In this document: piece by piece, positions 1 to 64,000 of the stretch
Layout of the letters: each line of letters opens with the position of its first letter
Position numbering within the stretch: the first letter of the stretch is position 1
Source: Eledone cirrhosa
Lineage: Eukaryota
Direction of reading: 5' to 3'
Assembly: GCA_964016885.1 (NCBI GenBank)
Contig: OZ024743.1
Span: 73,718,001 to 73,782,000 of the forward strand
DNA length: 64,000 nucleotides
Translations under genes and position numbers: made by a program
The notes under the pieces: generated by a model
Told to the model about the DNA's origin: nothing
The model's database searches: none
Seen by the model: the letters and a program-made list of their open reading frames with translations, nothing else

Positions 1-377
1 TGAGTATTACCCTTCATCAGTACAGTTCACTGTTCACCTGCCAACTGTTATAGCTAGTGAAAATATATGATATTTTCTAAAATATACAGTGACTGATCGG
101 CTTGGTAATACCCAGAAACGTTAGTGTCTGCAGTTCTGTTTACATGCCAACACAAGAGCAAGAATGAGGCACTCATTTTATTGACATGGCTTTAAAAATG
201 AGGCTGTTTGCATAATTGCAAACGAATCGAATATTATTATGGGACTAGTAGCTAAAGAAAACAAATAAGGTTAGTAGTATTCTGGGTGAAGCTGATTGCT
301 ATTACAACAAGCCATTTGTGAAAGCATGGTACGTTACCAAACTATCATTAATTGAGAATATATAGATGTGTGTATCT

Positions 378-655
378 GACTGATAAAATGACAGGTCAGT
401 CAATCATATTGGTGGCCTCTCTACAACCCCAGCGGACAGAATGGAGAAGGCGTTTCCCCGGGGGGCGGCAAGGGAGACGCGCTGGAAAAGCCATTCCACC
501 TGCGGCTGGCCAGTTCAGTGCCTATGGTAGTGAGTAGGGAGGTAGCCCTAGGGCCGAGGACACCAGAAGTCTCCACTGCCAAGGGTACAACCACAAACTT
601 GTCGGAGAGCGACCGGTATTTGAAGAGTTTGGCTTCCTCAGCCCGAGGTGCAGCT
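378..655 (-). mobile_element. 3' fragment of CRE-like non-LTR retrotransposon (restriction-like endonuclease C-terminus plus 3' UTR)
   Basis: Reverse complement matches the 10398-10735 copy, including the tail ggccaccaatatgattgactgac. Confidence 0.7.
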
Positions 656-727
656 CGAAAAACTCAGATTAGATTTATTAAAAAATTAAAGGATTGTGCT
701 TAAATTAATAAAAAAAACGAATATTAT

Positions 728-790
728 ATGGGGTCAATAAAATAAAGTACCAGTAATTGCTGGCCTTGTGCCAAAAGTAGAAACAATTAT
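728..790 (+). mobile_element. 3' fragment of tRNA-derived SINE
   Basis: ggggtcaataaaataaagtaccag...ggccttgtgccaaaagtagaaacaatt matches the 3' half of the SINE at 18644-18866. Confidence 0.7.
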
Positions 791-1050
791 ATATATACAA
801 CGCTCTGTGTTAGTACCAATTAAAGAGCATCTCAATCACGATCATAGTTCGTAGAGTGTGGATTTCAGGGACCCAGGATGACAGATATTTCCACCAGTAT
901 GGGTTCGACGATAAACATAGCGGAGAACGGCTGTTGTTGTCCTTCGATATAATTGAGAAAATCATAAACATCCATAAATAGCTACAGGTGTGGATGTGTA
1001 TCTTAGAGCTACGTAGGCTTTCACACACGCACACATGCACACACTCATCT

Positions 1051-1091
<41 letters not shown>

Positions 1092-1249
1092 ACACACTCA
1101 CGCTCACACAGGAATGTATGTACATCTTTATATAGATAGGGACACACCCTTCCACCCACTCAGTCTATTGTCACTCTGCTACCGCTACTAACCGTTTGGC
1201 CACGTGCGTGCCCTTTCACTACTCATCTGTTTACATACCACACGCAAAC

Positions 1250-3610
1250 ATGCCACACCACCACATCACCACACCGCCACCACAATACCACCACACCACC
1301 ACCACACCACACCGCCACCACAACACCACCACACCACCACCACATCACCACACCGCCACCACAACACCACCACCACACCACACCGCCACCACAACACCAC
1401 CACCACACCACCACATCACCACACCGCCACCACCACACCACCACATCACCACACCGCCACCACAACACCACCACACCACCACCACATCACCACACCGCCA
1501 CCACAACACCACCACACCACCACCACATCACCACACCGCCACCACAACACCACCACCACACCACACCGCCACCACAACACCACCACCACACCACCACATC
1601 ACCACACCGCCACCACAACACCACCACCACACCACCACATCACCACACCGCCACCACAATACCACCACACCACCACCACATCACCACACCGCCACTACCA
1701 CATCACCACACCGCCACCACAACACCACCACCACATCACCACATCACCACACAGCCACCACAACACCACCACCACCCACACCACCACATCACCACACCGC
1801 CACCACAACACCACCACCACACCACCACATCACCACACCGCCACCACAACACCACCACCACACCACCCTCATATCCACAATCACCATCAACAACATCATC
1901 ACACAATCACACAACCACTACCTCCACTACCACCACCACACCGCCACCACTACCACCACCACACCGCCATTACTACCACCCTCATATCCACAATCACTAC
2001 CACTACCACCCCCACCACACCACCACAACACCACCCTCATATCCACAATCACCATCAACAACACCCCCACCACCACCACCACCACCACCACCGCACCACC
2101 ACCACCACCACCACCGCACCACCACCCTCATATCCATAATCACCACCACCACCACACCACCACAACACCACCCTTATATCCACAATCACCATCAACAACA
2201 CCACCGCACCACCACCCTCATATCCATAATCACCACCACCACCACTACAACACCACTACCAATACCACTACCCCCACACCACCACCACCACTACCACTAC
2301 CACACCACCACAATCACCATCAACAACACCACCACAACACGACCCTCATATCCACAATCAATACCACAATCACTACCACCACCACTAACACCACCACTAC
2401 CACCACCACAACACCACCCTCATATCCACCACCACTACCACTACCACACAAACACAGACCACTACCCTCATATCCACAATCACTACCACCACCACTAACA
2501 CCACCACTACCACCAGCACTACCACCACCACAACACCACCACTACCACTACCACACAAACACAGACTACTACCACCACCACACCACCACCCTCATATCCA
2601 CAATCACTACCACCACCACTACCACCACCACTACCACCACCACTGCCACCAACACTACCACCACTACCACCACCACACAAACACATCCCACTACCCCACC
2701 ACACACCACTACCCCACCACATAGACCACTACCACCACCACACAAACACATCCCACTACCCCACCACACACCACTACCCCACCACATAGACCACTACCAC
2801 CACCACACAAACACATCCCACTACCCCACCACACACCACTACCCCACCACATAGACCACTACCACCACCACACAAACACATCCCACTACCCTACCACTAT
2901 TATGGCTATTATTTGTATTCCTTTGTGTTCTTGTTTACATTTATTTGATCAGTTCTCTCAGAACGTCCACCCACCGACACCCCAAACACCCCACTGCCAC
3001 ACCACTCACACCCAAACACCCCGCCACTCACACCCACCCAAACACCCCACATACCCCACCACTCACACCCACCAACACACCCCAACACACCCACACACTC
3101 ATATACCCCACCACTCCCACCCACACACACACTCCCACACCACTCACACCCACCCAAACACCTCACACACCCCACCACTCACACCCACATACCCCCTCCC
3201 CCCACATCCCAGCACTAACACTCAACCACACACCCCACTCCCTCACCACTCACACCCACCCAGATACCCCACTCTCACCACTCACACACATCCACACACC
3301 TCCACCCCCTCACCACTCACCCCGCCCCACACCTCCACTCCTTCACCCCACCCCGCACCTCCGCTCCCTCACCACTCACCCCACCCCACCCCCACCACTC
3401 ATCCCACCTACACCCCTCACTCACACCCACCCACACATCACACTCCCTCACCACTCACACACATCCACACACCCTACTCCTTCACCATTCAAACACACCC
3501 TACTCCCTCACCACTCACACTCACTCACACCCACCCACACCCCACCCAAACACCCCACACACCCTACTCCCTCACCACTCCCACACCACTTCCACCCAAC
3601 CACTATACCA
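1250..3610. repeat. Degenerate (CAC/CCA)n low-complexity tract with minisatellite substructure
   Basis: C/A-rich triplet repeats. The His/Thr/Pro ORFs in all three frames are translation artefacts. Confidence 0.95.
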
Positions 3611-3914
3611 CAACAGAAAGTATCTCATCAGTGGTCAGGACTTCTGGGTGTGGACATTTGTGTGGACATTTATTTGGACTTTATTTGGACCAATGAAAAC
3701 GAACCAATGTGGGAGCCTTAATCCGGTTGTTTGACTTGTTGAAAAGACAGCTAAACGTTCTTCAAATTACACCCTGGTGGCAGGATTGGACTTAGAACTT
3801 GGGGACCAGAGGCACTTCAGGTGGGGGGAGGGGAGGCTCACATACATTTAAAAAAATAGAATATACAGCAACCCCCCCCCCCCCCCAAAAAAAAAAATTT
3901 GCATATAAAAATGG

Positions 3915-4150
3915 ACCGGTGTGGTGGGGCTGGCACCAGGTTTGGATTTAACCTGGAGGGAACGTGAAGAGGGGGGCTTCAGTTCTTTTAGAATACACAG
4001 CAACCTCCCCCCCTCAATTTTACATATCAAACTTAGCTTGGTACAAGTAATTTGAATTGAAAAGTTATACATATAGGTATTAAATTCAAAAATTCTAACC
4101 ATCCTAAAACTAAAGAGCACAGCTGACGGCACAAATAAATTGCTACGGAC
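3915..4150 (+). repeat. Dispersed repeat, second copy inverted at about 27580-27826
   Basis: Shared blocks ggggctggcaccaggtttggattta, gaaaagttatacat and ttctaaccatcctaaaactaaa are found reverse-complemented at 27580-27826. Confidence 0.75.
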
Positions 4151-4374
4151 AACGCTGATGCCCCTACATGCAAACACACCAACTACAGGGGGGGGGGGTA
4201 ATCCCCCCCCCCCCCCTGCGGTGTCTTTAAAATGGGAATGGTAAATTCAGTCATATAGTCCTCATTAGCATTAAAATTACGGAATGTCCGTGATTGAATT
4301 GCCTTTGATAATAACTCTCCTTGGTTTAGTAATAAATAAGAATTGGCATCCAACACCGCAAACGATCTTAATGT

Positions 4375-6735
4375 TAATGTAGTCCTAGATATGATAATGT
4401 AATCCTAGATACATATGATAATGTAGTCCTAGATACATATGATAATGTAGTCCTAGATAAACATATGATAATGTAGTCCTAGATACACATATGATAATGT
4501 AGTCCTAGATACATATGATAATGTAGTCCTACATACATATGATAATGTAGTCCTAGATACACATATGATAATGTAGTCCTAGATATATATGATAATGTAG
4601 TCCTACATACATATGATAATGTAGTCCTAGATACACATATGATAATGTAATCCTAGATACACATATGATAATGTAGTCCTAGATATATATGATAATGTAG
4701 TCCTAGATACACATATGATAATGTAGTCCTAGATACATATGATAATGTAGTCCTACATACATATGATAATGTAGTCCTAGATACACATATGATAATGTAG
4801 TCCTAGATACATATGATACTGTAGTCCTACATACATATGATAATGTAGTCCTAGATACACATATGATAATGTAATCCTAGATACACATATGATAATGTAG
4901 TCCTAGATATATATGATAATGTAGTCCTAGATACATATGATAATGTAGTCCTACATACATATGATAATGTAGTCCTAGATACACATATGATAATGTAGTC
5001 CTAGATACACATATGATAATGTAGTCCTAGATAAACATATGATAATGTATTCCTAGATACATATATGATAATGTAGTCCTAGATACACATGTAATAATGT
5101 AGTCCTAGATACACATGTGATAATGTAGTCCTAGATAAACATATGATAATGTAGTCCTAGATAAACATATGATAATGTAGTCCTAGATAAACATATGATA
5201 ATGTAGTCCTAGATACATATGTGATAATGTAGTCCTAGATACACATGTGATAATGTAGTCCTAGATACACATATGATAATGTAGTCCTAGATACACATGT
5301 GATAATGTAGTCCTAGATACACATATGATAATATAGTCCTAGATACACATATGGTATGTAGTCCTAGATACACATGTGATAATGTAGTCCTAGATACACA
5401 TGTGATAATGTAGTCCTAGATACACATATGATAATGTAGTCCTAGATACACATATGGTAATGTAGTCCTAGATACACATGTGATAATGTAGTCCTAGATA
5501 CATATGTGATAATGTTGTCATAGATACACATACGATAATGTAGTCCTAGATCACATATGATAATGTAGTCCTAGATACACATGATAATGTAGTCCTAGAT
5601 ACACATGATAATGTAGTCCTAGATACACATGTGATAATGTAGTCCTAGATACACATATGATAATGTAGTCCTAGATACACATGTGATAATGTAGTCCTAG
5701 ATACACATATGATAATGTAGTCCTAGATACACATATGGTAATGTAGTCCTAGATACATATGTGATAATGTTGTCATAGATACACATGCGATAATGTAGTC
5801 CTAGATATATATGATAATGTAGTCCTAGATACACATATGATAATGTAGTCCTAGATACACATATGATAATGTAGTCCTAGATATATATGATAATGTAGTC
5901 CTAGATACACATATGATAATGTAGTCCTAGATATATATGATAATGTAGTCCTAGATACACATATGATAATGTAGTCCTAGATATATATGATAATGTAGTC
6001 CTAGATATATATGATAATGTAGTCCTAGATACACATATGATAATGTAGTCCTAGATATATATGATAATGTAGTCCTAGATACATATGATAATGTAGTCCT
6101 AGATACACATATGATAATGTAGTCCTAGAAACACATATGATAATGTAGTCCTAGATACATATGATAATGTAGTCCTAGATATATATGATAATGTAGTCCT
6201 AGATACATATGATAATGTAGTCCTAGATACATATGATAATGTAGTCCTAGATACATCTTATAATGTAGACCTAGATACATATATGATAATGTAGTCCTAG
6301 ATATATATGATAATGTAGTCCTAGCTACATATGATAATGTAGTCCTAGATACATATGATAATGTAGTCCTAGATACATCTTATAATGTAGACCTAGATAC
6401 ATATATGATAATGTAGTCCTAGATATATATGATAATGTAGTCCTAGATACATATGATAATGTAGTCCTAGATACACATATGATAATGTAGTCCTAGATAA
6501 ACATATGATAATGTAGACCTAGATACATATATGATAATGTAGTCCTAGATATATATGATAATGTAGTCATAGATACATATATGATAATGTAGTACTAGCT
6601 ACATATGATAATGTAGTCCTAGATACATATGATAATGTATTCCTAGATACATCTTATAATGTAGACCTAGATACATATGATAATGTAGTCCTAGATATAT
6701 ATGATAATATATTCTAAGATACACATGTGATAATT
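4375..6735. repeat. 25-27 bp minisatellite (gataatgtagtcctagatac[ac]atat), roughly 90 units
   Basis: Directly visible tandem array with 2-bp length variants. Confidence 0.97.
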
Positions 6736-7184
6736 TAATCGTTTATCAGGGTTTCCCAACCTGGGCGATATCTTACACTGGTGTAGCGATTTCAACCGTT
6801 AGTAGGGAAGGCATGGCAACTGAAGAGAGAATGGTCGGTGATATAAGATTTTGAGTATAAGTTATTTCAATATATGCTATCTGAGGAGTAAATTTAAAGG
6901 AAATATGCAAAAACGACTGTATAACAAGAGGAGGCTAAATGGGAATAACTGGGTTACATTCCTACATAAGATATAAACATCTTCGCAAACAAGGAATATT
7001 TTGATATTTTCTATAGTTTGGGGAAGGGTCATTTAACATTCACATAATTCTTCGGACAAATAAATCTAATACGGCAAGACCAAGAACAACTTTGACAGTA
7101 GACTTTTATTATTACGTTTTCCGTGAAAACATTTCCTTGAACATACTTGGATCACGAATAGCCACACTTAGTAATCTTTCAGAA

Positions 7185-7252
7185 CTCAGATCATAAAGGG
7201 CCGTAACTCTAAGCTGCAAAGCATAGCGTCCGAACCTCTACTGATTCTGCCA
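7185..7252 (-). mobile_element. 5' fragment of tRNA-derived SINE
   Basis: gaactcaga...ccgtaactcta...cgtccgaacctctactgattctgcc matches the SINE head in reverse. Confidence 0.65.
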
Positions 7253-8370
7253 ATGATAAGTTAGTCCTGGATACACAATGTTTGAAGAAGATGTAACAGT
7301 CAAAAATGGAATGTCGGATCAAAGCTTTGCTCAATTAGGGTCAGCTTGGGGCTAAAAACCAAAGCTACCACAATAACCACTGGCAATACCATTTCTACCA
7401 CCACCACCACCCTCATTACGGCTATAACCACAACACCTTTAATATCACCACCAACATCACTGCCTTTTTTTACTACTGCAATCACCACCACCAACAACAA
7501 CAACAGCAACAGCTAATACCACTACCACCACATTTATACCACCAGTACCACCACCACTAATATCACCACCAACAACAACAGCAACAACCACTACCACTAC
7601 CACCACACCTCGAACATTACCTCCCTCGCCGCCCTTATTACCACCACCACCACAAACAACCACCACCAAAAACCATCAAAACCACCACCACTACCACCAA
7701 TACAACCACCATTACCACCGCCAACACAACCACCACCACCATCACCCCCACCACCAGCAACACCACCACCACCATCACCACCACCACCATCACCACCACC
7801 ACCAACACCACCATCACCACTACTACCACCATCACCACCACCACCATCACCACCACCACCAACACCACCATCACCACTACTACCACTATCACCAATTCAA
7901 TATAAAACACTCACTATCATTCCTTCCTGACAACAAGTTAAAGTTTCGGGTAGGTGAGGCCCTTGTTAAGGGCAGAACACACAGAAACCTTTTCATCAGA
8001 AACATCACGTACAGCTATTTAATGTCACATCTATGTCAATACACATTGATACTCGACTCAACACACGGGTAACTACAGCCGGCCCCATTATTGTAGGAAG
8101 CAGTGTGGTGGTGGTGGTGGTTGTTGTGGCGGTGACGATGGCAGTGGTGGGGGTTATGGTGATGGGGTGAAGGTCCTTGTGGCCCGAGTAAGGGGAAGGG
8201 GTCAAGGCAACTATTACCAACACGATATGTCCACGCTGTTATCTCCATCAAAGAAATACGTTAGGTTACAGGGAAACATAACAATTTAATTGCAGGCATT
8301 CCAATACACACATATACACAAACATATATAGCATGTATATATATATATACATATGTTTATATACATATAT

Positions 8371-8425
<55 letters not shown>

Positions 8426-8711
8426 GAGAGAGAGAGATATATATATAGATATATATGTATATATACATATATACAGTATATGTGTATATATATGTGTATA
8501 TATATATATATATATATTTTTTTTTTTATTTTATAGAAGGAGCTTCTACAGGACTAGTACTGTTTCATTCAGATGACATTTTTTACTCTGCCATGTATTG
8601 AGTACCTTACTTACTGTGGTTATCCCCGACTCAACCCGGAACCTACGTATATATATATATATATATACATATTATATACATATATATATATATGTATATA
8701 TATATAAATAG

Positions 8712-8747
<36 letters not shown>

Positions 8748-9133
8748 ATATATATATATATGTGTGTATGTATGTATATATATATATTAGAAAGAGTCGG
8801 GGCTGATCTGCTGAGCTCTCACCGTGTTTCAACGGCTAGTATAAATACTTGGTTTTTGTATATCTTTTGCAAGATATTGGATGTGAAACCGTATGTTGAA
8901 AAATGTATTGTTATAGTTTGGTAGGGTCACACTGCCAATAAAAACACACGCACTAGTCCAGTTTGACTGCAGGTTCTCATTATTTAAGTAACTGATTCAT
9001 TCATCAGTTTATTAACTGGGTGGATTGATAGTTAATTGTTAAGCATCTTTCGTCAAACATCCTTTGATCTTCGCAATGACTATTCTTTGTTCTCTATGTC
9101 CCCCTTTGTTCTGATCTTGTGTATATATATATT

Positions 9134-9165
<32 letters not shown>

Positions 9166-9199
9166 AATTTAAAAAAAGTAAATTTTTTTTTATTTTTAA

Positions 9200-9287
9200 T
9201 TTAAAATTTAGAGGTTTTTTTAACTGTGGTCCTGAGATGAAGTTTAGATCGGCTGAAAATGCATTGATTCTTGGGTGTTTTTAAAAT

Positions 9288-9385
<98 letters not shown>

Positions 9386-9485
9386 ACTTTAAAAACACGC
9401 AAGAATCAATGCATTTTCAGCCGATCTAAACTTCATCTTTGGCTCATAGGACCACAATTAAAAAAACCTCTAAATTTTAAATTTA
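9200..9485. repeat. Imperfect inverted repeat (arms about 95-105 bp) around a central (TA)n
   Basis: gatgaagtttagatcggctgaaaatgcattgattcttg is mirrored by caagaatcaatgcattttcagccgatctaaacttcatc. Confidence 0.85.
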
Positions 9486-9660
9486 AAATTTTAGAAATTT
9501 TTTTTTTTTTGATTTTTACAAAAATTTTTTTATAGTTTTATTACTTGACCTTCAGCAGTTGTTTCAAGGTCGGCATAATCACAGTTTATTTTTGAATATA
9601 GATATTTCTTATCATATATCAATCACAATAATGACAACAGTAACATCAGACATTCTAGAC

Positions 9661-9974
9661 CAGCGGTTCTCAACCTGGTCCATGTGGACCACTAGTGGTC
9701 CACAGGAAAATTCAGGTGGTCCACGGTTTCTAACATGCATTTGACTTAAAGCGCTGTTCTTATTCTTCGCATAAGTACGACTTCAGCTGTTTATTTGCGT
9801 AGATTTTTAGGCACAGCAACATGATAATAGCATTTTCTAATTCATTGAAAAAAAACATCTACTGATGCTCATAAGTAGCAGTTCAATTACAAAAGATTTT
9901 AAAGTTTAGGTGGTCCACAGTAAAAAATTACTTATTTTGGTGGTCCACAGTGAAAAAAAGGTTGAGAACCCCTG
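9661..9974. mobile_element. hAT (Charlie/Buster-like) MITE
   Basis: TIRs cagcggttctcaacct / aggttgagaacccctg, tctaga on both flanks, and internal gtggtccac subterminal repeats. Confidence 0.85.
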
Positions 9975-10397
9975 TCTAGAATCTAGACTATTCTAGAAAA
10001 TACGAGATTTCGAGAAATCTCCAATAACTATATATTTTCTTCACAAGAAAAAAACGGAAAGGGTTCCTTAAAAATATTTTTCAAACACACTTTTTCGAAA
10101 TTAAATGCAAGGCTGTAGCTTCAAGAGTCTATTTAAGGATAGTTAGTGTTTGGTGGCTGTGCAGGTATGGTATGTTTTAGCATATTATGTATGAGATCTG
10201 AGAGAGTTACATATGTAGAGTCATGATTAAATGTAGCTTTTCACAAACACACGCACTCTTGAACACATATCGTCACAGTTACACAAATATCGATACATAA
10301 ATGTGTGTGTGTGTGTGTGTGTATGTGTGTGTGTGTGTGTGTGTTCACATTGTACTAAGAAATTAGAAAACAAAATGAAATAATATGTATTACTTTC

Positions 10398-10735
10398 TCC
10401 AGCCGCAACCTGGTGCAGTCTGCGACTAACCCAGGTTCTGCTGCACCTCGGGCTGAGGAGGACAAACTCTTTAAATACCGGTCGCTCTCCGACAGGTTTG
10501 CGGTTGTACCCTTGGCAGTGGAGACTTCTGGTGTCCTCGGCCCTAGGGCTACCTCCCTTCTCACCACCATAGGCGCTGAGCTGGCCAGCCGCAAGTGTGA
10601 GCCTCTCGAGTTGGAATGGCTTTTCCAGCGCGTCTTCCTTGCCGCCCTCTGGCGAAACGCCTTCCCCATTCTGTCCGCCGGGGCTGTGGGGAGGCCACCA
10701 ATATGATTGACTGACTTGTAATTTTATCAGTCAAC
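10398..10735 (+). mobile_element. 3' fragment of CRE-like non-LTR retrotransposon (RLE domain)
   Basis: ORF 10413-10706: GSAAPRAEEDKLFKYRSL..FAVVPLAVETSGVLGPRA..WLFQRVFLA, typical of the CRE-clade RLE C-terminus. Confidence 0.75.
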
Positions 10736-11029
10736 TGTTGCTGTAATGTGGGAAATATATATGCATTATGCGTGTGCTTATAAATGTAATACTCTGCACT
10801 TGAAATGTATTACATTTGCTAGGCCATCGGAGTGGAAATGGTAATATCTATTTTGATGTACACAATTTCTGGCTGATTCATTAAAGATTTTGTTTAGAAT
10901 TTGAACTGGGTGTAATATTCTATATATATTTATATATTTATTTACTGGCTAGATGTATAGCTGAACAGCTAGGCAGGACTCTCTTATGTACACATATATG
11001 CACCAGGTCCGAACACAAAATAACTGGCT

Positions 11030-11395
11030 AGATATTTAGCTGACAGCGAGGCAGGACTCATTCTCTCTAATGTACCCATATATACACCAGGTCCAAACAC
11101 AAAATAACCAAACACCCACTGTCAATAACCCCGTCTCTCCCGCTCTCCCCACCTCTCACTAATATGAGAAAAAGGGGGCCCACGCACTGCCCGCCACGCA
11201 GTCCCGGCAGGCAGAATAGAGAAAGAGTTTCCCCGAAAGATGGTGAGGGTGACGCGTTGAAAAAGCCATTCCAGCTCGTAAGGCTCCAACTCTGTGGTGC
11301 GGTGGTGAGTAGGGAGGTGGCCCTAGGGCTAAGCACACCAGAAATCTCCACTGAAATGGGCTCGACCATAAACCTGTCGGAGAGCGACTGATATT
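11030..11395 (-). mobile_element. Diverged CRE-like RLE fragment with 3' region
   Basis: VEPISVEISGVLSPRATSLLTT, homologous to the 10.4-kb copy. Further fragments lie at about 15330-15530 (-) and 19555-19615 (-). Confidence 0.65.
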
Positions 11396-11578
11396 TCTTA
11401 ACACCGGCTTTCTATTATTCAATATACACCTACTACTATCTTTGTATAAGTCTAATGCAAACTAAATAAGTGATTTATACACAAACAATTCGTTGTAAAC
11501 TTTTATGGTAACGTGTATGTGCTTCTCTCTCTCTCTCCCTCTCTCTCTATCTCTCTCTCACCCCCTCACTCTCTCTCT

Positions 11579-11647
<69 letters not shown>

Positions 11648-11686
11648 ATATTTATATATATATATATATATATATGCGTGTGCGGC

Positions 11687-11875
11687 TACAACTTCGATTG
11701 ATACAGGGTAACGACTGAAAAACTTGTTCGCTTTCAATCTTTTATTTTATTTTCACACATAATACTGAAAAAAATCCATTACTTAAATTTCCGAATAAAA
11801 TAATTAAAATTAAAAACCATGTGTTTACATCATTCAGTCTTTCAGTAGCCACCCTATATCTATGATGATGTATAT
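11687..11875 (+). repeat. Dispersed repeat of about 190 bp (second copy 37975-38170)
   Basis: ggctacaacttcgattgatacagggt...gatgtatat is near-identical in both copies, and both sit between microsatellites. Confidence 0.85.
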
Positions 11876-11876
11876 G

Positions 11877-11941
<65 letters not shown>

Positions 11942-11985
11942 CGACGAAACATAAGTCAATTGCATGAACTCATAATCCTTTATTT

Positions 11986-12041
11986 ACAGCTATATATATT
12001 TCGATGATAGCCATTGAATGGCTATGACCTCATCAGGCAGT
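11986..12041 (-). ncRNA. Type I hammerhead ribozyme motif within a (TA)n-flanked repeat (11941-12105)
   Basis: actgc-CTGATGA-ggtc atagccat tca atggctat catc-GAAA-tatata-TA-gctgt, with one mismatch in stem I. Confidence 0.7.
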
Positions 12042-12100
12042 TAGTCAGTTCTTAGATATGCCAGCTCTGTGTTTATAGTGTTGATGGTATCAGAGCCTTG

Positions 12101-12158
<58 letters not shown>

Positions 12159-12230
12159 CGGCGATGAGTGTGTTCTGTTATTAATTCTGGCAATATTATT
12201 ACACAAATATGACCCTCCCCAAGTATAACA

Positions 12231-12261
<31 letters not shown>

Positions 12262-12757
12262 TATATACATATATGTATATGATCGACGGAGAAACATCTA
12301 ATATGTTAATAAATTGTTATTTCATGCAATAATATATATACATACATACATACACATATATATATATGTAAAAGGTAAACAGAAATAACAACACAATCGG
12401 TACAGTATATGGAACGTATATATTACGTAAACGCTTGATATAGCATGAAGAGGGTCTTAAACTCAAAATAGTCTCTTACAATTAAATAGCTCAAAGAAAG
12501 TAGCTTTTCTGAGCAGTGTAATATAATTGAATATAAAATAGAGATCAACACAGATATAAACATATATGTGTTCAAATTGTAAGAGACCAAGATTGCAAGG
12601 TTGAAAGAAATACTAACTATTAACTATATTGTTTGCCAGTCTCAATTTAAAGTAATAAATCAAGAAAAAGAAAAACAAACCTATATATGGCAGCTAATTG
12701 TTAGTATTTTTGTCAACCTAGCGATCTTGATGCCTTACAATTTGAACACATATATTC

Positions 12758-12789
<32 letters not shown>

Positions 12790-12798
<9 letters not shown>

Positions 12799-13690
12799 TA
12801 AACGGAATAGAAAATGCTGACAAATTGTTCACAGTTGAAAAATGGTTTAATTAGGAATAAAAGAGTATTAGTAATTGTATGGGTTAGTATTCAGTTGTGG
12901 TTTTAAGTTTTTAAGTTTTTACGGGTTGCGCATTTCTAAATGCTTTTCAAAAATAATTTTGAGATAGATGTGTGTGTATATAGCAGAGTAATTCGTGGTA
13001 GCAGGGATGGTCAGTAAGAATGTGTCTGTAAGCAATGGGGGGTATTTTAGCATTATACACACACACACTTATCTTAATAGCTATTTGACACACATCCCTG
13101 CTAATCATTATCACAACATCGAACACCTTACTACTACTACACACACACACACACACATATTTGTTGTGAAAGAGTCATTTCTCAATCTTGGCGCAAAACC
13201 AATTTTTTATTCACATGACCTCTACCGACCAATCAAAATTGTTTTGACCACAAGAATTTTTGCAAACACCAAGTAGCGCTGGAGCCACTTTTTTAACATA
13301 AAAACAGTCTTGGCGCAAAATCAATTTTTTACATTCACATGACCTCTACCGACCAATCAAAATTGTTTTGACCACAAGAATTTTTGCAACACCAAAGTAG
13401 CGCTGGAGCCACTTTTTTAACATAAAAACAGGTAGAATTCCCAAAACTAATCAGATCAGAGCAAACAACACGGACACTCTATCTCAAAATTATTTTTGAA
13501 AAGCATTTAGAAATGCGCAACCAGTAAAAACTTAAAAACTTAAAACCACAACTGAATACTAACCCATACAATTACTAATACTCTTTTATTTCTAATTAAA
13601 CCATTTTTCAACTGTGAACAATTTGTCAGCATTTTCTATTCCGTTTACCAATATATAATAACTTGTGTGTTACACCTCTATTCTTTTAAC
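12790..13690. repeat. Inverted repeat (about 178-bp arms, 12790-12967 / 13478-13655) enclosing a tandem duplication of about 120 bp; (TA)n flanks
   Basis: Arms are near-perfect reverse complements; tcttggcgcaaaa...cataaaaacag occurs twice inside. Confidence 0.9.
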
Positions 13691-13793
13691 TATATATATA
13701 TATATATATATATATACACCCCACTCTCAACGTGAACCTAATACCTACACTGTTCGTAACTGCACTCCCTGTTATTGTTTGTTTTTCACTTTT

Positions 13794-13948
<155 letters not shown>

Positions 13949-13992
13949 ATATACATATATATGTGTGTGTGTGTGTGTGTGTATGTGTGTGT

Positions 13993-14051
<59 letters not shown>

Positions 14052-14188
14052 TGTGTGTAAATCAGGATTGGTTTAGTTTGAAACTGGTTAGACCATTACT
14101 CATCAGAGTACTCGATACTTGGGTAGTAGAGTATGGTTTCATCATAAAGAGTCGGCACCACGACAGTTGAGAACAGCTTTATAATATA

Positions 14189-15141
14189 CTAGCAGTAAAG
14201 CCCGGCGTTGCTCGGGGTCGCTCAGTAGCTGTGTTAAAGTTACAATGTTAAGTTTCTTTCTTGGCTTAAAAACTGTAGTGTCTACTGTGCAGACTTGCAT
14301 GTGGTGTTTTTGATTAATATTCCCTCAACCAACAATATGCCTTATGAAGTTAAGAAAACATAACGATAACCCGAATGTTATAACAAAAGAGGATGCTGGG
14401 GATAGAAACTGCACTGGTTATTTATTAACAAAGATCGAAAATGTAAACATTGCAACGCAGAGAAAAACATTAGCGTAACCAAATTATCAGTTATGTCTGT
14501 CTGCACGCCTATATCACCTCTCTGCACGACTGTCTGTCTGCACGCCTATATCACCACTCTGCACGACTGTCTGTCTGCACGCCTATATCACCTCTCTGCA
14601 CGACTGTCTGTCTCCACGCCTATATCACCTCTCTGCACGACTGTCTGTCTGCACGACTGTCTGTCTGCACGCCTAACGACGAAATATTTGCTTGTTTTAC
14701 GTAGTCTTTAAATAGACTTGTTTTCAAGTAAAAATATTGTTTTAAAATGCTTTTAAATGGAAATGAAGCAAAACGGAAGCTTAGTGTTCGAACTGATGAA
14801 TTTTGCAGGTCAATATTTTGCTGGCTCGACAACTGTTCGTTCGTGTATTGTGTTAATGTCATTTTAAACGCTGAGAAAGCCAGCGTAATTTTTTACGTAA
14901 GACGCTCAATGTAAACAGAACAAAGGGAAATAACTGATAACTTACGCTCAAAAATCGATACATTATATTCGATTTCGTCACATAGGGTGGGTCAATTTGA
15001 AATTTTTTTTTTTCCGATGTCTTCGCTAGGGCTCAATGTACAAGTATAGCAATTTCGGTGCAATTCCGTGAGAGATTCTAAGAGGAGATGTGTGCCAAAA
15101 ATCGATAGACAGACAGACAACCACAGTTTTATATATATAGA
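14189..15141 (-). mobile_element. Non-autonomous Helitron
   Basis: On the minus strand: 5' TCtatatatataaaac, 3' hairpin cccgagcaacgccggg then CTAG, A|T target. Contains an internal minisatellite of about 38 bp at 14495-14675. Confidence 0.8.
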
Positions 15142-16201
15142 TATATATAGAGAGAGAGTGTGTGGTAATATGAAGGATTCAGGCCAGCAATTTATCCAGT
15201 GTATGACTGGTACTTTATTTTATCGACCCCGTAAGGATGAAAGGATGAAAGATATATAAATAATTTTAAAGAAATAGAGAGAAAGTGACGTCTGATCAAA
15301 TATCCCCCCCCCCCCCCGCCTCTATCTAACAGACCCGACGCGACAGCAAGGGAGATTCGCTGGAACAGCCACTCCTCATCGCGGGTCTTACACCTGCGGA
15401 TGGCCAACACCCCTCCGATAGCAGTGAGTAGAGATGTGACCCAGGGTTCCAAGAACGCTGCAACTCTCCACTGCTTCAGTCTGTACCACAAACTTCTCTA
15501 GGAGCGGCCGGTACCTGGAACATCCATCTTCAGGAGAAAATCTACAGAGATTTGATTTTAGTCATTAAATTATTTGATTTATACAAAAATGTGCTGTTAC
15601 ATTCATAAAATAGCTGGGCTCCACCTGGTACCTCTGCTAGTGCATATATAAAGTCACAGACTCTCATACTGTGAATATACACACACCAATGTTAGTGCCT
15701 CTACGTGGTCGATTGACCTACACGAAATAGCAGCAAAATCTTTCCAACATACCTTACTATCTTTTAAAAGAAAGTGGTTGGCATTTATTGTTTAACGTAG
15801 TATTATTGCTTGATAACATATGTAGGGAACACGAGGTGGTCGTGGATGGAAAGCTTTTAATCACGATAGATCTAAACCTAAACAGCAATTAAACATACAC
15901 ACACGTCCATACACGTTCACACACACGTACACACACGTACACACACACACACGTACACACACACACATACACACACAAACACATGTACACACATACACAC
16001 ACGTACACACACAAACACACGTACACACATGCACACACGTACACACACAAACACACGTACACACATACATACACACTCGTTCAAAAAGATGGTCAAACGG
16101 ACACGTACACACGTACACACAAAGAATATGCTATACATATCGCCACGTATACACATACAGGCAAGCACACACACACACACACACATCCACGCACGCACGC
16201 G

Positions 16202-16297
<96 letters not shown>

Positions 16298-16542
16298 TGG
16301 TCAAATGCTTACATACACTCACATATAGTGACAGACCTGACTACACACAACCTACGAAAGTGACCAGTTGACTTCATCTGTTGACTTCTGTGTTGACTTC
16401 ATCTGAAGCTCACTTGAAAGGCAGCGGCAAAGTTTTCAAAGGGATTTCGCCCTTTCATCTCAACTCCCATTCCCACCAGACTTTAACATCAAAAAAGATG
16501 CCGGCGCCAGAAGTTGAGTTCGAACCTACAATCTGTAGCTTG

Positions 16543-16574
<32 letters not shown>

Positions 16575-16575
<1 letters not shown>

Positions 16576-16770
16576 GTTGATGTTGCCATGTGGTTTGGTT
16601 TGAATGGACGTCCGTCGGTTTCTATGAAGAGTGCTCCAGTTGTTCGATCAACACAACAGCTTGCTAATGAAATGAATGTGAAGTGGCTCAGCATTCCACA
16701 GATATGTGTAACTCTGAGGGAGATTCAATGTAACAGAGTGAAAGTGAGTGACAAACCAGGCCGACTGGGA
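16575..16770 (+). mobile_element. SINE-like dispersed repeat fragment
   Basis: gaaatgaatgtgaagtggctcagcattccacagat...gggagattca resembles a common cephalopod repeat (recognised by eye, not searched). Confidence 0.4.
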
Positions 16771-16888
16771 TGTTACATCTCTCTCTCTCTATATATATAT
16801 ATATACATATACATATACATATTATATATATATATATATACATATACATATACATATTATATATATATATATATATATATACATATAC

Positions 16889-16991
<103 letters not shown>

Positions 16992-17100
16992 AAGAGTTAA
17001 ACAATATTCAATGAGTATATCAAAGAATGACTTTTACAGTAGACTACCTTGATTAAATCTTAACCATTTAACATCTCAGGGTATGTCATATATCATTATA

Positions 17101-17150
17101 TTTTGTCTGATGAGGACGTACTGTTGTACATCCGAAATATGTATAATATA
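17101..17150 (+). ncRNA. Hammerhead core motif (stem I runs into (TA)n)
   Basis: ttttgt-CTGATGA-ggacgtac tgtt gtacatcc-GAAA-tatgta-TA-ata. A relative with a CTGTTGA core lies at 21789-21850 (-). Confidence 0.55.
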
Positions 17151-17215
17151 TATATATATATATATATATAGTGACGAAACATAAGTCAATTGCATGAACT
17201 CATAATCCTTTATTT

Positions 17216-17271
17216 ACTGCTATATATATTTCGATGATAGCCATTGAATGGCTATGACCTCATCAGGCAGT
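17216..17271 (-). ncRNA. Type I hammerhead ribozyme in a (TA)n-flanked repeat (17171-17370)
   Basis: actgc-CTGATGA-[11-bp stem II with one mismatch]-GAAA-tatata-TA-gcagt; stem I perfect, stem III palindromic. Confidence 0.8.
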
Positions 17272-17369
17272 TAGTCATTTCTTAGATATGCCAGCTCTGT
17301 GTGTATAGTGTTGATGGTATCAGAGCCTTGGGACATATGCATATAGTTCTCACTCTGGTGAACCTACAG

Positions 17370-17413
<44 letters not shown>

Positions 17414-17417
<4 letters not shown>

Positions 17418-17703
17418 ATACTTTGGGAGGGTCATGTTGCCAATAAGAAACACACGCACCAGTTGCTTTCACTTCAATTTATTATACATTTATAAATTTA
17501 CAAATTTATAAATTCATAAATTTCTGGTTGGTTGGTTGGTTCCACAACCAGATAGTTGTTTATATATAGTCATAGTCCTTTCGTCACACACTCTGTGACT
17601 TCTCCAGTGACTGGGGATTCCTTTCTTTGTTTCTGTGCTTCTCCTTTGTTCTGTCCTACGCCATTTTTCCTTATTGGCAACATGACCCTCCCAAAGTATA
17701 ACA
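17414..17703. mobile_element. 290-bp TGT...ACA element with perfect 34-bp terminal inverted repeats (solo LTR or Ginger-like MITE)
   Basis: tgttatactttgggagggtcatgttgccaataag and its exact reverse complement, with atat on both flanks. Related ends at about 8908, 12210-12231 and 40629. Confidence 0.7.
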
Positions 17704-17761
17704 ATATCGGTTTCAACACACGATTTCAGATAAAGAATCTTGCTAAACAAATTCAGAAACG

Positions 17762-17899
<138 letters not shown>

Positions 17900-17930
17900 G
17901 TATATATATATATACACACACACATATATA

Positions 17931-17979
<49 letters not shown>

Positions 17980-18165
17980 TAAAAGAGAAAACACAGGTAA
18001 GCATTAAGAGAAGGATTTTATCCAGGTATTTACGACCGTTTCATTGGTAAGTGCAACCTTATATTGCTATACTGCAAATAGCAGCCACTCAATTATAATT
18101 GTTGTTCACAGTCCAAATTTTTCTTAACCAAAAACTGGATCACAATAAGCAATGTTTTGCTTCTC

Positions 18166-18252
<87 letters not shown>

Positions 18253-18254
18253 AT

Positions 18255-18288
<34 letters not shown>

Positions 18289-18294
18289 ATATAC

Positions 18295-18392
<98 letters not shown>

Positions 18393-18399
18393 ATATACA

Positions 18400-18866
<467 letters not shown>

Positions 18867-18869
18867 TAC

Positions 18870-19190
18870 ATATATGGCTGTCCTCTCTACAGCGACTAGA
18901 TTTGTAGATAATCTCCAGTGCAACTGTGTTGTTCTTTTTTCCTCGGAGGCAAGTTTCAGTTTCTCCTCCCCTCGCTCTATCTCTTTGCGCAATACTCCTC
19001 TCCACCGTGGACAATCATTAGTGACATCCTCCCATCTCTGGGTGCCCAGGTCTATTGACTTCATACCCCTCCTGCCGACGTCTTTAATGTGAAGGTGGGG
19101 GTCGTCCTCGTGCTCTTTTGCCGGTAGTTAGTTCCCCATACACTTCCTTAAGTCAATCTCCTGTCTCTCTCCTACGTATGTCGTTGTCTT
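18870..19190 (-). mobile_element. RTE (BovB-like) LINE C-terminal fragment
   Basis: YGELTTGKRARGRP followed by MKSIDLGTQRWEDVTNDCPRWR (frameshifted). Confidence 0.7.
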
Positions 19191-19199
19191 GTTTATGCA

Positions 19200-19550
19200 C
19201 CGTCCTTGTATACATCTTATCCTATAGACTACTTTTTGGTTTTGCAGTTTATCTGCGGACTTACCTGACAGACTATACAGTTTCTATCAGTACGGGGTGG
19301 GGTCCTAAAAGGGTATGACCTACTGATCAGGGATTTTATTGTAGCTCCTGGTTCTTCTACAACTTTAATCCTTAGGTTCAGTTTATCTAATGCTCTTCTA
19401 CAACGATACGTTAGTTCACTTCTATAGCATTGACAAACATGACATTGGTAATTTTGGCTGTCATACCATGAGTTGGCCTTCCCTATCTTCTTCTTAGTCT
19501 TTTCTATGCTATTTCATGATTTATTCCTGTATAGTGGGCATATCACATTC
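19200..19550 (-). mobile_element. Degraded Penelope-like (Neptune-type) linker fragment
   Basis: Pieces PLYR, MFV, SEL and LNLRIKVVEEPGATIKSLISRSYPF, with frameshifts. Confidence 0.5.
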
Positions 19551-20089
19551 CGTACCGATGGTGGTGAGTAGGGAGGTGGTCCTAAGGCCAAGGACACCAG
19601 AAGTCCCCACTGCTACGAACTTGTTCCTGTCATCTTGTTGAATACAGATCCAGGATTGTGATCTGATGAACTACATACTTGACCCAAGTTGAATGCCTCT
19701 TCATTCAGCTTCACTTAGCACACTAATGTTATTGGCACAAATAATGAAGATAACTACTTTTATTGTATTTTTGAAGCTGCATCGCATTGAAAAGGATTAA
19801 TTGTTCTGTACTTGAGGCTAATGTGATGTGTGCTAGGATATACAAAATATCGTTTTAATCACATAATGCCCCTCCTCCTGCCGTCTATAACAATTATCTT
19901 GCCGAGCAAAAATGTATGGCATGGTCCCGTAACTCCCGAGGGAGTCGTAGGGGCCCCTTATTGACATACGATGTTACTAGGACATTTTTAAACAGGGCGG
20001 AGCCAAGTCTGAATACAGCAGATTTCTTCCAGAGAAAGATAGAGAGAGGGAGGGAGAGAATTGAAGTAAGAAAGAGAGATAGAAGAAGA

Positions 20090-20245
20090 ATCGATCCCCC
20101 AGTACTTGACTGGTATTTTTTTTATCGACCTTAAATAGATGAAAGACAAAGTTGAACTCGGCGGGATTTGAACAGAGAAAAGAGAGCAGAGGGTTGAAAC
20201 AAATATTCTATCCGACGCTCTAACGACTCTGCCAATTCGACGCCA
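20090..20245 (-). mobile_element. tRNA-derived SINE
   Basis: tttatcgacc...gatgaaagacaaagttgaactcggcgggatttgaac...cgacgctctaacgactctgcc. Confidence 0.75.
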
Positions 20246-21060
20246 TATATCGTAAACATATATATATATCTCCAGTAAAAGACACTGAAATTAATTACGG
20301 CATACCCAGGTGAATAGCTTCAACGGAAACTGCTCTTAAATGGTTGCTACGGAATAAAAACACGTTTGTATAAAGGTTGTTGTAAAAACTGTTTGAAAAT
20401 AATTAGACATAACAGGCAATAAAATAGAATGAAGCACGAATAAAAGTTAAAAGACTAACACAGACAATTGTATAATATAGATCATGTAGAGGCTAAAACC
20501 TTGCTAATTATATTGCTAATTATATTGTAGTTTCCAGGAAGTCATTTCGGTAAGGACGGCTTTTACCTTTGGGGCGTTAGTGAAAGTATATTTAATATGT
20601 GTTTATGTGTGTGCACACATACATACATACATGCATACATACATACATACATGCATACATACATATGTACATAATATATGCATATGTACATGCATACATA
20701 CACACATACATCTATATATATACATATATACAAACATGTATACATTCATATATACATATATGCATACATACTTATACATATACATACATATATACATACA
20801 TACATATCAAACATATATACAGATATACCTACCTGCATAAGTACATATATTCATACATACATGTCGAACGCCCGTATTTGCCTGTTCTGTTTGTATGTAT
20901 GTATGTATGTATGTATGTATGTATGTATGTATGTATGTATGTATGTATGCATGAATATATGTATGTTGGTATGCATGCATGAATGTATGTATGCATGCAT
21001 GTATATATTTATGCATGCATGTATATATGCATGTATGTATGGATGAATATATGTATGTAT

Positions 21061-21370
21061 GTTTTCTCTTTCTCTTAATTTCGAGTATATTTTTTTGACC
21101 GGTCACCTTCCTGGTGGCAAGGTTGTAAAAGAAAAGAAATTGTCATCCCTTGAATCGCAAGAATGTTTTGCAAATTTTGAAGGCGCCAGCTATCGCAGCC
21201 ATTTGTAGACTATGAATTAGGGAGCTGCGCTTTTTGTCCGCAAATCCAAGTTCAGTCATACTTTGGTCCAAGCGGGTTGGTATATAACCCGTAGCACCAA
21301 TAATGATGGGTATGAAGCTAAAGGTGTATCTTGGATACTGGATTTGTAAACTCCTCATCAATGGTCCGTA
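21061..21370 (-). mobile_element. 5'-truncated Dong/R4-like non-LTR element in (TATG)n
   Basis: ORF 21143-21361 is near-identical to the 34.8-kb copy, has the same 3' UTR, and has TATG repeats on both flanks. Confidence 0.8.
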
Positions 21371-21914
21371 TGTATGTATGTATGTATGTATGTATGTATG
21401 TATGTATGTATGTATGTATGTATGTGTGTATGTATGTAATTACAATTGTCTTTCTACATCTATGTATTAAGGGCAATATAAACCTATACAAGATCATCAG
21501 ATACATAACCCACCTTTCTTTATCACCATTAAGAACACAAATATATTACATCATGCACAAGTACTATATATATATATATATATAGTAATAATAATAAATG
21601 TGAAGACTAAAATCCAAAGAGGGCTCGATAAGGTTGAATATATATCAAATATATAAGAACCCTAGAGCAAATATTTAAGCACCGATTCTTTGCCTCCACT
21701 TTTATCTGTTATTTTGATATATATATATATATATATATATATTACTTCAAAATATTAATAAATATAGACATTCTTGTGATCAAATATATTTTATTATACA
21801 TATTTCAGAGGTACTGAGCTATTTCAACAGTACGTCTTCAACAGATAAAATAAATTGATGTCTGACATACCTTGACTGTGTTGATGGTTAAAATTCAGTC
21901 ATGGCAGTCATGGC

Positions 21915-22031
<117 letters not shown>

Positions 22032-22149
22032 TTATATTTATATACATATATATTTTTTTATAAATTAATATATATATATATATATATAAATTTATATTTA
22101 TATACATATATATTTTTTTATAAATTAATATATATATATATATATATAT

Positions 22150-23184
22150 ATTGGAATAAATGCTCTGAAATAGCGATATATATGTGAATATAGACATAGA
22201 ATATTCGAAAATATTCTGTATGTTTATAATAAACATTTTGAAGACCTAATCGCTATAGAATAGAATACGTCACGTATTACAATTAGATTCTCGATAAAAG
22301 CAAGGGAAGTAATCTACGCGTTTCATTCTTGTTAGAAATCATCAGGACTACATATCCAGTGCTTTTATCGAGAATGACACAGCTAGAGACTTATAGAATA
22401 CTTAGCTGTGTACAGGAACTGGTTTGAAAGAGCGGTTGCCGGTCCGGCAGAAATTAGAAATTGGAATAAATGCTCTGAAATAGCGATATATATGTGAATA
22501 TAGACATAGAATATTCGAAAATATTCTGTATGTTTATAATAAACATTTTGAAGACCTAATCGCTATAGAATAGAATACGTCACGTATTACAATTAGATTC
22601 TCGATAAAAGCAAGGGAAGTAATCTACGCGTTTCATTCTTGTTAGAAATCATCAGGACTACATATCCAGTGCTTTTATCGAGAATGACACAGCTAGAGAC
22701 TTATAGAATACTTAGCTGTGTACAGGAACTGGTTTGAAAGAGCGGTTGCCGGTCCGGCAGAAATTAGAAATTGGAATAAATGCTCTGAAATAGCGATATA
22801 TATGTGAATATAGACATAGAATATTCGAAAATATTCTGTATGTTTATAATAAACATTTTGAAGACCTAATCGCTATAGAATAGAATACGTCACGTATTAC
22901 AATTAGATTCTCGATAAAAGCAAGGGAAGTAATCTACGCGTTTCATTCTTGTTAGAAATCATCAGGACTACATATCCAGTGCTTTTATCGAGAATGACAC
23001 AGCTAGAGACTTATAGAATACTTAGCTGTGTACAAACTGGTTTGAAAGAGCGGTTGCCGGTCCGGCAGAAATTAGAAATTGGAATAAATGCTCTGAAATA
23101 GCGATATATATGTGAATATAGACATAGAATATTCGAAAATATTCTGTATGTTTATAATAAACATTTTGAAGACCTAATCGCTAT
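22150..23184 (-). mobile_element. Retrozyme-like 310-bp tandem array, left arm (about 3.3 units; hammerheads at 22309-22351, 22619-22661, 22929-22971)
   Basis: Units start at 22151, 22461, 22771 and 23079 (2-bp deletion in unit 3); reverse complement of the right-arm unit; (TA)n on the left. Confidence 0.9.
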
Positions 23185-25667
23185 ATTCACATATATATCG
23201 CTATTTCAGAGCATTTATTCCAATTTCTAATTTCTGCCGGACCGGCAACCGCTCTTTCAAACCAGTTCCTGTACACAGCTAAGTATTCTATAAGTCTCTA
23301 GCTGTGTCATTCTCGATAAAAGCACTGGATATGTAGTCCTGATGATTTCTAACAAGAATGAAACGCGTAGATTACTTCCCTTGCTTTTATCGAGAATCTA
23401 ATTGTAATACGTGACGTATTCTATTCTATAGCGATTAGGTCTTCAAAATGTTTATTATAAACATACAGAATATTTTCGAATATTCTATGTCTATATTCAC
23501 ATATATATCGCTATTTCAGAGCATTTATTCCAATTTCTAATTTCTGCCGGACCGGCAACCGCTCTTTCAAACCAGTTCCTGTACACAGCTAAGTATTCTA
23601 TAAGTCTCTAGCTGTGTCATTCTCGATAAAAGCACTGGATATGTAGTCCTGATGATTTCTAACAAGAATGAAACGCGTAGATTACTTCCCTTGCTTTTAT
23701 CGAGAATCTAATTGTAATACGTGACGTATTCTATTCTATAGCGATTAGGTCTTCAAAATGTTTATTATAAACATACAGAATATTTTCGAATATTCTATGT
23801 CTATATTCACATATATATCGCTATTTCAGAGCATTTATTCCAATTTCTAATTTCTGCCGGACCGGCAACCGCTCTTTCAAACCAGTTCCTGTACACAGCT
23901 AAGTATTCTATAAGTCTCTAGCTGTGTCATTCTCGATAAAAGCACTGGATATGTAGTCCTGATGATTTCTAACAAGAATGAAACGCGTAGATTACTTCCC
24001 TTGCTTTTATCGAGAATCTAATTGTAATACGTGACGTATTCTATTCTATAGCGATTAGGTCTTCAAAATGTTTATTATAAACATACAGAATATTTTCGAA
24101 TATTCTATGTCTATATTCACATATATATCGCTATTTCAGAGCATTTATTCCAATTTCTAATTTCTGCCGGACCGGCAACCGCTCTTTCAAACCAGTTCCT
24201 GTACACAGCTAAGTATTCTATAAGTCTCTAGCTGTGTCATTCTCGATAAAAGCACTGGATATGTAGTCCTGATGATTTCTAACAAGAATGAAACGCGTAG
24301 ATTACTTCCCTTGCTTTTATCGAGAATCTAATTGTAATACGTGACGTATTCTATTCTATAGCGATTAGGTCTTCAAAATGTTTATTATAAACATACAGAA
24401 TATTTTCGAATATTCTATGTCTATATTCACATATATATCGCTATTTCAGAGCATTTATTCCAATTTCTAATTTCTGCCGGACCGGCAACCGCTCTTTCAA
24501 ACCAGTTCCTGTACACAGCTAAGTATTCTATAAGTCTCTAGCTGTGTCATTCTCGATAAAAGCACTGGATATGTAGTCCTGATGATTTCTAACAAGAATG
24601 AAACGCGTAGATTACTTCCCTTGCTTTTATCGAGAATCTAATTGTAATACGTGACGTATTCTATTCTATAGCGATTAGGTCTTCAAAATGTTTATTATAA
24701 ACATACAGAATATTTTCGAATATTCTATGTCTATATTCACATATATATCGCTATTTCAGAGCATTTATTCCAATTTCTAATTTCTGCCGGACCGGCAACC
24801 GCTCTTTCAAACCAGTTCCTGTACACAGCTAAGTATTCTATAAGTCTCTAGCTGTGTCATTCTCGATAAAAGCACTGGATATGTAGTCCTGATGATTTCT
24901 AACAAGAATGAAACGCGTAGATTACTTCCCTTGCTTTTATCGAGAATCTAATTGTAATACGTGACGTATTCTATTCTATAGCGATTAGGTCTTCAAAATG
25001 TTTATTATAAACATACAGAATATTTTCGAATATTCTATGTCTATATTCACATATATATCGCTATTTCAGAGCATTTATTCCAATTTCTAATTTCTGCCGG
25101 ACCGGCAACCGCTCTTTCAAACCAGTTCCTGTACACAGCTAAGTATTCTATAAGTCTCTAGCTGTGTCATTCTCGATAAAAGCACTGGATATGTAGTCCT
25201 GATGATTTCTAACAAGAATGAAACGCGTAGATTACTTCCCTTGCTTTTATCGAGAATCTAATTGTAATACGTGACGTATTCTATTCTATAGCGATTAGGT
25301 CTTCAAAATGTTTATTATAAACATACAGAATATTTTCGAATATTCTATGTCTATATTCACATATATATCGCTATTTCAGAGCATTTATTCCAATTTCTAA
25401 TTTCTGCCGGACCGGCAACCGCTCTTTCAAACCAGTTCCTGTACACAGCTAAGTATTCTATAAGTCTCTAGCTGTGTCATTCTCGATAAAAGCACTGGAT
25501 ATGTAGTCCTGATGATTTCTAACAAGAATGAAACGCGTAGATTACTTCCCTTGCTTTTATCGAGAATCTAATTGTAATACGTGACGTATTCTATTCTATA
25601 GCGATTAGGTCTTCAAAATGTTTATTATAAACATACAGAATATTTTCGAATATTCTATGTCTATATT
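23181..25667 (+). mobile_element. Retrozyme-like 310-bp tandem array, right arm (8 units, one hammerhead each)
   Basis: ctatattcac recurs every 310 bp from 23181 to 25351; ends in (TA)n. Confidence 0.9.
23333..23375 (+). ncRNA. Minimal type I hammerhead ribozyme (repeats every 310 bp up to 25503-25545)
   Basis: gtagtc-CTGATGA-t ttct aaca agaa t-GAAA-cgcg-TA-gattac. Predicted cleavage after GUA at 23369. Stem I is extended by the 16-bp attctcgataaaagca/tgcttttatcgagaat. Confidence 0.88.
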
Positions 25668-26525
25668 ATATATATATATACATAAATGGCAATTTCTGTC
25701 TTTTTGTGAACCTAAAACTTAAAAATTACCAAACAGATCTTGATGAAACTTGACACGTGTGTGGGGGTTCATGCCCATTTGATTTCGTACGTATATTTCA
25801 TTTCAATCAAAATGTTCCCCCGGGGTTCAAATCCCCGCTGAGAACCCCCGCTTAATTTTTTCCCTTCGATTTATATGAAATGTAAACCATAGGTAAATGA
25901 CAAGATATGATGCCTATTCACAAAATTTCAGCAAATTTCATTAATATTAAGATAACCTAATGGGGGTTAAACGCCCTATAGTGAAAATTTTGTAAGCCCA
26001 TAACTTGAGTATTGGAACTTTGAATTTCTAATTTGAAAATAATGCTTTACACAAAAATGAAGTGATCAAGTTTTGAATTGATATTTTGAAAAAAATTATT
26101 TATAAAAAACAAAATAAGAACAAGATTTAATAATGTAATTTTGATTTGATATATTACAAAAAATAATTGTTTCTACTTTTGGCACAAGGCCAGCAATTAC
26201 CAAGTGCATTACTGGTACATTATTTTATCGACCCCGTAAGGATGAAAGGCAAAGTAAACCTCGGCGGGATTTGAACTCAGAATGGCAAGGACCGTAACTC
26301 TATGCGTCAAAGCATGGCGTCCGACCCTCTACCGATACTGCCAATCCACCGCCCCTATATTTCAAAAAATAATGTTTTCCAATTTTTCATGCATTACATT
26401 TTACATTGAGTAATATTGAAATGCAGAGTTTTTCGCTATAAATTATATCACTGATTCAAAATCAATCATCATTTTCTTACAAAAGAAATATGTGAAACGC
26501 CACAAGGCGCGGGTAATTCGGCTAG
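25668..26525 (+). mobile_element. Non-autonomous Helitron-like element with a nested SINE (26163-26355, minus)
   Basis: TA-rich start; 3' GC hairpin cgccacaaggcg then ggtaattcggCTAG|t. Confidence 0.55.
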
Positions 26526-26544
26526 TATATATATTATGGCTCCC

Positions 26545-26960
26545 CCCCCCCTCGTTATCGAGTATGCCCATTGCACGATATAACATTATTAATTGTTTCT
26601 ACTTTTGGCACAAGGCCAGCAATTAACCAGTACATTACTGCTACTTTATTTTATCGACCCCGTAAGGATGAAAGGCAAAGTTAAACTCGGCGGGTGCAAT
26701 ATCTGTGAATGAAGATTTTTTTTAAAGTGAGGAAAGACTGTGCACTGAGCCAATCCCACTCTCTGAGCGACAGTAGCTATAACCCGAAAAGAAGAAAAGT
26801 TCAACATCGTCGGTAACTACTGAGCCGCCGGTTTTATGTCGGAGTTATCCCAGTTTCCTGAGTTGCTTTCTCCTAGAAGAATGCCCTGACAAAGGCTAGG
26901 GGTCCTTCACTCTCAGTGGTTTAACCGCGCGATCGGGTATCTAGCCCGATTATTTCTATG
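26545..26960 (+). mobile_element. SINE/LINE-UTR-like repeat interrupted by a SINE fragment (26592-26694, minus)
   Basis: Matches uninterrupted 34340-34495 (ttatcgagtatg...gaggaaagactgtgcactgagccaat). Confidence 0.6.
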
Positions 26961-27025
26961 TCCCCGCGCATATATATATATACATACATACATACATATA
27001 TATATGTATATACATACACGCACAC

Positions 27026-27105
<80 letters not shown>

Positions 27106-27178
27106 GTTATTCCGGGTTGAATCGGAGGTAACCACAGTAAGTAAGGTACTCAATACATAGCAGAGTATAAAAGTTTTA

Positions 27179-27292
27179 ATATAGATGAGATTCTACAGGA
27201 CTAGAACTGTTTCATTCTTTAGAAATCATCAGGAAATCTTGATGATTTCTAAAGAATGAAAAAGTTCTAGTCCTGTAGAATCTCATCTATTT
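27179..27292. repeat. Foldback palindrome (arms about 55 bp) of a hammerhead-core segment
   Basis: Left arm reads CTGATGA-tttctaaagaat-GAAA on minus; the right arm is the same segment on plus with two core changes. A same-family fragment lies at 8530-8650. Confidence 0.8.
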
Positions 27293-27834
27293 ATATATAC
27301 AGGGGAGGAGAGAGAGAGTGAGGAAGAGAGATAGGGGGAGTGAGAATTAATAAACTACTGGTACATGTATAGGTCCTGTACCACCTTATGCATCGATACT
27401 GGATGGTTACGTAACTTATAGTGGAGGACTGAATTGACGAGCGATGCTTTCTGTCTTGTCTCCGCGTGTTTCTGTATTTTATATATTTTGAAGCAATCTG
27501 CCAGCCAGAGCCGGATTTATGAGGTGCAAAGGTGACAATTACCCGGGACCCCTGCAGTGGGAAATCTCACCAGCGATGGCAGTAGCAATTTATTTGTGCC
27601 CACAGCTGGGCTTTTTTAGTTTTAGGATGGTTAGAATGTTTGAATTTAATACCTCTATGTATAACTTTTCAATTCCAATTGTAGAAAATTAACTTTGATA
27701 TGTAAAACTGGGGAGTGTGTGTGTGGGGGGTGGGGTGGGGGTGCTGTGTATTCTAAATAAAACTGAAGTGCCGCCCCCCATCCCCCAAGTCTAAATCCAA
27801 ACCTGGTGCCAGCCCCACCACTCGGTCCTCAGAT

Positions 27835-30800
27835 GATGGGAGGAAGGTATAAAAGCCAACTTTGATGTTCGTGCCTAGCTATGGTCATGAATTTGGGGTA
27901 TTGACCGAAAGAGTACGGTCGCAAATATGTGGGGCAATGGAGTTCTCCCAAAGAGTGTTTGGAGAACGTTACTCGATAGAGTACATAGCTCGGTGTTGAG
28001 GGAGTCGCTCCAGGCTGGAGTACCGTTACTCGATAGAGTACATAGCTCGGTGTTGAGGGAGTCGCTCCAGGCTGGAGTACCGTTACTCGATAGAGTACAT
28101 AGCTCGGTGTTCAGGAAGTCGCTCCAGGCTGGAGTACCGTTACTCGATAGAGTACATAGCTCGGTGTTCAGGGAGTCGCTCCAGGCTGGAGTACCGTTAC
28201 TCTATAGAGTACATAGCTCGGTGTTCAGGGAGTCGCTTCAGGATGGAGTACCGTTACTCGATAGAGTACATAGTTCGGTGTTCAGGGAGTCGCTCCAGGC
28301 TGGAGTACCGTTACTCTATAGAGTACATAGCTCGGTGTTCAGGGAGTCACTCCAGGCTGGAGTAACGTTACTCGATAGAGTACATAGTTCAGTGTTCAGG
28401 GAGTCGCTCCAGGTTGGAGTACCGTTACTCGATAGAGTACATAGCTCGGTGTTCAGGGAGTCACTCCAGGCTGGAGTAACGTTACTCGATAGAGTATATA
28501 GCTCGGTGTTCAGGGAGTCACTCCAGGCTGGAGTGATGTGACTCGATAGAGTACATAGCTCGGTGTTCAGGGAGTCGCTCCAGGCTGGAGTAACGTTACT
28601 CGATAGAGTACATAGCTCGGTGTTCAGGGAGTCACTCCAGGCTGGAGTGATGTGACTCGATAGAGTACATGGCTCGGTGTTCAGGGAGTCGCTCCAGGCT
28701 GGAGTACCGTTACTCGATAGAGTACATAGCTCGGTGTTCAGGGAGTCGCTCCAGGTTGGAGTAACGTTACTCGATAGAGTACATAGCTCGGTGTTCAGGG
28801 AGTCGCTCAAGGTTGGAGTAACGTTACTCGATAGAGTACATAGTTCAGTGTTCAGGGAGTCGCTCCAGGTTGGAGTAACGTTACTCGATAGAGTACATAG
28901 TTCGGTGTTCAGGGAGTCGCTCCAGGCTGGAGTAACGTTACTCGATAGAGTACATAGCTCGGTGTTCAGGGAGTCGCTCAAGGTTGGAGTAACGTTACTC
29001 GATAGAGTACATAGCTCGGTGTTCAGGGAGTCGCTCCAGGCTGGAGTAACGTTACTCGATAGAGTACATAGCTCGGTGTTCAGGGAGTCGCTCTAGGCTG
29101 GAGTAACGTTACTCGATAGAGTACATAGTTCGGTGTTCAGGGAGTCGCTCCAGGTTGGAGTAACGTTACTCGATAGAGTACATAGCTCGGTGTTCAGGGA
29201 GTCGCTCTAGGCTGGAGTAACGTTACTCGATAGTGTACATAGCTCGGTGTTCAGGGAGTCGCTCCAGGTTGGAGTAACGTTACTCGATAGAGTACATAGT
29301 TCGGTGTTCAGGGAGTCGCTCCAGGCTGGAGTAACGTTACTCGATAGAGTACATAGCTCGGTGTTCAGGGAGTCGCTCAAGGTTGGAGTAACGTTACTCG
29401 ATAGAGTACATAGCTCGGTGTTCAGGGAGTCGCTCCAGGCTGGAGTAACGTTACTCGATAGAGTACATAGCTCGGTGTTCAGGGAGTCGCTCTAGGCTGG
29501 AGTAACGTTACTCGATAGAGTACATAGTTCGGTGTTCAGGGAGTCGCTCCAGGTTGGAGTAACGTTACTCGATAGAGTACATAGCTCGGTGTTCAGGGAG
29601 TCGCTCTAGGCTGGAGTAACGTTACTCGATAGAGTACATAGTTCGGTGTTCAGGGAGTCGCTCCAGGATGGAGTACCGTTACTCGATAGAGTACATAGTT
29701 CGGTGTTCAGGGAGTCGCTCCAGGCTGGAGTAACGTTACTCGATAGAGTACATAGCTCGGTCTTCAGGGAGTCGCTCCAGGCTGGAGTAACGTTACTCGA
29801 TAGAGTACATAGCTCGGTGTTCAGGGAGTCACTCCAGGCTGGAGTGATGTGACTCGATAGAGTACATGGCTCGGTGTTCAGGGAGTCGCTCCAGGCTGGA
29901 GTACCGTTACTCTATAGAGTACATAGTTCGGTGTTCAGGGAGTCGCTCCAGGTTGGAGTAACGTTACTCGATAGAGTACATAGCTCGGTGTTCAGGGAGT
30001 CGCTCAAGGTTGGAGTAACGTTACTCGATAGAGTACATAGTTCAGTGTTCAGGGAGTCGCTCCAGGTTGGAGTAACGTTACTCGATAGAGTACATAGCTC
30101 GGTGTTCAGGGAGTCGCTCCAGGTTGGAGTAACGTTACTCGATAGAGTACATAGTTCAGTGTTCAGGGAGTCGCTCCAGGGTGGAGTAACGTTACTCGAT
30201 AGAGTACATAGTTCAGTGTTCAGGGAGTCGCTCCAGGTTGGAGTAACGTTACTCGATAGAGTACATAGTTCGGTGTTCAGGGAGTCGCTCCAGGTTGGAG
30301 TAACGTTACTCGATAGAGTACATAGCTCTGTGTTCAGGGAGTCGCTCCAGACTGGAGTAACGTTACTCGATAGAGTACATAGCTCGGTCTTCAGGGAGTC
30401 GCTCCAGGCTGGAGTAACGTTACTCGATAGAGTACATAGCTCGGTGTTCAGGGAGTCACTCCAGGCTGGAGTGATGTGACTCGATAGAGTACATGGCTCG
30501 GTGTTCAGGGAGTCGCTCCAGGCTGGAGTACCGTTACTCGATAGAGTACATAGTTCAGTGTTCAGGGAGTCGCTCCAGGTTGGAGTAACGTTACTCGATA
30601 GAGTACATAGTTCGGTGTTCAGGGAGTCGCTCCAGGCTGGAGTACCGTTACTCTATAGAGTACATAGCTCGGTGTTCAGGGAGTCGCTCCAGGTTGGAGT
30701 AACGTTACACGATAGAGTACATAGTTCAGTGTTCAGGGAGTCGCTCCAGGTTGGAGTAACGTTACTCGATAGAGTACATAGTTCAGTGTTCAGGGAGTCG

Positions 30801-31140
30801 CTCCAGGTTGGAGTAACGTTACTCGATAGAGTACATAGTTCGGTGTTCAGGGAGTCGCTCCAGGCTGGAGTACCGTTACTCGATAGAGTACATAGCTCGG
30901 TGTTCAGGAAGTCGCTGCAGGTTGGAGTAACGTTACTCGATAGAGTGCATAGTTCGGTGTTCAGGGAGTCGTTCCAGGTAGATTCATTACTGCTTCAAAT
31001 TGAGAGATCACAGCTCCGATACTATGAATATGTGATTAAAATATTTCAGGAAAGAATCACTGGACATATTTTACGAGCAAAGCCGATCGGTAGAGACCCA
31101 AAGGTTTGCATGAGCAATAGGAGACGGTTACGTCGGATAC
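27835..31140 (+). mobile_element. RTE-clade LINE fragment split by an internal minisatellite
   Basis: Left flank YGHEFGVLTERVRSQI; right flank LLLQIERSQLRYYEYV..QERITGHILRAKPIGR, matching the RTE post-RT region. Confidence 0.8.
27968..30978. repeat. 57-bp (19-codon) minisatellite, about 53 units
   Basis: gttactcgatagagtacatagctcggtgttcagggagtcgctccaggctggagtaac repeated in tandem. Confidence 0.97.
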
Positions 31141-31537
31141 GACCTTCTAGAATGTTTCTGAGTAGATTATGCGGGAATTTCTAGCATTTGCCTTCTAATC
31201 CTTCATTGACGCATTTTGCTGAAAATTCCAGTATTTTTAGAGTTCACTCACATTTACTATAGTTGGGGATCCGCTCTCTTTTGATTGGTAGGGGTAATGT
31301 TTGGGATAGCTCACCTCTAAAGAATGAGCTTACTTACTTTGTTTTCATATCTGTATTACTTAGGTGGCAAATCTCTTACATGTACCGTGTGTTGTCTGAT
31401 CTGTAGAGTCTGATAAGAAAGTCTGTTACTTTTACATATATATTACCCTCTTTCTTGTTTTCATTCCCCTTCGTGATCAGTTTTAGTCATATCACTATGA
31501 ATAATAGTAACCAATGCACAATTGGTCATACACATAT

Positions 31538-31615
<78 letters not shown>

Positions 31616-31734
31616 GTATAGTATATTTGGCAATATACCGTATGTTTAATTAAAAACATTTAGAAGACCATACGCTATCGGTTTTAAAGTAGTGACTATG
31701 TCACTTACTTCTTTTCGGCGAAAGAAGGGAGAGA

Positions 31735-31776
31735 AGCTAACAGTCTGTTTCACGCTGGTTGGCGATCATCAGAGCC
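31735..31776 (-). ncRNA. Type I hammerhead motif in a diverged relative (31640-31840) of the 310-bp unit
   Basis: ggct-CTGATGA-t cgc caacca gcg t-GAAA-cagactg-TT-agct. The flank aaacatttagaagacc..cgctat matches the 310-bp unit. Confidence 0.7.
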
Positions 31777-31945
31777 ACGCGCCCCCTGCGAAAATTATAG
31801 AAGCTGTATTCTTATAGAATTCTAGTAATAATCAGGAGCTATGTGTGTGGGTGTGTGTGTGCGAGCGCGCTCGTGTAAGTGTCTGTGTGCGCTTCTGATC
31901 AGCACGTACACACACACACACACTCATACATATATATATATACAT

Positions 31946-31976
<31 letters not shown>

Positions 31977-32052
31977 ATTTAGGTAATAACATGTGCTTAT
32001 GCCGTATACTACTAAATAAAATTAGTCTGTTAGTTGGGAAATCCTCTGAATG

Positions 32053-32140
32053 GAAAAAAAGTACACGGGACATGGGACACGAACCCACATCTTTGGTTTG
32101 CCGGACCAATGTGGTACCATTAGTAACATGTTCCGGTACA
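32053..32140 (-). other. tRNA-like sequence followed by an oligo-T terminator
   Basis: Anticodon-like arm ttggt-ccggcaa-accaa, T-arm gtggg-ttcgtgt-cccat, then an oligo-T run. Acceptor and D arms are imperfect. Confidence 0.5.
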
Positions 32141-32869
32141 TGGGAATTATGTTAAGGATACTCGTATCTGTGGCATGAGCAGGATGGATGTCTCGTTGAT
32201 CGAATAACCGGAACACTCATCGTCGAAATCGAAGAAGATCCCTCGATTAATTTGTTATAATATTTCATAGTGCACGTAATAGCGCTGATAAGTCTGTGTG
32301 GAGTAAATGACTTATATTATTTACTTTCGTCCCTTTGATTCTGCTTGGGTCAAAACTTAAACACCTTTTTAAAGTTGATAAAACATACTTTAATACGATA
32401 TTGAGACGGGTCTATTGATTATACAGCCCGACCCCATCCCACTGATAATAGACTTCGTGCCTAATCTAAAGAAACAGGTATATCTCAATGATCGTGTGTA
32501 CTAGATCAATAGTTAAGCTTCCAGGATTGAGCAATGGGCTAAAATAATAGACAGAGAAATTCACGACATGATTTTGATTCCAGGCTGGAAGTCATTTTCA
32601 GTTTACAAACGCCGCCGTTGAACACCACCAGACCTCATTTCTCATGTCTATTGTTCTATGTAAAAAGAAAAACACACACACATACAATTTAAATCTAGAA
32701 AAAGCACAGTGACAGCATAAAGGATATCTTACAAGCAGACATAAAAAGAGGCCCTTCAACGATAGGATGTCCTCAGTCCTGCAACCAACGACATATTTTT
32801 ATGGACTGATTTTCGAGAGGGAACATAAATGTTGCCGAGTAGGAGACACTGGAAAATATAGGGCCATAC

Positions 32870-33650
32870 ACATCGACATATTTACACACATATAAATACA
32901 CTACACATACATGTACACACATGTACACATACATGTACACACATATATACATACACATATATAAATACACTACACATACATGTACACACATGTACACGTA
33001 CACGTACATGTACACACATATATACATACACATATATAAATACACTACACATACATGTACACACATATATACATACACATATATAAATACACTACACATA
33101 CATGTACACACATATATACATACACATATATAAATACACTACACATACATGTACACACATATATACATACACATATATAAATACACTACATATACATGTA
33201 CACACATATATACATACACATATATAAATACATTACACATACATGTACACACATATATACATACACATATATAAATACACTACATATACATGTACACACA
33301 TAATAACATACGGGCACATATGCACAAACACACTCATACAAAGACATACAAACATACGTACTAATACAATGCATACACATATATACTAACACTTATGTAC
33401 ATACACATAGACACATACAAGACTATGCTCATATGTACATACACATAAACATATACAAGAACATACATACATGCAAGCATAGACATATATGTACACGTAT
33501 ATACATATATGTGTGTATGCACAAACACACTCATATAAACACGCATACAAACATACGTACTCATACACACATACAGATATGTACATACACGATCATGCAC
33601 ATATGTACATATACATAAACGCATACAAGAACATGCACACATACATACAC
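32870..33650. repeat. Compound AC/AT minisatellite (about 42-bp units) grading into degenerate microsatellite
   Basis: Recurrent catatataaatacactacacatacatgtacaca. Confidence 0.85.
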
Positions 33651-33755
33651 GCATCAACGGTGATAGTGGTGATGGTGGTGTTGGTGTTGGTGGTGGTGGT
33701 GGTGGTTGTGGTATTGGTGGTGGTGTTGGTGATGGTGGTGGTGGTGGTGTTAGTG

Positions 33756-33787
<32 letters not shown>

Positions 33788-34564
33788 GGTGGTGGGGTTT
33801 AGTGGTGGTGGTGGTGGTGGATGTGGTGGTGATGGTGGTGATAGTGGTGGTGGAAGTGGTGGTGGTGATGGTGGTGGTGTTGGTGGTGGTGGTGGTGGTG
33901 GTGATGAGGATGGTGGTGTTGGTGGTGGTGTTGTTGATGGCGGTGGTGGTGATGGTGGTCGTAGTGTTGGTGATCGTGGTGGTGATAGTAGTGGAGGTGG
34001 AGGTGGTGGTGGTTGTGGTGATGATGATGGTGGTGTTGGTGATGGTGGTGGTGTTGATGGCGGTGGTGGTGATGGTTGTAGCAGTAGTAATTGCCGTCTA
34101 TGGTATGATGATGATGATGATGACGATGATGATGATCTAGCAGTGACTAAGAACTCAACAAGAAAAAACTTTCTCTATGATAAAAGGTCACAGAAAATAT
34201 CTCCTTCCTCCAGCTACCTATTTATACTCACATACATACATACATACATACCCACGCACATACATACATACATACATACATACATACATACATACATACA
34301 TACATACATACATACATACATACATACATGATGGATGTCCCCTCATTATCGAGTATGGCCATTGCACGATATAACATTATTAATAATTATCAATTAAGCT
34401 ATCGTGCAATGCCTGTGCGTGAAGATTTTTTTTAAAGTGAGGAAAGACTGTGCACTGAGCCAATGCCACTCTCTGAGCGAAAATAGCTATAACCCATACA
34501 TACATACATACATACATACATACATACATACATACATACATACATACATACATACACACACACA

Positions 34565-34598
<34 letters not shown>

Positions 34599-34660
34599 CA
34601 TACATACATACATACATACATACATACATACATACATACATACATACATACATACATACA

Positions 34661-35133
34661 TAATTAAGGAATACTGGTGGAACCTGAAAATAAAAACTGC
34701 CACCAAATTAAAGCACAACCGGCCTGATATTGTTGTTTGGGACCACACATTGAACTGTTGTGGAGATCAGCTGCCCAGTTGATGTAAACGTTTTCAGAAA
34801 AGTACAAGAGAAGGAGGACATCTACGGACCATTGATGAGGAGTTTACAAATCCAGTATCCAAGATACACCTTTAGCTTCATACCCATCATTATTGGAGCT
34901 ACGGGTTATATACCAACCCGCTTGGACCAAAGTATGACTGAACTTGGATTTGCGGACAAAGAGCGCAACTCCCTAATTCATAATCTACAAATGGCTGCGA
35001 TAGCTGGCACCTTCAAAATTTGCAAAACATTCTTGCGATTCAAGGGATGATAATTTCTTTTCTTTTACAACCTTGCCACCAGGAAGGTGACCGGTCAAAT
35101 AAATATACTCGAAATTAAGAGAAAGAGATAACA
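34661..35133 (+). mobile_element. 5'-truncated Dong/R4-like non-LTR element (RLE domain) in (CATA)n
   Basis: KEYWWN..KHNRPDIVVWD..EISCPVDVN..KEDIYGPL..IPIIIGATG; (CATA)n on both sides. Confidence 0.8.
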
Positions 35134-35164
<31 letters not shown>

Positions 35165-35221
35165 CATACATACATACATACATACATACATACATACATA
35201 CATACATACATACATACATAC

Positions 35222-35830
35222 ATGCAGACTCTGCAGAACTAACATCGAGGATATCACCCATGTCATCAGCAGCTGTCCTAAGATGTCATCACGGTACTAT
35301 CTACCTATGAGGCATGATGTAGTGGCCAAAACACTGTACAATGCAGTTCGTAAAAAAGATAGCCCCGATAATAAACACATTAAAAGCTACATCAATGTGG
35401 AAGACATTCATGTACATAATATGAAAGAGTACTGGTGGAATGTTCCAGTAAAAACCCCAGTAAAATGCAGGCATAACAGACTAGATATTATGATATGGGA
35501 CAAGGAGAAGAAAACATGCACAGTAGTGGAAATTAGCCGCCCAGCAGATGCCAATATAATATCAAAGATTAGCGAAAAGGAGAATATTTATGCAGAACTG
35601 ATGAGAAATCTGCAGATACTCCACCCTGATTACACCTTCAGATTTATGCCTGTGATTATTGGAGCACTGGGGTATGTTAGTAACTGCCTCAATACAAATC
35701 TTGAGAAGCTAGGCTTCACAGGAACAGAAAGAACACAACTAGTTAGGAAATTACAAGTACAATCCATTAATGGAACAGTAAAAATATGTAAAACATTCCA
35801 AATATGTTGCATCTAATAACTGCATATACA
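35222..35830 (+). mobile_element. Second Dong/R4-like family fragment (zinc knuckle plus RLE)
   Basis: CRLCRTNIEDITHVISSCPKM..RHDVVAK..HNRLDIMIWD..VEISRP..KENIY..PVIIGALG; begins directly after (CATA)n. Confidence 0.8.
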
Positions 35831-36059
35831 CATGTACAGATACAAAGGATATACACATGCACACATACAACTCAAAACATACACATCCACACATACGATA
35901 ACATCCATATCTACACATGCATGCATGCAGACATACATACATATCTACCTAGTTGATGTTGTGTAAATTCCACTGAGAGAGTCTTGTGTCTATGTTAGAA
36001 ACCGACTCTCTCTCTATTGGGAAAAAATTTGTGAAATTATAAAACCAGAAGAACATACA

Positions 36060-36694
36060 TTCATGATGGCTGCAAATTCTGCTAAGAGTATTGCAATCGC
36101 TTGTCAGATTATAGAGTTTGGTTCACTTTTAGGCTACGGCCAGCCACACGAACCTGTAACAGTTCCTGAACAAGCAATGCCTGTGCTTTGAAGGTTTTTT
36201 TAAGTGTGGAAAGGCCTTGTACTCGACCAATCCCACTCCGTGAGCATCGAAAACACTACCCGGAAAGGAGAACTGGTCAACATCATCGGATGCTTCTGAA
36301 AACGAAAATGGTCAACATCATCGTATGCCGCAGGTTTTTTTTCAGAGTGTCCTTCTCATAGAAAGGTGTTGTGACAACAGTTGGGGGCCTTTCACTCCCA
36401 GGTAAAAAAAACAAAAAACAAAAAAAAACTACTATTTGGATGGCCGTTGACACTGCTGAGTTACTCTGCCCTTTGCCGGGTCTTGTATTTCATCCCGCAG
36501 GGCATCCAAATATCACCCTCCTCACAAGTAAACTTGATGGGGTGCCGGTTTAGTCGCCGAAGACTCGTCCATGAGACAAGTTGTATTGGGTTACATGTTA
36601 TCAGTAGCACTCGAGAGCGACCAAACATAACATACATACATACATACATACATACACACGCAGACATATATGTGTATGTGTATGTATGTATATA

Positions 36695-36781
<87 letters not shown>

Positions 36782-37189
36782 GAGAAATTTATACTATTTG
36801 AATTTAATCTACCCTCCAGCTTTTATCCATATATACTACTTACAGACCGTACTAACGAAGCAGCACTTCAGAAACAATGTATGCGGTATATTGCTGCGTT
36901 TCAGATGACGTCATTTGGAGCTGAAAAAGATCATACTGACTATGTTTATTTCACAACATTTAAAATCCAAGGCCAATGGTGCCATTTAATTGGCAGCTTA
37001 CTCCCCCAGACAAATAAGGAAGTTTTATGATTATTTTGTTTATGTCTCTCTCACACACACTCACACACCCACACATTACGGTCTCACCTCATACCAGACA
37101 ACACATCCAATACAGTCGTTTTCTCTTTTATCCATCTTCTCTTAACTATTCTCCCGGGTGAAGCCGGGTACCTCAGCTAGCATGTATAC

Positions 37190-37221
<32 letters not shown>

Positions 37222-37770
37222 CATGTTGCTCTAGAATGCTACTGGTAACATGTAGCCCAGTACCACCTGTCTCATGGTCGGGTCTTCGGCGACTAAACCG
37301 GCAACCCCACCAAGCTAGCTTGGTGAGGAGGGTGATATTTGGACGCCTTGCGGGATGAAATACAAGACCCGGCAAAGGGCGGAAGAACTCAGCAGAGTCA
37401 ACTGCCATCCAAATAGTATCTTTTTTCCCCCTTTTTTGTTTTCTTTTTTTCACCTGAGATTGAAAGGCCCCCAGCTGTTGTCACAACTTTCTAGGAGAGG
37501 AAAACTCTGAAAACAAAAAAACCTGCAGGTTCGGAAGCATCCGATGATGTTGACCAGTTCTCCTTTACGGGTAGTGTTTTCGATGCTCAGAGACTAGGAT
37601 TGGTCGAGTGCAAGGCTTTTCCCCACTTAAAAAACCTTCAAAGCACAGGTATTACTTCAGGATACGTTACAGGTTCGTGTGGCTGGCCGTCGCCTATAAT
37701 CGTGTGGTTGGCCGTAGCCTATAATCTGACAAGTGATTGCAATACTCTTAGCAGAGTTTTCAGCCATCAT
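36060..37770. repeat. Two diverged copies of a repeat of about 550 bp in opposite orientation (36060-36630, 37220-37770)
   Basis: Shared blocks such as ccggtttagtcgccgaagac and aggagaactggtcaacatcatcggatgcttc, reverse-complemented. Confidence 0.8.
36770..37180 (+). mobile_element. Non-autonomous Helitron retaining a RepHel coding fragment
   Basis: [30 protein letters not shown] (RepHel N-terminal motif); 3' hairpin cccgggtgaagccggg followed by CTAG. Confidence 0.85.
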
Positions 37771-37779
37771 ATCCATCTG

Positions 37780-37863
<84 letters not shown>

Positions 37864-37905
37864 CCTGCATCTCTCTCTCTCTCTCTCTCCATATATATAT
37901 ATATA

Positions 37906-37974
<69 letters not shown>

Positions 37975-38720
37975 CTACGGCTACAACTTCGATTGATACA
38001 GGGTGACGACTGAAAAACTTGTTCGCTTTCAATCTTTTTTATTTTATTTTCACACATAATACTAAAAAAAAATCCATTACTTATACTTCCAAATAAAATA
38101 ATTAAAAATAAAAACCATGTGTTTACATCATTCAGTCTTTCAGTGGCTACCCTATATCTATTATGATGTATATACATACATACGCACACACATATATATA
38201 TATGAGAGTTACTGATTTCCCATCCATTACATATGTTAAGTTATATTTTGTTATGTTTTAGTTAATGTAGAGAAATGGATGAGAAATCAGTAACTCTCAT
38301 ATTCTACACACATACAAATTTGAACTATACAGAAAATATTGACCTATATCCTCCATAACACGTTTAAGAGCTTTTATGTAATACCTTGCCATACAGTACT
38401 CATATATGCATAATATATTTGCTTGTTTGCTTCCCAGATATATGACTAACGCATGTACAATCTCTACACGCTTGAATACTCCTTTCACATTGCTTCTGTA
38501 ATTATTAGACTATTCTCTTGTATTATCTGTCGCATGTATTCCAATCTGTGCTTTTAATTTTAACTTTAACTTTAACTTGAATTTGAATTATTGTACAATT
38601 CTCGTATAATATATGTCGCATCCATTCCACACTATATATACTAAACTGTTGTTCACAACATCAATATATATGTATCTATAAGATTCTTCAGTTAAATAGG
38701 AGGTTAATTATATGTACAAA

Positions 38721-38784
38721 CATTGATAATGCTCCGATGACTCCAAACTAAAATTTAGAAGAAACAATTGTCAGCGATTAAATG
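38721..38784 (+). ncRNA. Degenerate type I hammerhead (CCGATGA core)
   Basis: aatgct-CCGATGA-stem II-GAAA-caattg-TC-agc; palindromic stem III and a GUC site. Confidence 0.5.
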
Positions 38785-38824
38785 ATTTAAACATAACTTT
38801 GATACTTATGTAATTTATAAATCT

Positions 38825-38896
<72 letters not shown>

Positions 38897-39044
38897 AGGA
38901 AAATGCGAAGTTGAAAATATTAGTGTCCTTTATATACGTATTGTGATATATTGATTCACATATACGATAGAAACACGTATATACGGTCTCCCGCTCCACC
39001 GCACACACTCTGTATACAATACACACACACACACACACACACGC

Positions 39045-39940
39045 AGACACTAGTACACACAGAGAGAAACACTAGTACACACACACACACAGAGGCAATA
39101 GTACACACACATATGCAGAGACACTAGTACACACAAGTAGACACACACACACAGGCACTAGTACACACAGGTACACACAGACACACATAGAGAAATACTA
39201 GTACACAGACACACAGAGAGAAACACTAGTACACACAGACACACAGAGACACTATTACACACAAGTACACACATACACACACACACGCAGAGACACTAGT
39301 ACACACAGACACACAGAGACACTAGTACACACAAGTACACACATACACACACACGCACAGAGACACTAGTACACACAAGTACACACATACACACACACAC
39401 ACGCAGAGACACTAGTACACACAGGCACACAGGCACACAGAGACACTAGTACACACAAGTACACACAGAGAAATTCTAGTACACACAGATACACACACAC
39501 AGAGACACTAATACAAACATGTACACACAGACACACACACAGATACACTAGTACACACAGACACACACATACAATAGTACACACAAGTACACACAGAGAC
39601 ATTCTAGTACACACAGATACACACACACAGAGACACTAATACAAACATGTACACACAGACACACACACACACAGATACACTAGTAAACACAGACACACAC
39701 ATACAATAGTACACACAAGTACACACAGAGACATTCTAGTACACACAGACACACACACAGACACTAGTACAAACAAGTACACACAGACACACACACACGC
39801 AGAGACATTAGTACAAACAAGTACACACAGACACACACACACACACGCAGACAATAGTACACACACAGACACACACACACACACTAGTACACACAGATAC
39901 AGACACAGACCCACAGAGACACTAGTACACACCAGTACAC
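39045..39940. repeat. AC-derived minisatellite punctuated by actagt
   Basis: Recurrent gacactagtacacaca units. Confidence 0.85.
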
Positions 39941-40252
39941 ACCCTTATACATATACCTACACCAAACAATTAAAACGTTATAATTAGTCTTACATAGATA
40001 CTGGTATCTGTACTAGTTTATGACTAGTTAGCATACTTGTTGTTGTTACTGTTGTTGTTGTTACTGTTGTTGTTGTTGTTACTGTTGTTGTTGTTACTGT
40101 TGTTGTTGTTGTTGTTACTGTTGTTGTTGTTACTGTTGTTGTTGTTGTTGCCATCAACCGCCTTGTCAAAACAAAACAAAATCTATTCACACAGACACAC
40201 ATATATATGTATATATATATATATTTATATATATAAATATATATATATATAA

Positions 40253-40312
<60 letters not shown>

Positions 40313-40313
40313 G

Positions 40314-40383
<70 letters not shown>

Positions 40384-40470
40384 CACACACACATACACAC
40401 ACATATATAGATAGATAGATAGATGTGCGCAAACAAACATATATACATACATATATATATGTATATATGC

Positions 40471-40509
<39 letters not shown>

Positions 40510-40579
40510 TATATTTGTGTGTGTGTGTGTGTGTGGGGGGGATCTGTGTGTGTATATATTTCATATATAAATATATATA

Positions 40580-40632
<53 letters not shown>

Positions 40633-40672
40633 ATACTTTGGGAGGGTCATGTTGCCAATAAATTCAGAAACG

Positions 40673-40764
<92 letters not shown>

Positions 40765-41074
40765 ATATACATCGACCAATTGAGTACCAGCTTGAGAAAG
40801 GGAAATTGAGAGAAATGGGGAGAAAGAGAGAAGGAGAGGGTGAGCAAAGAAGAAACAGTTAAAACCCGGGTAGAAGGGAAACCTTATAATGACGGGCTGA
40901 CGTTGTGTAAACAGTGTCTGGTAGGGGTGGGGCCTACAGTGCAGATGCACGGGCTGCTGGGATTGATTTATGGTGCTCTCCACTACGTCCGACACTCCAC
41001 TTCGCAAGACATGTCGCAAGATTTATGACTGTCATAAAATTCATAAACGGTTACGACGCCCACTTCAGACTTGG

Positions 41075-42595
41075 ATGGTGATGTTGGTGGTGGTGGTGTT
41101 GTTGGTGGTAGTGGTCGTGGTGGTAGGGATGGTGGTGGTGGTGATGGGGGGGGGTCGTGGTAGTGGTAGTGGTGTGTTGTGGTGGTGGTGGATTTGGTGT
41201 TGTTGTTGTTGTTGTTGTTGGTGGTGGTGGATGTAGTGATGGTGGTGGTGGTGGTGTAGTGGTGGTGGTGTTGGTGGTAGTGGTCGTGGTGGTAGGGTTG
41301 GTGGTGGTAGTGTTGGTAGTGGTGGTGGTGGTAGTGGTCGTGGTGTAGGTGTTGGTGGTGGTGGTGTTGGTAGTGGTGGTGGTCGTGGTGGTCGTGGTGG
41401 TAGTGTTGGTGGTGGTGGTGGTACTGGTCGTGGTGGTGGTGTTGGTGTTGGTGTTGGTGGTGCTGGTGGTGGTGGTGGTAGTGGTAGCGGTGTGTTGTGG
41501 TGGTGGTGTTGGAGGTGGTTTTGCTGTTGTTGTTGTTGGTGGTGGTGGTGTTGGTGGTGGTCGTGGTGTTAGTGTTGTTGTTTTTGGTGGTGGTGGTGGT
41601 AGTGGTGTGTTGTGGTGGTGGTGTTGATGGTGTTGATGGTGGTGGTATTTGTGGTGGTGGTATTGGTGTTGGTGTTGGTGGTAATGGTGGTGATATTGGT
41701 GGTCGTGGTGGTGCTATTGGTGTCGGTAGTGGTAGTAGTGTTGTTGGATGTGGTAGTGGTGGTGGTGGTGTTGGTGGTGGTGTTGATGGTATTGTGATGG
41801 TGGTGGTGGTATTGGTGTTGTTGTTGTTGTTGGTGGTGGTGCTGGTGGTGTTAGTGGTGCTGGTGGTGGTGATGGTAGTCGTGGTAGTCGTGGTGGTGGT
41901 CGTGATGGTGGTGTGGTCGTGGTAGTGCCAGTGGTGACGATGCTGATGGTGGTGGTGCTAGTGCCAGCGTTGTTATTGTTAGTGGTGCTGGTGGTGGTGG
42001 TGTTGGTGAGGGTTGTGGTGGTGATGGTGGTGGTGGTGGTGAGGGTTGTGGTGGTGATGGTGGTGGTGAGGGTTGTGGTGGTGTTGGTGGTGGTGTTGGT
42101 GAGGGTTGTGGTGGTGTTGGTGGTGGTGAGGGTTGTGGTGGTGTTTGTGGTGGTGGTGGTGAGGGTTGTGGTAGTGGTGAGGGTTGTGGTGGTGATGGTG
42201 GTGGTGGTGGTGAGGGTTGTGGTGGTGGTGAAGGTTGTGGTGGTGGTGACGGTTGTGGTGGTGGTGACGGTTGTGGTCGTGATGGTGGTGGTGGTAGTGA
42301 GGGTTGTGGTGGTGGTGAGGGTTGTGGTGGTGGTGAGGGTTGTGGTCGTGCTGGTGGTGGTGGTAGTGAGGGTTGTGGTGGTGGTGAGGGTTGTAGTGGT
42401 GGTGAGGGTTGTGGTGGTGATGGTGGTGGTGGTAGTGAGGGTTGTAGTGGTGGTGAGGGTTGTGGTGGTGGTGAGGGTTGTGGAGGTGGTGAGGTTTGTG
42501 GTGGTGGTGAGGGTTGTGGTGGTGGTGAGGGTTGTGGTGGTGGTGAGGGTTGTGGTGGTGATGGTGGTGGTGGTAGTGAGGGTTGTGGTGGTGGT
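41075..42595. repeat. (GGT)n low-complexity tract with 15-bp units (gtgagggttgtggtg) at about 42005-42595
   Basis: Directly visible. Similar tracts at 7395-7895, 33660-34135 and 44775-45360. Confidence 0.9.
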
Positions 42596-42739
42596 TCTGT
42601 TTGAGTATTCCTAATCGGTCAGCTTTCACAAGAGTCAACCTCATACAAGTAGTTGACTGAACTCTAAAGCCTATCACAGCGTTTGTAATGCTGTAATCTT
42701 TGAAAAGTACTATGTATCTGTTATATATATCAGTTATAT

Positions 42740-42839
42740 ATATAGCTCTGATTTATCTGAATTATTGAGCCCTCTGCCACTCATATCGAATTTTGTTTAT
42801 CGTGAACTCGTGCGCCGATCTTTCGATATTCGATTATTC

Positions 42840-42843
<4 letters not shown>
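42740..42843 (-). repeat. Fragment of the 617-bp unit family
   Basis: Reverse complement of ...atcggcgcacgagttcacgataaac...gggctcaataattcagat..., abutting (TA)n. Confidence 0.8.
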
Positions 42844-42884
<41 letters not shown>

Positions 42885-42913
42885 AAGAATAGAGGTGTAA
42901 CACATGAGTTATG

Positions 42914-43296
42914 ATATATTGGTAAAAGGAAAAGAAAATGCTGACAAATTGTTCCCAGTGAAAAATAGTTTAATTAGGAATAAGTAAAAATTAGTAATAG
43001 TATTGGTTAGTATTCAGTTTGGGTTTTAAGTTTTACCGGTTGCGCATTTCTAATGCTTTGCAAAAATAATTTTGAGATAGAGCGTCCGTAATGTTTGCTC
43101 TAATCTCTAGAGCAAACATTACGGACGCTCTATCTCAAAATTATTTTTGCAAAGCATTAGAAATGCGCAACCGGTAAAACTTAAAACCCAAACTGAATAC
43201 TAACCAATACTATTACTAATTTTTACTTATTCCTAATTAAACTATTTTTCACTGGGAACAATTTGTCAGCATTTTCTTTTCCTTTTACCAATATAT
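42914..43296. repeat. Perfect foldback with arms of about 190 bp and a loop of about 5 nt; same family as 12790-13690
   Basis: Centre gtaatgtttgctcta-atctc-tagagcaaacattac; (TA)n flanks. Confidence 0.92.
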
Positions 43297-43371
43297 ATAT
43301 ATATATATATACATATATATATACATATATATATACAAGTAAGAATACTTTCGAAACAGCGAGTGGGTTTG

Positions 43372-43440
<69 letters not shown>

Positions 43441-43444
43441 TAAT

Positions 43445-43700
43445 TCGTGGATATTGCGGCATCGGATTCACAATCATGAGGTTGTGAGTTCGATTTACAG
43501 ACCGAGCGATAGGTTGTCCTTGTGCAAGACACTTTATTTCACGTTGCTCCAGTTTACTCAGCTGCAGAAACGAGTTGCGACAGGTGCCAAACAGTATCAC
43601 CCTTTGCCTGTCCCTTTGACAACATCTATAATGCTGTGAGGGGAGATTAGTAAGCATGTCTTTACCATTCTGTATCAACCGTATCAAGGGAAACAACTGA
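43445..43700 (+). mobile_element. tRNA-derived SINE (second family)
   Basis: tcacaatcatgaggttgtgagttcgatt (B box) followed by tgtccttgtgcaagacactttatttcacgttgctccagtttactcagctg. Confidence 0.75.
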
Positions 43701-45749
43701 CTCCCTTCCCTTATATTTCTATTATGTTTATCTCCCTTATATATTAAGTATTTCTATGATTTTTGTTTTATTTTTCCATAAGAATCAGTTGAGTTTGACG
43801 ACTCTGGAACAAATGTTGTTGACTATCGTTGTAATTGTTGTTGTTATTTAGCCACCATGTGAAGAATCTTCTTCACCCACTTATTCCTGAGAAGGTCGTG
43901 AGGTCAGATTCCTCAAACACTCTTTCCATCGGGTCCTGTCAGAAGCAACCGTCTCCAACTGATCTGGCTGGATCCCCAAGCGAGACTAGTCAAGCTCATA
44001 GATATTATTCAACCAACTTGATCGCATTCTACCCCTGAGTCTCTTGCCGGTTCGTTTTGCCTGTAAAATCTGTCCAACTATTTTTTTCCTGAGACATTCA
44101 AACCACATGATTAAAAATATTCCAGCCGTGACCATCTCGTATATTTGTATGTTAATCACTTATCTTTATTAGTTGATAGATTGTTGTATAAATGTTCCGT
44201 GTAGTTGTAAAGACTTTAATTTTCATGTGGTGATGTCATTATACAGTGTTGTAATTCTCAAGAATATTCTAATGTAGTTTCATCTGGTATAGGACGTTAA
44301 GAGTTAAAATCTTTAGGGATCTTTATATTCATTGTTTAGTGAGGCAAGGAATGTAGAGACTGTTACACTTTTTAGGGTCTCCAATAATGAGGAGAGGCAG
44401 GTAGTAAGGGAGGTTTTAGAGTATTCTGACATGGAATGTTACATCCACTTACAGACTTGTAACAGAGAGGTCTTGGCAAAAGTTACCCAAAGCTCAGGCA
44501 CAGGTGTTAAACAAAGGTTACGTCTGATATTATTAGCAGGGTGCAAGATTAATAGAAGACCGACTGTGGGTCTCTTTAGTGTAGGGTTTACTCATTAACT
44601 GTAATTGATTGAGTGTATTTTCATTGATCCCCCCTCCCAGTGATCGATATCAGATAGGTGATTGACTTTGGAGTTACACCTCGTCCTATATAACTTACCT
44701 GCTATACTGGCTCCAATTCGGGGTAATTAGTAGATATTTATCCTGCTACAGCAGAATTAATTGGAGCAAAATAATCACCACTACCACTATCAATGGGGCC
44801 ACCACCACCACTACCACCAACACTAGCACCACAACCACCATCACCACCACCATCTGTAGCTCCACCACCACCACCACCACTACCATCAACACTAGCACCA
44901 CAACCACCATCACCACCACCATCTGTAGCTCCACCACCACCACCACTACCACTACCATCAACACTAGCACCACAACCACCATCACTACCACCATCTGTAG
45001 CTCCACCACCACTACCACTACCATCAACACTAACACTACAACCACCATCACCACCACCATCTGTAGCTCCACCATCACTACTACCATCAACACTAGCACC
45101 ACAACCACCATCACCACCACCATCTCTAGCTCCACCACCACCACCACTACCATCAACACTAACACTACAACCACCCTTACCACCACCATCTGTAGCGCTA
45201 CCGCCACCTCCACCACTACCATTAGCACCACCAACACTACCATTACGCCTATAACTCCTATCACCACTACCAACAGCAAGTACTACACCGCCACTATTAC
45301 CATTACAACCACGACATCACCCCATCACCACCCAATCACCATAATCACCACCAATACCATCGTCATAACAACTACCACAGGAATACTCATAACCGCTTTT
45401 GAATAAATGTAAGGGACATAACCATTAAAGTTATCTCCCTTCAATCACAAAAATGTTAACGAAATCTAAATATCAGTAGCTATCGATTTCATGTTGATTC
45501 TCATTAACACACACACGTACATAAACACATACACATTAACATACACAAGCATAAACACACACACACACACATACAGTCGGCCAAAAGGGAGAAAAGTGAC
45601 CTGGCAGTTATATGGCTTGACCTGACAAAGGTTAGTTCCACACAAACAGCTTGCGTTTGCTATGGACCTCTTCAGGACCCTCCTATCCCTAAAGTTGGTG
45701 CGGTAGCCCCTGTTCTGTATTAATCCGTATTAATTCGCATTAATCCGTG

Positions 45750-46940
45750 TCAAGGCAATATCTATATTAACAAATGGTTAGGATTGCCAGGAACCTTTGC
45801 ATTCGCAGCTCTGTACAAAAATGGCGATTCAGTAGAATTACCCTCACCCTCAATAATCTATAGCAGTACGAGTGTAGTAAGGTTCGAAACTTGCTAAAAC
45901 GATCATATCTTCCGTTCATCCCCATAGTAACCCAAGACTGGGAGAAAACGGACGGCATCAGAAGCAACGGAGTATTTTGTGGTCTGTCTATGATAGGAAG
46001 ATATAATTGGTCTCGCACAGACCAATAAAAAAGCCCCTGGAAGTTTCGAATACAGACCACATCATGCCACGAGACAAAAGCATATAAGGGGGAATTTGTG
46101 CTTGAGCGAAAGATCAGATGGAAAGAACTTTGGTCATGGGAACCAGCTAGAACAAGATTTTTGTTTCGTTCGTCTATATCGTATTTTTTGTCCCACAAAT
46201 CTACGTTGGAAAATGCGTGCAGGCTGGAACAACGAGACACATACTGTCCAGCTGGCCACTGAGCCTGAAGAACAGATATACAGGGCGGTATACCCAGGGG
46301 CTTAGATTACTGACTGAATGTTGTAAAGAAGAAGAACACTGCCAGCAAGCCACTGAAAAATTGAACCAAAATGGCAGGAGATTTAGGAAGTCTCCGATGA
46401 ACTGAACGGCAATTATTCCCCCCTCCCCATCAAGAGACCCGACCTCGTCTTGTACTCCAAGGAGGGAAAAGTCGATTAAATTGACTCCATTGTGTTATTG
46501 CTACTTTATTTTATCGACCCCATTAGGATGAAAGGCAAAGCTAACCCCAGTAGGGTTTGAACTCAGAACGTAAAGAGCTGAAACTATATGCTACAAAGCA
46601 TGTTGTCCGACGCTCTACCGTTCTACCAATTCTGGTAAAGATAATGGAGATTACTGTCTCGTGTGAAGTTAACATCAGTGATACATTCGATAGGAAAGCC
46701 ATAATGTACAGTGAACTGGTTGAACTCTGTGGAACCAGCGAATAGATGGCATCATATCTCATTCTAGAGATAAGTGTCAGAGGATTTTTCGGAACTATGG
46801 TTGACTCGTTGCTCAGGTGTATTCGACTGGTGGGGGAAAGTATAAACAATAAAACGAAACACTATTGGAGGACATTATCTGAGGCAGCTGAGAAAGCGAT
46901 TCACTACATCTGGCTCAAGAGGTAAGATGAATGGTGCACC
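45750..46940 (+). mobile_element. Degraded Hero-like RLE non-LTR fragment, interrupted by a SINE (about 46460-46633, minus)
   Basis: GTTRHILSSWPLSL..RYTGR (knuckle), KRPDLVLYS, MEITVSCE..RKAIMYSELV, EISVRGF and EAAEKAIHYIWLKR. Confidence 0.65.
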
Positions 46941-48760
46941 TAACACATTGAAGAGGATGGAAATGTAAGGCTCGGTGTCACAACAACTGTACTGCAGGAA
47001 TTTCATCACCTAGATCACTGGGTGACCCCTAGTTGTTCTGATGTCGCCGTGGAAGGGGCCGAAACATCTACAGAATTATTTCAGCGATTGATGATATTCG
47101 GAGACGAAGTATAGCAGAACCCTCGGCATCCAAAGCACGTTTTGTCAATAAAATGAGTTTAATAAATCGGGGATATAAGCCCAGAGAGACGAATGATAGC
47201 ACAGCCTGGCGGTTTAAGGCAGGGGTGAATTTGTAGCGGAGTTGTTTCATGGCGCGTAACAATAATCTATTCATGCGTGATTTGGTCACCGGTTGACCAA
47301 TCGTATGTCGCGCATGAATATACAAGTTCCGCCCTGCTAAGAAGATTTTCGCGTTCTTTTGTTTCATTTTAACTAGTTGCTGTTTTGACTTCTGGAAGTT
47401 AACATCCAATTTTTCCTTGCCGTGTCAACAACTAGCCAAAATGTAACAGTAAATTACAACTTCAGCCTGGTCTGCGATATGTCGGATAGGGACCGCTTCA
47501 TTTGCATACATATAACACTTAATTTTTTTTTTTCAATTCACTTGGCATGCCAACACAACTTTTGTAATCCTGTTTCGGTTGTAAATAAATCATGTAAAAA
47601 GTTATAAAGTCTTATGATACTTTTACTACCACCGCATTGGACGTGATATGGGAAAATCCTTTTCCCAAAGTTCTATCACAACAACATCAAATTCTCTTCT
47701 TTCGTGGCAACAACCTTACAACCGAATAATAACTTCAACTTCAATAACTTCTTCTACGTTACATTCACTTTCGGCTAACATTGCCGCATAATAAAACGTT
47801 ACATTTCTTGCTACTACAATCTAATAACATATTCCTTTCATGCCAACACTGCATATTATATTTTTATTGCTAAAAATTCGAGCCCCAAGAGTGAGGCTAC
47901 TCACTTTCTCCGTTTCTTATATCTCCAACTTATTAAACTATTTTTATAGTAAAAAACGTGCATTGACGCCGTTAACACAGAGTTTCCTTAAACATAAAAA
48001 ATGGCGACAAGGAAGGACATTTGACTACGTCTTGACCAAACAAAATATAATATTTTCACCAAAAACTGCCTTTGAACACATGTCAGATGGATTACAATAT
48101 TCATTATTACAAATACTTTGACTGTTCTCTGACAACTAGTACCAGTTTCAACATAGAATTATTTTTACAAAGTACATTTGATTTGATTTGATTTTCGCGA
48201 ACAAACCACGTGTGGATATGGACGGGGAAAAAAAAATCAACAAATCACTACATCCCTTAGGGATCGCAGTAAGTACTTCACAAAATCTATAAACAACAAT
48301 ATACATATAAATCTATATACAGATACATACCACATGCATATACACACAAGTGAAAAGAAACCACACTATTTCGTGTGAGACACTATACCGGCCAATCTTA
48401 CGTACATTTGTAAAATATTTCTGAACATTGACTTCGCTTCTAACCCACATACACCTTTTAATTATATATATATATAATGAGATATTCGTGTGCAGATCTT
48501 GTTGCATACACACACACATAATACATAGGAAAACAGAAACAGAAATACAAAAACAAAACATAAACAAACATTTATCTCGTTAACTTACGCAGCATATTTA
48601 TTTGTTTACATGCGCAGACTCTTTTGTACACACACACACACAAGATTTAGGAAAACGGAAACAAAATACACAAAAAAACAAAACAGAAAACAGACATATT
48701 ATTTCTATCGTAATCAAGTGCGCTAAACCTATATTCTTTACATTCTGTGTTTTTCTACGG

Positions 48761-49323
48761 ATGGGCAGAAATAACAAAATTGCCCTGGTGATATCCACGG
48801 ATGAAGTATGCGACAAAACTGGTCGATGTTCCAAAATAGAACATTGCCCAGAAAATCACACCTGCCATATCTGTACGGAACCCGAAAACTCGTTCCGTAA
48901 TCGCTGGGTCGAATGTGGAACCTGTCGCATCTCTGTCTGCCTTCAATGCACCACAGGCTTCCGGAGGATCCCAGGCCCCCAAAAGAGACATCATAATGCT
49001 ATGATGGATGGAATCTTGGAGATGGTCCAGCTAAAATCCTGGTCCTTTCAGTGCCTGGCCTATGTGCCTGCCTCCACCAATGTTATTGAAAAACAACAAC
49101 AACAAAAAAACGATGACTGTATCTTCATCTACCGTTGTTAGTGAACGGCAAAAACCTATGACACTGGCTTCTGCTGCTATTCCTCTGGGAGAACATCAGA
49201 AACAACAACAACCCATGTCTTCCGCTCCCAGTACATCTCGACACCAACAACCGGCGACTGTGTCTTCCCCTACCATTCCCGTGGAGGAACATCATCACCA
49301 CCACCACCACCACCACCACCACC

Positions 49324-49387
<64 letters not shown>

Positions 49388-50054
49388 GCAGCAGCAGCAG
49401 CAACAACAACAACAACCGACCAGTACAGATTTTGCAGAATTGCAACTAATGATTTCTGCTTTAAGAAGGGAAGTAACAGGAATAAAGGCAAGCATTCGGG
49501 TAGGACCCCACAATGATGTGTCTTATCGGAATGCCTTGCTAAAGAATCTCCCTGTACCTCTTGCCGTATCTGGGCACACTGAGAAGACTGCGGAATCTGC
49601 TACCCATGAAGTGATTGCCATTGGGGTACCAGAGGACAAGGCTGATCTTCAGGCATTTTCTGCCAGCTCAGTCAAAGACCTAGGCTGTGTTCCCCCAAAA
49701 GGTGCTCTCCGCCTTGATCGAGCTCGTCCAAAACCCAGACTCATCAGGCTGTCTTTTCCGGACCCCGCTGAGGCAATCTCATACCATCTGGCCTCTGTTA
49801 AAGCTGGGCGTGAAAATCGGATTACCTTCCGAACACGCCCAGGCCTACCACCCTATGTACGTCCAAAGCTACGTGCTGCAGCTTCCTTGAATCGGAACTC
49901 AGCACAACATGAAAGTTTTAGTCTGCGTGATGATGGGCAGATCTGGAGGTTTGTTAAGGCTGGTGAAACGTGGAAGAGAGATACCAGCTGGTCTGAGTGT
50001 ACTCTACCCACAATAACTAGCAATGAAAAAACTGCAACAACTCTGGGAAACTAA
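48761..50054 (+). pseudogene. LINE ORF1 with PHD finger; frameshift near 49090-49115; poly-His/poly-Gln insert
   Basis: CHIC..WVECGTC...CLQC...FQC, then a coiled-coil-like segment and VIAIGVPE..RLDRARPKPRLIRLSF. Confidence 0.75.
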
Positions 50055-50113
50055 ACCAGAACAACCTGCCACGCTCTACACACCATCATAAACTGCAAGC
50101 AGGGTACAAACTG

Positions 50114-52810
50114 TTGTCCTTAAATGCTCGCAGTTTATGCAACAAGGTACATCTGTTTGGCTCCTACGTCAGAAGCATTGACCCTGACTTCATCACAGTC
50201 ACGGAAACATGGGCACATTCCTTACTCTGTGATGGGGTTTTCAGCATTACTGGGTACAACCTTTTCCGCAAGGACCGCATTAATTGCCGTGGTGGTGGTG
50301 TGATGGTCTACGTTCGTTCAAACTTTTCGGTAATTCCTTGCGTTGATTTGAACGAATCACAGGAAGAAGTTTTTTTTTGTGACATACGTATGACCATGTC
50401 AACACTTCTGCTTGGTGTTGTTTATCGCCACCCAAACTACCATCAGGACACACAGCTTTACCATATCCTCAGAGTTGCTGCCAGGAAAACAGCCACTTAT
50501 GTGTTTATTGCAGGTGACTTCAATCGTCCTGAGATCGATTGGGAAACCTTTCGTTGGCCACAAAGTGCAAACGATTTCCTTGAACTAGTGCTGGACTCAA
50601 ACTGGTCACAAGTAGTCACCTCTCCAACAAGAGGTGACAACACTTTGGACCTGATCTTCACCACTACTCCTGAAGTGGTTATCAGTTGTACTACTGAGGA
50701 ACCTCTAGGCGATTCTGATCATGCTATGATCATTGCCAATCTGGCTCTTGCGGGCAGCAACAAAAACCAGAGCCATCTCCAATCTGCTTGCTTTGATTGG
50801 AAGAAAGCAGATTGGAACTTGTACTGCACTGAGCTACAGCGCCCAAACTGGCATGAGTTCTATAACTCTGGAGATGTGAACACTATACTCCAGAGCATCC
50901 TGGACTCAATGTGGATAGCGTGTGCAGCATCGGTGCCACGTAAGCAGAAAAAAACCACCCCCAAAGTGCAATTTGGGAAACTTCAGCGGTGCGACTTGCC
51001 AGGAAAGAACACCGGAACGCTGAACGGGAATATAAACTGCATAAATCAGATGCCAACAGAAAAAAGCGGAATAAATCTTCTAACTATCTCAAGCAAGTGA
51101 CAAAGAAGGCAGTGCTTGAATTTGAATAGTGCATAGCAACCAATCCTGACAGTAAGGTGTTCTGGAAATATGTTCATTCAAAGCAGAGATCTCACTCTTC
51201 AGTTGGTCCTCTTCGCAATCCTCACACAAGCCAGATCACTGTCGATCCCAAAGAATGCGCAGAACTCATTGCTGAGTGCTATGCAAGTATTTCTACTGTT
51301 GAAAACCAGAATGTACCATCTCCACCATCTCTAACATCAAATTCCATAACAACTATGGAATTTACACCTGCAATGTTGCGACGTCATCTTAAGAATAAGC
51401 GCAACTATGACTCCCCTGGTCTTGATGGTGTTACATACCTGCTTCTCAAACGTGGTGGGTATTTCCTTTTGCGCCAGCTTTCCTCTTTCAATACTGTCTC
51501 AACAATGGTGCTACTCCGGAGCAGTGGAAAACTGCCAGTGTCATCCCCTGTTCAAAAAGGGCAACCGCATGTCACCTGTCAACAATCGTCCAGTCAGTCT
51601 TACTAGCTGTATGGCCAAACTGATGGAATCCTGTGTCAGAGAAACACTTTGGAACTTCTGGAGCTCTCACAGCCTCATCCGGCCCTCGCAGTTTGGATTT
51701 ATCCCTAACTCCAGCTGCTGTGATCAGCTTATCGAAGACATCACCCGGATCACTGACAGCGGCTCATGGGTGGATGTTGTTTACCTTGACTTTGCTAAGG
51801 CTTTTAATTCTGTACCACACAAAAGACTTATGGCAAAACTCTCTGCAATGGGTGTGAGGGATGATCTTTTCGACTAGTTGAAATCCTTCATTCTCAGCCG
51901 AAAAGAGGTAGTTACGGTTCTAGGACAGCATTCTTCACCATATGAGATGTCATCTGGTGTACCACAGGGATCTGTTCTTGATCTCCTTTTGTTCGTGGCA
52001 TATATTAATGACATAGATGCCAACTTACAGAATGCCACGGTACTAAAATATGCAGATGACATCAAGCTGTACCTTGAAATCAAAAGGACTGATCCTGAAA
52101 TCTACAACTCTTTCCTACAATCAGACCTGGACACAATGCAGCATTGGATCACAGACTGGCAACTGAAGCTGGCTGTGGACAAGTGTACCACCATGCATTT
52201 TGGGAGGAAAAATCCAGCGTCCACATACTCCCTCCACAACACTGATATCAAGAAGTCCTCTTGTGAACGTGACCTGGACATTACTGTCAGCAGCGATTTG
52301 CGTTGGACAAAGCATGTCTCTAAGATTGTCAAGAAGGCTGAGGGTGTCTTGGCATCACTCAGCAAGACCTTTGTTAGCCGCTCTCCAGCCATCTATTTAA
52401 AGCTGTATACAGCTATGGTACGACCACACTTGGAATTCGCATCATCAGTCTGGAACCCCTATCTTGCTCAGAACATTGACCTCCTGGAAACTGTTCAAAG
52501 ACGTGCGACCAAGCGCATACCCTCCATCAGACACCTACCATACTCTGAACGCCTTGTTTCCCTGGGCATGGATTCATTGAAGCTCCGACGTCTGGCAATG
52601 GACTTGGTAAACATCCACAAAGTTATTAACCATCTCGCCAACAACAACCCTGAGCCCCTTTTTGATCTCCATGTGTCTAACACACGTGGACATGCCTACA
52701 AAATCAGAAAACAGCACAGCTCCCATGATTTTCGTAGACATTTTTTCACGCTCAGAGTTGCTGAAGCATGGAACAAACTGCCTGCGTCAGTTGTTAGCTG
52801 CATCCTTTAA
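50114..52810 (+). pseudogene. LINE ORF2 (APE endonuclease plus reverse transcriptase) with frameshifts and stops
   Basis: NARSL, TETW, GDFN, LDLIF, SDH; RPVSLTS, QFGF, LDFAKAF, GVPQGSVL, YADD, RPHLEFAS.VWNP. Confidence 0.93.
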
Positions 52811-53236
52811 AACACTCATGCTTCCCGAGATACGCCAAAACTACACCTGATGTACCCCTTCCATACACATGCACACATGTGTATATCATGACTCATGCAC
52901 TGTTCATTTTCCTGACGTCTGTACATTACCGTATGTACTATACATACACTTTTTGATGAATTGTAGTGCACCTGAGAACTGTACACAATATTTCATTATT
53001 ATTATTATTATTCAACATCCGTAACTCGCTCAACGGTTCTAAAAATAGATTGTATGTGAGAGTATGGTGTGTGTGTTGGGTGTGTGTGTGTTGGGGGGGG
53101 GGGGGGGTCTAGACATCCAGTAATTAAGATGTCTAGCAAAATGAAAATAACGACACATTCAAGGGAGGTAACTTTTAAAGTTATGTCCCTGAAATTGATT
53201 CAAATGTGTTTCTGTGATTTCCTAGGTTAGTTGGGG

Positions 53237-53274
<38 letters not shown>

Positions 53275-53644
53275 GTGGTGGTGATAGTTGCGGTGAATAT
53301 GATGGTGGTGATATATGTGTAAGTGGTGATGGTGATGGAGGTGGTTGTGGTGGTCGTGGTGGTAGTGATGGTGGAGTTGGTGGTGGAGGTAGTGGTGTGA
53401 TGTTTGCGGTTGTTCTGGTTCATCATTTATTTATTTACTACGACTACTTTGGGGGTACAACGCACTAAAACAACACACTTCTAAGTTAAAATGAGAACAC
53501 ATTTGATAATGTATTCCGGGGTACACTATGACTTCACTTCCTTAGAGGATTAACACCAAACTCTGGATCTGAACATATCAATGTATTAACACGGTAAAAT
53601 CTATTCCAACATTGTGTTTTCCTGTTTCTTCGGTTCAATTTCTA

Positions 53645-53703
53645 ACTGGCTGATGAGGTCATAGCTGTTGAATAATGGCTATTACTGAAATATATATAGC
53701 AGT
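53645..53703 (+). ncRNA. Type I hammerhead motif, relative of the 12.0 and 17.2-kb copies
   Basis: actgg-CTGATGA-ggtcatagctgttgaataatggctattact-GAAA-tatata-TA-gcagt. Confidence 0.65.
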
Positions 53704-53769
53704 GAATATGAATAAACGAAGCTAATTTTACCCTGTTGACTCACACTTCTTATATATATATATATATAT

Positions 53770-55353
53770 ATATAAACGGAAAAAATGAAACGAAATTTCA
53801 TTTCCCACTCTTAGTACGGCTGTTACTTAAATATAAGTATGTATACGTACATACATATATGTATACAGACGTACAGTAGTATGTATATATATATACATAT
53901 ATGCAGACATATAAATATGTACGTATGGATTCACCGAACATTTATTATAATGCTCGGTGTGTTTGTAAACAAACATCCCGTATTAAGCCGTAGTGTCTAG
54001 CAACAATCGTTGCTCGTTTGTTCAACACTGACAAAGGAACGCTGTACAAGTTTCAAACTTATTAGGTATCGTCAGCAAAGTATACCTTCCTGCCAGATGG
54101 TTGAACGTCTGAAAGTATAAACTTTCCTTATGCACATTAACGGGTGAGCAGCCTAATTTGCATATCGAGTGAGTTAATCGGCGGGGGTACCGAAAACGAT
54201 AAACGGAAAAAATGACACGAAATTTCATTTCCCACTCTTAGTACGGCTGTTACTTAAATATAAGTATGTATACGTACATACATATATGTATACAGACGTA
54301 CAGTAGTATGTATATATATATACATACATGCACATATATATATATGTACGTATGGATTCACCGAACATTTATTATAATGCTCGCTGTGTTTGTAAACAAA
54401 CATCCCGTATTAAGCCGTAGTGTCTAGCAACCATCGTTGCTCGTTTGTTCAACACTGACAAAGGAACGCTGTATAAGTTTCAAGCTTATTAGCTATCGTC
54501 AGTAACGTATACCTTCCTGCCAGATGGTTGAACGTCTGAAAGTATAAACTTTCCTTATGCACATTAACGGCTGAGCAGCCTAATTTGCATGTCGAGTGAG
54601 TTAATCGGCAGGGGTTCCGAAAACGATAAGCGGAAAAAATGAAACGAAATTTCATTTCCCACTCTTAGTACGGCTGTTACTTAAATATAAGTATGTATAC
54701 GTACATACATATATGTATACAGACGTACAGTAGTATGTATATATATATACATACATGCACACATATATATATGTACGTATCGATTCACCGAAAATTTATT
54801 ATAATGCTCGCTGTGTTTGTAAACAAACATCCCGTATTAAGCCGTAGTGTCTAGCAACCATCGTTGCACGTTTGTTCAACACTGACAAAAGAACGCTGTA
54901 CTAGTTTCAAGCTTATTAGCTATCGTCAGCAACGTATACCTTCCTGCCAGATGGTTGAACGTCTGAAATTTCGTTTCATTTTTTCCGTTTATCGTTTTCG
55001 GTACCCCGGCCGATTAACTCACTCGATATACAAATTAGGCTGCTCAGCCGTTAATGTGCATAAGGAAAGTTTATACTTTCAGACGTTCAACCATCTGGCA
55101 GGAATGTATACGTTGCTGACGATAGCTAATAAGCTTTAAACTAGTACAGCGTTACTTTGTCAGTGTTGAACAAACGAGCAACGATGGTTGCTAGACACTA
55201 CGGCTTAATACGGGATGTTTGTTTACAAACACACCGAGCATTATAATAAATGTTCGGTGAATCCATACGTACATATATATATGTGTGCATGTATGTATAT
55301 ATATATACATACTACTGTACGTCTGTATACATATATGTATGTACGTATACATA

Positions 55354-55360
<7 letters not shown>
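53770..55360. mobile_element. Retrozyme-like 427-bp array: about 2.8 units (hammerhead on minus) plus an inverted 0.9 unit from about 54966; (TA)n flanks
   Basis: Period 427. Hammerheads at 54039-54081, 54466-54508 and 54893-54935 (-) and 55110-55152 (+, GAAA changed to TAAA). Confidence 0.85.
54893..54935 (-). ncRNA. Minimal type I hammerhead ribozyme
   Basis: acgttg-CTGACGA-t agct aata agct t-GAAA-ctag-TA-cagcgt; palindromic stem III ACTAGT. Confidence 0.85.
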
Positions 55361-55448
<88 letters not shown>

Positions 55449-55449
55449 A

Positions 55450-57213
55450 TATATTAGAAAGATCGAGTATCGAAAAATCGGCGCACGAGTTCACGATAAA
55501 CGAGATTCGACATGAGCGGCAGAGGGCTCAATAATTCAGATGAATCAGAGCTATAACTATCGTTAAAATACCGTCACATATAGAACAAGTCTACAATCAA
55601 CCATACGATTTAAAATCGATAAAGGAAGATTCGGGACAAACAGATAAAAAATATCAATAAAACAATACGTCAATAATTTAAATGAATGTAAAATCATACC
55701 CGGACCCACTAGACAGGTGTTAAATCTAGCTTCATGGGTTTCTGTAAATCCTTAGACTGTACTCTATCAGCTCACATATAAATATAAAAGCCTACTAGAG
55801 CAAGCGGAACGGAGTTTTACTTTCTCAACGAGTTTTTTTCCTGGCGGTAGAGGAGCCAACTACCAGTGAAAAACGCACATGGCATTAGACAAGGGAGATA
55901 ACCCCTATATCCGCGAAAACAATTCGAGTGAATGTGGAAATACACATATCGAATTAGAGTGCTCAATAGACATGTTAAAATAAAACAAAAGCTATTCATC
56001 ACTCAATAGAATCGACAAAAAATGAGCAATAAAATTAACTGGTGGATAGCTATGTCCAGAGCTAAATATATTAGAAAGATCGAGTATCGAAAAATCGGCG
56101 CACGAGTTCACGATAAACGAGATTCGACATGAGCGGCAGAGGGCTCAATAATTCAGATGAATCAGAGCTATAACTATCGTTAAAATACCGTCACATATAG
56201 AACAAGTCTACAATCAACCATACGATTTAAAATCGATAAAGGAAGATTCGGGACAAACAGATAAAAAATATCAATAAAACAATACGTCAATAATTTAAAT
56301 GAATGTAAAATCATACCCGGACCCACTAGACAGGTGTTAAATCTAGCTTCATGGGTTTCTGTAAATCCTTAGACTGTACTCTATCAGCTCACATATAAAT
56401 ATAAAAGCCTACTAGAGCAAGCGGAACGGAGTTTTACTTTCTCAACGAGTTTTTTTCCTGGCGGTAGAGGAGCCAACTACCAGTGAAAAACGCACATGGC
56501 ATTAGACAAGGGAGATAACCCCTATATCCGCGAAAACAATTCGAGTGAATGTGGAAATACACATATCGAATTAGAGTGCTCAATAGACATGTTAAAATAA
56601 AACAAAAGCTATTCATCACTCAATAGAATCGACAAAAAATGAGCAATAAAATTAACTGGTGGATAGCTATGTCCAGAGCTAAATATATTAGAAAGATCGA
56701 GTATCGAAAAATCGGCGCACGAGTTCACGATAAACGAGATTCGACATGAGCGGCAGAGGGCTCAATAATTCAGATGAATCAGAGCTATAACTATCGTTAA
56801 AATACCGTCACATATAGAACAAGTCTACAATCAACCATACGATTTAAAATCGATAAAGGAAGATTCGGGACAAACAGATAAAAAATATCAATAAAACAAT
56901 ACGTCAATAATTTAAATGAATGTAAAATCATACCCGGACCCACTAGACAGGTGTTAAATCTAGCTTCATGGGTTTCTGTAAATCCTTAGACTGTACTCTA
57001 TCAGCTCACATATAAATATAAAAGCCTACTAGAGCAAGCGGAACGGAGTTTTACTTTCTCAACGAGTTTTTTTCCTGGCGGTAGAGGAGCCAACTACCAG
57101 TGAAAAACGCACATGGCATTAGACAAGGGAGATAACCCCTATATCCGCGAAAACAATTCGAGTGAATGTGGAAATACACATATCGAATTAGAGTGCTCAA
57201 TAGACATGTTAAA
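55450..57213. repeat. 617-bp tandem array (about 2.85 apparently identical units) with TA flanks
   Basis: tagaaagatcgagtatcg recurs at 55455, 56072 and 56689. Confidence 0.92.
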
Positions 57214-57357
57214 TATATATATGTTTGTTGGTTCACCACGGGATAGAATTGGTCATTCCGTATGGTCAATCTTGATGTAATATTATGGAGAGTACTCAAC
57301 GTAGTGCAGTTCACCCGTCTTCGTTTGTGTAGTTGGTGGTGCTAATACGGAGTTAAT

Positions 57358-58699
57358 TATTATAAATAAAATAACAGGAGGCTGGACTGGTGTAAATCCT
57401 TGAAAATGTATTATACTATGATCATTTCAATGACCGGGTTCCGTATGAATCCGGTGATATCATCAGGTATTCGAAATGTAACAAAGGAATATATAAAAAC
57501 CATGGTTCCGAAATCAGAGACAGAGAGGACGGCTGACCAACTAGCTGCTTTCACCTCGGTCAGTCGCCCTCAAGTGATGGCAACTCTGTCTACTAATGAC
57601 CATCTGGTGAGGGAGCGAACGCTTATAATGTACCCTAGGTATGACAGCGTTTTATTCATGTATTTTACTTTTTACTTTTTACCTTATTAATGTATTTTTA
57701 TTAATGTATTTTTTATATATTTTTTTATTTCTTATCTTTGTATTTTTATCTTTGTATCCTGCTTTTATTTATTTGTGATTTTCTGCTTATTATTCCCTAC
57801 TCAGGTCATTATGCACCATTCATAGCTCCCTACCCACCAAAGAACCACACTACTTATAACCCGGAATAACTGGGACTTAAAAATAATTATAGTCTATTGG
57901 CACTTTTCATTGGGTTTTACCACTTTTGACTGATGTGGTGGATTTGCCGGCTGTGCGCCGGGCCCTAGGGAGGTTCTGCCTTCATTGAGTGCTTGGAAAA
58001 ATAAATTTCCATCCTTTCGGTAAACGAAACTCCTCGGAGCGGATCGATTTTCCCCGGGGCCCGCCGCGCCGCCTGTCTTAACCGCCATATTATACTCATA
58101 CCGATAAACTCTAGGGTTAGGCATAACTGTTAGCCCTATCATGCTTCCCTGTGCTGGCACGTAAATAAACCCCTCATGTGTGAATTAATAGTATTCGTTT
58201 GGTATAGACGATGACTTGTAGAAGCCGATTGACTTCCCGGTAGCACACTCGGGGCCTATCGCAGCTACGTTCCTAGAGTACTCGGAAAAATTAATTTCCA
58301 TTTATTTCGCTAGACGATACCACTCGAAACTGGCTGACACGTGGTTAGGAGGTGCTGGCTGGGATTTACAATCGAAGGCTTTTATCTTTACTCTATACCC
58401 CAGCTGGATAACTTATCGAGATTCCCTATAATACACTTACACTTTTTCATATAAGACTCTCTCGGTAATTTCATTAAATAATTCTCGCAACACAAACCTT
58501 TAATTTTTTATTAATTTTCTAATAATTTAATTTCATCCTATAATTCTTAACATAAGTTAACGTTCCAATTTTCTGTTCACACATTAGACTATACAGACAC
58601 CCATATATATGCTTTTGTTAAAATATGGGTTCTTTGGAATAACATTTTTCGCGGCGTCTTCTAGCATGACTGTAGTGTGACCCCTACGCTGACTTTTCT

Positions 58700-58760
<61 letters not shown>

Positions 58761-59066
58761 TTTTTTTATTCTCTGACGGAGAGGTGGTAGTACATTATAA
58801 GCCTTCGCCCCCTCACCAGATGGTCATTAGTAGACCGAGTTGCCATCACTTGAGGTCGACTAACCGAGGTGAAAGCAGCTAGTTGGTCAGTCATCCTCTC
58901 TGTCTCTGATTTCGGACCCATGGATTTTATATATTCCTTTGTTACATTTCGAATACCTGATGATATCACCGGATTCATACGGAACCCGGGCATTGAAATG
59001 ATCATAGTATAATAAACTTTTCAAGGATTTACATCAGTCCAGCCTCCTGTTATTTTATTTATAATA
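57358..59066. mobile_element. Element with inverted repeats of about 275 bp (57358-57633 / 58790-59066), each carrying a hammerhead
   Basis: atac-CTGATGA-long stem II-GAAA-tgatca-TA-gtat at 57413-57470 (-) and 58953-59010 (+). Confidence 0.8.
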
Positions 59067-60559
59067 TATATATATATATATATATATGCGCAAACCGGTG
59101 GGGGTGAATTGGGACTGACAAGGGAACGAGCGAAGGATTCGTTCCCCTGTCGATTCAATTTGGATTGCCTCGGGAACGTAACCTTATTATGTAAGAAGTG
59201 TCTGATGATGTCATGGCACTTGTTAGGTAGAGTCACGTGAACAATGTCGTCATTAAAATATGCATCACAGCATTATCAATAAAGGACTTTAACATCTGAA
59301 ACTTCTTCGCATTTTTTTAATTCTAAATATACTCCGTCGCTCCTTTGTGGAAAAATTACGTTGAGTGCTTGAATTGAACTGCATCAATGTTTACCGTAAG
59401 AATTTAGCTCCGAAATGTTGAGCGCTTTATGGTGCAACCAGTGTAGTGAAGAAGTGGAGGAACCAGTCATCAGCTACACCCGGAAATTTCCTCTACCATG
59501 GGGACTGATTACACACAGAAATCCCTACTACTAGACGGACATAAAATTATAAACTAACTTTCGAACGGGTAAATAAGCAGAGCTAAAAGCAGCGTAGAGC
59601 CCCTTATTTTTCTGCAGCAAATTGCATGTTGTACAGAGGCCTTGAATGGAAGCCCCCTCACTTCATCTGATAACGAGTTTTTATATGCAGTTTACATGGA
59701 CAAAATTGACAAGCATTTTCACCACTTCTACCCCCATTTCCACACAGTTTATCTTCCTCGTATATTTTTTCTAATATATGTCTCCTCTCTCATTTTGCAT
59801 CTATGTACTTTTTGTTTTGATTCATGTGATAGAAGAAGATATTAACTAATTATTTCTCTAATTACTATGCTTCATACTGTACTTTACCCTCCGTTCTACT
59901 GTACGGTACTATCGTTCAATATATCGATAATATATCTGTAATATTGACCCCCCTTTCAAAACTTCTTACTATAATTTAAGCAACTCCCTGTTTTATTGTT
60001 TATTATATATAGATTTTGTTTGTAACTTGTAATTTTCAATTTCTAATTTTCAATCATCATTTCCACTGTGAAACCATAATATCTAGAATTAAGTTTATAT
60101 TCTCTTAGCGGGTGATGGTCAATTATACTGTCCAGGCATAATTTAGGGGTAGTATCGAAGCGTATTGAAACTCATACTCTGCCACCACCACTAGGCCACT
60201 GGCAGGGCGACTAGTAGTAAACTATAACCGTGTTATATTACAGACCTGGATGGGGGTGATTGTTTCGTGGGGGGGGGGGGGGCTGCCTAGGCGAATTTCG
60301 TAGAGTTTTGGGGTAGTGGATGGTCTACTTCCTTCGGACTTACGCCTGATATATATGTATATCATAATATACATACATTATAGGAATATTAATGATAGTA
60401 ATTATAATAATATGAACACGAGGAAGAGTGTATATGTTTTATGCTAGTTTGGTTTTAAAATGTTTGTATTTCCTCAGATCTTCATCAAAGAAAAGAGTGT
60501 GCAGGGAATGGAGACATTCAATTTTAGCGACTACTTCTCTACTCCTTTGTGTATATATA

Positions 60560-61065
60560 TATAAGTAGTTCCACAATAGTTAATACACCATTTCCGACAA
60601 CAATTTGTTTCACTTTAAACGGATCATCAACTTTGAATGAGATAATACGGAAAAGGAAAACCATGGTACAAATAGACCTGAGCAGAAAATATTCTCAAAT
60701 GGGGGACAACTCAGGTTAGATCAATGGGAGGTAACTGCGAAAGATCAGAATATAAGTTTATTCAAGTTACTCGGTCTGGGGGTGTTACGTACGATAGTCA
60801 GTCAGGGGCTTTAAAATTATGTAATAGATGTTTCGAAACGTGGGGACAAGGTGAGTAGAAATCGGAGCTCGAGTTTAGACAAGCGCTATTACTTTCAATT
60901 CTCAGGATATTGATTCTTTCTTCAATGCACAGCCCACAAGACATATTCCCATTATCGTATGGCTTAGAATTGGTTATAATTTTCCTTTGGAAGGAGTAAA
61001 CCACGCCTGCGTCCTTAAGGGACCATATGTGACTTGCGGATATAGCCCACCAGTGTTCCACCACT
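60560..61065 (-). mobile_element. Penelope-like element 3' fragment (GIY-YIG C-terminal region plus UTR)
   Basis: SHIWSLK..YSFQRKII..CGLCIEERINIL..LNSSSDFYSPCPH, homologous to 62460-62690. Confidence 0.75.
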
Positions 61066-61209
61066 ATATATATATATATATATATATATAGGAAAAGTGT
61101 CAGGTCCACGACGGCTGAGCTTCGGCCGTCCACTCTACTACCCTAAGAATAGAGTATTCTGGTGCGTTATGGTCCACCTGGTTCCTTACCACACTTCCAC
61201 CGTTCGTTA

Positions 61210-61285
<76 letters not shown>

Positions 61286-61290
61286 GGAAA

Positions 61291-61335
<45 letters not shown>

Positions 61336-61469
61336 AAGTTATATTTAAAATTGTTGGGTTACAACTAGTAAATATTTATAACTGATATGAAAGCACTCGA
61401 CAAATATTTGGAGTATATTTACAATATTAAATAAATGGAAAACTATATTTATAAAACCATATTTATTTC

Positions 61470-62700
61470 AGGTAACTGACCTTGTGGGCTTATTTTTAAT
61501 CAATTCGCTACATAGGAAAATACCTGGTACTACCGGAGGTTTATATAGGGATGACATGCTTTTACTTATTAATAATAATAACCCTGAACTAAATAGAAAA
61601 TGTAAACAAATTACAAAATTTTTTAATTACTTTAACCTTAAAATAGAAATTGAGAACAACCATAGAATAGCCAATTTCCTAGATATAACATTAAATCTCA
61701 ACACATGTCTCCACTATCCTTTTCACAAGTTGAATGAAAACTTAAACTATGTCAACTTTAACTCTAACCACCCCATATCTGTCAAAAACACTATAGTAAA
61801 CTCAGTCCAAAAACGTATCTCTAGGATCTCGTCGAATAGAAAGATTTTTGACGAAAAGGCCCAGTACTATAATGATGCACTAGCTAGGGCAGGGTATGCT
61901 GATAAGATTGTGTACATAGATAATGATAGACAAACTAAACAAAGTAACAACTTTTTTAATTACGGCAACAACATTAACAACTATAATAGAAAGCATTACA
62001 ATAATTCCAAAGGACAAAAAAGAAATAGAACTAGGAACATAATTTGGTTTGCCCCCCCTTTCTCACTAAACATTAAAACCCACATCGCTAAATTATTTTT
62101 CAAAGCTCTTGATAATCGCTTCCCTAGAACACATAGGTATCACTCAATCTTCAATAGGCATACAATTAAATTAACCTACTCATCCACCAAAAATTTCGCA
62201 CAAAATATTAATAGAATAAATAATAGGAACTTAAAACCTACTGATAATAGCATAAATAATATACAAGTTAACAAATGTAACTGTAGAGATAGATCTAAAT
62301 GTCCGTTAAATAACAACTGCTTAAAAATATAGTATACAATTGTAATGTTAATACTGACTCTAATTCTTTTAACTACGTCGGTTCCACATCGACGGAATTT
62401 AAACTTCGCTATAATAACCACAAGAATTCTTTCACAGATCCAAATAAAAAATCTTCAACGGCACTATCAGGCGTACTCTGGCAACTTAAGCTAGATAACG
62501 TTAGATATTCGACGGCTTGGAATATAGTCTCAAGAGGGATTCCTTTTAATTCATCCTCTGAGACATGTGACCTCTGCGCAGAGGAGATATTCTTTATACT
62601 AAAATCTAAAAATTCCCTTAACCTACGGACAAATTTATTCAGTTGTTGCAAACATAGATTAAACTCAACGTTTAAATATAAATTTAAATTTAAAATGTAG
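61470..62700 (+). mobile_element. 5'-truncated Penelope-like element (RT C-terminal half, linker, degraded GIY-YIG endonuclease)
   Basis: GLYRDD, NFLDITLNL, YVNFNSNHP, YNDALARAGY, RNIIWFAPPFS, CNCR..CPL, then RYNNHKNSF..TALS..W..CDLCAEE. Confidence 0.9.
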
Positions 62701-64000
62701 TATATTTAGTTTGATTTATATTTATATGAGAACTAGCCGATAAATTTTTTGATTCCTAAATCTTTGATTCCCTCTTTTTACTCTTTTTATTGTTTATTTT
62801 ATTTTATTTATTTTTATTTTTTTATCTAAACATTCCTCATGAAAAATTAAGCTACCCTAAAAGCCGATGCTCCAAATGTTTTGAATTAACCTTACACTAG
62901 ATAAACTTCTATATTAAATATAGGAACATATGTAGACGTAATTGGACATCATAATCTTTTTGAGATGTTCTTTGCTAGATGTGATTTGATAGATAATTTT
63001 TGGCTTTGTCTTGTAATGAACTTGGCAATATATTGTCAATTAACTTTGAAGGGTTGTTCTTTGTGGTTTATTTTTATTTTTATTTTTATTTTTATTTTTA
63101 TTTTTATTTTTATTTTTATTCTTTTAGTATTGTAGTATTCTATAATATTTTTTATTTTTTATTTTATTTTTAATATTTTAATATTTTTATATGTAAATTT
63201 TTAATACGTAATATTTTTTAATACGTAGTATTTTTAATATGCAATATTTTTATTATGTAATATTCTTTCGTAATATTTTTTTTTTAGTTTTCTATTCTAT
63301 ATTTTTTTATATATTTTTACTTATTATTATTATTATTGTTATCTTTTTATTTTTAGTTTTGTTTATAATATAATATATATTTTTGATTAGTATATTGAAA
63401 TCTGCTCTCTATTTCTGCTTGATAGATAATCTTGTAGAGTAATCGCAAGAATAATAATACGCTCATATTTTTATACCACATTGAGAATGTTTTCCGGTAA
63501 CCTAGAGTTTGCAGAGTGAATCAGTTGGATTCACATTGATGTTTGTAGCTATCACATAAACATATGAATTTTTTAAAACTAAACATAAGATAATGAATTT
63601 TCACACATTGTGAATACTTGTTTCATTCAGGAATACTGATATGTACAATATAGTGTAAGTTTTATAAATACTAATACATTAAAACATAGGGTTTTCTACG
63701 CCTCGAATATGTCTGGCTATTTTTAAATTTTTTTCTCTCTCTATATCTCTCTATATCTCTCTATATATCTCCCTTACATTAATACTTGAGCTAAATAGAT
63801 AAATAAATAAATAAATAAATAAATAAATGTATCATTGATACACTTACTCAAAATGACCTCCCACTACCTAATTTTCTCTCTATATATATATATGTATCTA
63901 TCTCTATTTCCTCTCTATATATATATATCTCTTTCTGTCTCTTTACATGAAGCTCTTCGCTTTATCTATTTTTCCATCTCTCTATTTTGTTCCATGCACT

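What the first reader, a model, noticed from the sequence alone, without database searches (positions are those of the whole stretch)
22150..25667. 310-bp tandem array carrying 11 identical minimal hammerhead ribozymes: a young retrozyme-like element
Seen: each non-coding 310-bp unit holds gtagtc-CUGAUGA-stem II-GAAA-cgcg-UA-gattac, with stem I extended by a perfect 16-bp helix beyond an internal loop and a palindromic stem III (ACGCGU). Units look identical apart from one 2-bp deletion. Known: minimal type I hammerheads with short palindromic stem III occur in newt satellite 2, Penelope-like elements and metazoan non-LTR retrozymes, cleave as dimers and can yield circular monomers. Inference: read-through transcripts self-process into 310-nt monomers or circles. 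The U-U apposition closing stem II is non-canonical.
Basis: partly seen in the sequence, partly recalled or inferred. Interest (0 to 1): 0.9.

Follow-up and report, generated by a model that had tools for sequence, protein, structure and literature searches.

The report
Two-armed hammerhead retrozyme, Penelope-style insertion
This is a young jumping repeat, some 15,000 copies of a 310-base unit with a predicted self-cutting RNA motif, inserted as two outward-pointing arms with two fixed ends, a footprint suggesting it was likely copied round an RNA circle and pasted in by a Penelope-type retrotransposon enzyme.

Summary
The 11 hammerhead motifs are real, but this is not one tandem array. It is 3.3 units on the minus strand plus 8 on the plus strand, with both 3' ends pointing out into (TA)n. 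The genome holds at least 15,072 units. All 67 two-armed insertions scored at both ends stop at two fixed sites about 35 nt apart, one per arm, never the same site twice. Inner junctions are random with short microhomology, and 12-16-nt target duplications are seen. This is the inverted-copy-plus-'tail' footprint of Penelope-like elements (PLEs); young PLE-type families here show it too. Variants fixed in an insertion are shared by both arms (77 of 77) and spare the ribozyme. Stems covary with a sister family, and a two-unit RNA folds best as a double hammerhead. Verdict: a non-LTR retrozyme with a canonical (not 'minimal') type I hammerhead, very likely mobilised by a PLE. Arrays are likely made at insertion by two-site priming and rolling-circle reverse transcription. 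Cleavage, circles and the partner family are untested. The class is known; I found no description of this insertion footprint for retrozymes.

The parts
21917..22149 (.). Left flank, (TA)n microsatellite target
22150..23185 (-). Left arm: 3.3 head-to-tail units. 3' end at 22150 is end A (unit nt 44; numbering from 23181). 5'-truncated at unit nt 247. One 2-bp deletion near 23035.
22309..22351 (-). Hammerhead core with stem I (repeats at 22619-22661 and 22929-22971)
23181..23185 (.). Head-to-head junction of the two arms, 5-nt microhomology
23181..25667 (+). Right arm: 8 identical units plus 7 nt. 3' end at 25667 is end B (unit nt 7).
23189..23224 (+). 'Tail' interval in each unit between end site B (unit nt ~9) and end site A (unit nt ~44); inferred reverse-transcription start sites
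   Evidence: compared
23309..23397 (+). Extended hammerhead: 16-bp helix 23309-23324 with 23382-23397, internal loop, stem I 23333-23338 with 23370-23375 (repeats every 310 nt)
23339..23369 (+). Catalytic core: CUGAUGA, stem II, GAAA, ACGCGU palindrome; predicted cut after 23369 (and +310k up to 25539)
25668..25681 (.). Right flank, short (TA)n

Best explanation
This is one insertion of a young, non-coding 310-nt repeat family that lies as two outward-pointing arms with two fixed 3' ends in a (TA)n target, and that is likely a non-LTR retrozyme predicted to self-cleave as a dimer, likely circularised, and likely copied round the circle and inserted by a Penelope-like element (PLE) enzyme. Steps. 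(1) Inferred: read-through transcription; adjacent units fold as a double hammerhead and cut at GUA; monomers are ligated to circles, in which the lone ribozyme cannot form helix III. (2) Inferred: a PLE RT-endonuclease dimer makes staggered nicks about 12-15 nt apart in (TA)n and primes from each nick, one at site A and one at site B, about 35 nt apart on the template. (3) Inferred: each RT runs round the template for a random number of laps and stops at a random place, and the two cDNAs join head-to-head by microhomology. Shown: the two-armed form, the one-A-one-B rule, target duplications, random inner ends, shared arm haplotypes and selection on the RNA structure. My odds: functional-type retrozyme 0.93, PLE as mobiliser 0.88, circular template 0.65-0.7.
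For: 48 of 48 divergent end pairs in the first 130 Mb of C1 are A+B; A and B ends were listed independently. 67 of 67 two-armed insertions scored at both ends are A+B. Target duplications of 12-16 nt in 9 of 17 informative loci; mismatched-flank control 1.5 +/- 1.1. Inner ends uniform along the unit (p 0.30), with 2 of 128 near the cut site against 4.5 expected; arm lengths near exponential; longest arm about 45 units. 77 of 77 testable fixed variants are shared by both arms; 25 haplotypes in 60 loci; 13 of 26 fixed variants private to one locus. Fixed stem substitutions keep the pair in 6 of 6 and none hits the core; sporadic ones keep it in 1 of 10 and 4 hit the core; p 0.0009. 15 of 28 pairs change on both sides across this unit and sister-family copies. 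Two-unit best fold is the double hammerhead, -110.0 against -94.5 kcal/mol. An inverted 5' copy and a 30-40-bp tail at one end are PLE marks. A PLE enzyme cuts and extends both strands and starts at two adjacent internal sites. Young PLE-type families with the same footprint are in this genome.
Against: No cleavage or circle data. No whole-length nucleotide homology between the unit and the 3' region of any of five PLE-type families, so the partner is not pinned. 14 fetched insertions are one-armed and 2 have only a tiny second arm. L063 switches allele part-way along one arm, and the 45-unit arm L071/L072 carries scattered linked variants; neither fits one unchanged circle. The older sister family has 1 B+B locus beside 11 A+B (read by eye). 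8 of 17 informative loci show no target duplication by my rule. In vitro, the anole PLE did not need its ribozyme and used unprocessed RNA. All end mapping except the window is from contig C1.
Confidence: 0.7

Rival explanations
1. The element is PLE-mobilised, but the template is an uncleaved linear multimer transcribed from a homogeneous source array; circles are a by-product or absent.
For: Explains the ends, the shared haplotypes and the mid-arm switch in L063. The anole PLE used unprocessed RNA in vitro.
Against: A linear template cannot give arms longer than its source, yet arms reach 27 and about 45 units. Locus-private variants fixed in every unit, beside 83 unspread singletons, point to a one-unit bottleneck. 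Selection on the ribozyme needs cleavage to matter.
Confidence: 0.2
2. A satellite: single units or pLTR relics were inserted, then grew locally by unequal crossover, and the inversion is a later DNA rearrangement (the scenario discussed in the 2026 preprint).
For: Scattered shared variants in the longest arm, and in 3 of 15 units of L036, suggest some local exchange.
Against: Fixed A+B ends with target duplications around the whole two-armed block. Both arms share one haplotype although their orientations are opposite. Singleton variants are not spread.
Confidence: 0.05
3. A SINE-like element moved by a LINE through L1-type twin priming (mechanism recalled).
For: The inverted two-armed outline is similar; a LINE-type endonuclease and RT lie in the window.
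Against: No poly(A) or simple-repeat tail in the unit. Two fixed internal ends. Inner ends do not abut the second priming site. The tail offset is a PLE mark.
Confidence: 0.03
4. Long-read fold-back artefact of the assembly.
For: Palindromes in TA-rich DNA; one duplicated insertion beside a gap (L061).
Against: The arms are not mirror images: they differ in end site and length. Junctions differ per locus, target duplications exist, and old diverged families show the same form.
Confidence: 0.01

Closest known systems
Metazoan non-LTR retrozymes (Cervera and de la Pena 2020, PMC7229834; axolotl Rtz_353 with HHR_Amex2)
   Same: Non-coding tandem unit of about 300 nt, low GC, one canonical type I hammerhead, weak palindromic helix III, U-U at the base of helix II.
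   Different: Two-armed inverted insertions with fixed A and B ends and target duplications were not found in the passages and sections read. Expression as circles is shown there and untested here. That paper's supplement could not be read.
Endonuclease-bearing Penelope-like elements (Craig 2021 PMC8557442; Arkhipova 2013 PMC3846280; Frangieh 2024 PMC11167929)
   Same: Inverted 5'-truncated copy, 30-40-nt tail at one end, microsatellite/AT-rich targets, target duplications, two internal start sites, hammerhead.
   Different: No ORF. Both arms are multi-unit concatemers. The strict one-A-one-B rule is quantified here, whereas the in vitro study saw no difference in start site between strands.
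Non-autonomous Chlamys elements such as MRC1 (Craig 2021)
   Same: Non-autonomous PLE derivatives with multicopy head-to-tail insertions.
   Different: Those share 3' sequence with their autonomous partner, and that group is described as lacking canonical hammerheads. Here there is a hammerhead and no clear 3' homology.
Vertebrate retrozymes as PLE derivatives (Li et al. 2026, bioRxiv 10.64898/2026.07.22.740005)
   Same: Proposes PLE origin and mobilisation from co-occurrence and pLTR similarity.
   Different: It discusses array growth by local amplification. The words 'tail' and 'orientation' do not occur in its main text.

Membership tests
Type I hammerhead, canonical | Core CUGANGA, GAAA, UH with helix I 6 bp and helix II 4 bp | tested here: met
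   definition. Stem II is closed by U-U; some haplotypes restore A-U.
Type I hammerhead, canonical | Short palindromic helix III allowing a dimer fold | tested here: met
   The double hammerhead is the unconstrained best fold.
Type I hammerhead, canonical | Covariation or selection on stems and core | tested here: met
   (8 related rows, so not independent events)
Type I hammerhead, canonical | Rfam model above gathering score | tested here: not met
   HH9 19.2 bits against 52
Type I hammerhead, canonical | Self-cleavage | not testable with these tools
   needs in vitro transcription
Minimal PLE hammerhead (min-HHR) | No helix III nucleotides, short helix I with poorly defined loop 1, long helix II | tested here: not met
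Non-LTR retrozyme | Non-coding tandem units of 170-400 nt, each with a type I hammerhead, dispersed at many loci | tested here: met
Non-LTR retrozyme | No LTR-PBS-PPT layout | tested here: met
   The insertion consists of units only; PBS and PPT were not searched as motifs.
Non-LTR retrozyme | Expressed as linear and circular monomers | not testable with these tools
   needs RNA data of this organism
PLE-type insertion | Inverted 5'-truncated copy, head-to-head | tested here: met
   14 one-armed exceptions
PLE-type insertion | 30-40-nt tail at one end only | tested here: met
   Modes at unit nt 9 (41 of 67) and nt 44 (43 of 67); 67 of 67 are A+B.
PLE-type insertion | AT-rich or microsatellite target, with target duplication | tested here: met
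   53 of 67 have pure TA on both sides; duplication in 9 of 17 informative loci.
Autonomous PLE | RT plus GIY-YIG ORF | tested here: not met
   longest frame 59 aa
Derivative of a named PLE pLTR in this genome | Nucleotide homology to the partner's 3' region | tested here: inconclusive
   No significant long alignment to five families. One family shares the core, the stem II arms, the GUA cut site and a short motif at end B.

The most novel reading that the evidence does not exclude
Each array is the fossil of a single rolling-circle, double-primed integration: a PLE dimer grips one ribozyme-made RNA circle, fires once from each of the two tail sites on opposite target strands, and laps the circle many times. 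This would be insertion-level proof that retrozyme circles are PLE substrates and that the PLE tail reflects obligatory asymmetric two-site priming.
Probability: 0.5. Interest if true: 0.85.

Novelty: new variant of a known kind. Interest (0 to 1): 0.68.

Why it matters
A 2020 review states that animal retrozyme repeats show no motif that tells which retrotransposon moves them. A 2026 preprint argues for PLEs from co-occurrence and pLTR similarity, with local array growth. Here the insertion ends themselves carry the PLE footprint at more than a thousand young loci (estimated). That makes three questions directly testable: which enzyme mobilises retrozymes, whether circular RNA is a real retrotransposition template, and why PLE insertions have an inverted copy and a one-sided tail. 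A 310-nt RNA with mapped start sites and intact candidate enzymes in the same genome is a ready in vitro system.

Tried and rejected
DNA search of the own genome with the unit found nothing because common words are skipped; patterns were used instead. Rfam at gathering score: 0 matches. Sequencing runs: no RNA holder listed, which is no evidence either way. The 20 holders carry 17 organism labels. I rejected horizontal transfer as unproven. X2 looks like the host or a near relative. X1 and X17 hold the unit at depth 10-12 together with traces of the host SINE-like repeat. X21 raw reads laid 0, which is no test. X4 is ambiguous. The short hammerhead pieces next to GIY-YIG hits in L139, L143 and L146 first looked like those PLEs' own ends; they are separate insertions of another family's 3' end. 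Derivation of the unit from that family's 3' region: local alignment not above shuffles, 284 of 300 scored as high. Run-off from a linear cleaved monomer: no pile-up of inner ends at the cut site. A-to-I editing as the source of fixed variants: A>G is 7 of 23 fixed against 3 of 67 sporadic substitutions, but polarity is unknown and wobble tolerance explains 4 of the 7; left open. The sigma-70 promoter scan is irrelevant to an animal and gave chance level. Earlier findings of the scan: none. Literature searches listed no paper on two-armed retrozyme insertions; one key supplement and Lunse 2017 could not be read.

Full report
Observation. The window holds two 310-bp arrays, not one: 22150-23185 (3.3 copies) and 23181-25667 (8 copies plus 7 nt). 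The first reads on minus and the second on plus, so their 5' ends meet at a 5-nt overlap and both 3' ends run outward into (TA)n. There are 3 + 8 hammerhead cores. The 8 plus units are identical and one minus unit lacks 2 bp. Unit numbering below starts at window 23181. The unit is non-coding (longest frame 59 aa) and folds better than all 100 shuffles (z -5.9).

The ribozyme. Stem I has 6 bp, an internal loop and a perfect 16-bp extension. Stem II has 4 bp closed by U-U, helix III is the palindrome ACGCGU, and the predicted cut follows GUA at 23369. Rfam sees it only below threshold (HH9, 19.2 bits, E 0.059). By the definition in Cervera and de la Pena 2014 (PMC4209133, passages) it is a canonical type I motif, not a minimal one. 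A U-U at the base of helix II occurs in axolotl HHR_Amex2 (PMC7229834, passages). For two adjacent units the unconstrained best fold is the double hammerhead with a 6-bp shared helix III: -110.0 kcal/mol against -94.5 for two separate motifs. In a circular monomer the active fold is not the minimum. These are predictions; cleavage is untested.

Copy number and age. The exact 43-nt core occurs 4177 times (control 0) and a 30-mer outside the ribozyme 15,072 times, about 4.7 Mb by multiplication. The A-end pattern has 718 forward matches (reverse counts are inflated by overlaps), which suggests roughly 1,400 or more insertions. Sporadic differences within insertions are 83 in 167,769 bases.

Insertion architecture. 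In the window and 12 stretches chosen only by the core, every complete two-armed insertion had one arm ending near unit nt 44 (end A) and the other near nt 9 (end B). I then listed A and B ends independently. In the first 130 Mb of C1 there were 66 of each, after dropping 8 B matches that lay inside variant units. All 48 divergent pairs within 16 kb were A+B. Fetching these, the unpaired ends, and arrays missed by both patterns gave 67 of 67 A+B among those scored at both ends; end modes are nt 9 (41) and nt 44 (43). Three more A+B insertions were not in that script (L034/L035, the first in L070, L071/L072). Fourteen insertions were one-armed, two had a second arm of only about 11-19 nt, and three arms ran into a gap or off the fetched stretch. 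Inner ends are spread evenly over the unit (p 0.30), 2 of 128 lie near the cut site, overlaps are mostly 0-5 nt, and arm lengths are near exponential. 53 of 67 have pure TA on both sides. Where the target is irregular, 9 of 17 show a 12-16-nt duplication (microhomology included) against 1.5 +/- 1.1 for mismatched flanks. Apart from the window, all of this comes from C1.

One template per insertion. I scored 60 two-armed loci (the duplicate L061b was dropped; arms over 5.2 kb were cut to 5 kb). 41 carry a variant fixed in both arms, 77 of 77 testable fixed variants are shared by both arms, there are 25 haplotypes, and 13 of 26 fixed variants are private to one locus. Fixed changes fall on the free core position, loop II or wobble-keeping sites: 6 of 6 in stems keep the pair and none hits the core. 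Sporadic changes keep the pair in 1 of 10 and hit the core 4 times (p 0.0009). So templates that give new insertions appear selected for an intact ribozyme fold. Against a single unchanged circle: L063 changes allele part-way along one arm, and the 45-unit arm of L071/L072 has scattered linked variants, suggesting later local exchange or mixed templates.

Sister family. An older family, 65-80% alike, has 1574 matches to one motif, with some 318-321-bp tandem runs. Aligned with this unit (8 rows), 15 of 28 pairs change on both sides and 91.7% of cells pair, against 33-43% when slid; the rows are related, so this is not a probability. Its two-armed copies read 11 A+B and 1 B+B by eye. Many of its cores have decayed.

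Who moves it. Craig 2021 (PMC8557442, passages) describes PLE insertions with an inverted 5'-truncated copy and a 30-40-bp tail often at one end only. Arkhipova 2013 (PMC3846280, passages) reports the same with 8-10-bp duplications. Frangieh 2024 (PMC11167929, parts 1-2 of 4) shows a PLE protein, predicted to be a dimer, that cuts and extends both strands of AT-rich DNA and starts at two adjacent internal sites that bound the tail; its ribozyme was dispensable in vitro. This genome has many GIY-YIG hits (150 scored of 10,596 candidates). Several young families have RT and GIY-YIG matches and show (TA)n targets, inverted arms and one-sided tails. A further family has 7717 motif matches and 104 scored ORF copies at 95-100% identity with many 758-aa open frames. 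Its hammerhead shares the core, the stem II arms, the U-U and the GUA cut site, and it has one tailed and one untailed end in 11 of 11 scorable of 12 loci, read by eye. Its protein is PLE-like by atlas features (0.99) but has only a weak Pfam GIY-YIG match and no Pfam RT match. No family's 3' region aligns to the unit above shuffles, so it is the best candidate, not a proven partner.

Mechanism and rivals. The best reading is a retrozyme whose circle is double-primed by a PLE and lapped repeatedly (0.7). The circle is inferred from long seamless arms, locus-private variants fixed in every unit, and no pile-up at the cut site. The main rival is a linear uncleaved multimer as template (0.2). Local satellite growth (0.05), LINE twin priming (0.03, mechanism recalled) and assembly artefact (0.01) fit the ends poorly.

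Novelty. Non-LTR retrozymes are known (PMC7229834, passages and Discussion). PLE mobilisation was proposed there, in a review (PMC7761336, passages) and in a 2026 preprint (parts 1-3 of 5 plus a term search). Eight searches listed no description of two-armed, A+B-ended retrozyme insertions. The 2020 supplement and Lunse 2017 were unreadable, bioRxiv supplements are closed, and subscription papers are not searched, so prior notice cannot be excluded. The host is a 3.0-Gb animal genome; its look recalls octopods, which I did not test. Verdict: new variant of a known kind, interest 0.68.

Noticed in passing
window 31590-31840 and 12172-12274: Pieces of the older sister retrozyme family.
   Followed up: partly
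window 12750-13716 and 42843-43335; 27100-27235; 8581-8641: Remnants of a PLE family's 3' region, matching in both orientations, and short 3' pieces of the hammerhead-bearing PLE-type family.
   Followed up: partly
window 50027-52807: Broken LINE-type ORF with endonuclease and RT Pfam matches.
   Followed up: partly
window 61391-62329: 313-aa frame with RT-like motifs by eye; no Pfam match; possibly another PLE remnant.
   Followed up: partly
window 27960-30978, 4371-6734, 53772-54968: Other homogeneous tandem arrays: 57 bp x 53, 26/50 bp x 93/47, 427 bp x 2.8.
   Followed up: no
window 26162-26354: Very high-copy SINE-like repeat next to the array (depth about 1e7 in run X2); a second copy lies near 26590-26700.
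   Followed up: partly
L083, L102, L237 junctions: Three insertions with different variants share the same inner junction, at the two strands of the 16-bp helix (unit 129/202), a likely structure-guided join.
   Followed up: partly
L043:2343-2520: The junction switches strand three times with a repeated short segment, like template switching during joining.
   Followed up: no
L230-L234; L185; L186: Young PLE-type family with 758-aa frames starting right after its hammerhead, a tail of about 68 nt, and thousands of short two-armed 3' pieces.
   Followed up: yes
runs X1, X3, X4, X11: The unit assembles as a single 340-nt circular contig, identical or one letter off, in runs with different organism labels; trace carry-over is likely for X1, and X4 (depth 128 beside its own diverged SINE) is unexplained.
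   Followed up: partly
unit nt 97, 138, 155, 174, 191, 209, 281 across L031-L102: A>G is the commonest fixed substitution (7 of 23; sporadic 3 of 67); could reflect RNA editing written back, or wobble tolerance.
   Followed up: partly
L137, L138, L141, L145 and L112, L113, L136, L144, L150: Several other hammerhead-like motifs near PLE-type ORFs (output partly cut).
   Followed up: no

Follow-up and report, generated by a model that had tools for sequence, protein, structure and literature searches.

The window analysed here is a 64,000-nucleotide stretch of the Eledone cirrhosa genome. Five families of ribozyme-bearing elements (A, B, C, D and P) lie in its TA repeats, each consisting of two arms set back to back, with outer ends at two fixed points. 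The features are as follows, in window positions.

21917..22149, unstranded: (TA)n target tract, the left flank of locus A.
22150..23185, minus strand: left arm of family A with 3.3 copies of the 310-bp retrozyme-type unit; its outer end lies at the far site (+165 below the cut) and its inner end at register 58.
23181..23185, unstranded: head-to-head junction of locus A, with the 5-nt microhomology CTATA.
23181..25667, plus strand: right arm of family A with 8.0 identical units; its outer end lies at the near site (+128), with TA beyond.
23333..23375, plus strand: type I hammerhead in one A unit, recurring every 310 bp, with a CUGAUGA core, a U.U at the base of stem II and a palindromic minimal stem III; predicted cut after 23369.
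27104..27235, minus strand: left arm of family B, which is the terminal repeat of a second autonomous Penelope-like element (PLE); its far end (+92) is in TA, and its inner end is at +34 relative to the TATA box of the family.
27240..27293, plus strand: family B right arm; near end (+13), mutated catalytic core.
53772..54968, minus strand: left arm of family C, in which a hammerhead unit of 427 bp is repeated 2.8 times with 96.5% likeness between copies; its far end (+268-273) is in TA.
54964-54968: junction microhomology TGAAA of locus C.
54964..55360, plus strand: right arm of family C, 0.93 unit long, with a mutated core; its near end (+214) is in TA.
55449..57213, unstranded: 617-bp tandem array, 2.9 copies, with one fixed end flanked by TA.
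57223..57633, minus strand: family D left arm with tail; far end in TA, hammerhead core at 57466-57425.
57634..59066, plus strand: right arm of family D, with the 5'-truncated body and the terminal repeat of a non-coding PLE derivative of ~3 kb; hammerhead core at 58957-58998, near end in TA.
61327..61470, minus strand: inverted arm of an autonomous PLE (family P); far end (+145) in TA.
61472..64000, plus strand: family P sense arm, with a 5'-truncated RT and GIY-YIG ORF and the 3' region.

An earlier note on this DNA had described four hammerhead loci (A to D), with the ribozyme on the minus strand in the left arm and on the plus strand in the right arm. That polarity holds at all four, and the family P copy at 61327 is a fifth locus of the same kind. 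The ribozymes themselves are less uniform, as the B right copy and the copy in the C right arm have mutated cores. Loci B and D span 27104-27293 and 57223-59066, and include TA-ending tails of 75 nt (B) and ~135 nt (D) that had been omitted. The loci had also been called unrelated or distantly related; A and B have a 28-nt core in common (93%), and by BLASTN the others are unrelated. The sense arm of the P copy, with a frameshifted ORF, ends 281 bp past the window at the near site (+52) in TA, and other copies of the D right-arm body match only part of its sequence. Among the 150 matches listed from an Rfam scan of the whole window, there were only low-complexity microRNA matches.

Family A is a non-coding tandem unit of 310 bp, with a GC content of 0.34 and a longest open frame of 59 codons. 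The hammerhead core and stems I-III are present in 11/11 window copies, and the unit matches Rfam HH9 at E=0.018 and 19.2 bits, under the gathering score of 52. An exact-pattern search of the genome gave 4200 dispersed core matches. With a hammerhead in each unit, a unit size within the range of 150-450 bp, a GC content under 50%, no coding capacity and dispersed copies, family A has the sequence characteristics of a non-LTR retrozyme. Folded as a circle, the unit is better than shuffles (z=-5.0), which is a fold score and not a sign of expression. Single looped 340-nt contigs occur in X2, X5 and X8, and are compatible with a circle or a tandem array alike. Family C, which is older, has 5150 exact intact-core matches genome-wide, yet only one of its four window copies is intact and passes the stem test. 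Its arrays are mostly short and often impure, with 3.5% divergence among the copies in the window, AB dimer repeats at two loci, higher-order repeats of dimers or tetramers, and one heterogeneous array of 50 units.

The remaining families are PLEs or PLE derivatives. Family B is the terminal repeat of a coding PLE whose ORF has RWR and DKT motifs, and D is a non-coding element of ~3 kb; neither is a short tandem unit. The PLE of family B is a candidate mobiliser of family A. Family P encodes a single 738-codon ORF with RDD and a GIY-YIG-like motif, read by eye, and with the RWK-like motif RWR at 38, DKT at 119, CxCX5C at 597, CxxC at 695 and CxH at 722. One cysteine lies inside the GIY-YIG motif, so there is no cysteine pair there, a point in the description of the Hydra clade. 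It has a hammerhead in its terminal repeat, (TA)n as its target and 187 homologues at E<=1e-20, and comparison of its motifs with the clade description identifies it as a putative Hydra-clade PLE. Searches of the PLE ORF against Pfam and PDB gave no match, nor did Rfam give a family match for D or for the 617-bp unit. The PLE insertion footprint, in which a truncated copy lies inverted and head-to-head and one end bears a tail, is present in these families, and intact autonomous PLEs in this genome show the same footprint.

The orientation of the arms is not random. Strand switches within 10 kb were tallied on contig C1 for the first 100 exact matches listed per family, and the inverted pairs of four families were minus-then-plus in 61/61 cases (9 in A, 22/22 in B, 5/5 in C and 25/25 in D). 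The lone plus-then-minus step, in family A, falls between two abutting insertions separated by TA repeats. The earlier note had allowed that agreement among its four loci might be due to chance, and the present tally places the polarity far beyond that. The 617-bp family serves as an internal control: it had 0 inversions in 51 clusters, though it is tandem and lies in TA. A hammerhead was looked for in the 617-bp unit and not found.

The outer ends of the arms follow an equally simple rule. They had been thought to start at points unrelated to the cleavage site, as in circular permutation, but they fall at two fixed offsets below it in each family, which rules out both random outer ends and arrays starting at the cleavage site; randomness is confined to the inner ends of family A. 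The near and far sites are 35-145 nt apart, a separation that corresponds to the PLE 'tail'. Among loci taken mostly from one contig, with 40 fetched A regions anchored on the far end and B mapped with a short reference unit, one near and one far end were found at 65/65 family A loci with both ends scored, 21/23 in B (by script; the other two are far ends carrying internal deletions), 11/11 in D with both ends found by motif (of 15 examined), 10/12 in P, plus the window copy, and 6 clean of 10 in C. At the P locus L176 both ends are of the far type, and the same may apply to the C locus L120. Genome-wide, family A has 1246 far-site ends. At 54/60 loci there are 8 or more TA bases on each side; target-site duplications are mostly unreadable, and TSD-like repeats adjoin ends only in L079 and L010. 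Compared between families, the start sites have no common sequence motif or fold beyond AU-rich ends.

At the inner junctions, the flip reported at 23181 is indeed at CTATA, and the one reported near 54965 also has microhomology, although of the sequence TGAAA rather than gaa. Microhomology of at least 2 nt occurs at 21/33 clean junctions versus 6.0 expected, and 17/50 junctions contain insertions. A single haplotype extends across both arms at 30/31 family A loci, which comprise 15 haplotypes (permutation mean 4.6, maximum 12). Likewise, in 12 P loci selected for having the same 1250-nt ORF segment in both arms, the arms differ by 0.5 per 1250 nt within loci versus 12.5 between loci; the D arms have too little variation to inform on haplotype. 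In the window P copy, L170 and L171, each arm holds sequence absent from the other. Because the junctions have microhomology, one haplotype occupies both arms and some of the arms cannot be copies of each other, two-end priming is supported. Together with the polarity and the paired end sites, these findings give good support to the earlier proposal that both ends of a (TA)n break were primed and joined head-to-head.

The inner ends bear on the form of the template. In short B inversions, 31/32 inner ends lie +25 to +38 from the TATA box, and thus pile up at the likely transcript 5' end, as from a linear transcript. This pile-up ~30 nt below the TATA box contradicts a circular template at locus B, and with it the idea of circles for all four loci. 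The 3-kb family D and the autonomous P probably often used linear templates too, and the picture for the 427-bp family C is mixed. The rolling-circle copying of circular RNA put forward in the earlier note is not needed for D or P, and finds support in the 310-bp family only. There, the inner ends are uniform (2/122 near the cut versus 4.3 expected, with no stop hotspot), arm lengths fit an exponential from <1 unit to 27 units (KS p=0.29), and pure arrays have arms of 27 and 45 units, the longest. Private variants are fixed throughout the arrays at 11/50 loci, and among 444 units a single change near the cut is recurrent. These features make a circular template likely for family A.

We consider it probable that the loci are insertions of PLEs and of non-coding hammerhead elements dependent on them, in which both break ends were primed on one RNA, likely a circular monomer in family A. 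A PLE enzyme would cut both strands and prime reverse transcription from each broken end on the same RNA. Each 3' end of the self-complementary (TA)n break would pair with an AU-rich spot at the near or the far start site, both of which lie below the ribozyme cut; there is plausibly one site per subunit of a dimer, and the near site may fire first. Both cDNAs would be extended in the direction of the RNA 5' side and cover one and the same stretch, so strand displacement would be needed, and their tips would be joined by microhomology-mediated end joining. On linear transcripts (B, and probably often D and P) the cDNAs would stop at or before the RNA 5' end. In vitro, an anole PLE prefers uncleaved RNA (PMC11167929), which speaks for linear templates and against a circle. 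On the family A circle, likely a monomer, stops would be random after up to 45 turns, because a circle has no end.

The origin of the long pure arms could be explained in other ways. Pure arms would equally be expected if a pure array gave a long transcript that stayed uncleaved, and it is conceivable, though unlikely, that both ends were primed on a linear read-through of an existing family A array. Linear run-off in B, D and P, the use of uncleaved RNA as the main substrate in vitro, the heterogeneous C arrays and one A locus (L078) whose two arms carry an identical minority variant in corresponding units would all fit such a template. However, copying of an array cannot fix a new variant in all units, and 11/50 A loci have a private variant fixed in every unit, a share close to the 16% of single units that have a stray variant. 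Stray variants are also not common to several loci (2 versus 4.0 by chance), one arm reaches 45 units, and there is no inner-end hotspot. We see still less reason to think that short two-armed PLE-type insertions grew later into arrays by unequal crossover or slippage, a process proposed for vertebrate retrozymes in bioRxiv 10.64898/2026.07.22.740005. Some A arrays do have recurring minority variants (12 cases), as in L032, L040b and L060, and L072 has a haplotype switch inside one of its arms; recombination after insertion, or templates that are multimeric, have thus contributed. The C higher-order repeats likewise speak for some later turnover. Later growth would nevertheless require independent expansion of both arms, and it does not account for arm lengths that follow one exponential, for stray variation of 7e-4 per base that consists mostly of single variants, or for the mostly short arrays of the older family C.

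Two-end priming on one RNA must also be weighed against other origins of the inverted arms. In the self-priming model of Arkhipova, put forward from junction palindromes of rotifer PLEs (PMC3846280), a single cDNA folds and copies back into the inverted arm. This would account for haplotypes common to both arms and for the near-palindromic junctions in P (L168, L175) and in short B inversions, although palindromes also arise from two cDNAs running off one RNA end. As a main route it is very improbable, and for family A and three P loci it is contradicted: the inner registers of the two A arms are unrelated (8/61 within 15 nt versus 6.1 expected), the longer A arm is the far one in 32 loci and the near one in 28, and at three P loci neither arm contains the other. 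No more credible is dual priming on two separate RNAs, as postulated for L1 (PMC2837659), or template jumping among cleaved linear monomers. Two enzymes on one RNA would then not be needed, and arms could agree where one haplotype dominates a cell's RNA pool, but concordance at 30/31 loci among 15 haplotypes, the matching P arms within loci and the cleavage junction without scars all oppose it. Finally, no bridging contig was found for the window A junction in four public short-read contig sets, which is no proof of absence, and this junction therefore rests on the assembly; L070 is a short-range duplication and L051 a complex junction. An assembly or long-read fold-back artefact, or generic tandem-repeat fragility in TA tracts, has a negligible probability all the same. 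Neither would yield a single polarity, one-of-each ends and junction insertions, the 617-bp family lacks inversions in the same setting, and short-read contigs have unit-plus-TA ends at the same registers as the assembly.

Priming of both break ends on one RNA invites a more general hypothesis, which we hold to be slightly better than even. PLEs would integrate by an asymmetric reaction with two primers, where the enzyme, as a dimer, grips a single RNA at two dedicated start sites. On ribozyme-made circles this would become target-primed rolling-circle reverse transcription in the germ line of an animal, with as many as 45 turns; where the transcript is linear, the two copies would run off the same 5' end, and single-start elements such as the 617-bp family would give one arm. 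One two-primer mechanism would then account for PLE tails, inverted repeats, junction palindromes and retrozyme satellites. A telomerase-related enzyme would be writing long arrays from a small circle into both break ends, and in this way satellites and large palindromes could arise in animal genomes. This genome, with thousands of very young insertions and intact helpers, provides a quantitative footprint: two sites used once each, one template, and no 5' stop for the small unit.

Head-to-head geometry is already published for PLEs and is their commonest arrangement (Craig et al. 2021, PMC8557442; Arkhipova et al. 2013, PMC3846280), and the formation of their tandem and inverted structures is called 'undefined' in the PLE literature. 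In a literature search, the one-of-each end rule and the circle evidence were not found in print. Hydra-clade endonuclease PLEs have in common with the families described here partial tandems, an inverted 5'-truncated copy, a tail on one inverted repeat, hammerheads and a (TA)n target (PMC8557442; PMC3846280). Published tails are 30-40 nt long and 'optional' or 'often at only one end', whereas here they are 35-145 nt and all five families keep almost strictly to the one-of-each rule. In the literature the structures are explained by self-priming on an antisense template, which our data disfavour. The anole Poseidon element PAc, studied in vitro by Frangieh et al. (2024, PMC11167929), cuts both strands of AT-rich DNA and extends both. 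Its tail is set by two neighbouring internal start sites on the RNA, and the enzyme is modelled as a dimer. PAc showed no start-site difference between strands, whereas in this genome the two sites are paired in each event; inverted insertions and circles are not addressed in the main text of that paper.

Metazoan non-LTR retrozymes resemble families A and C in being non-coding, low-GC tandem units with one type I hammerhead each, and the conversion of circular RNA into tandem cDNA by a PLE enzyme is a hypothesis of the retrozyme papers (Cervera and de la Pena 2020, PMC7229834; Li, Clavereau and Pollet 2026, bioRxiv 10.64898/2026.07.22.740005). In the parts of these papers that were covered there is no description of arms in head-to-head order, of end sites that are fixed or of (TA)n as a target, and unequal crossover is invoked by Li et al., whereas the arrays here carry a PLE insertion footprint. 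The earlier note had likened the loci to L1 twin priming, and the geometry agrees: as set out in PMC2837659, that process also involves two primers on one RNA, an inverted and a direct arm, RNA 3' ends facing outward and junction microhomology. In the same account, twin priming is a variant route with poly(A) and TSDs, in which the second primer anneals internally, at a variable position, and each arm derives from a different part of the RNA, with a deletion. Here, unlike in L1, both primers act at fixed sites, both arms copy the same RNA segment and the inner ends are not tied to the start of the other arm, which rules out strict L1-type twin priming; in family A, moreover, most products are two-armed.

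The window, taken from a 3.0-Gb animal assembly, contains four families in which a motif scan recovered type I hammerhead ribozymes. At each of the four loci, two copies (arms) are joined head to head, with their 3′ ends facing outward; registers are numbered from the first base past the predicted ribozyme cut.

22150-25667, both strands: family A, 310-bp unit, hammerhead on minus in left arms and on plus in right arms
27104-27293, both strands: family B, hammerhead found on minus only, cores of the plus-strand copies mutated
53772-55360, both strands: family C, 427-bp unit, hammerhead found on minus only, cores of the plus-strand copies mutated
57223-59066, both strands: family D, hammerhead on minus in left arms and on plus in right arms

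Exact core-pattern matches number 4200 (A), 8541 (B), 5150 (C) and 2203 (D) across the genome. Among the first 100 listed places per family, all on contig C1, minus-then-plus switches within 10 kb occur 9, 22, 5 and 25 times, respectively, and the sole plus-then-minus step among the matches listed lies between two abutting A insertions. The outward-facing polarity that the earlier note described at four loci is real, and the two-armed pattern is general. A 617-bp tandem family, likewise found in TA tracts, has no strand switch in 51 clusters, so inversion is not common to all such TA-tract arrays in this assembly.

The outer ends lie in (TA)n at a near or a far fixed site below the cut. In family A these sites are at about +130 (118-139) and about +165 (157-172), and one of each was found in every inverted locus scored at both ends (60, of 61 examined) and in five further loci; L087, which has an end at 115 lacking TA, was left unscored. 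How the loci were selected bears on these counts: a core list without any anchor supplied ten of them, a far end served as anchor for 40 fetched regions, and a near end lacking a listed partner did so for 24. When the listed A ends within the first 135 Mb of C1 were paired, 41 outward pairs were mixed and none was far-far; two that looked near-near are due to an internal variant. Single-armed A insertions account for 10 of 69 near ends versus 1 of 53 far ends (Fisher p = 0.023; three far ends were not fetched and one was N-masked). Family B has its two sites at +12-28 and +86-92. A script called 21 of the 23 B loci scored mixed, the other two being far ends with internal deletions, and one additional locus was not scorable. 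Family D ends at +58-61 and about +200, mixed in 11/11 loci with both ends found (15 examined). Family C ends at +214 and +268-273, and its ten inverted loci comprise six that are cleanly mixed, three unresolved and one possibly far-far. Short-read contigs of a public sample also contain unit-plus-TA ends at registers 139, 165, 168 and 170. It is likely that both ends were primed, each at its own fixed site.

An ORF at 61391-62700 of the window led to a young autonomous Penelope-like element (PLE) family, P, with 136 scored matches at 98-100% identity. Its 4011-bp unit has a hammerhead upstream of a 738-codon ORF, and the protein carries the motifs that define the Hydra clade; the named relatives of the window PLE protein are from a cephalopod only. 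P ends at +52 and +141-145, and a set of 12 two-armed loci comprises ten mixed, one far-far (L176) and one cut short. The P copy at 61327 has mixed ends and the same polarity as the other families. The B sequence is terminal-repeat DNA from a second PLE; the ORF of that element and the ORF of P share 40% identity. D is a 2.4-3.1-kb element that lacks a PLE ORF. A and B share only a 28-nt ribozyme core, so the B element is only a candidate helper for A. At L161 and L162 (G000:C7:78450500-78467000, same genome), an autonomous PLE forms 3.3 tandem 4011-bp units at 99.9% identity with all ORFs open, a structure that a 4-kb circle copied round several times could produce.

Both arms carry the same haplotype in 30 of 31 A loci with at least two units per arm (15 haplotypes; permutation mean 4.6). 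In P, the two arms of one locus show 0.5 differences per 1250 nt, compared with 12.5 for arms from different loci. Insertions, 1-272 nt long as mapped, interrupt 17 of the 50 A junctions; the remaining 33 are clean, and 21 of these have at least 2 nt of microhomology (6.0 expected). In L032 (2999-3270), 272 bp of GC-rich foreign sequence is caught between two A arms. Fold-back of a single cDNA is disfavoured by A inner registers that are mutually unrelated, by the counts of A loci with a longer far arm (32) or a longer near arm (28), and by three P loci in which each arm has sequence absent from the other. The L1-type twin-priming geometry invoked in the earlier note fails as well, because both arms span the same segment and where an inner end falls does not depend on the opposite start site.

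For family A, the template was probably circular, judging from array structure. The lengths of its arms follow an exponential distribution (mean 1.4 kb, KS p = 0.29), the longest arms reach 27 and 45 units, and inner ends are spread evenly, 2 of 122 falling near the cut. A private variant is fixed throughout in 11 of 50 loci, close to the 16% of single units with a stray variant, as expected of a one-unit bottleneck; sharing of stray variants between loci is not above chance. Against a simple circle, the A arrays also hold twelve recurring minority variants, including a haplotype switch inside one arm of L072. Window C units are 3.5% divergent among themselves, two C loci are AB dimer repeats unrelated to each other, and a 50-unit C array is heterogeneous, all of which likewise count against such a circle. 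Either circular dimers or later recombination could account for the A minority variants and the C heterogeneity. In L121 (2020-6289) and L118, C units of 420 and 422 bp alternate, with dimers that differ between the loci; these arrays are ~99.5% alike at lag 2 and 96% at lag 1, which fits circular dimers or later block duplication.

A single circular model for all four loci, as proposed earlier, is too broad, given that B inner ends cluster below a TATA box. Spacers are 8-25 nt in 14 of 22 listed B pairs and at least 323 nt in the remainder. The 16 short B loci that were scored have 32 inner ends, of which 31 fall +25 to +38 from the TATA box, including 21 at +30 to +33. We infer that B cDNAs ran off a linear, uncleaved transcript at its predicted 5′ end. 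By eye, several D and two P inner ends lie at a matching distance from their own TATA boxes.

Some A arrays (L037, L072, L032) have A-to-G changes in only some units (registers 276, 45), for which RNA editing of the template may be one idea. Words of unit A occur at 55-75% in public runs under 17 organism labels from 16 studies, with contamination, diet traces or wide sharing as candidate sources; in three public runs the unit is a single looped 340-nt contig at low depth. The non-coding, dispersed 617-bp family (55449-57213, 42741-42841; 318 exact matches, arrays of at least 10 units) has one fixed TA-flanked end and one variable end. It yielded no hammerhead and no Rfam match, and is a candidate single-site circle, either ribozyme-less or with an unrecognised ribozyme. 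Another inverted TA-flanked family (42882-43296, 12796-13690) has ends differing by a ~35-nt tail. Single-armed hammerhead-like elements with a P-like core (74% over 65 nt) lie inside or next to TA tracts at 17137-17370, 11941-12104 and 53642-53750, and an older hammerhead-bearing relative of unit A is at 31598-31780 (77% over 82 nt around the near site). The window also contains a decayed LINE (49035-52810) with endonuclease and RT domains (PF03372, PF14529, PF00078) and minisatellites at 4371-6734 (26/50-bp units) and 27960-30978 (57-bp units).

Excerpts of published work describe related arrangements. Head-to-head copies are the commonest PLE arrangement, with a tail on one inverted repeat and self-priming proposed (PMC3846280); truncated copies in inverted orientation are reported together with tails and (TA)n as the target, the mechanism being left open (PMC8557442), and extension on both strands with two start sites occurs in vitro (PMC11167929). 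PLEs have been proposed to turn a circle into tandem cDNA (PMC7229834), retrozymes (non-coding hammerhead-bearing mobile elements) have been tied to PLE repeats with unequal crossover invoked (bioRxiv 10.64898/2026.07.22.740005), and twin and dual priming are described in PMC2837659. The excerpts of PMC7761336 and PMC8490949 add nothing further on inversion. In a search of mostly open-access main texts, neither two-armed retrozyme arrays nor the one-of-each rule turned up; the claim to novelty could be affected by the model figure in PMC7229834 and by the tail figures in PMC11167929. The two-armed, two-site insertions are a new form of already known elements, and the two-site pattern turns an open mechanistic question into a testable one.
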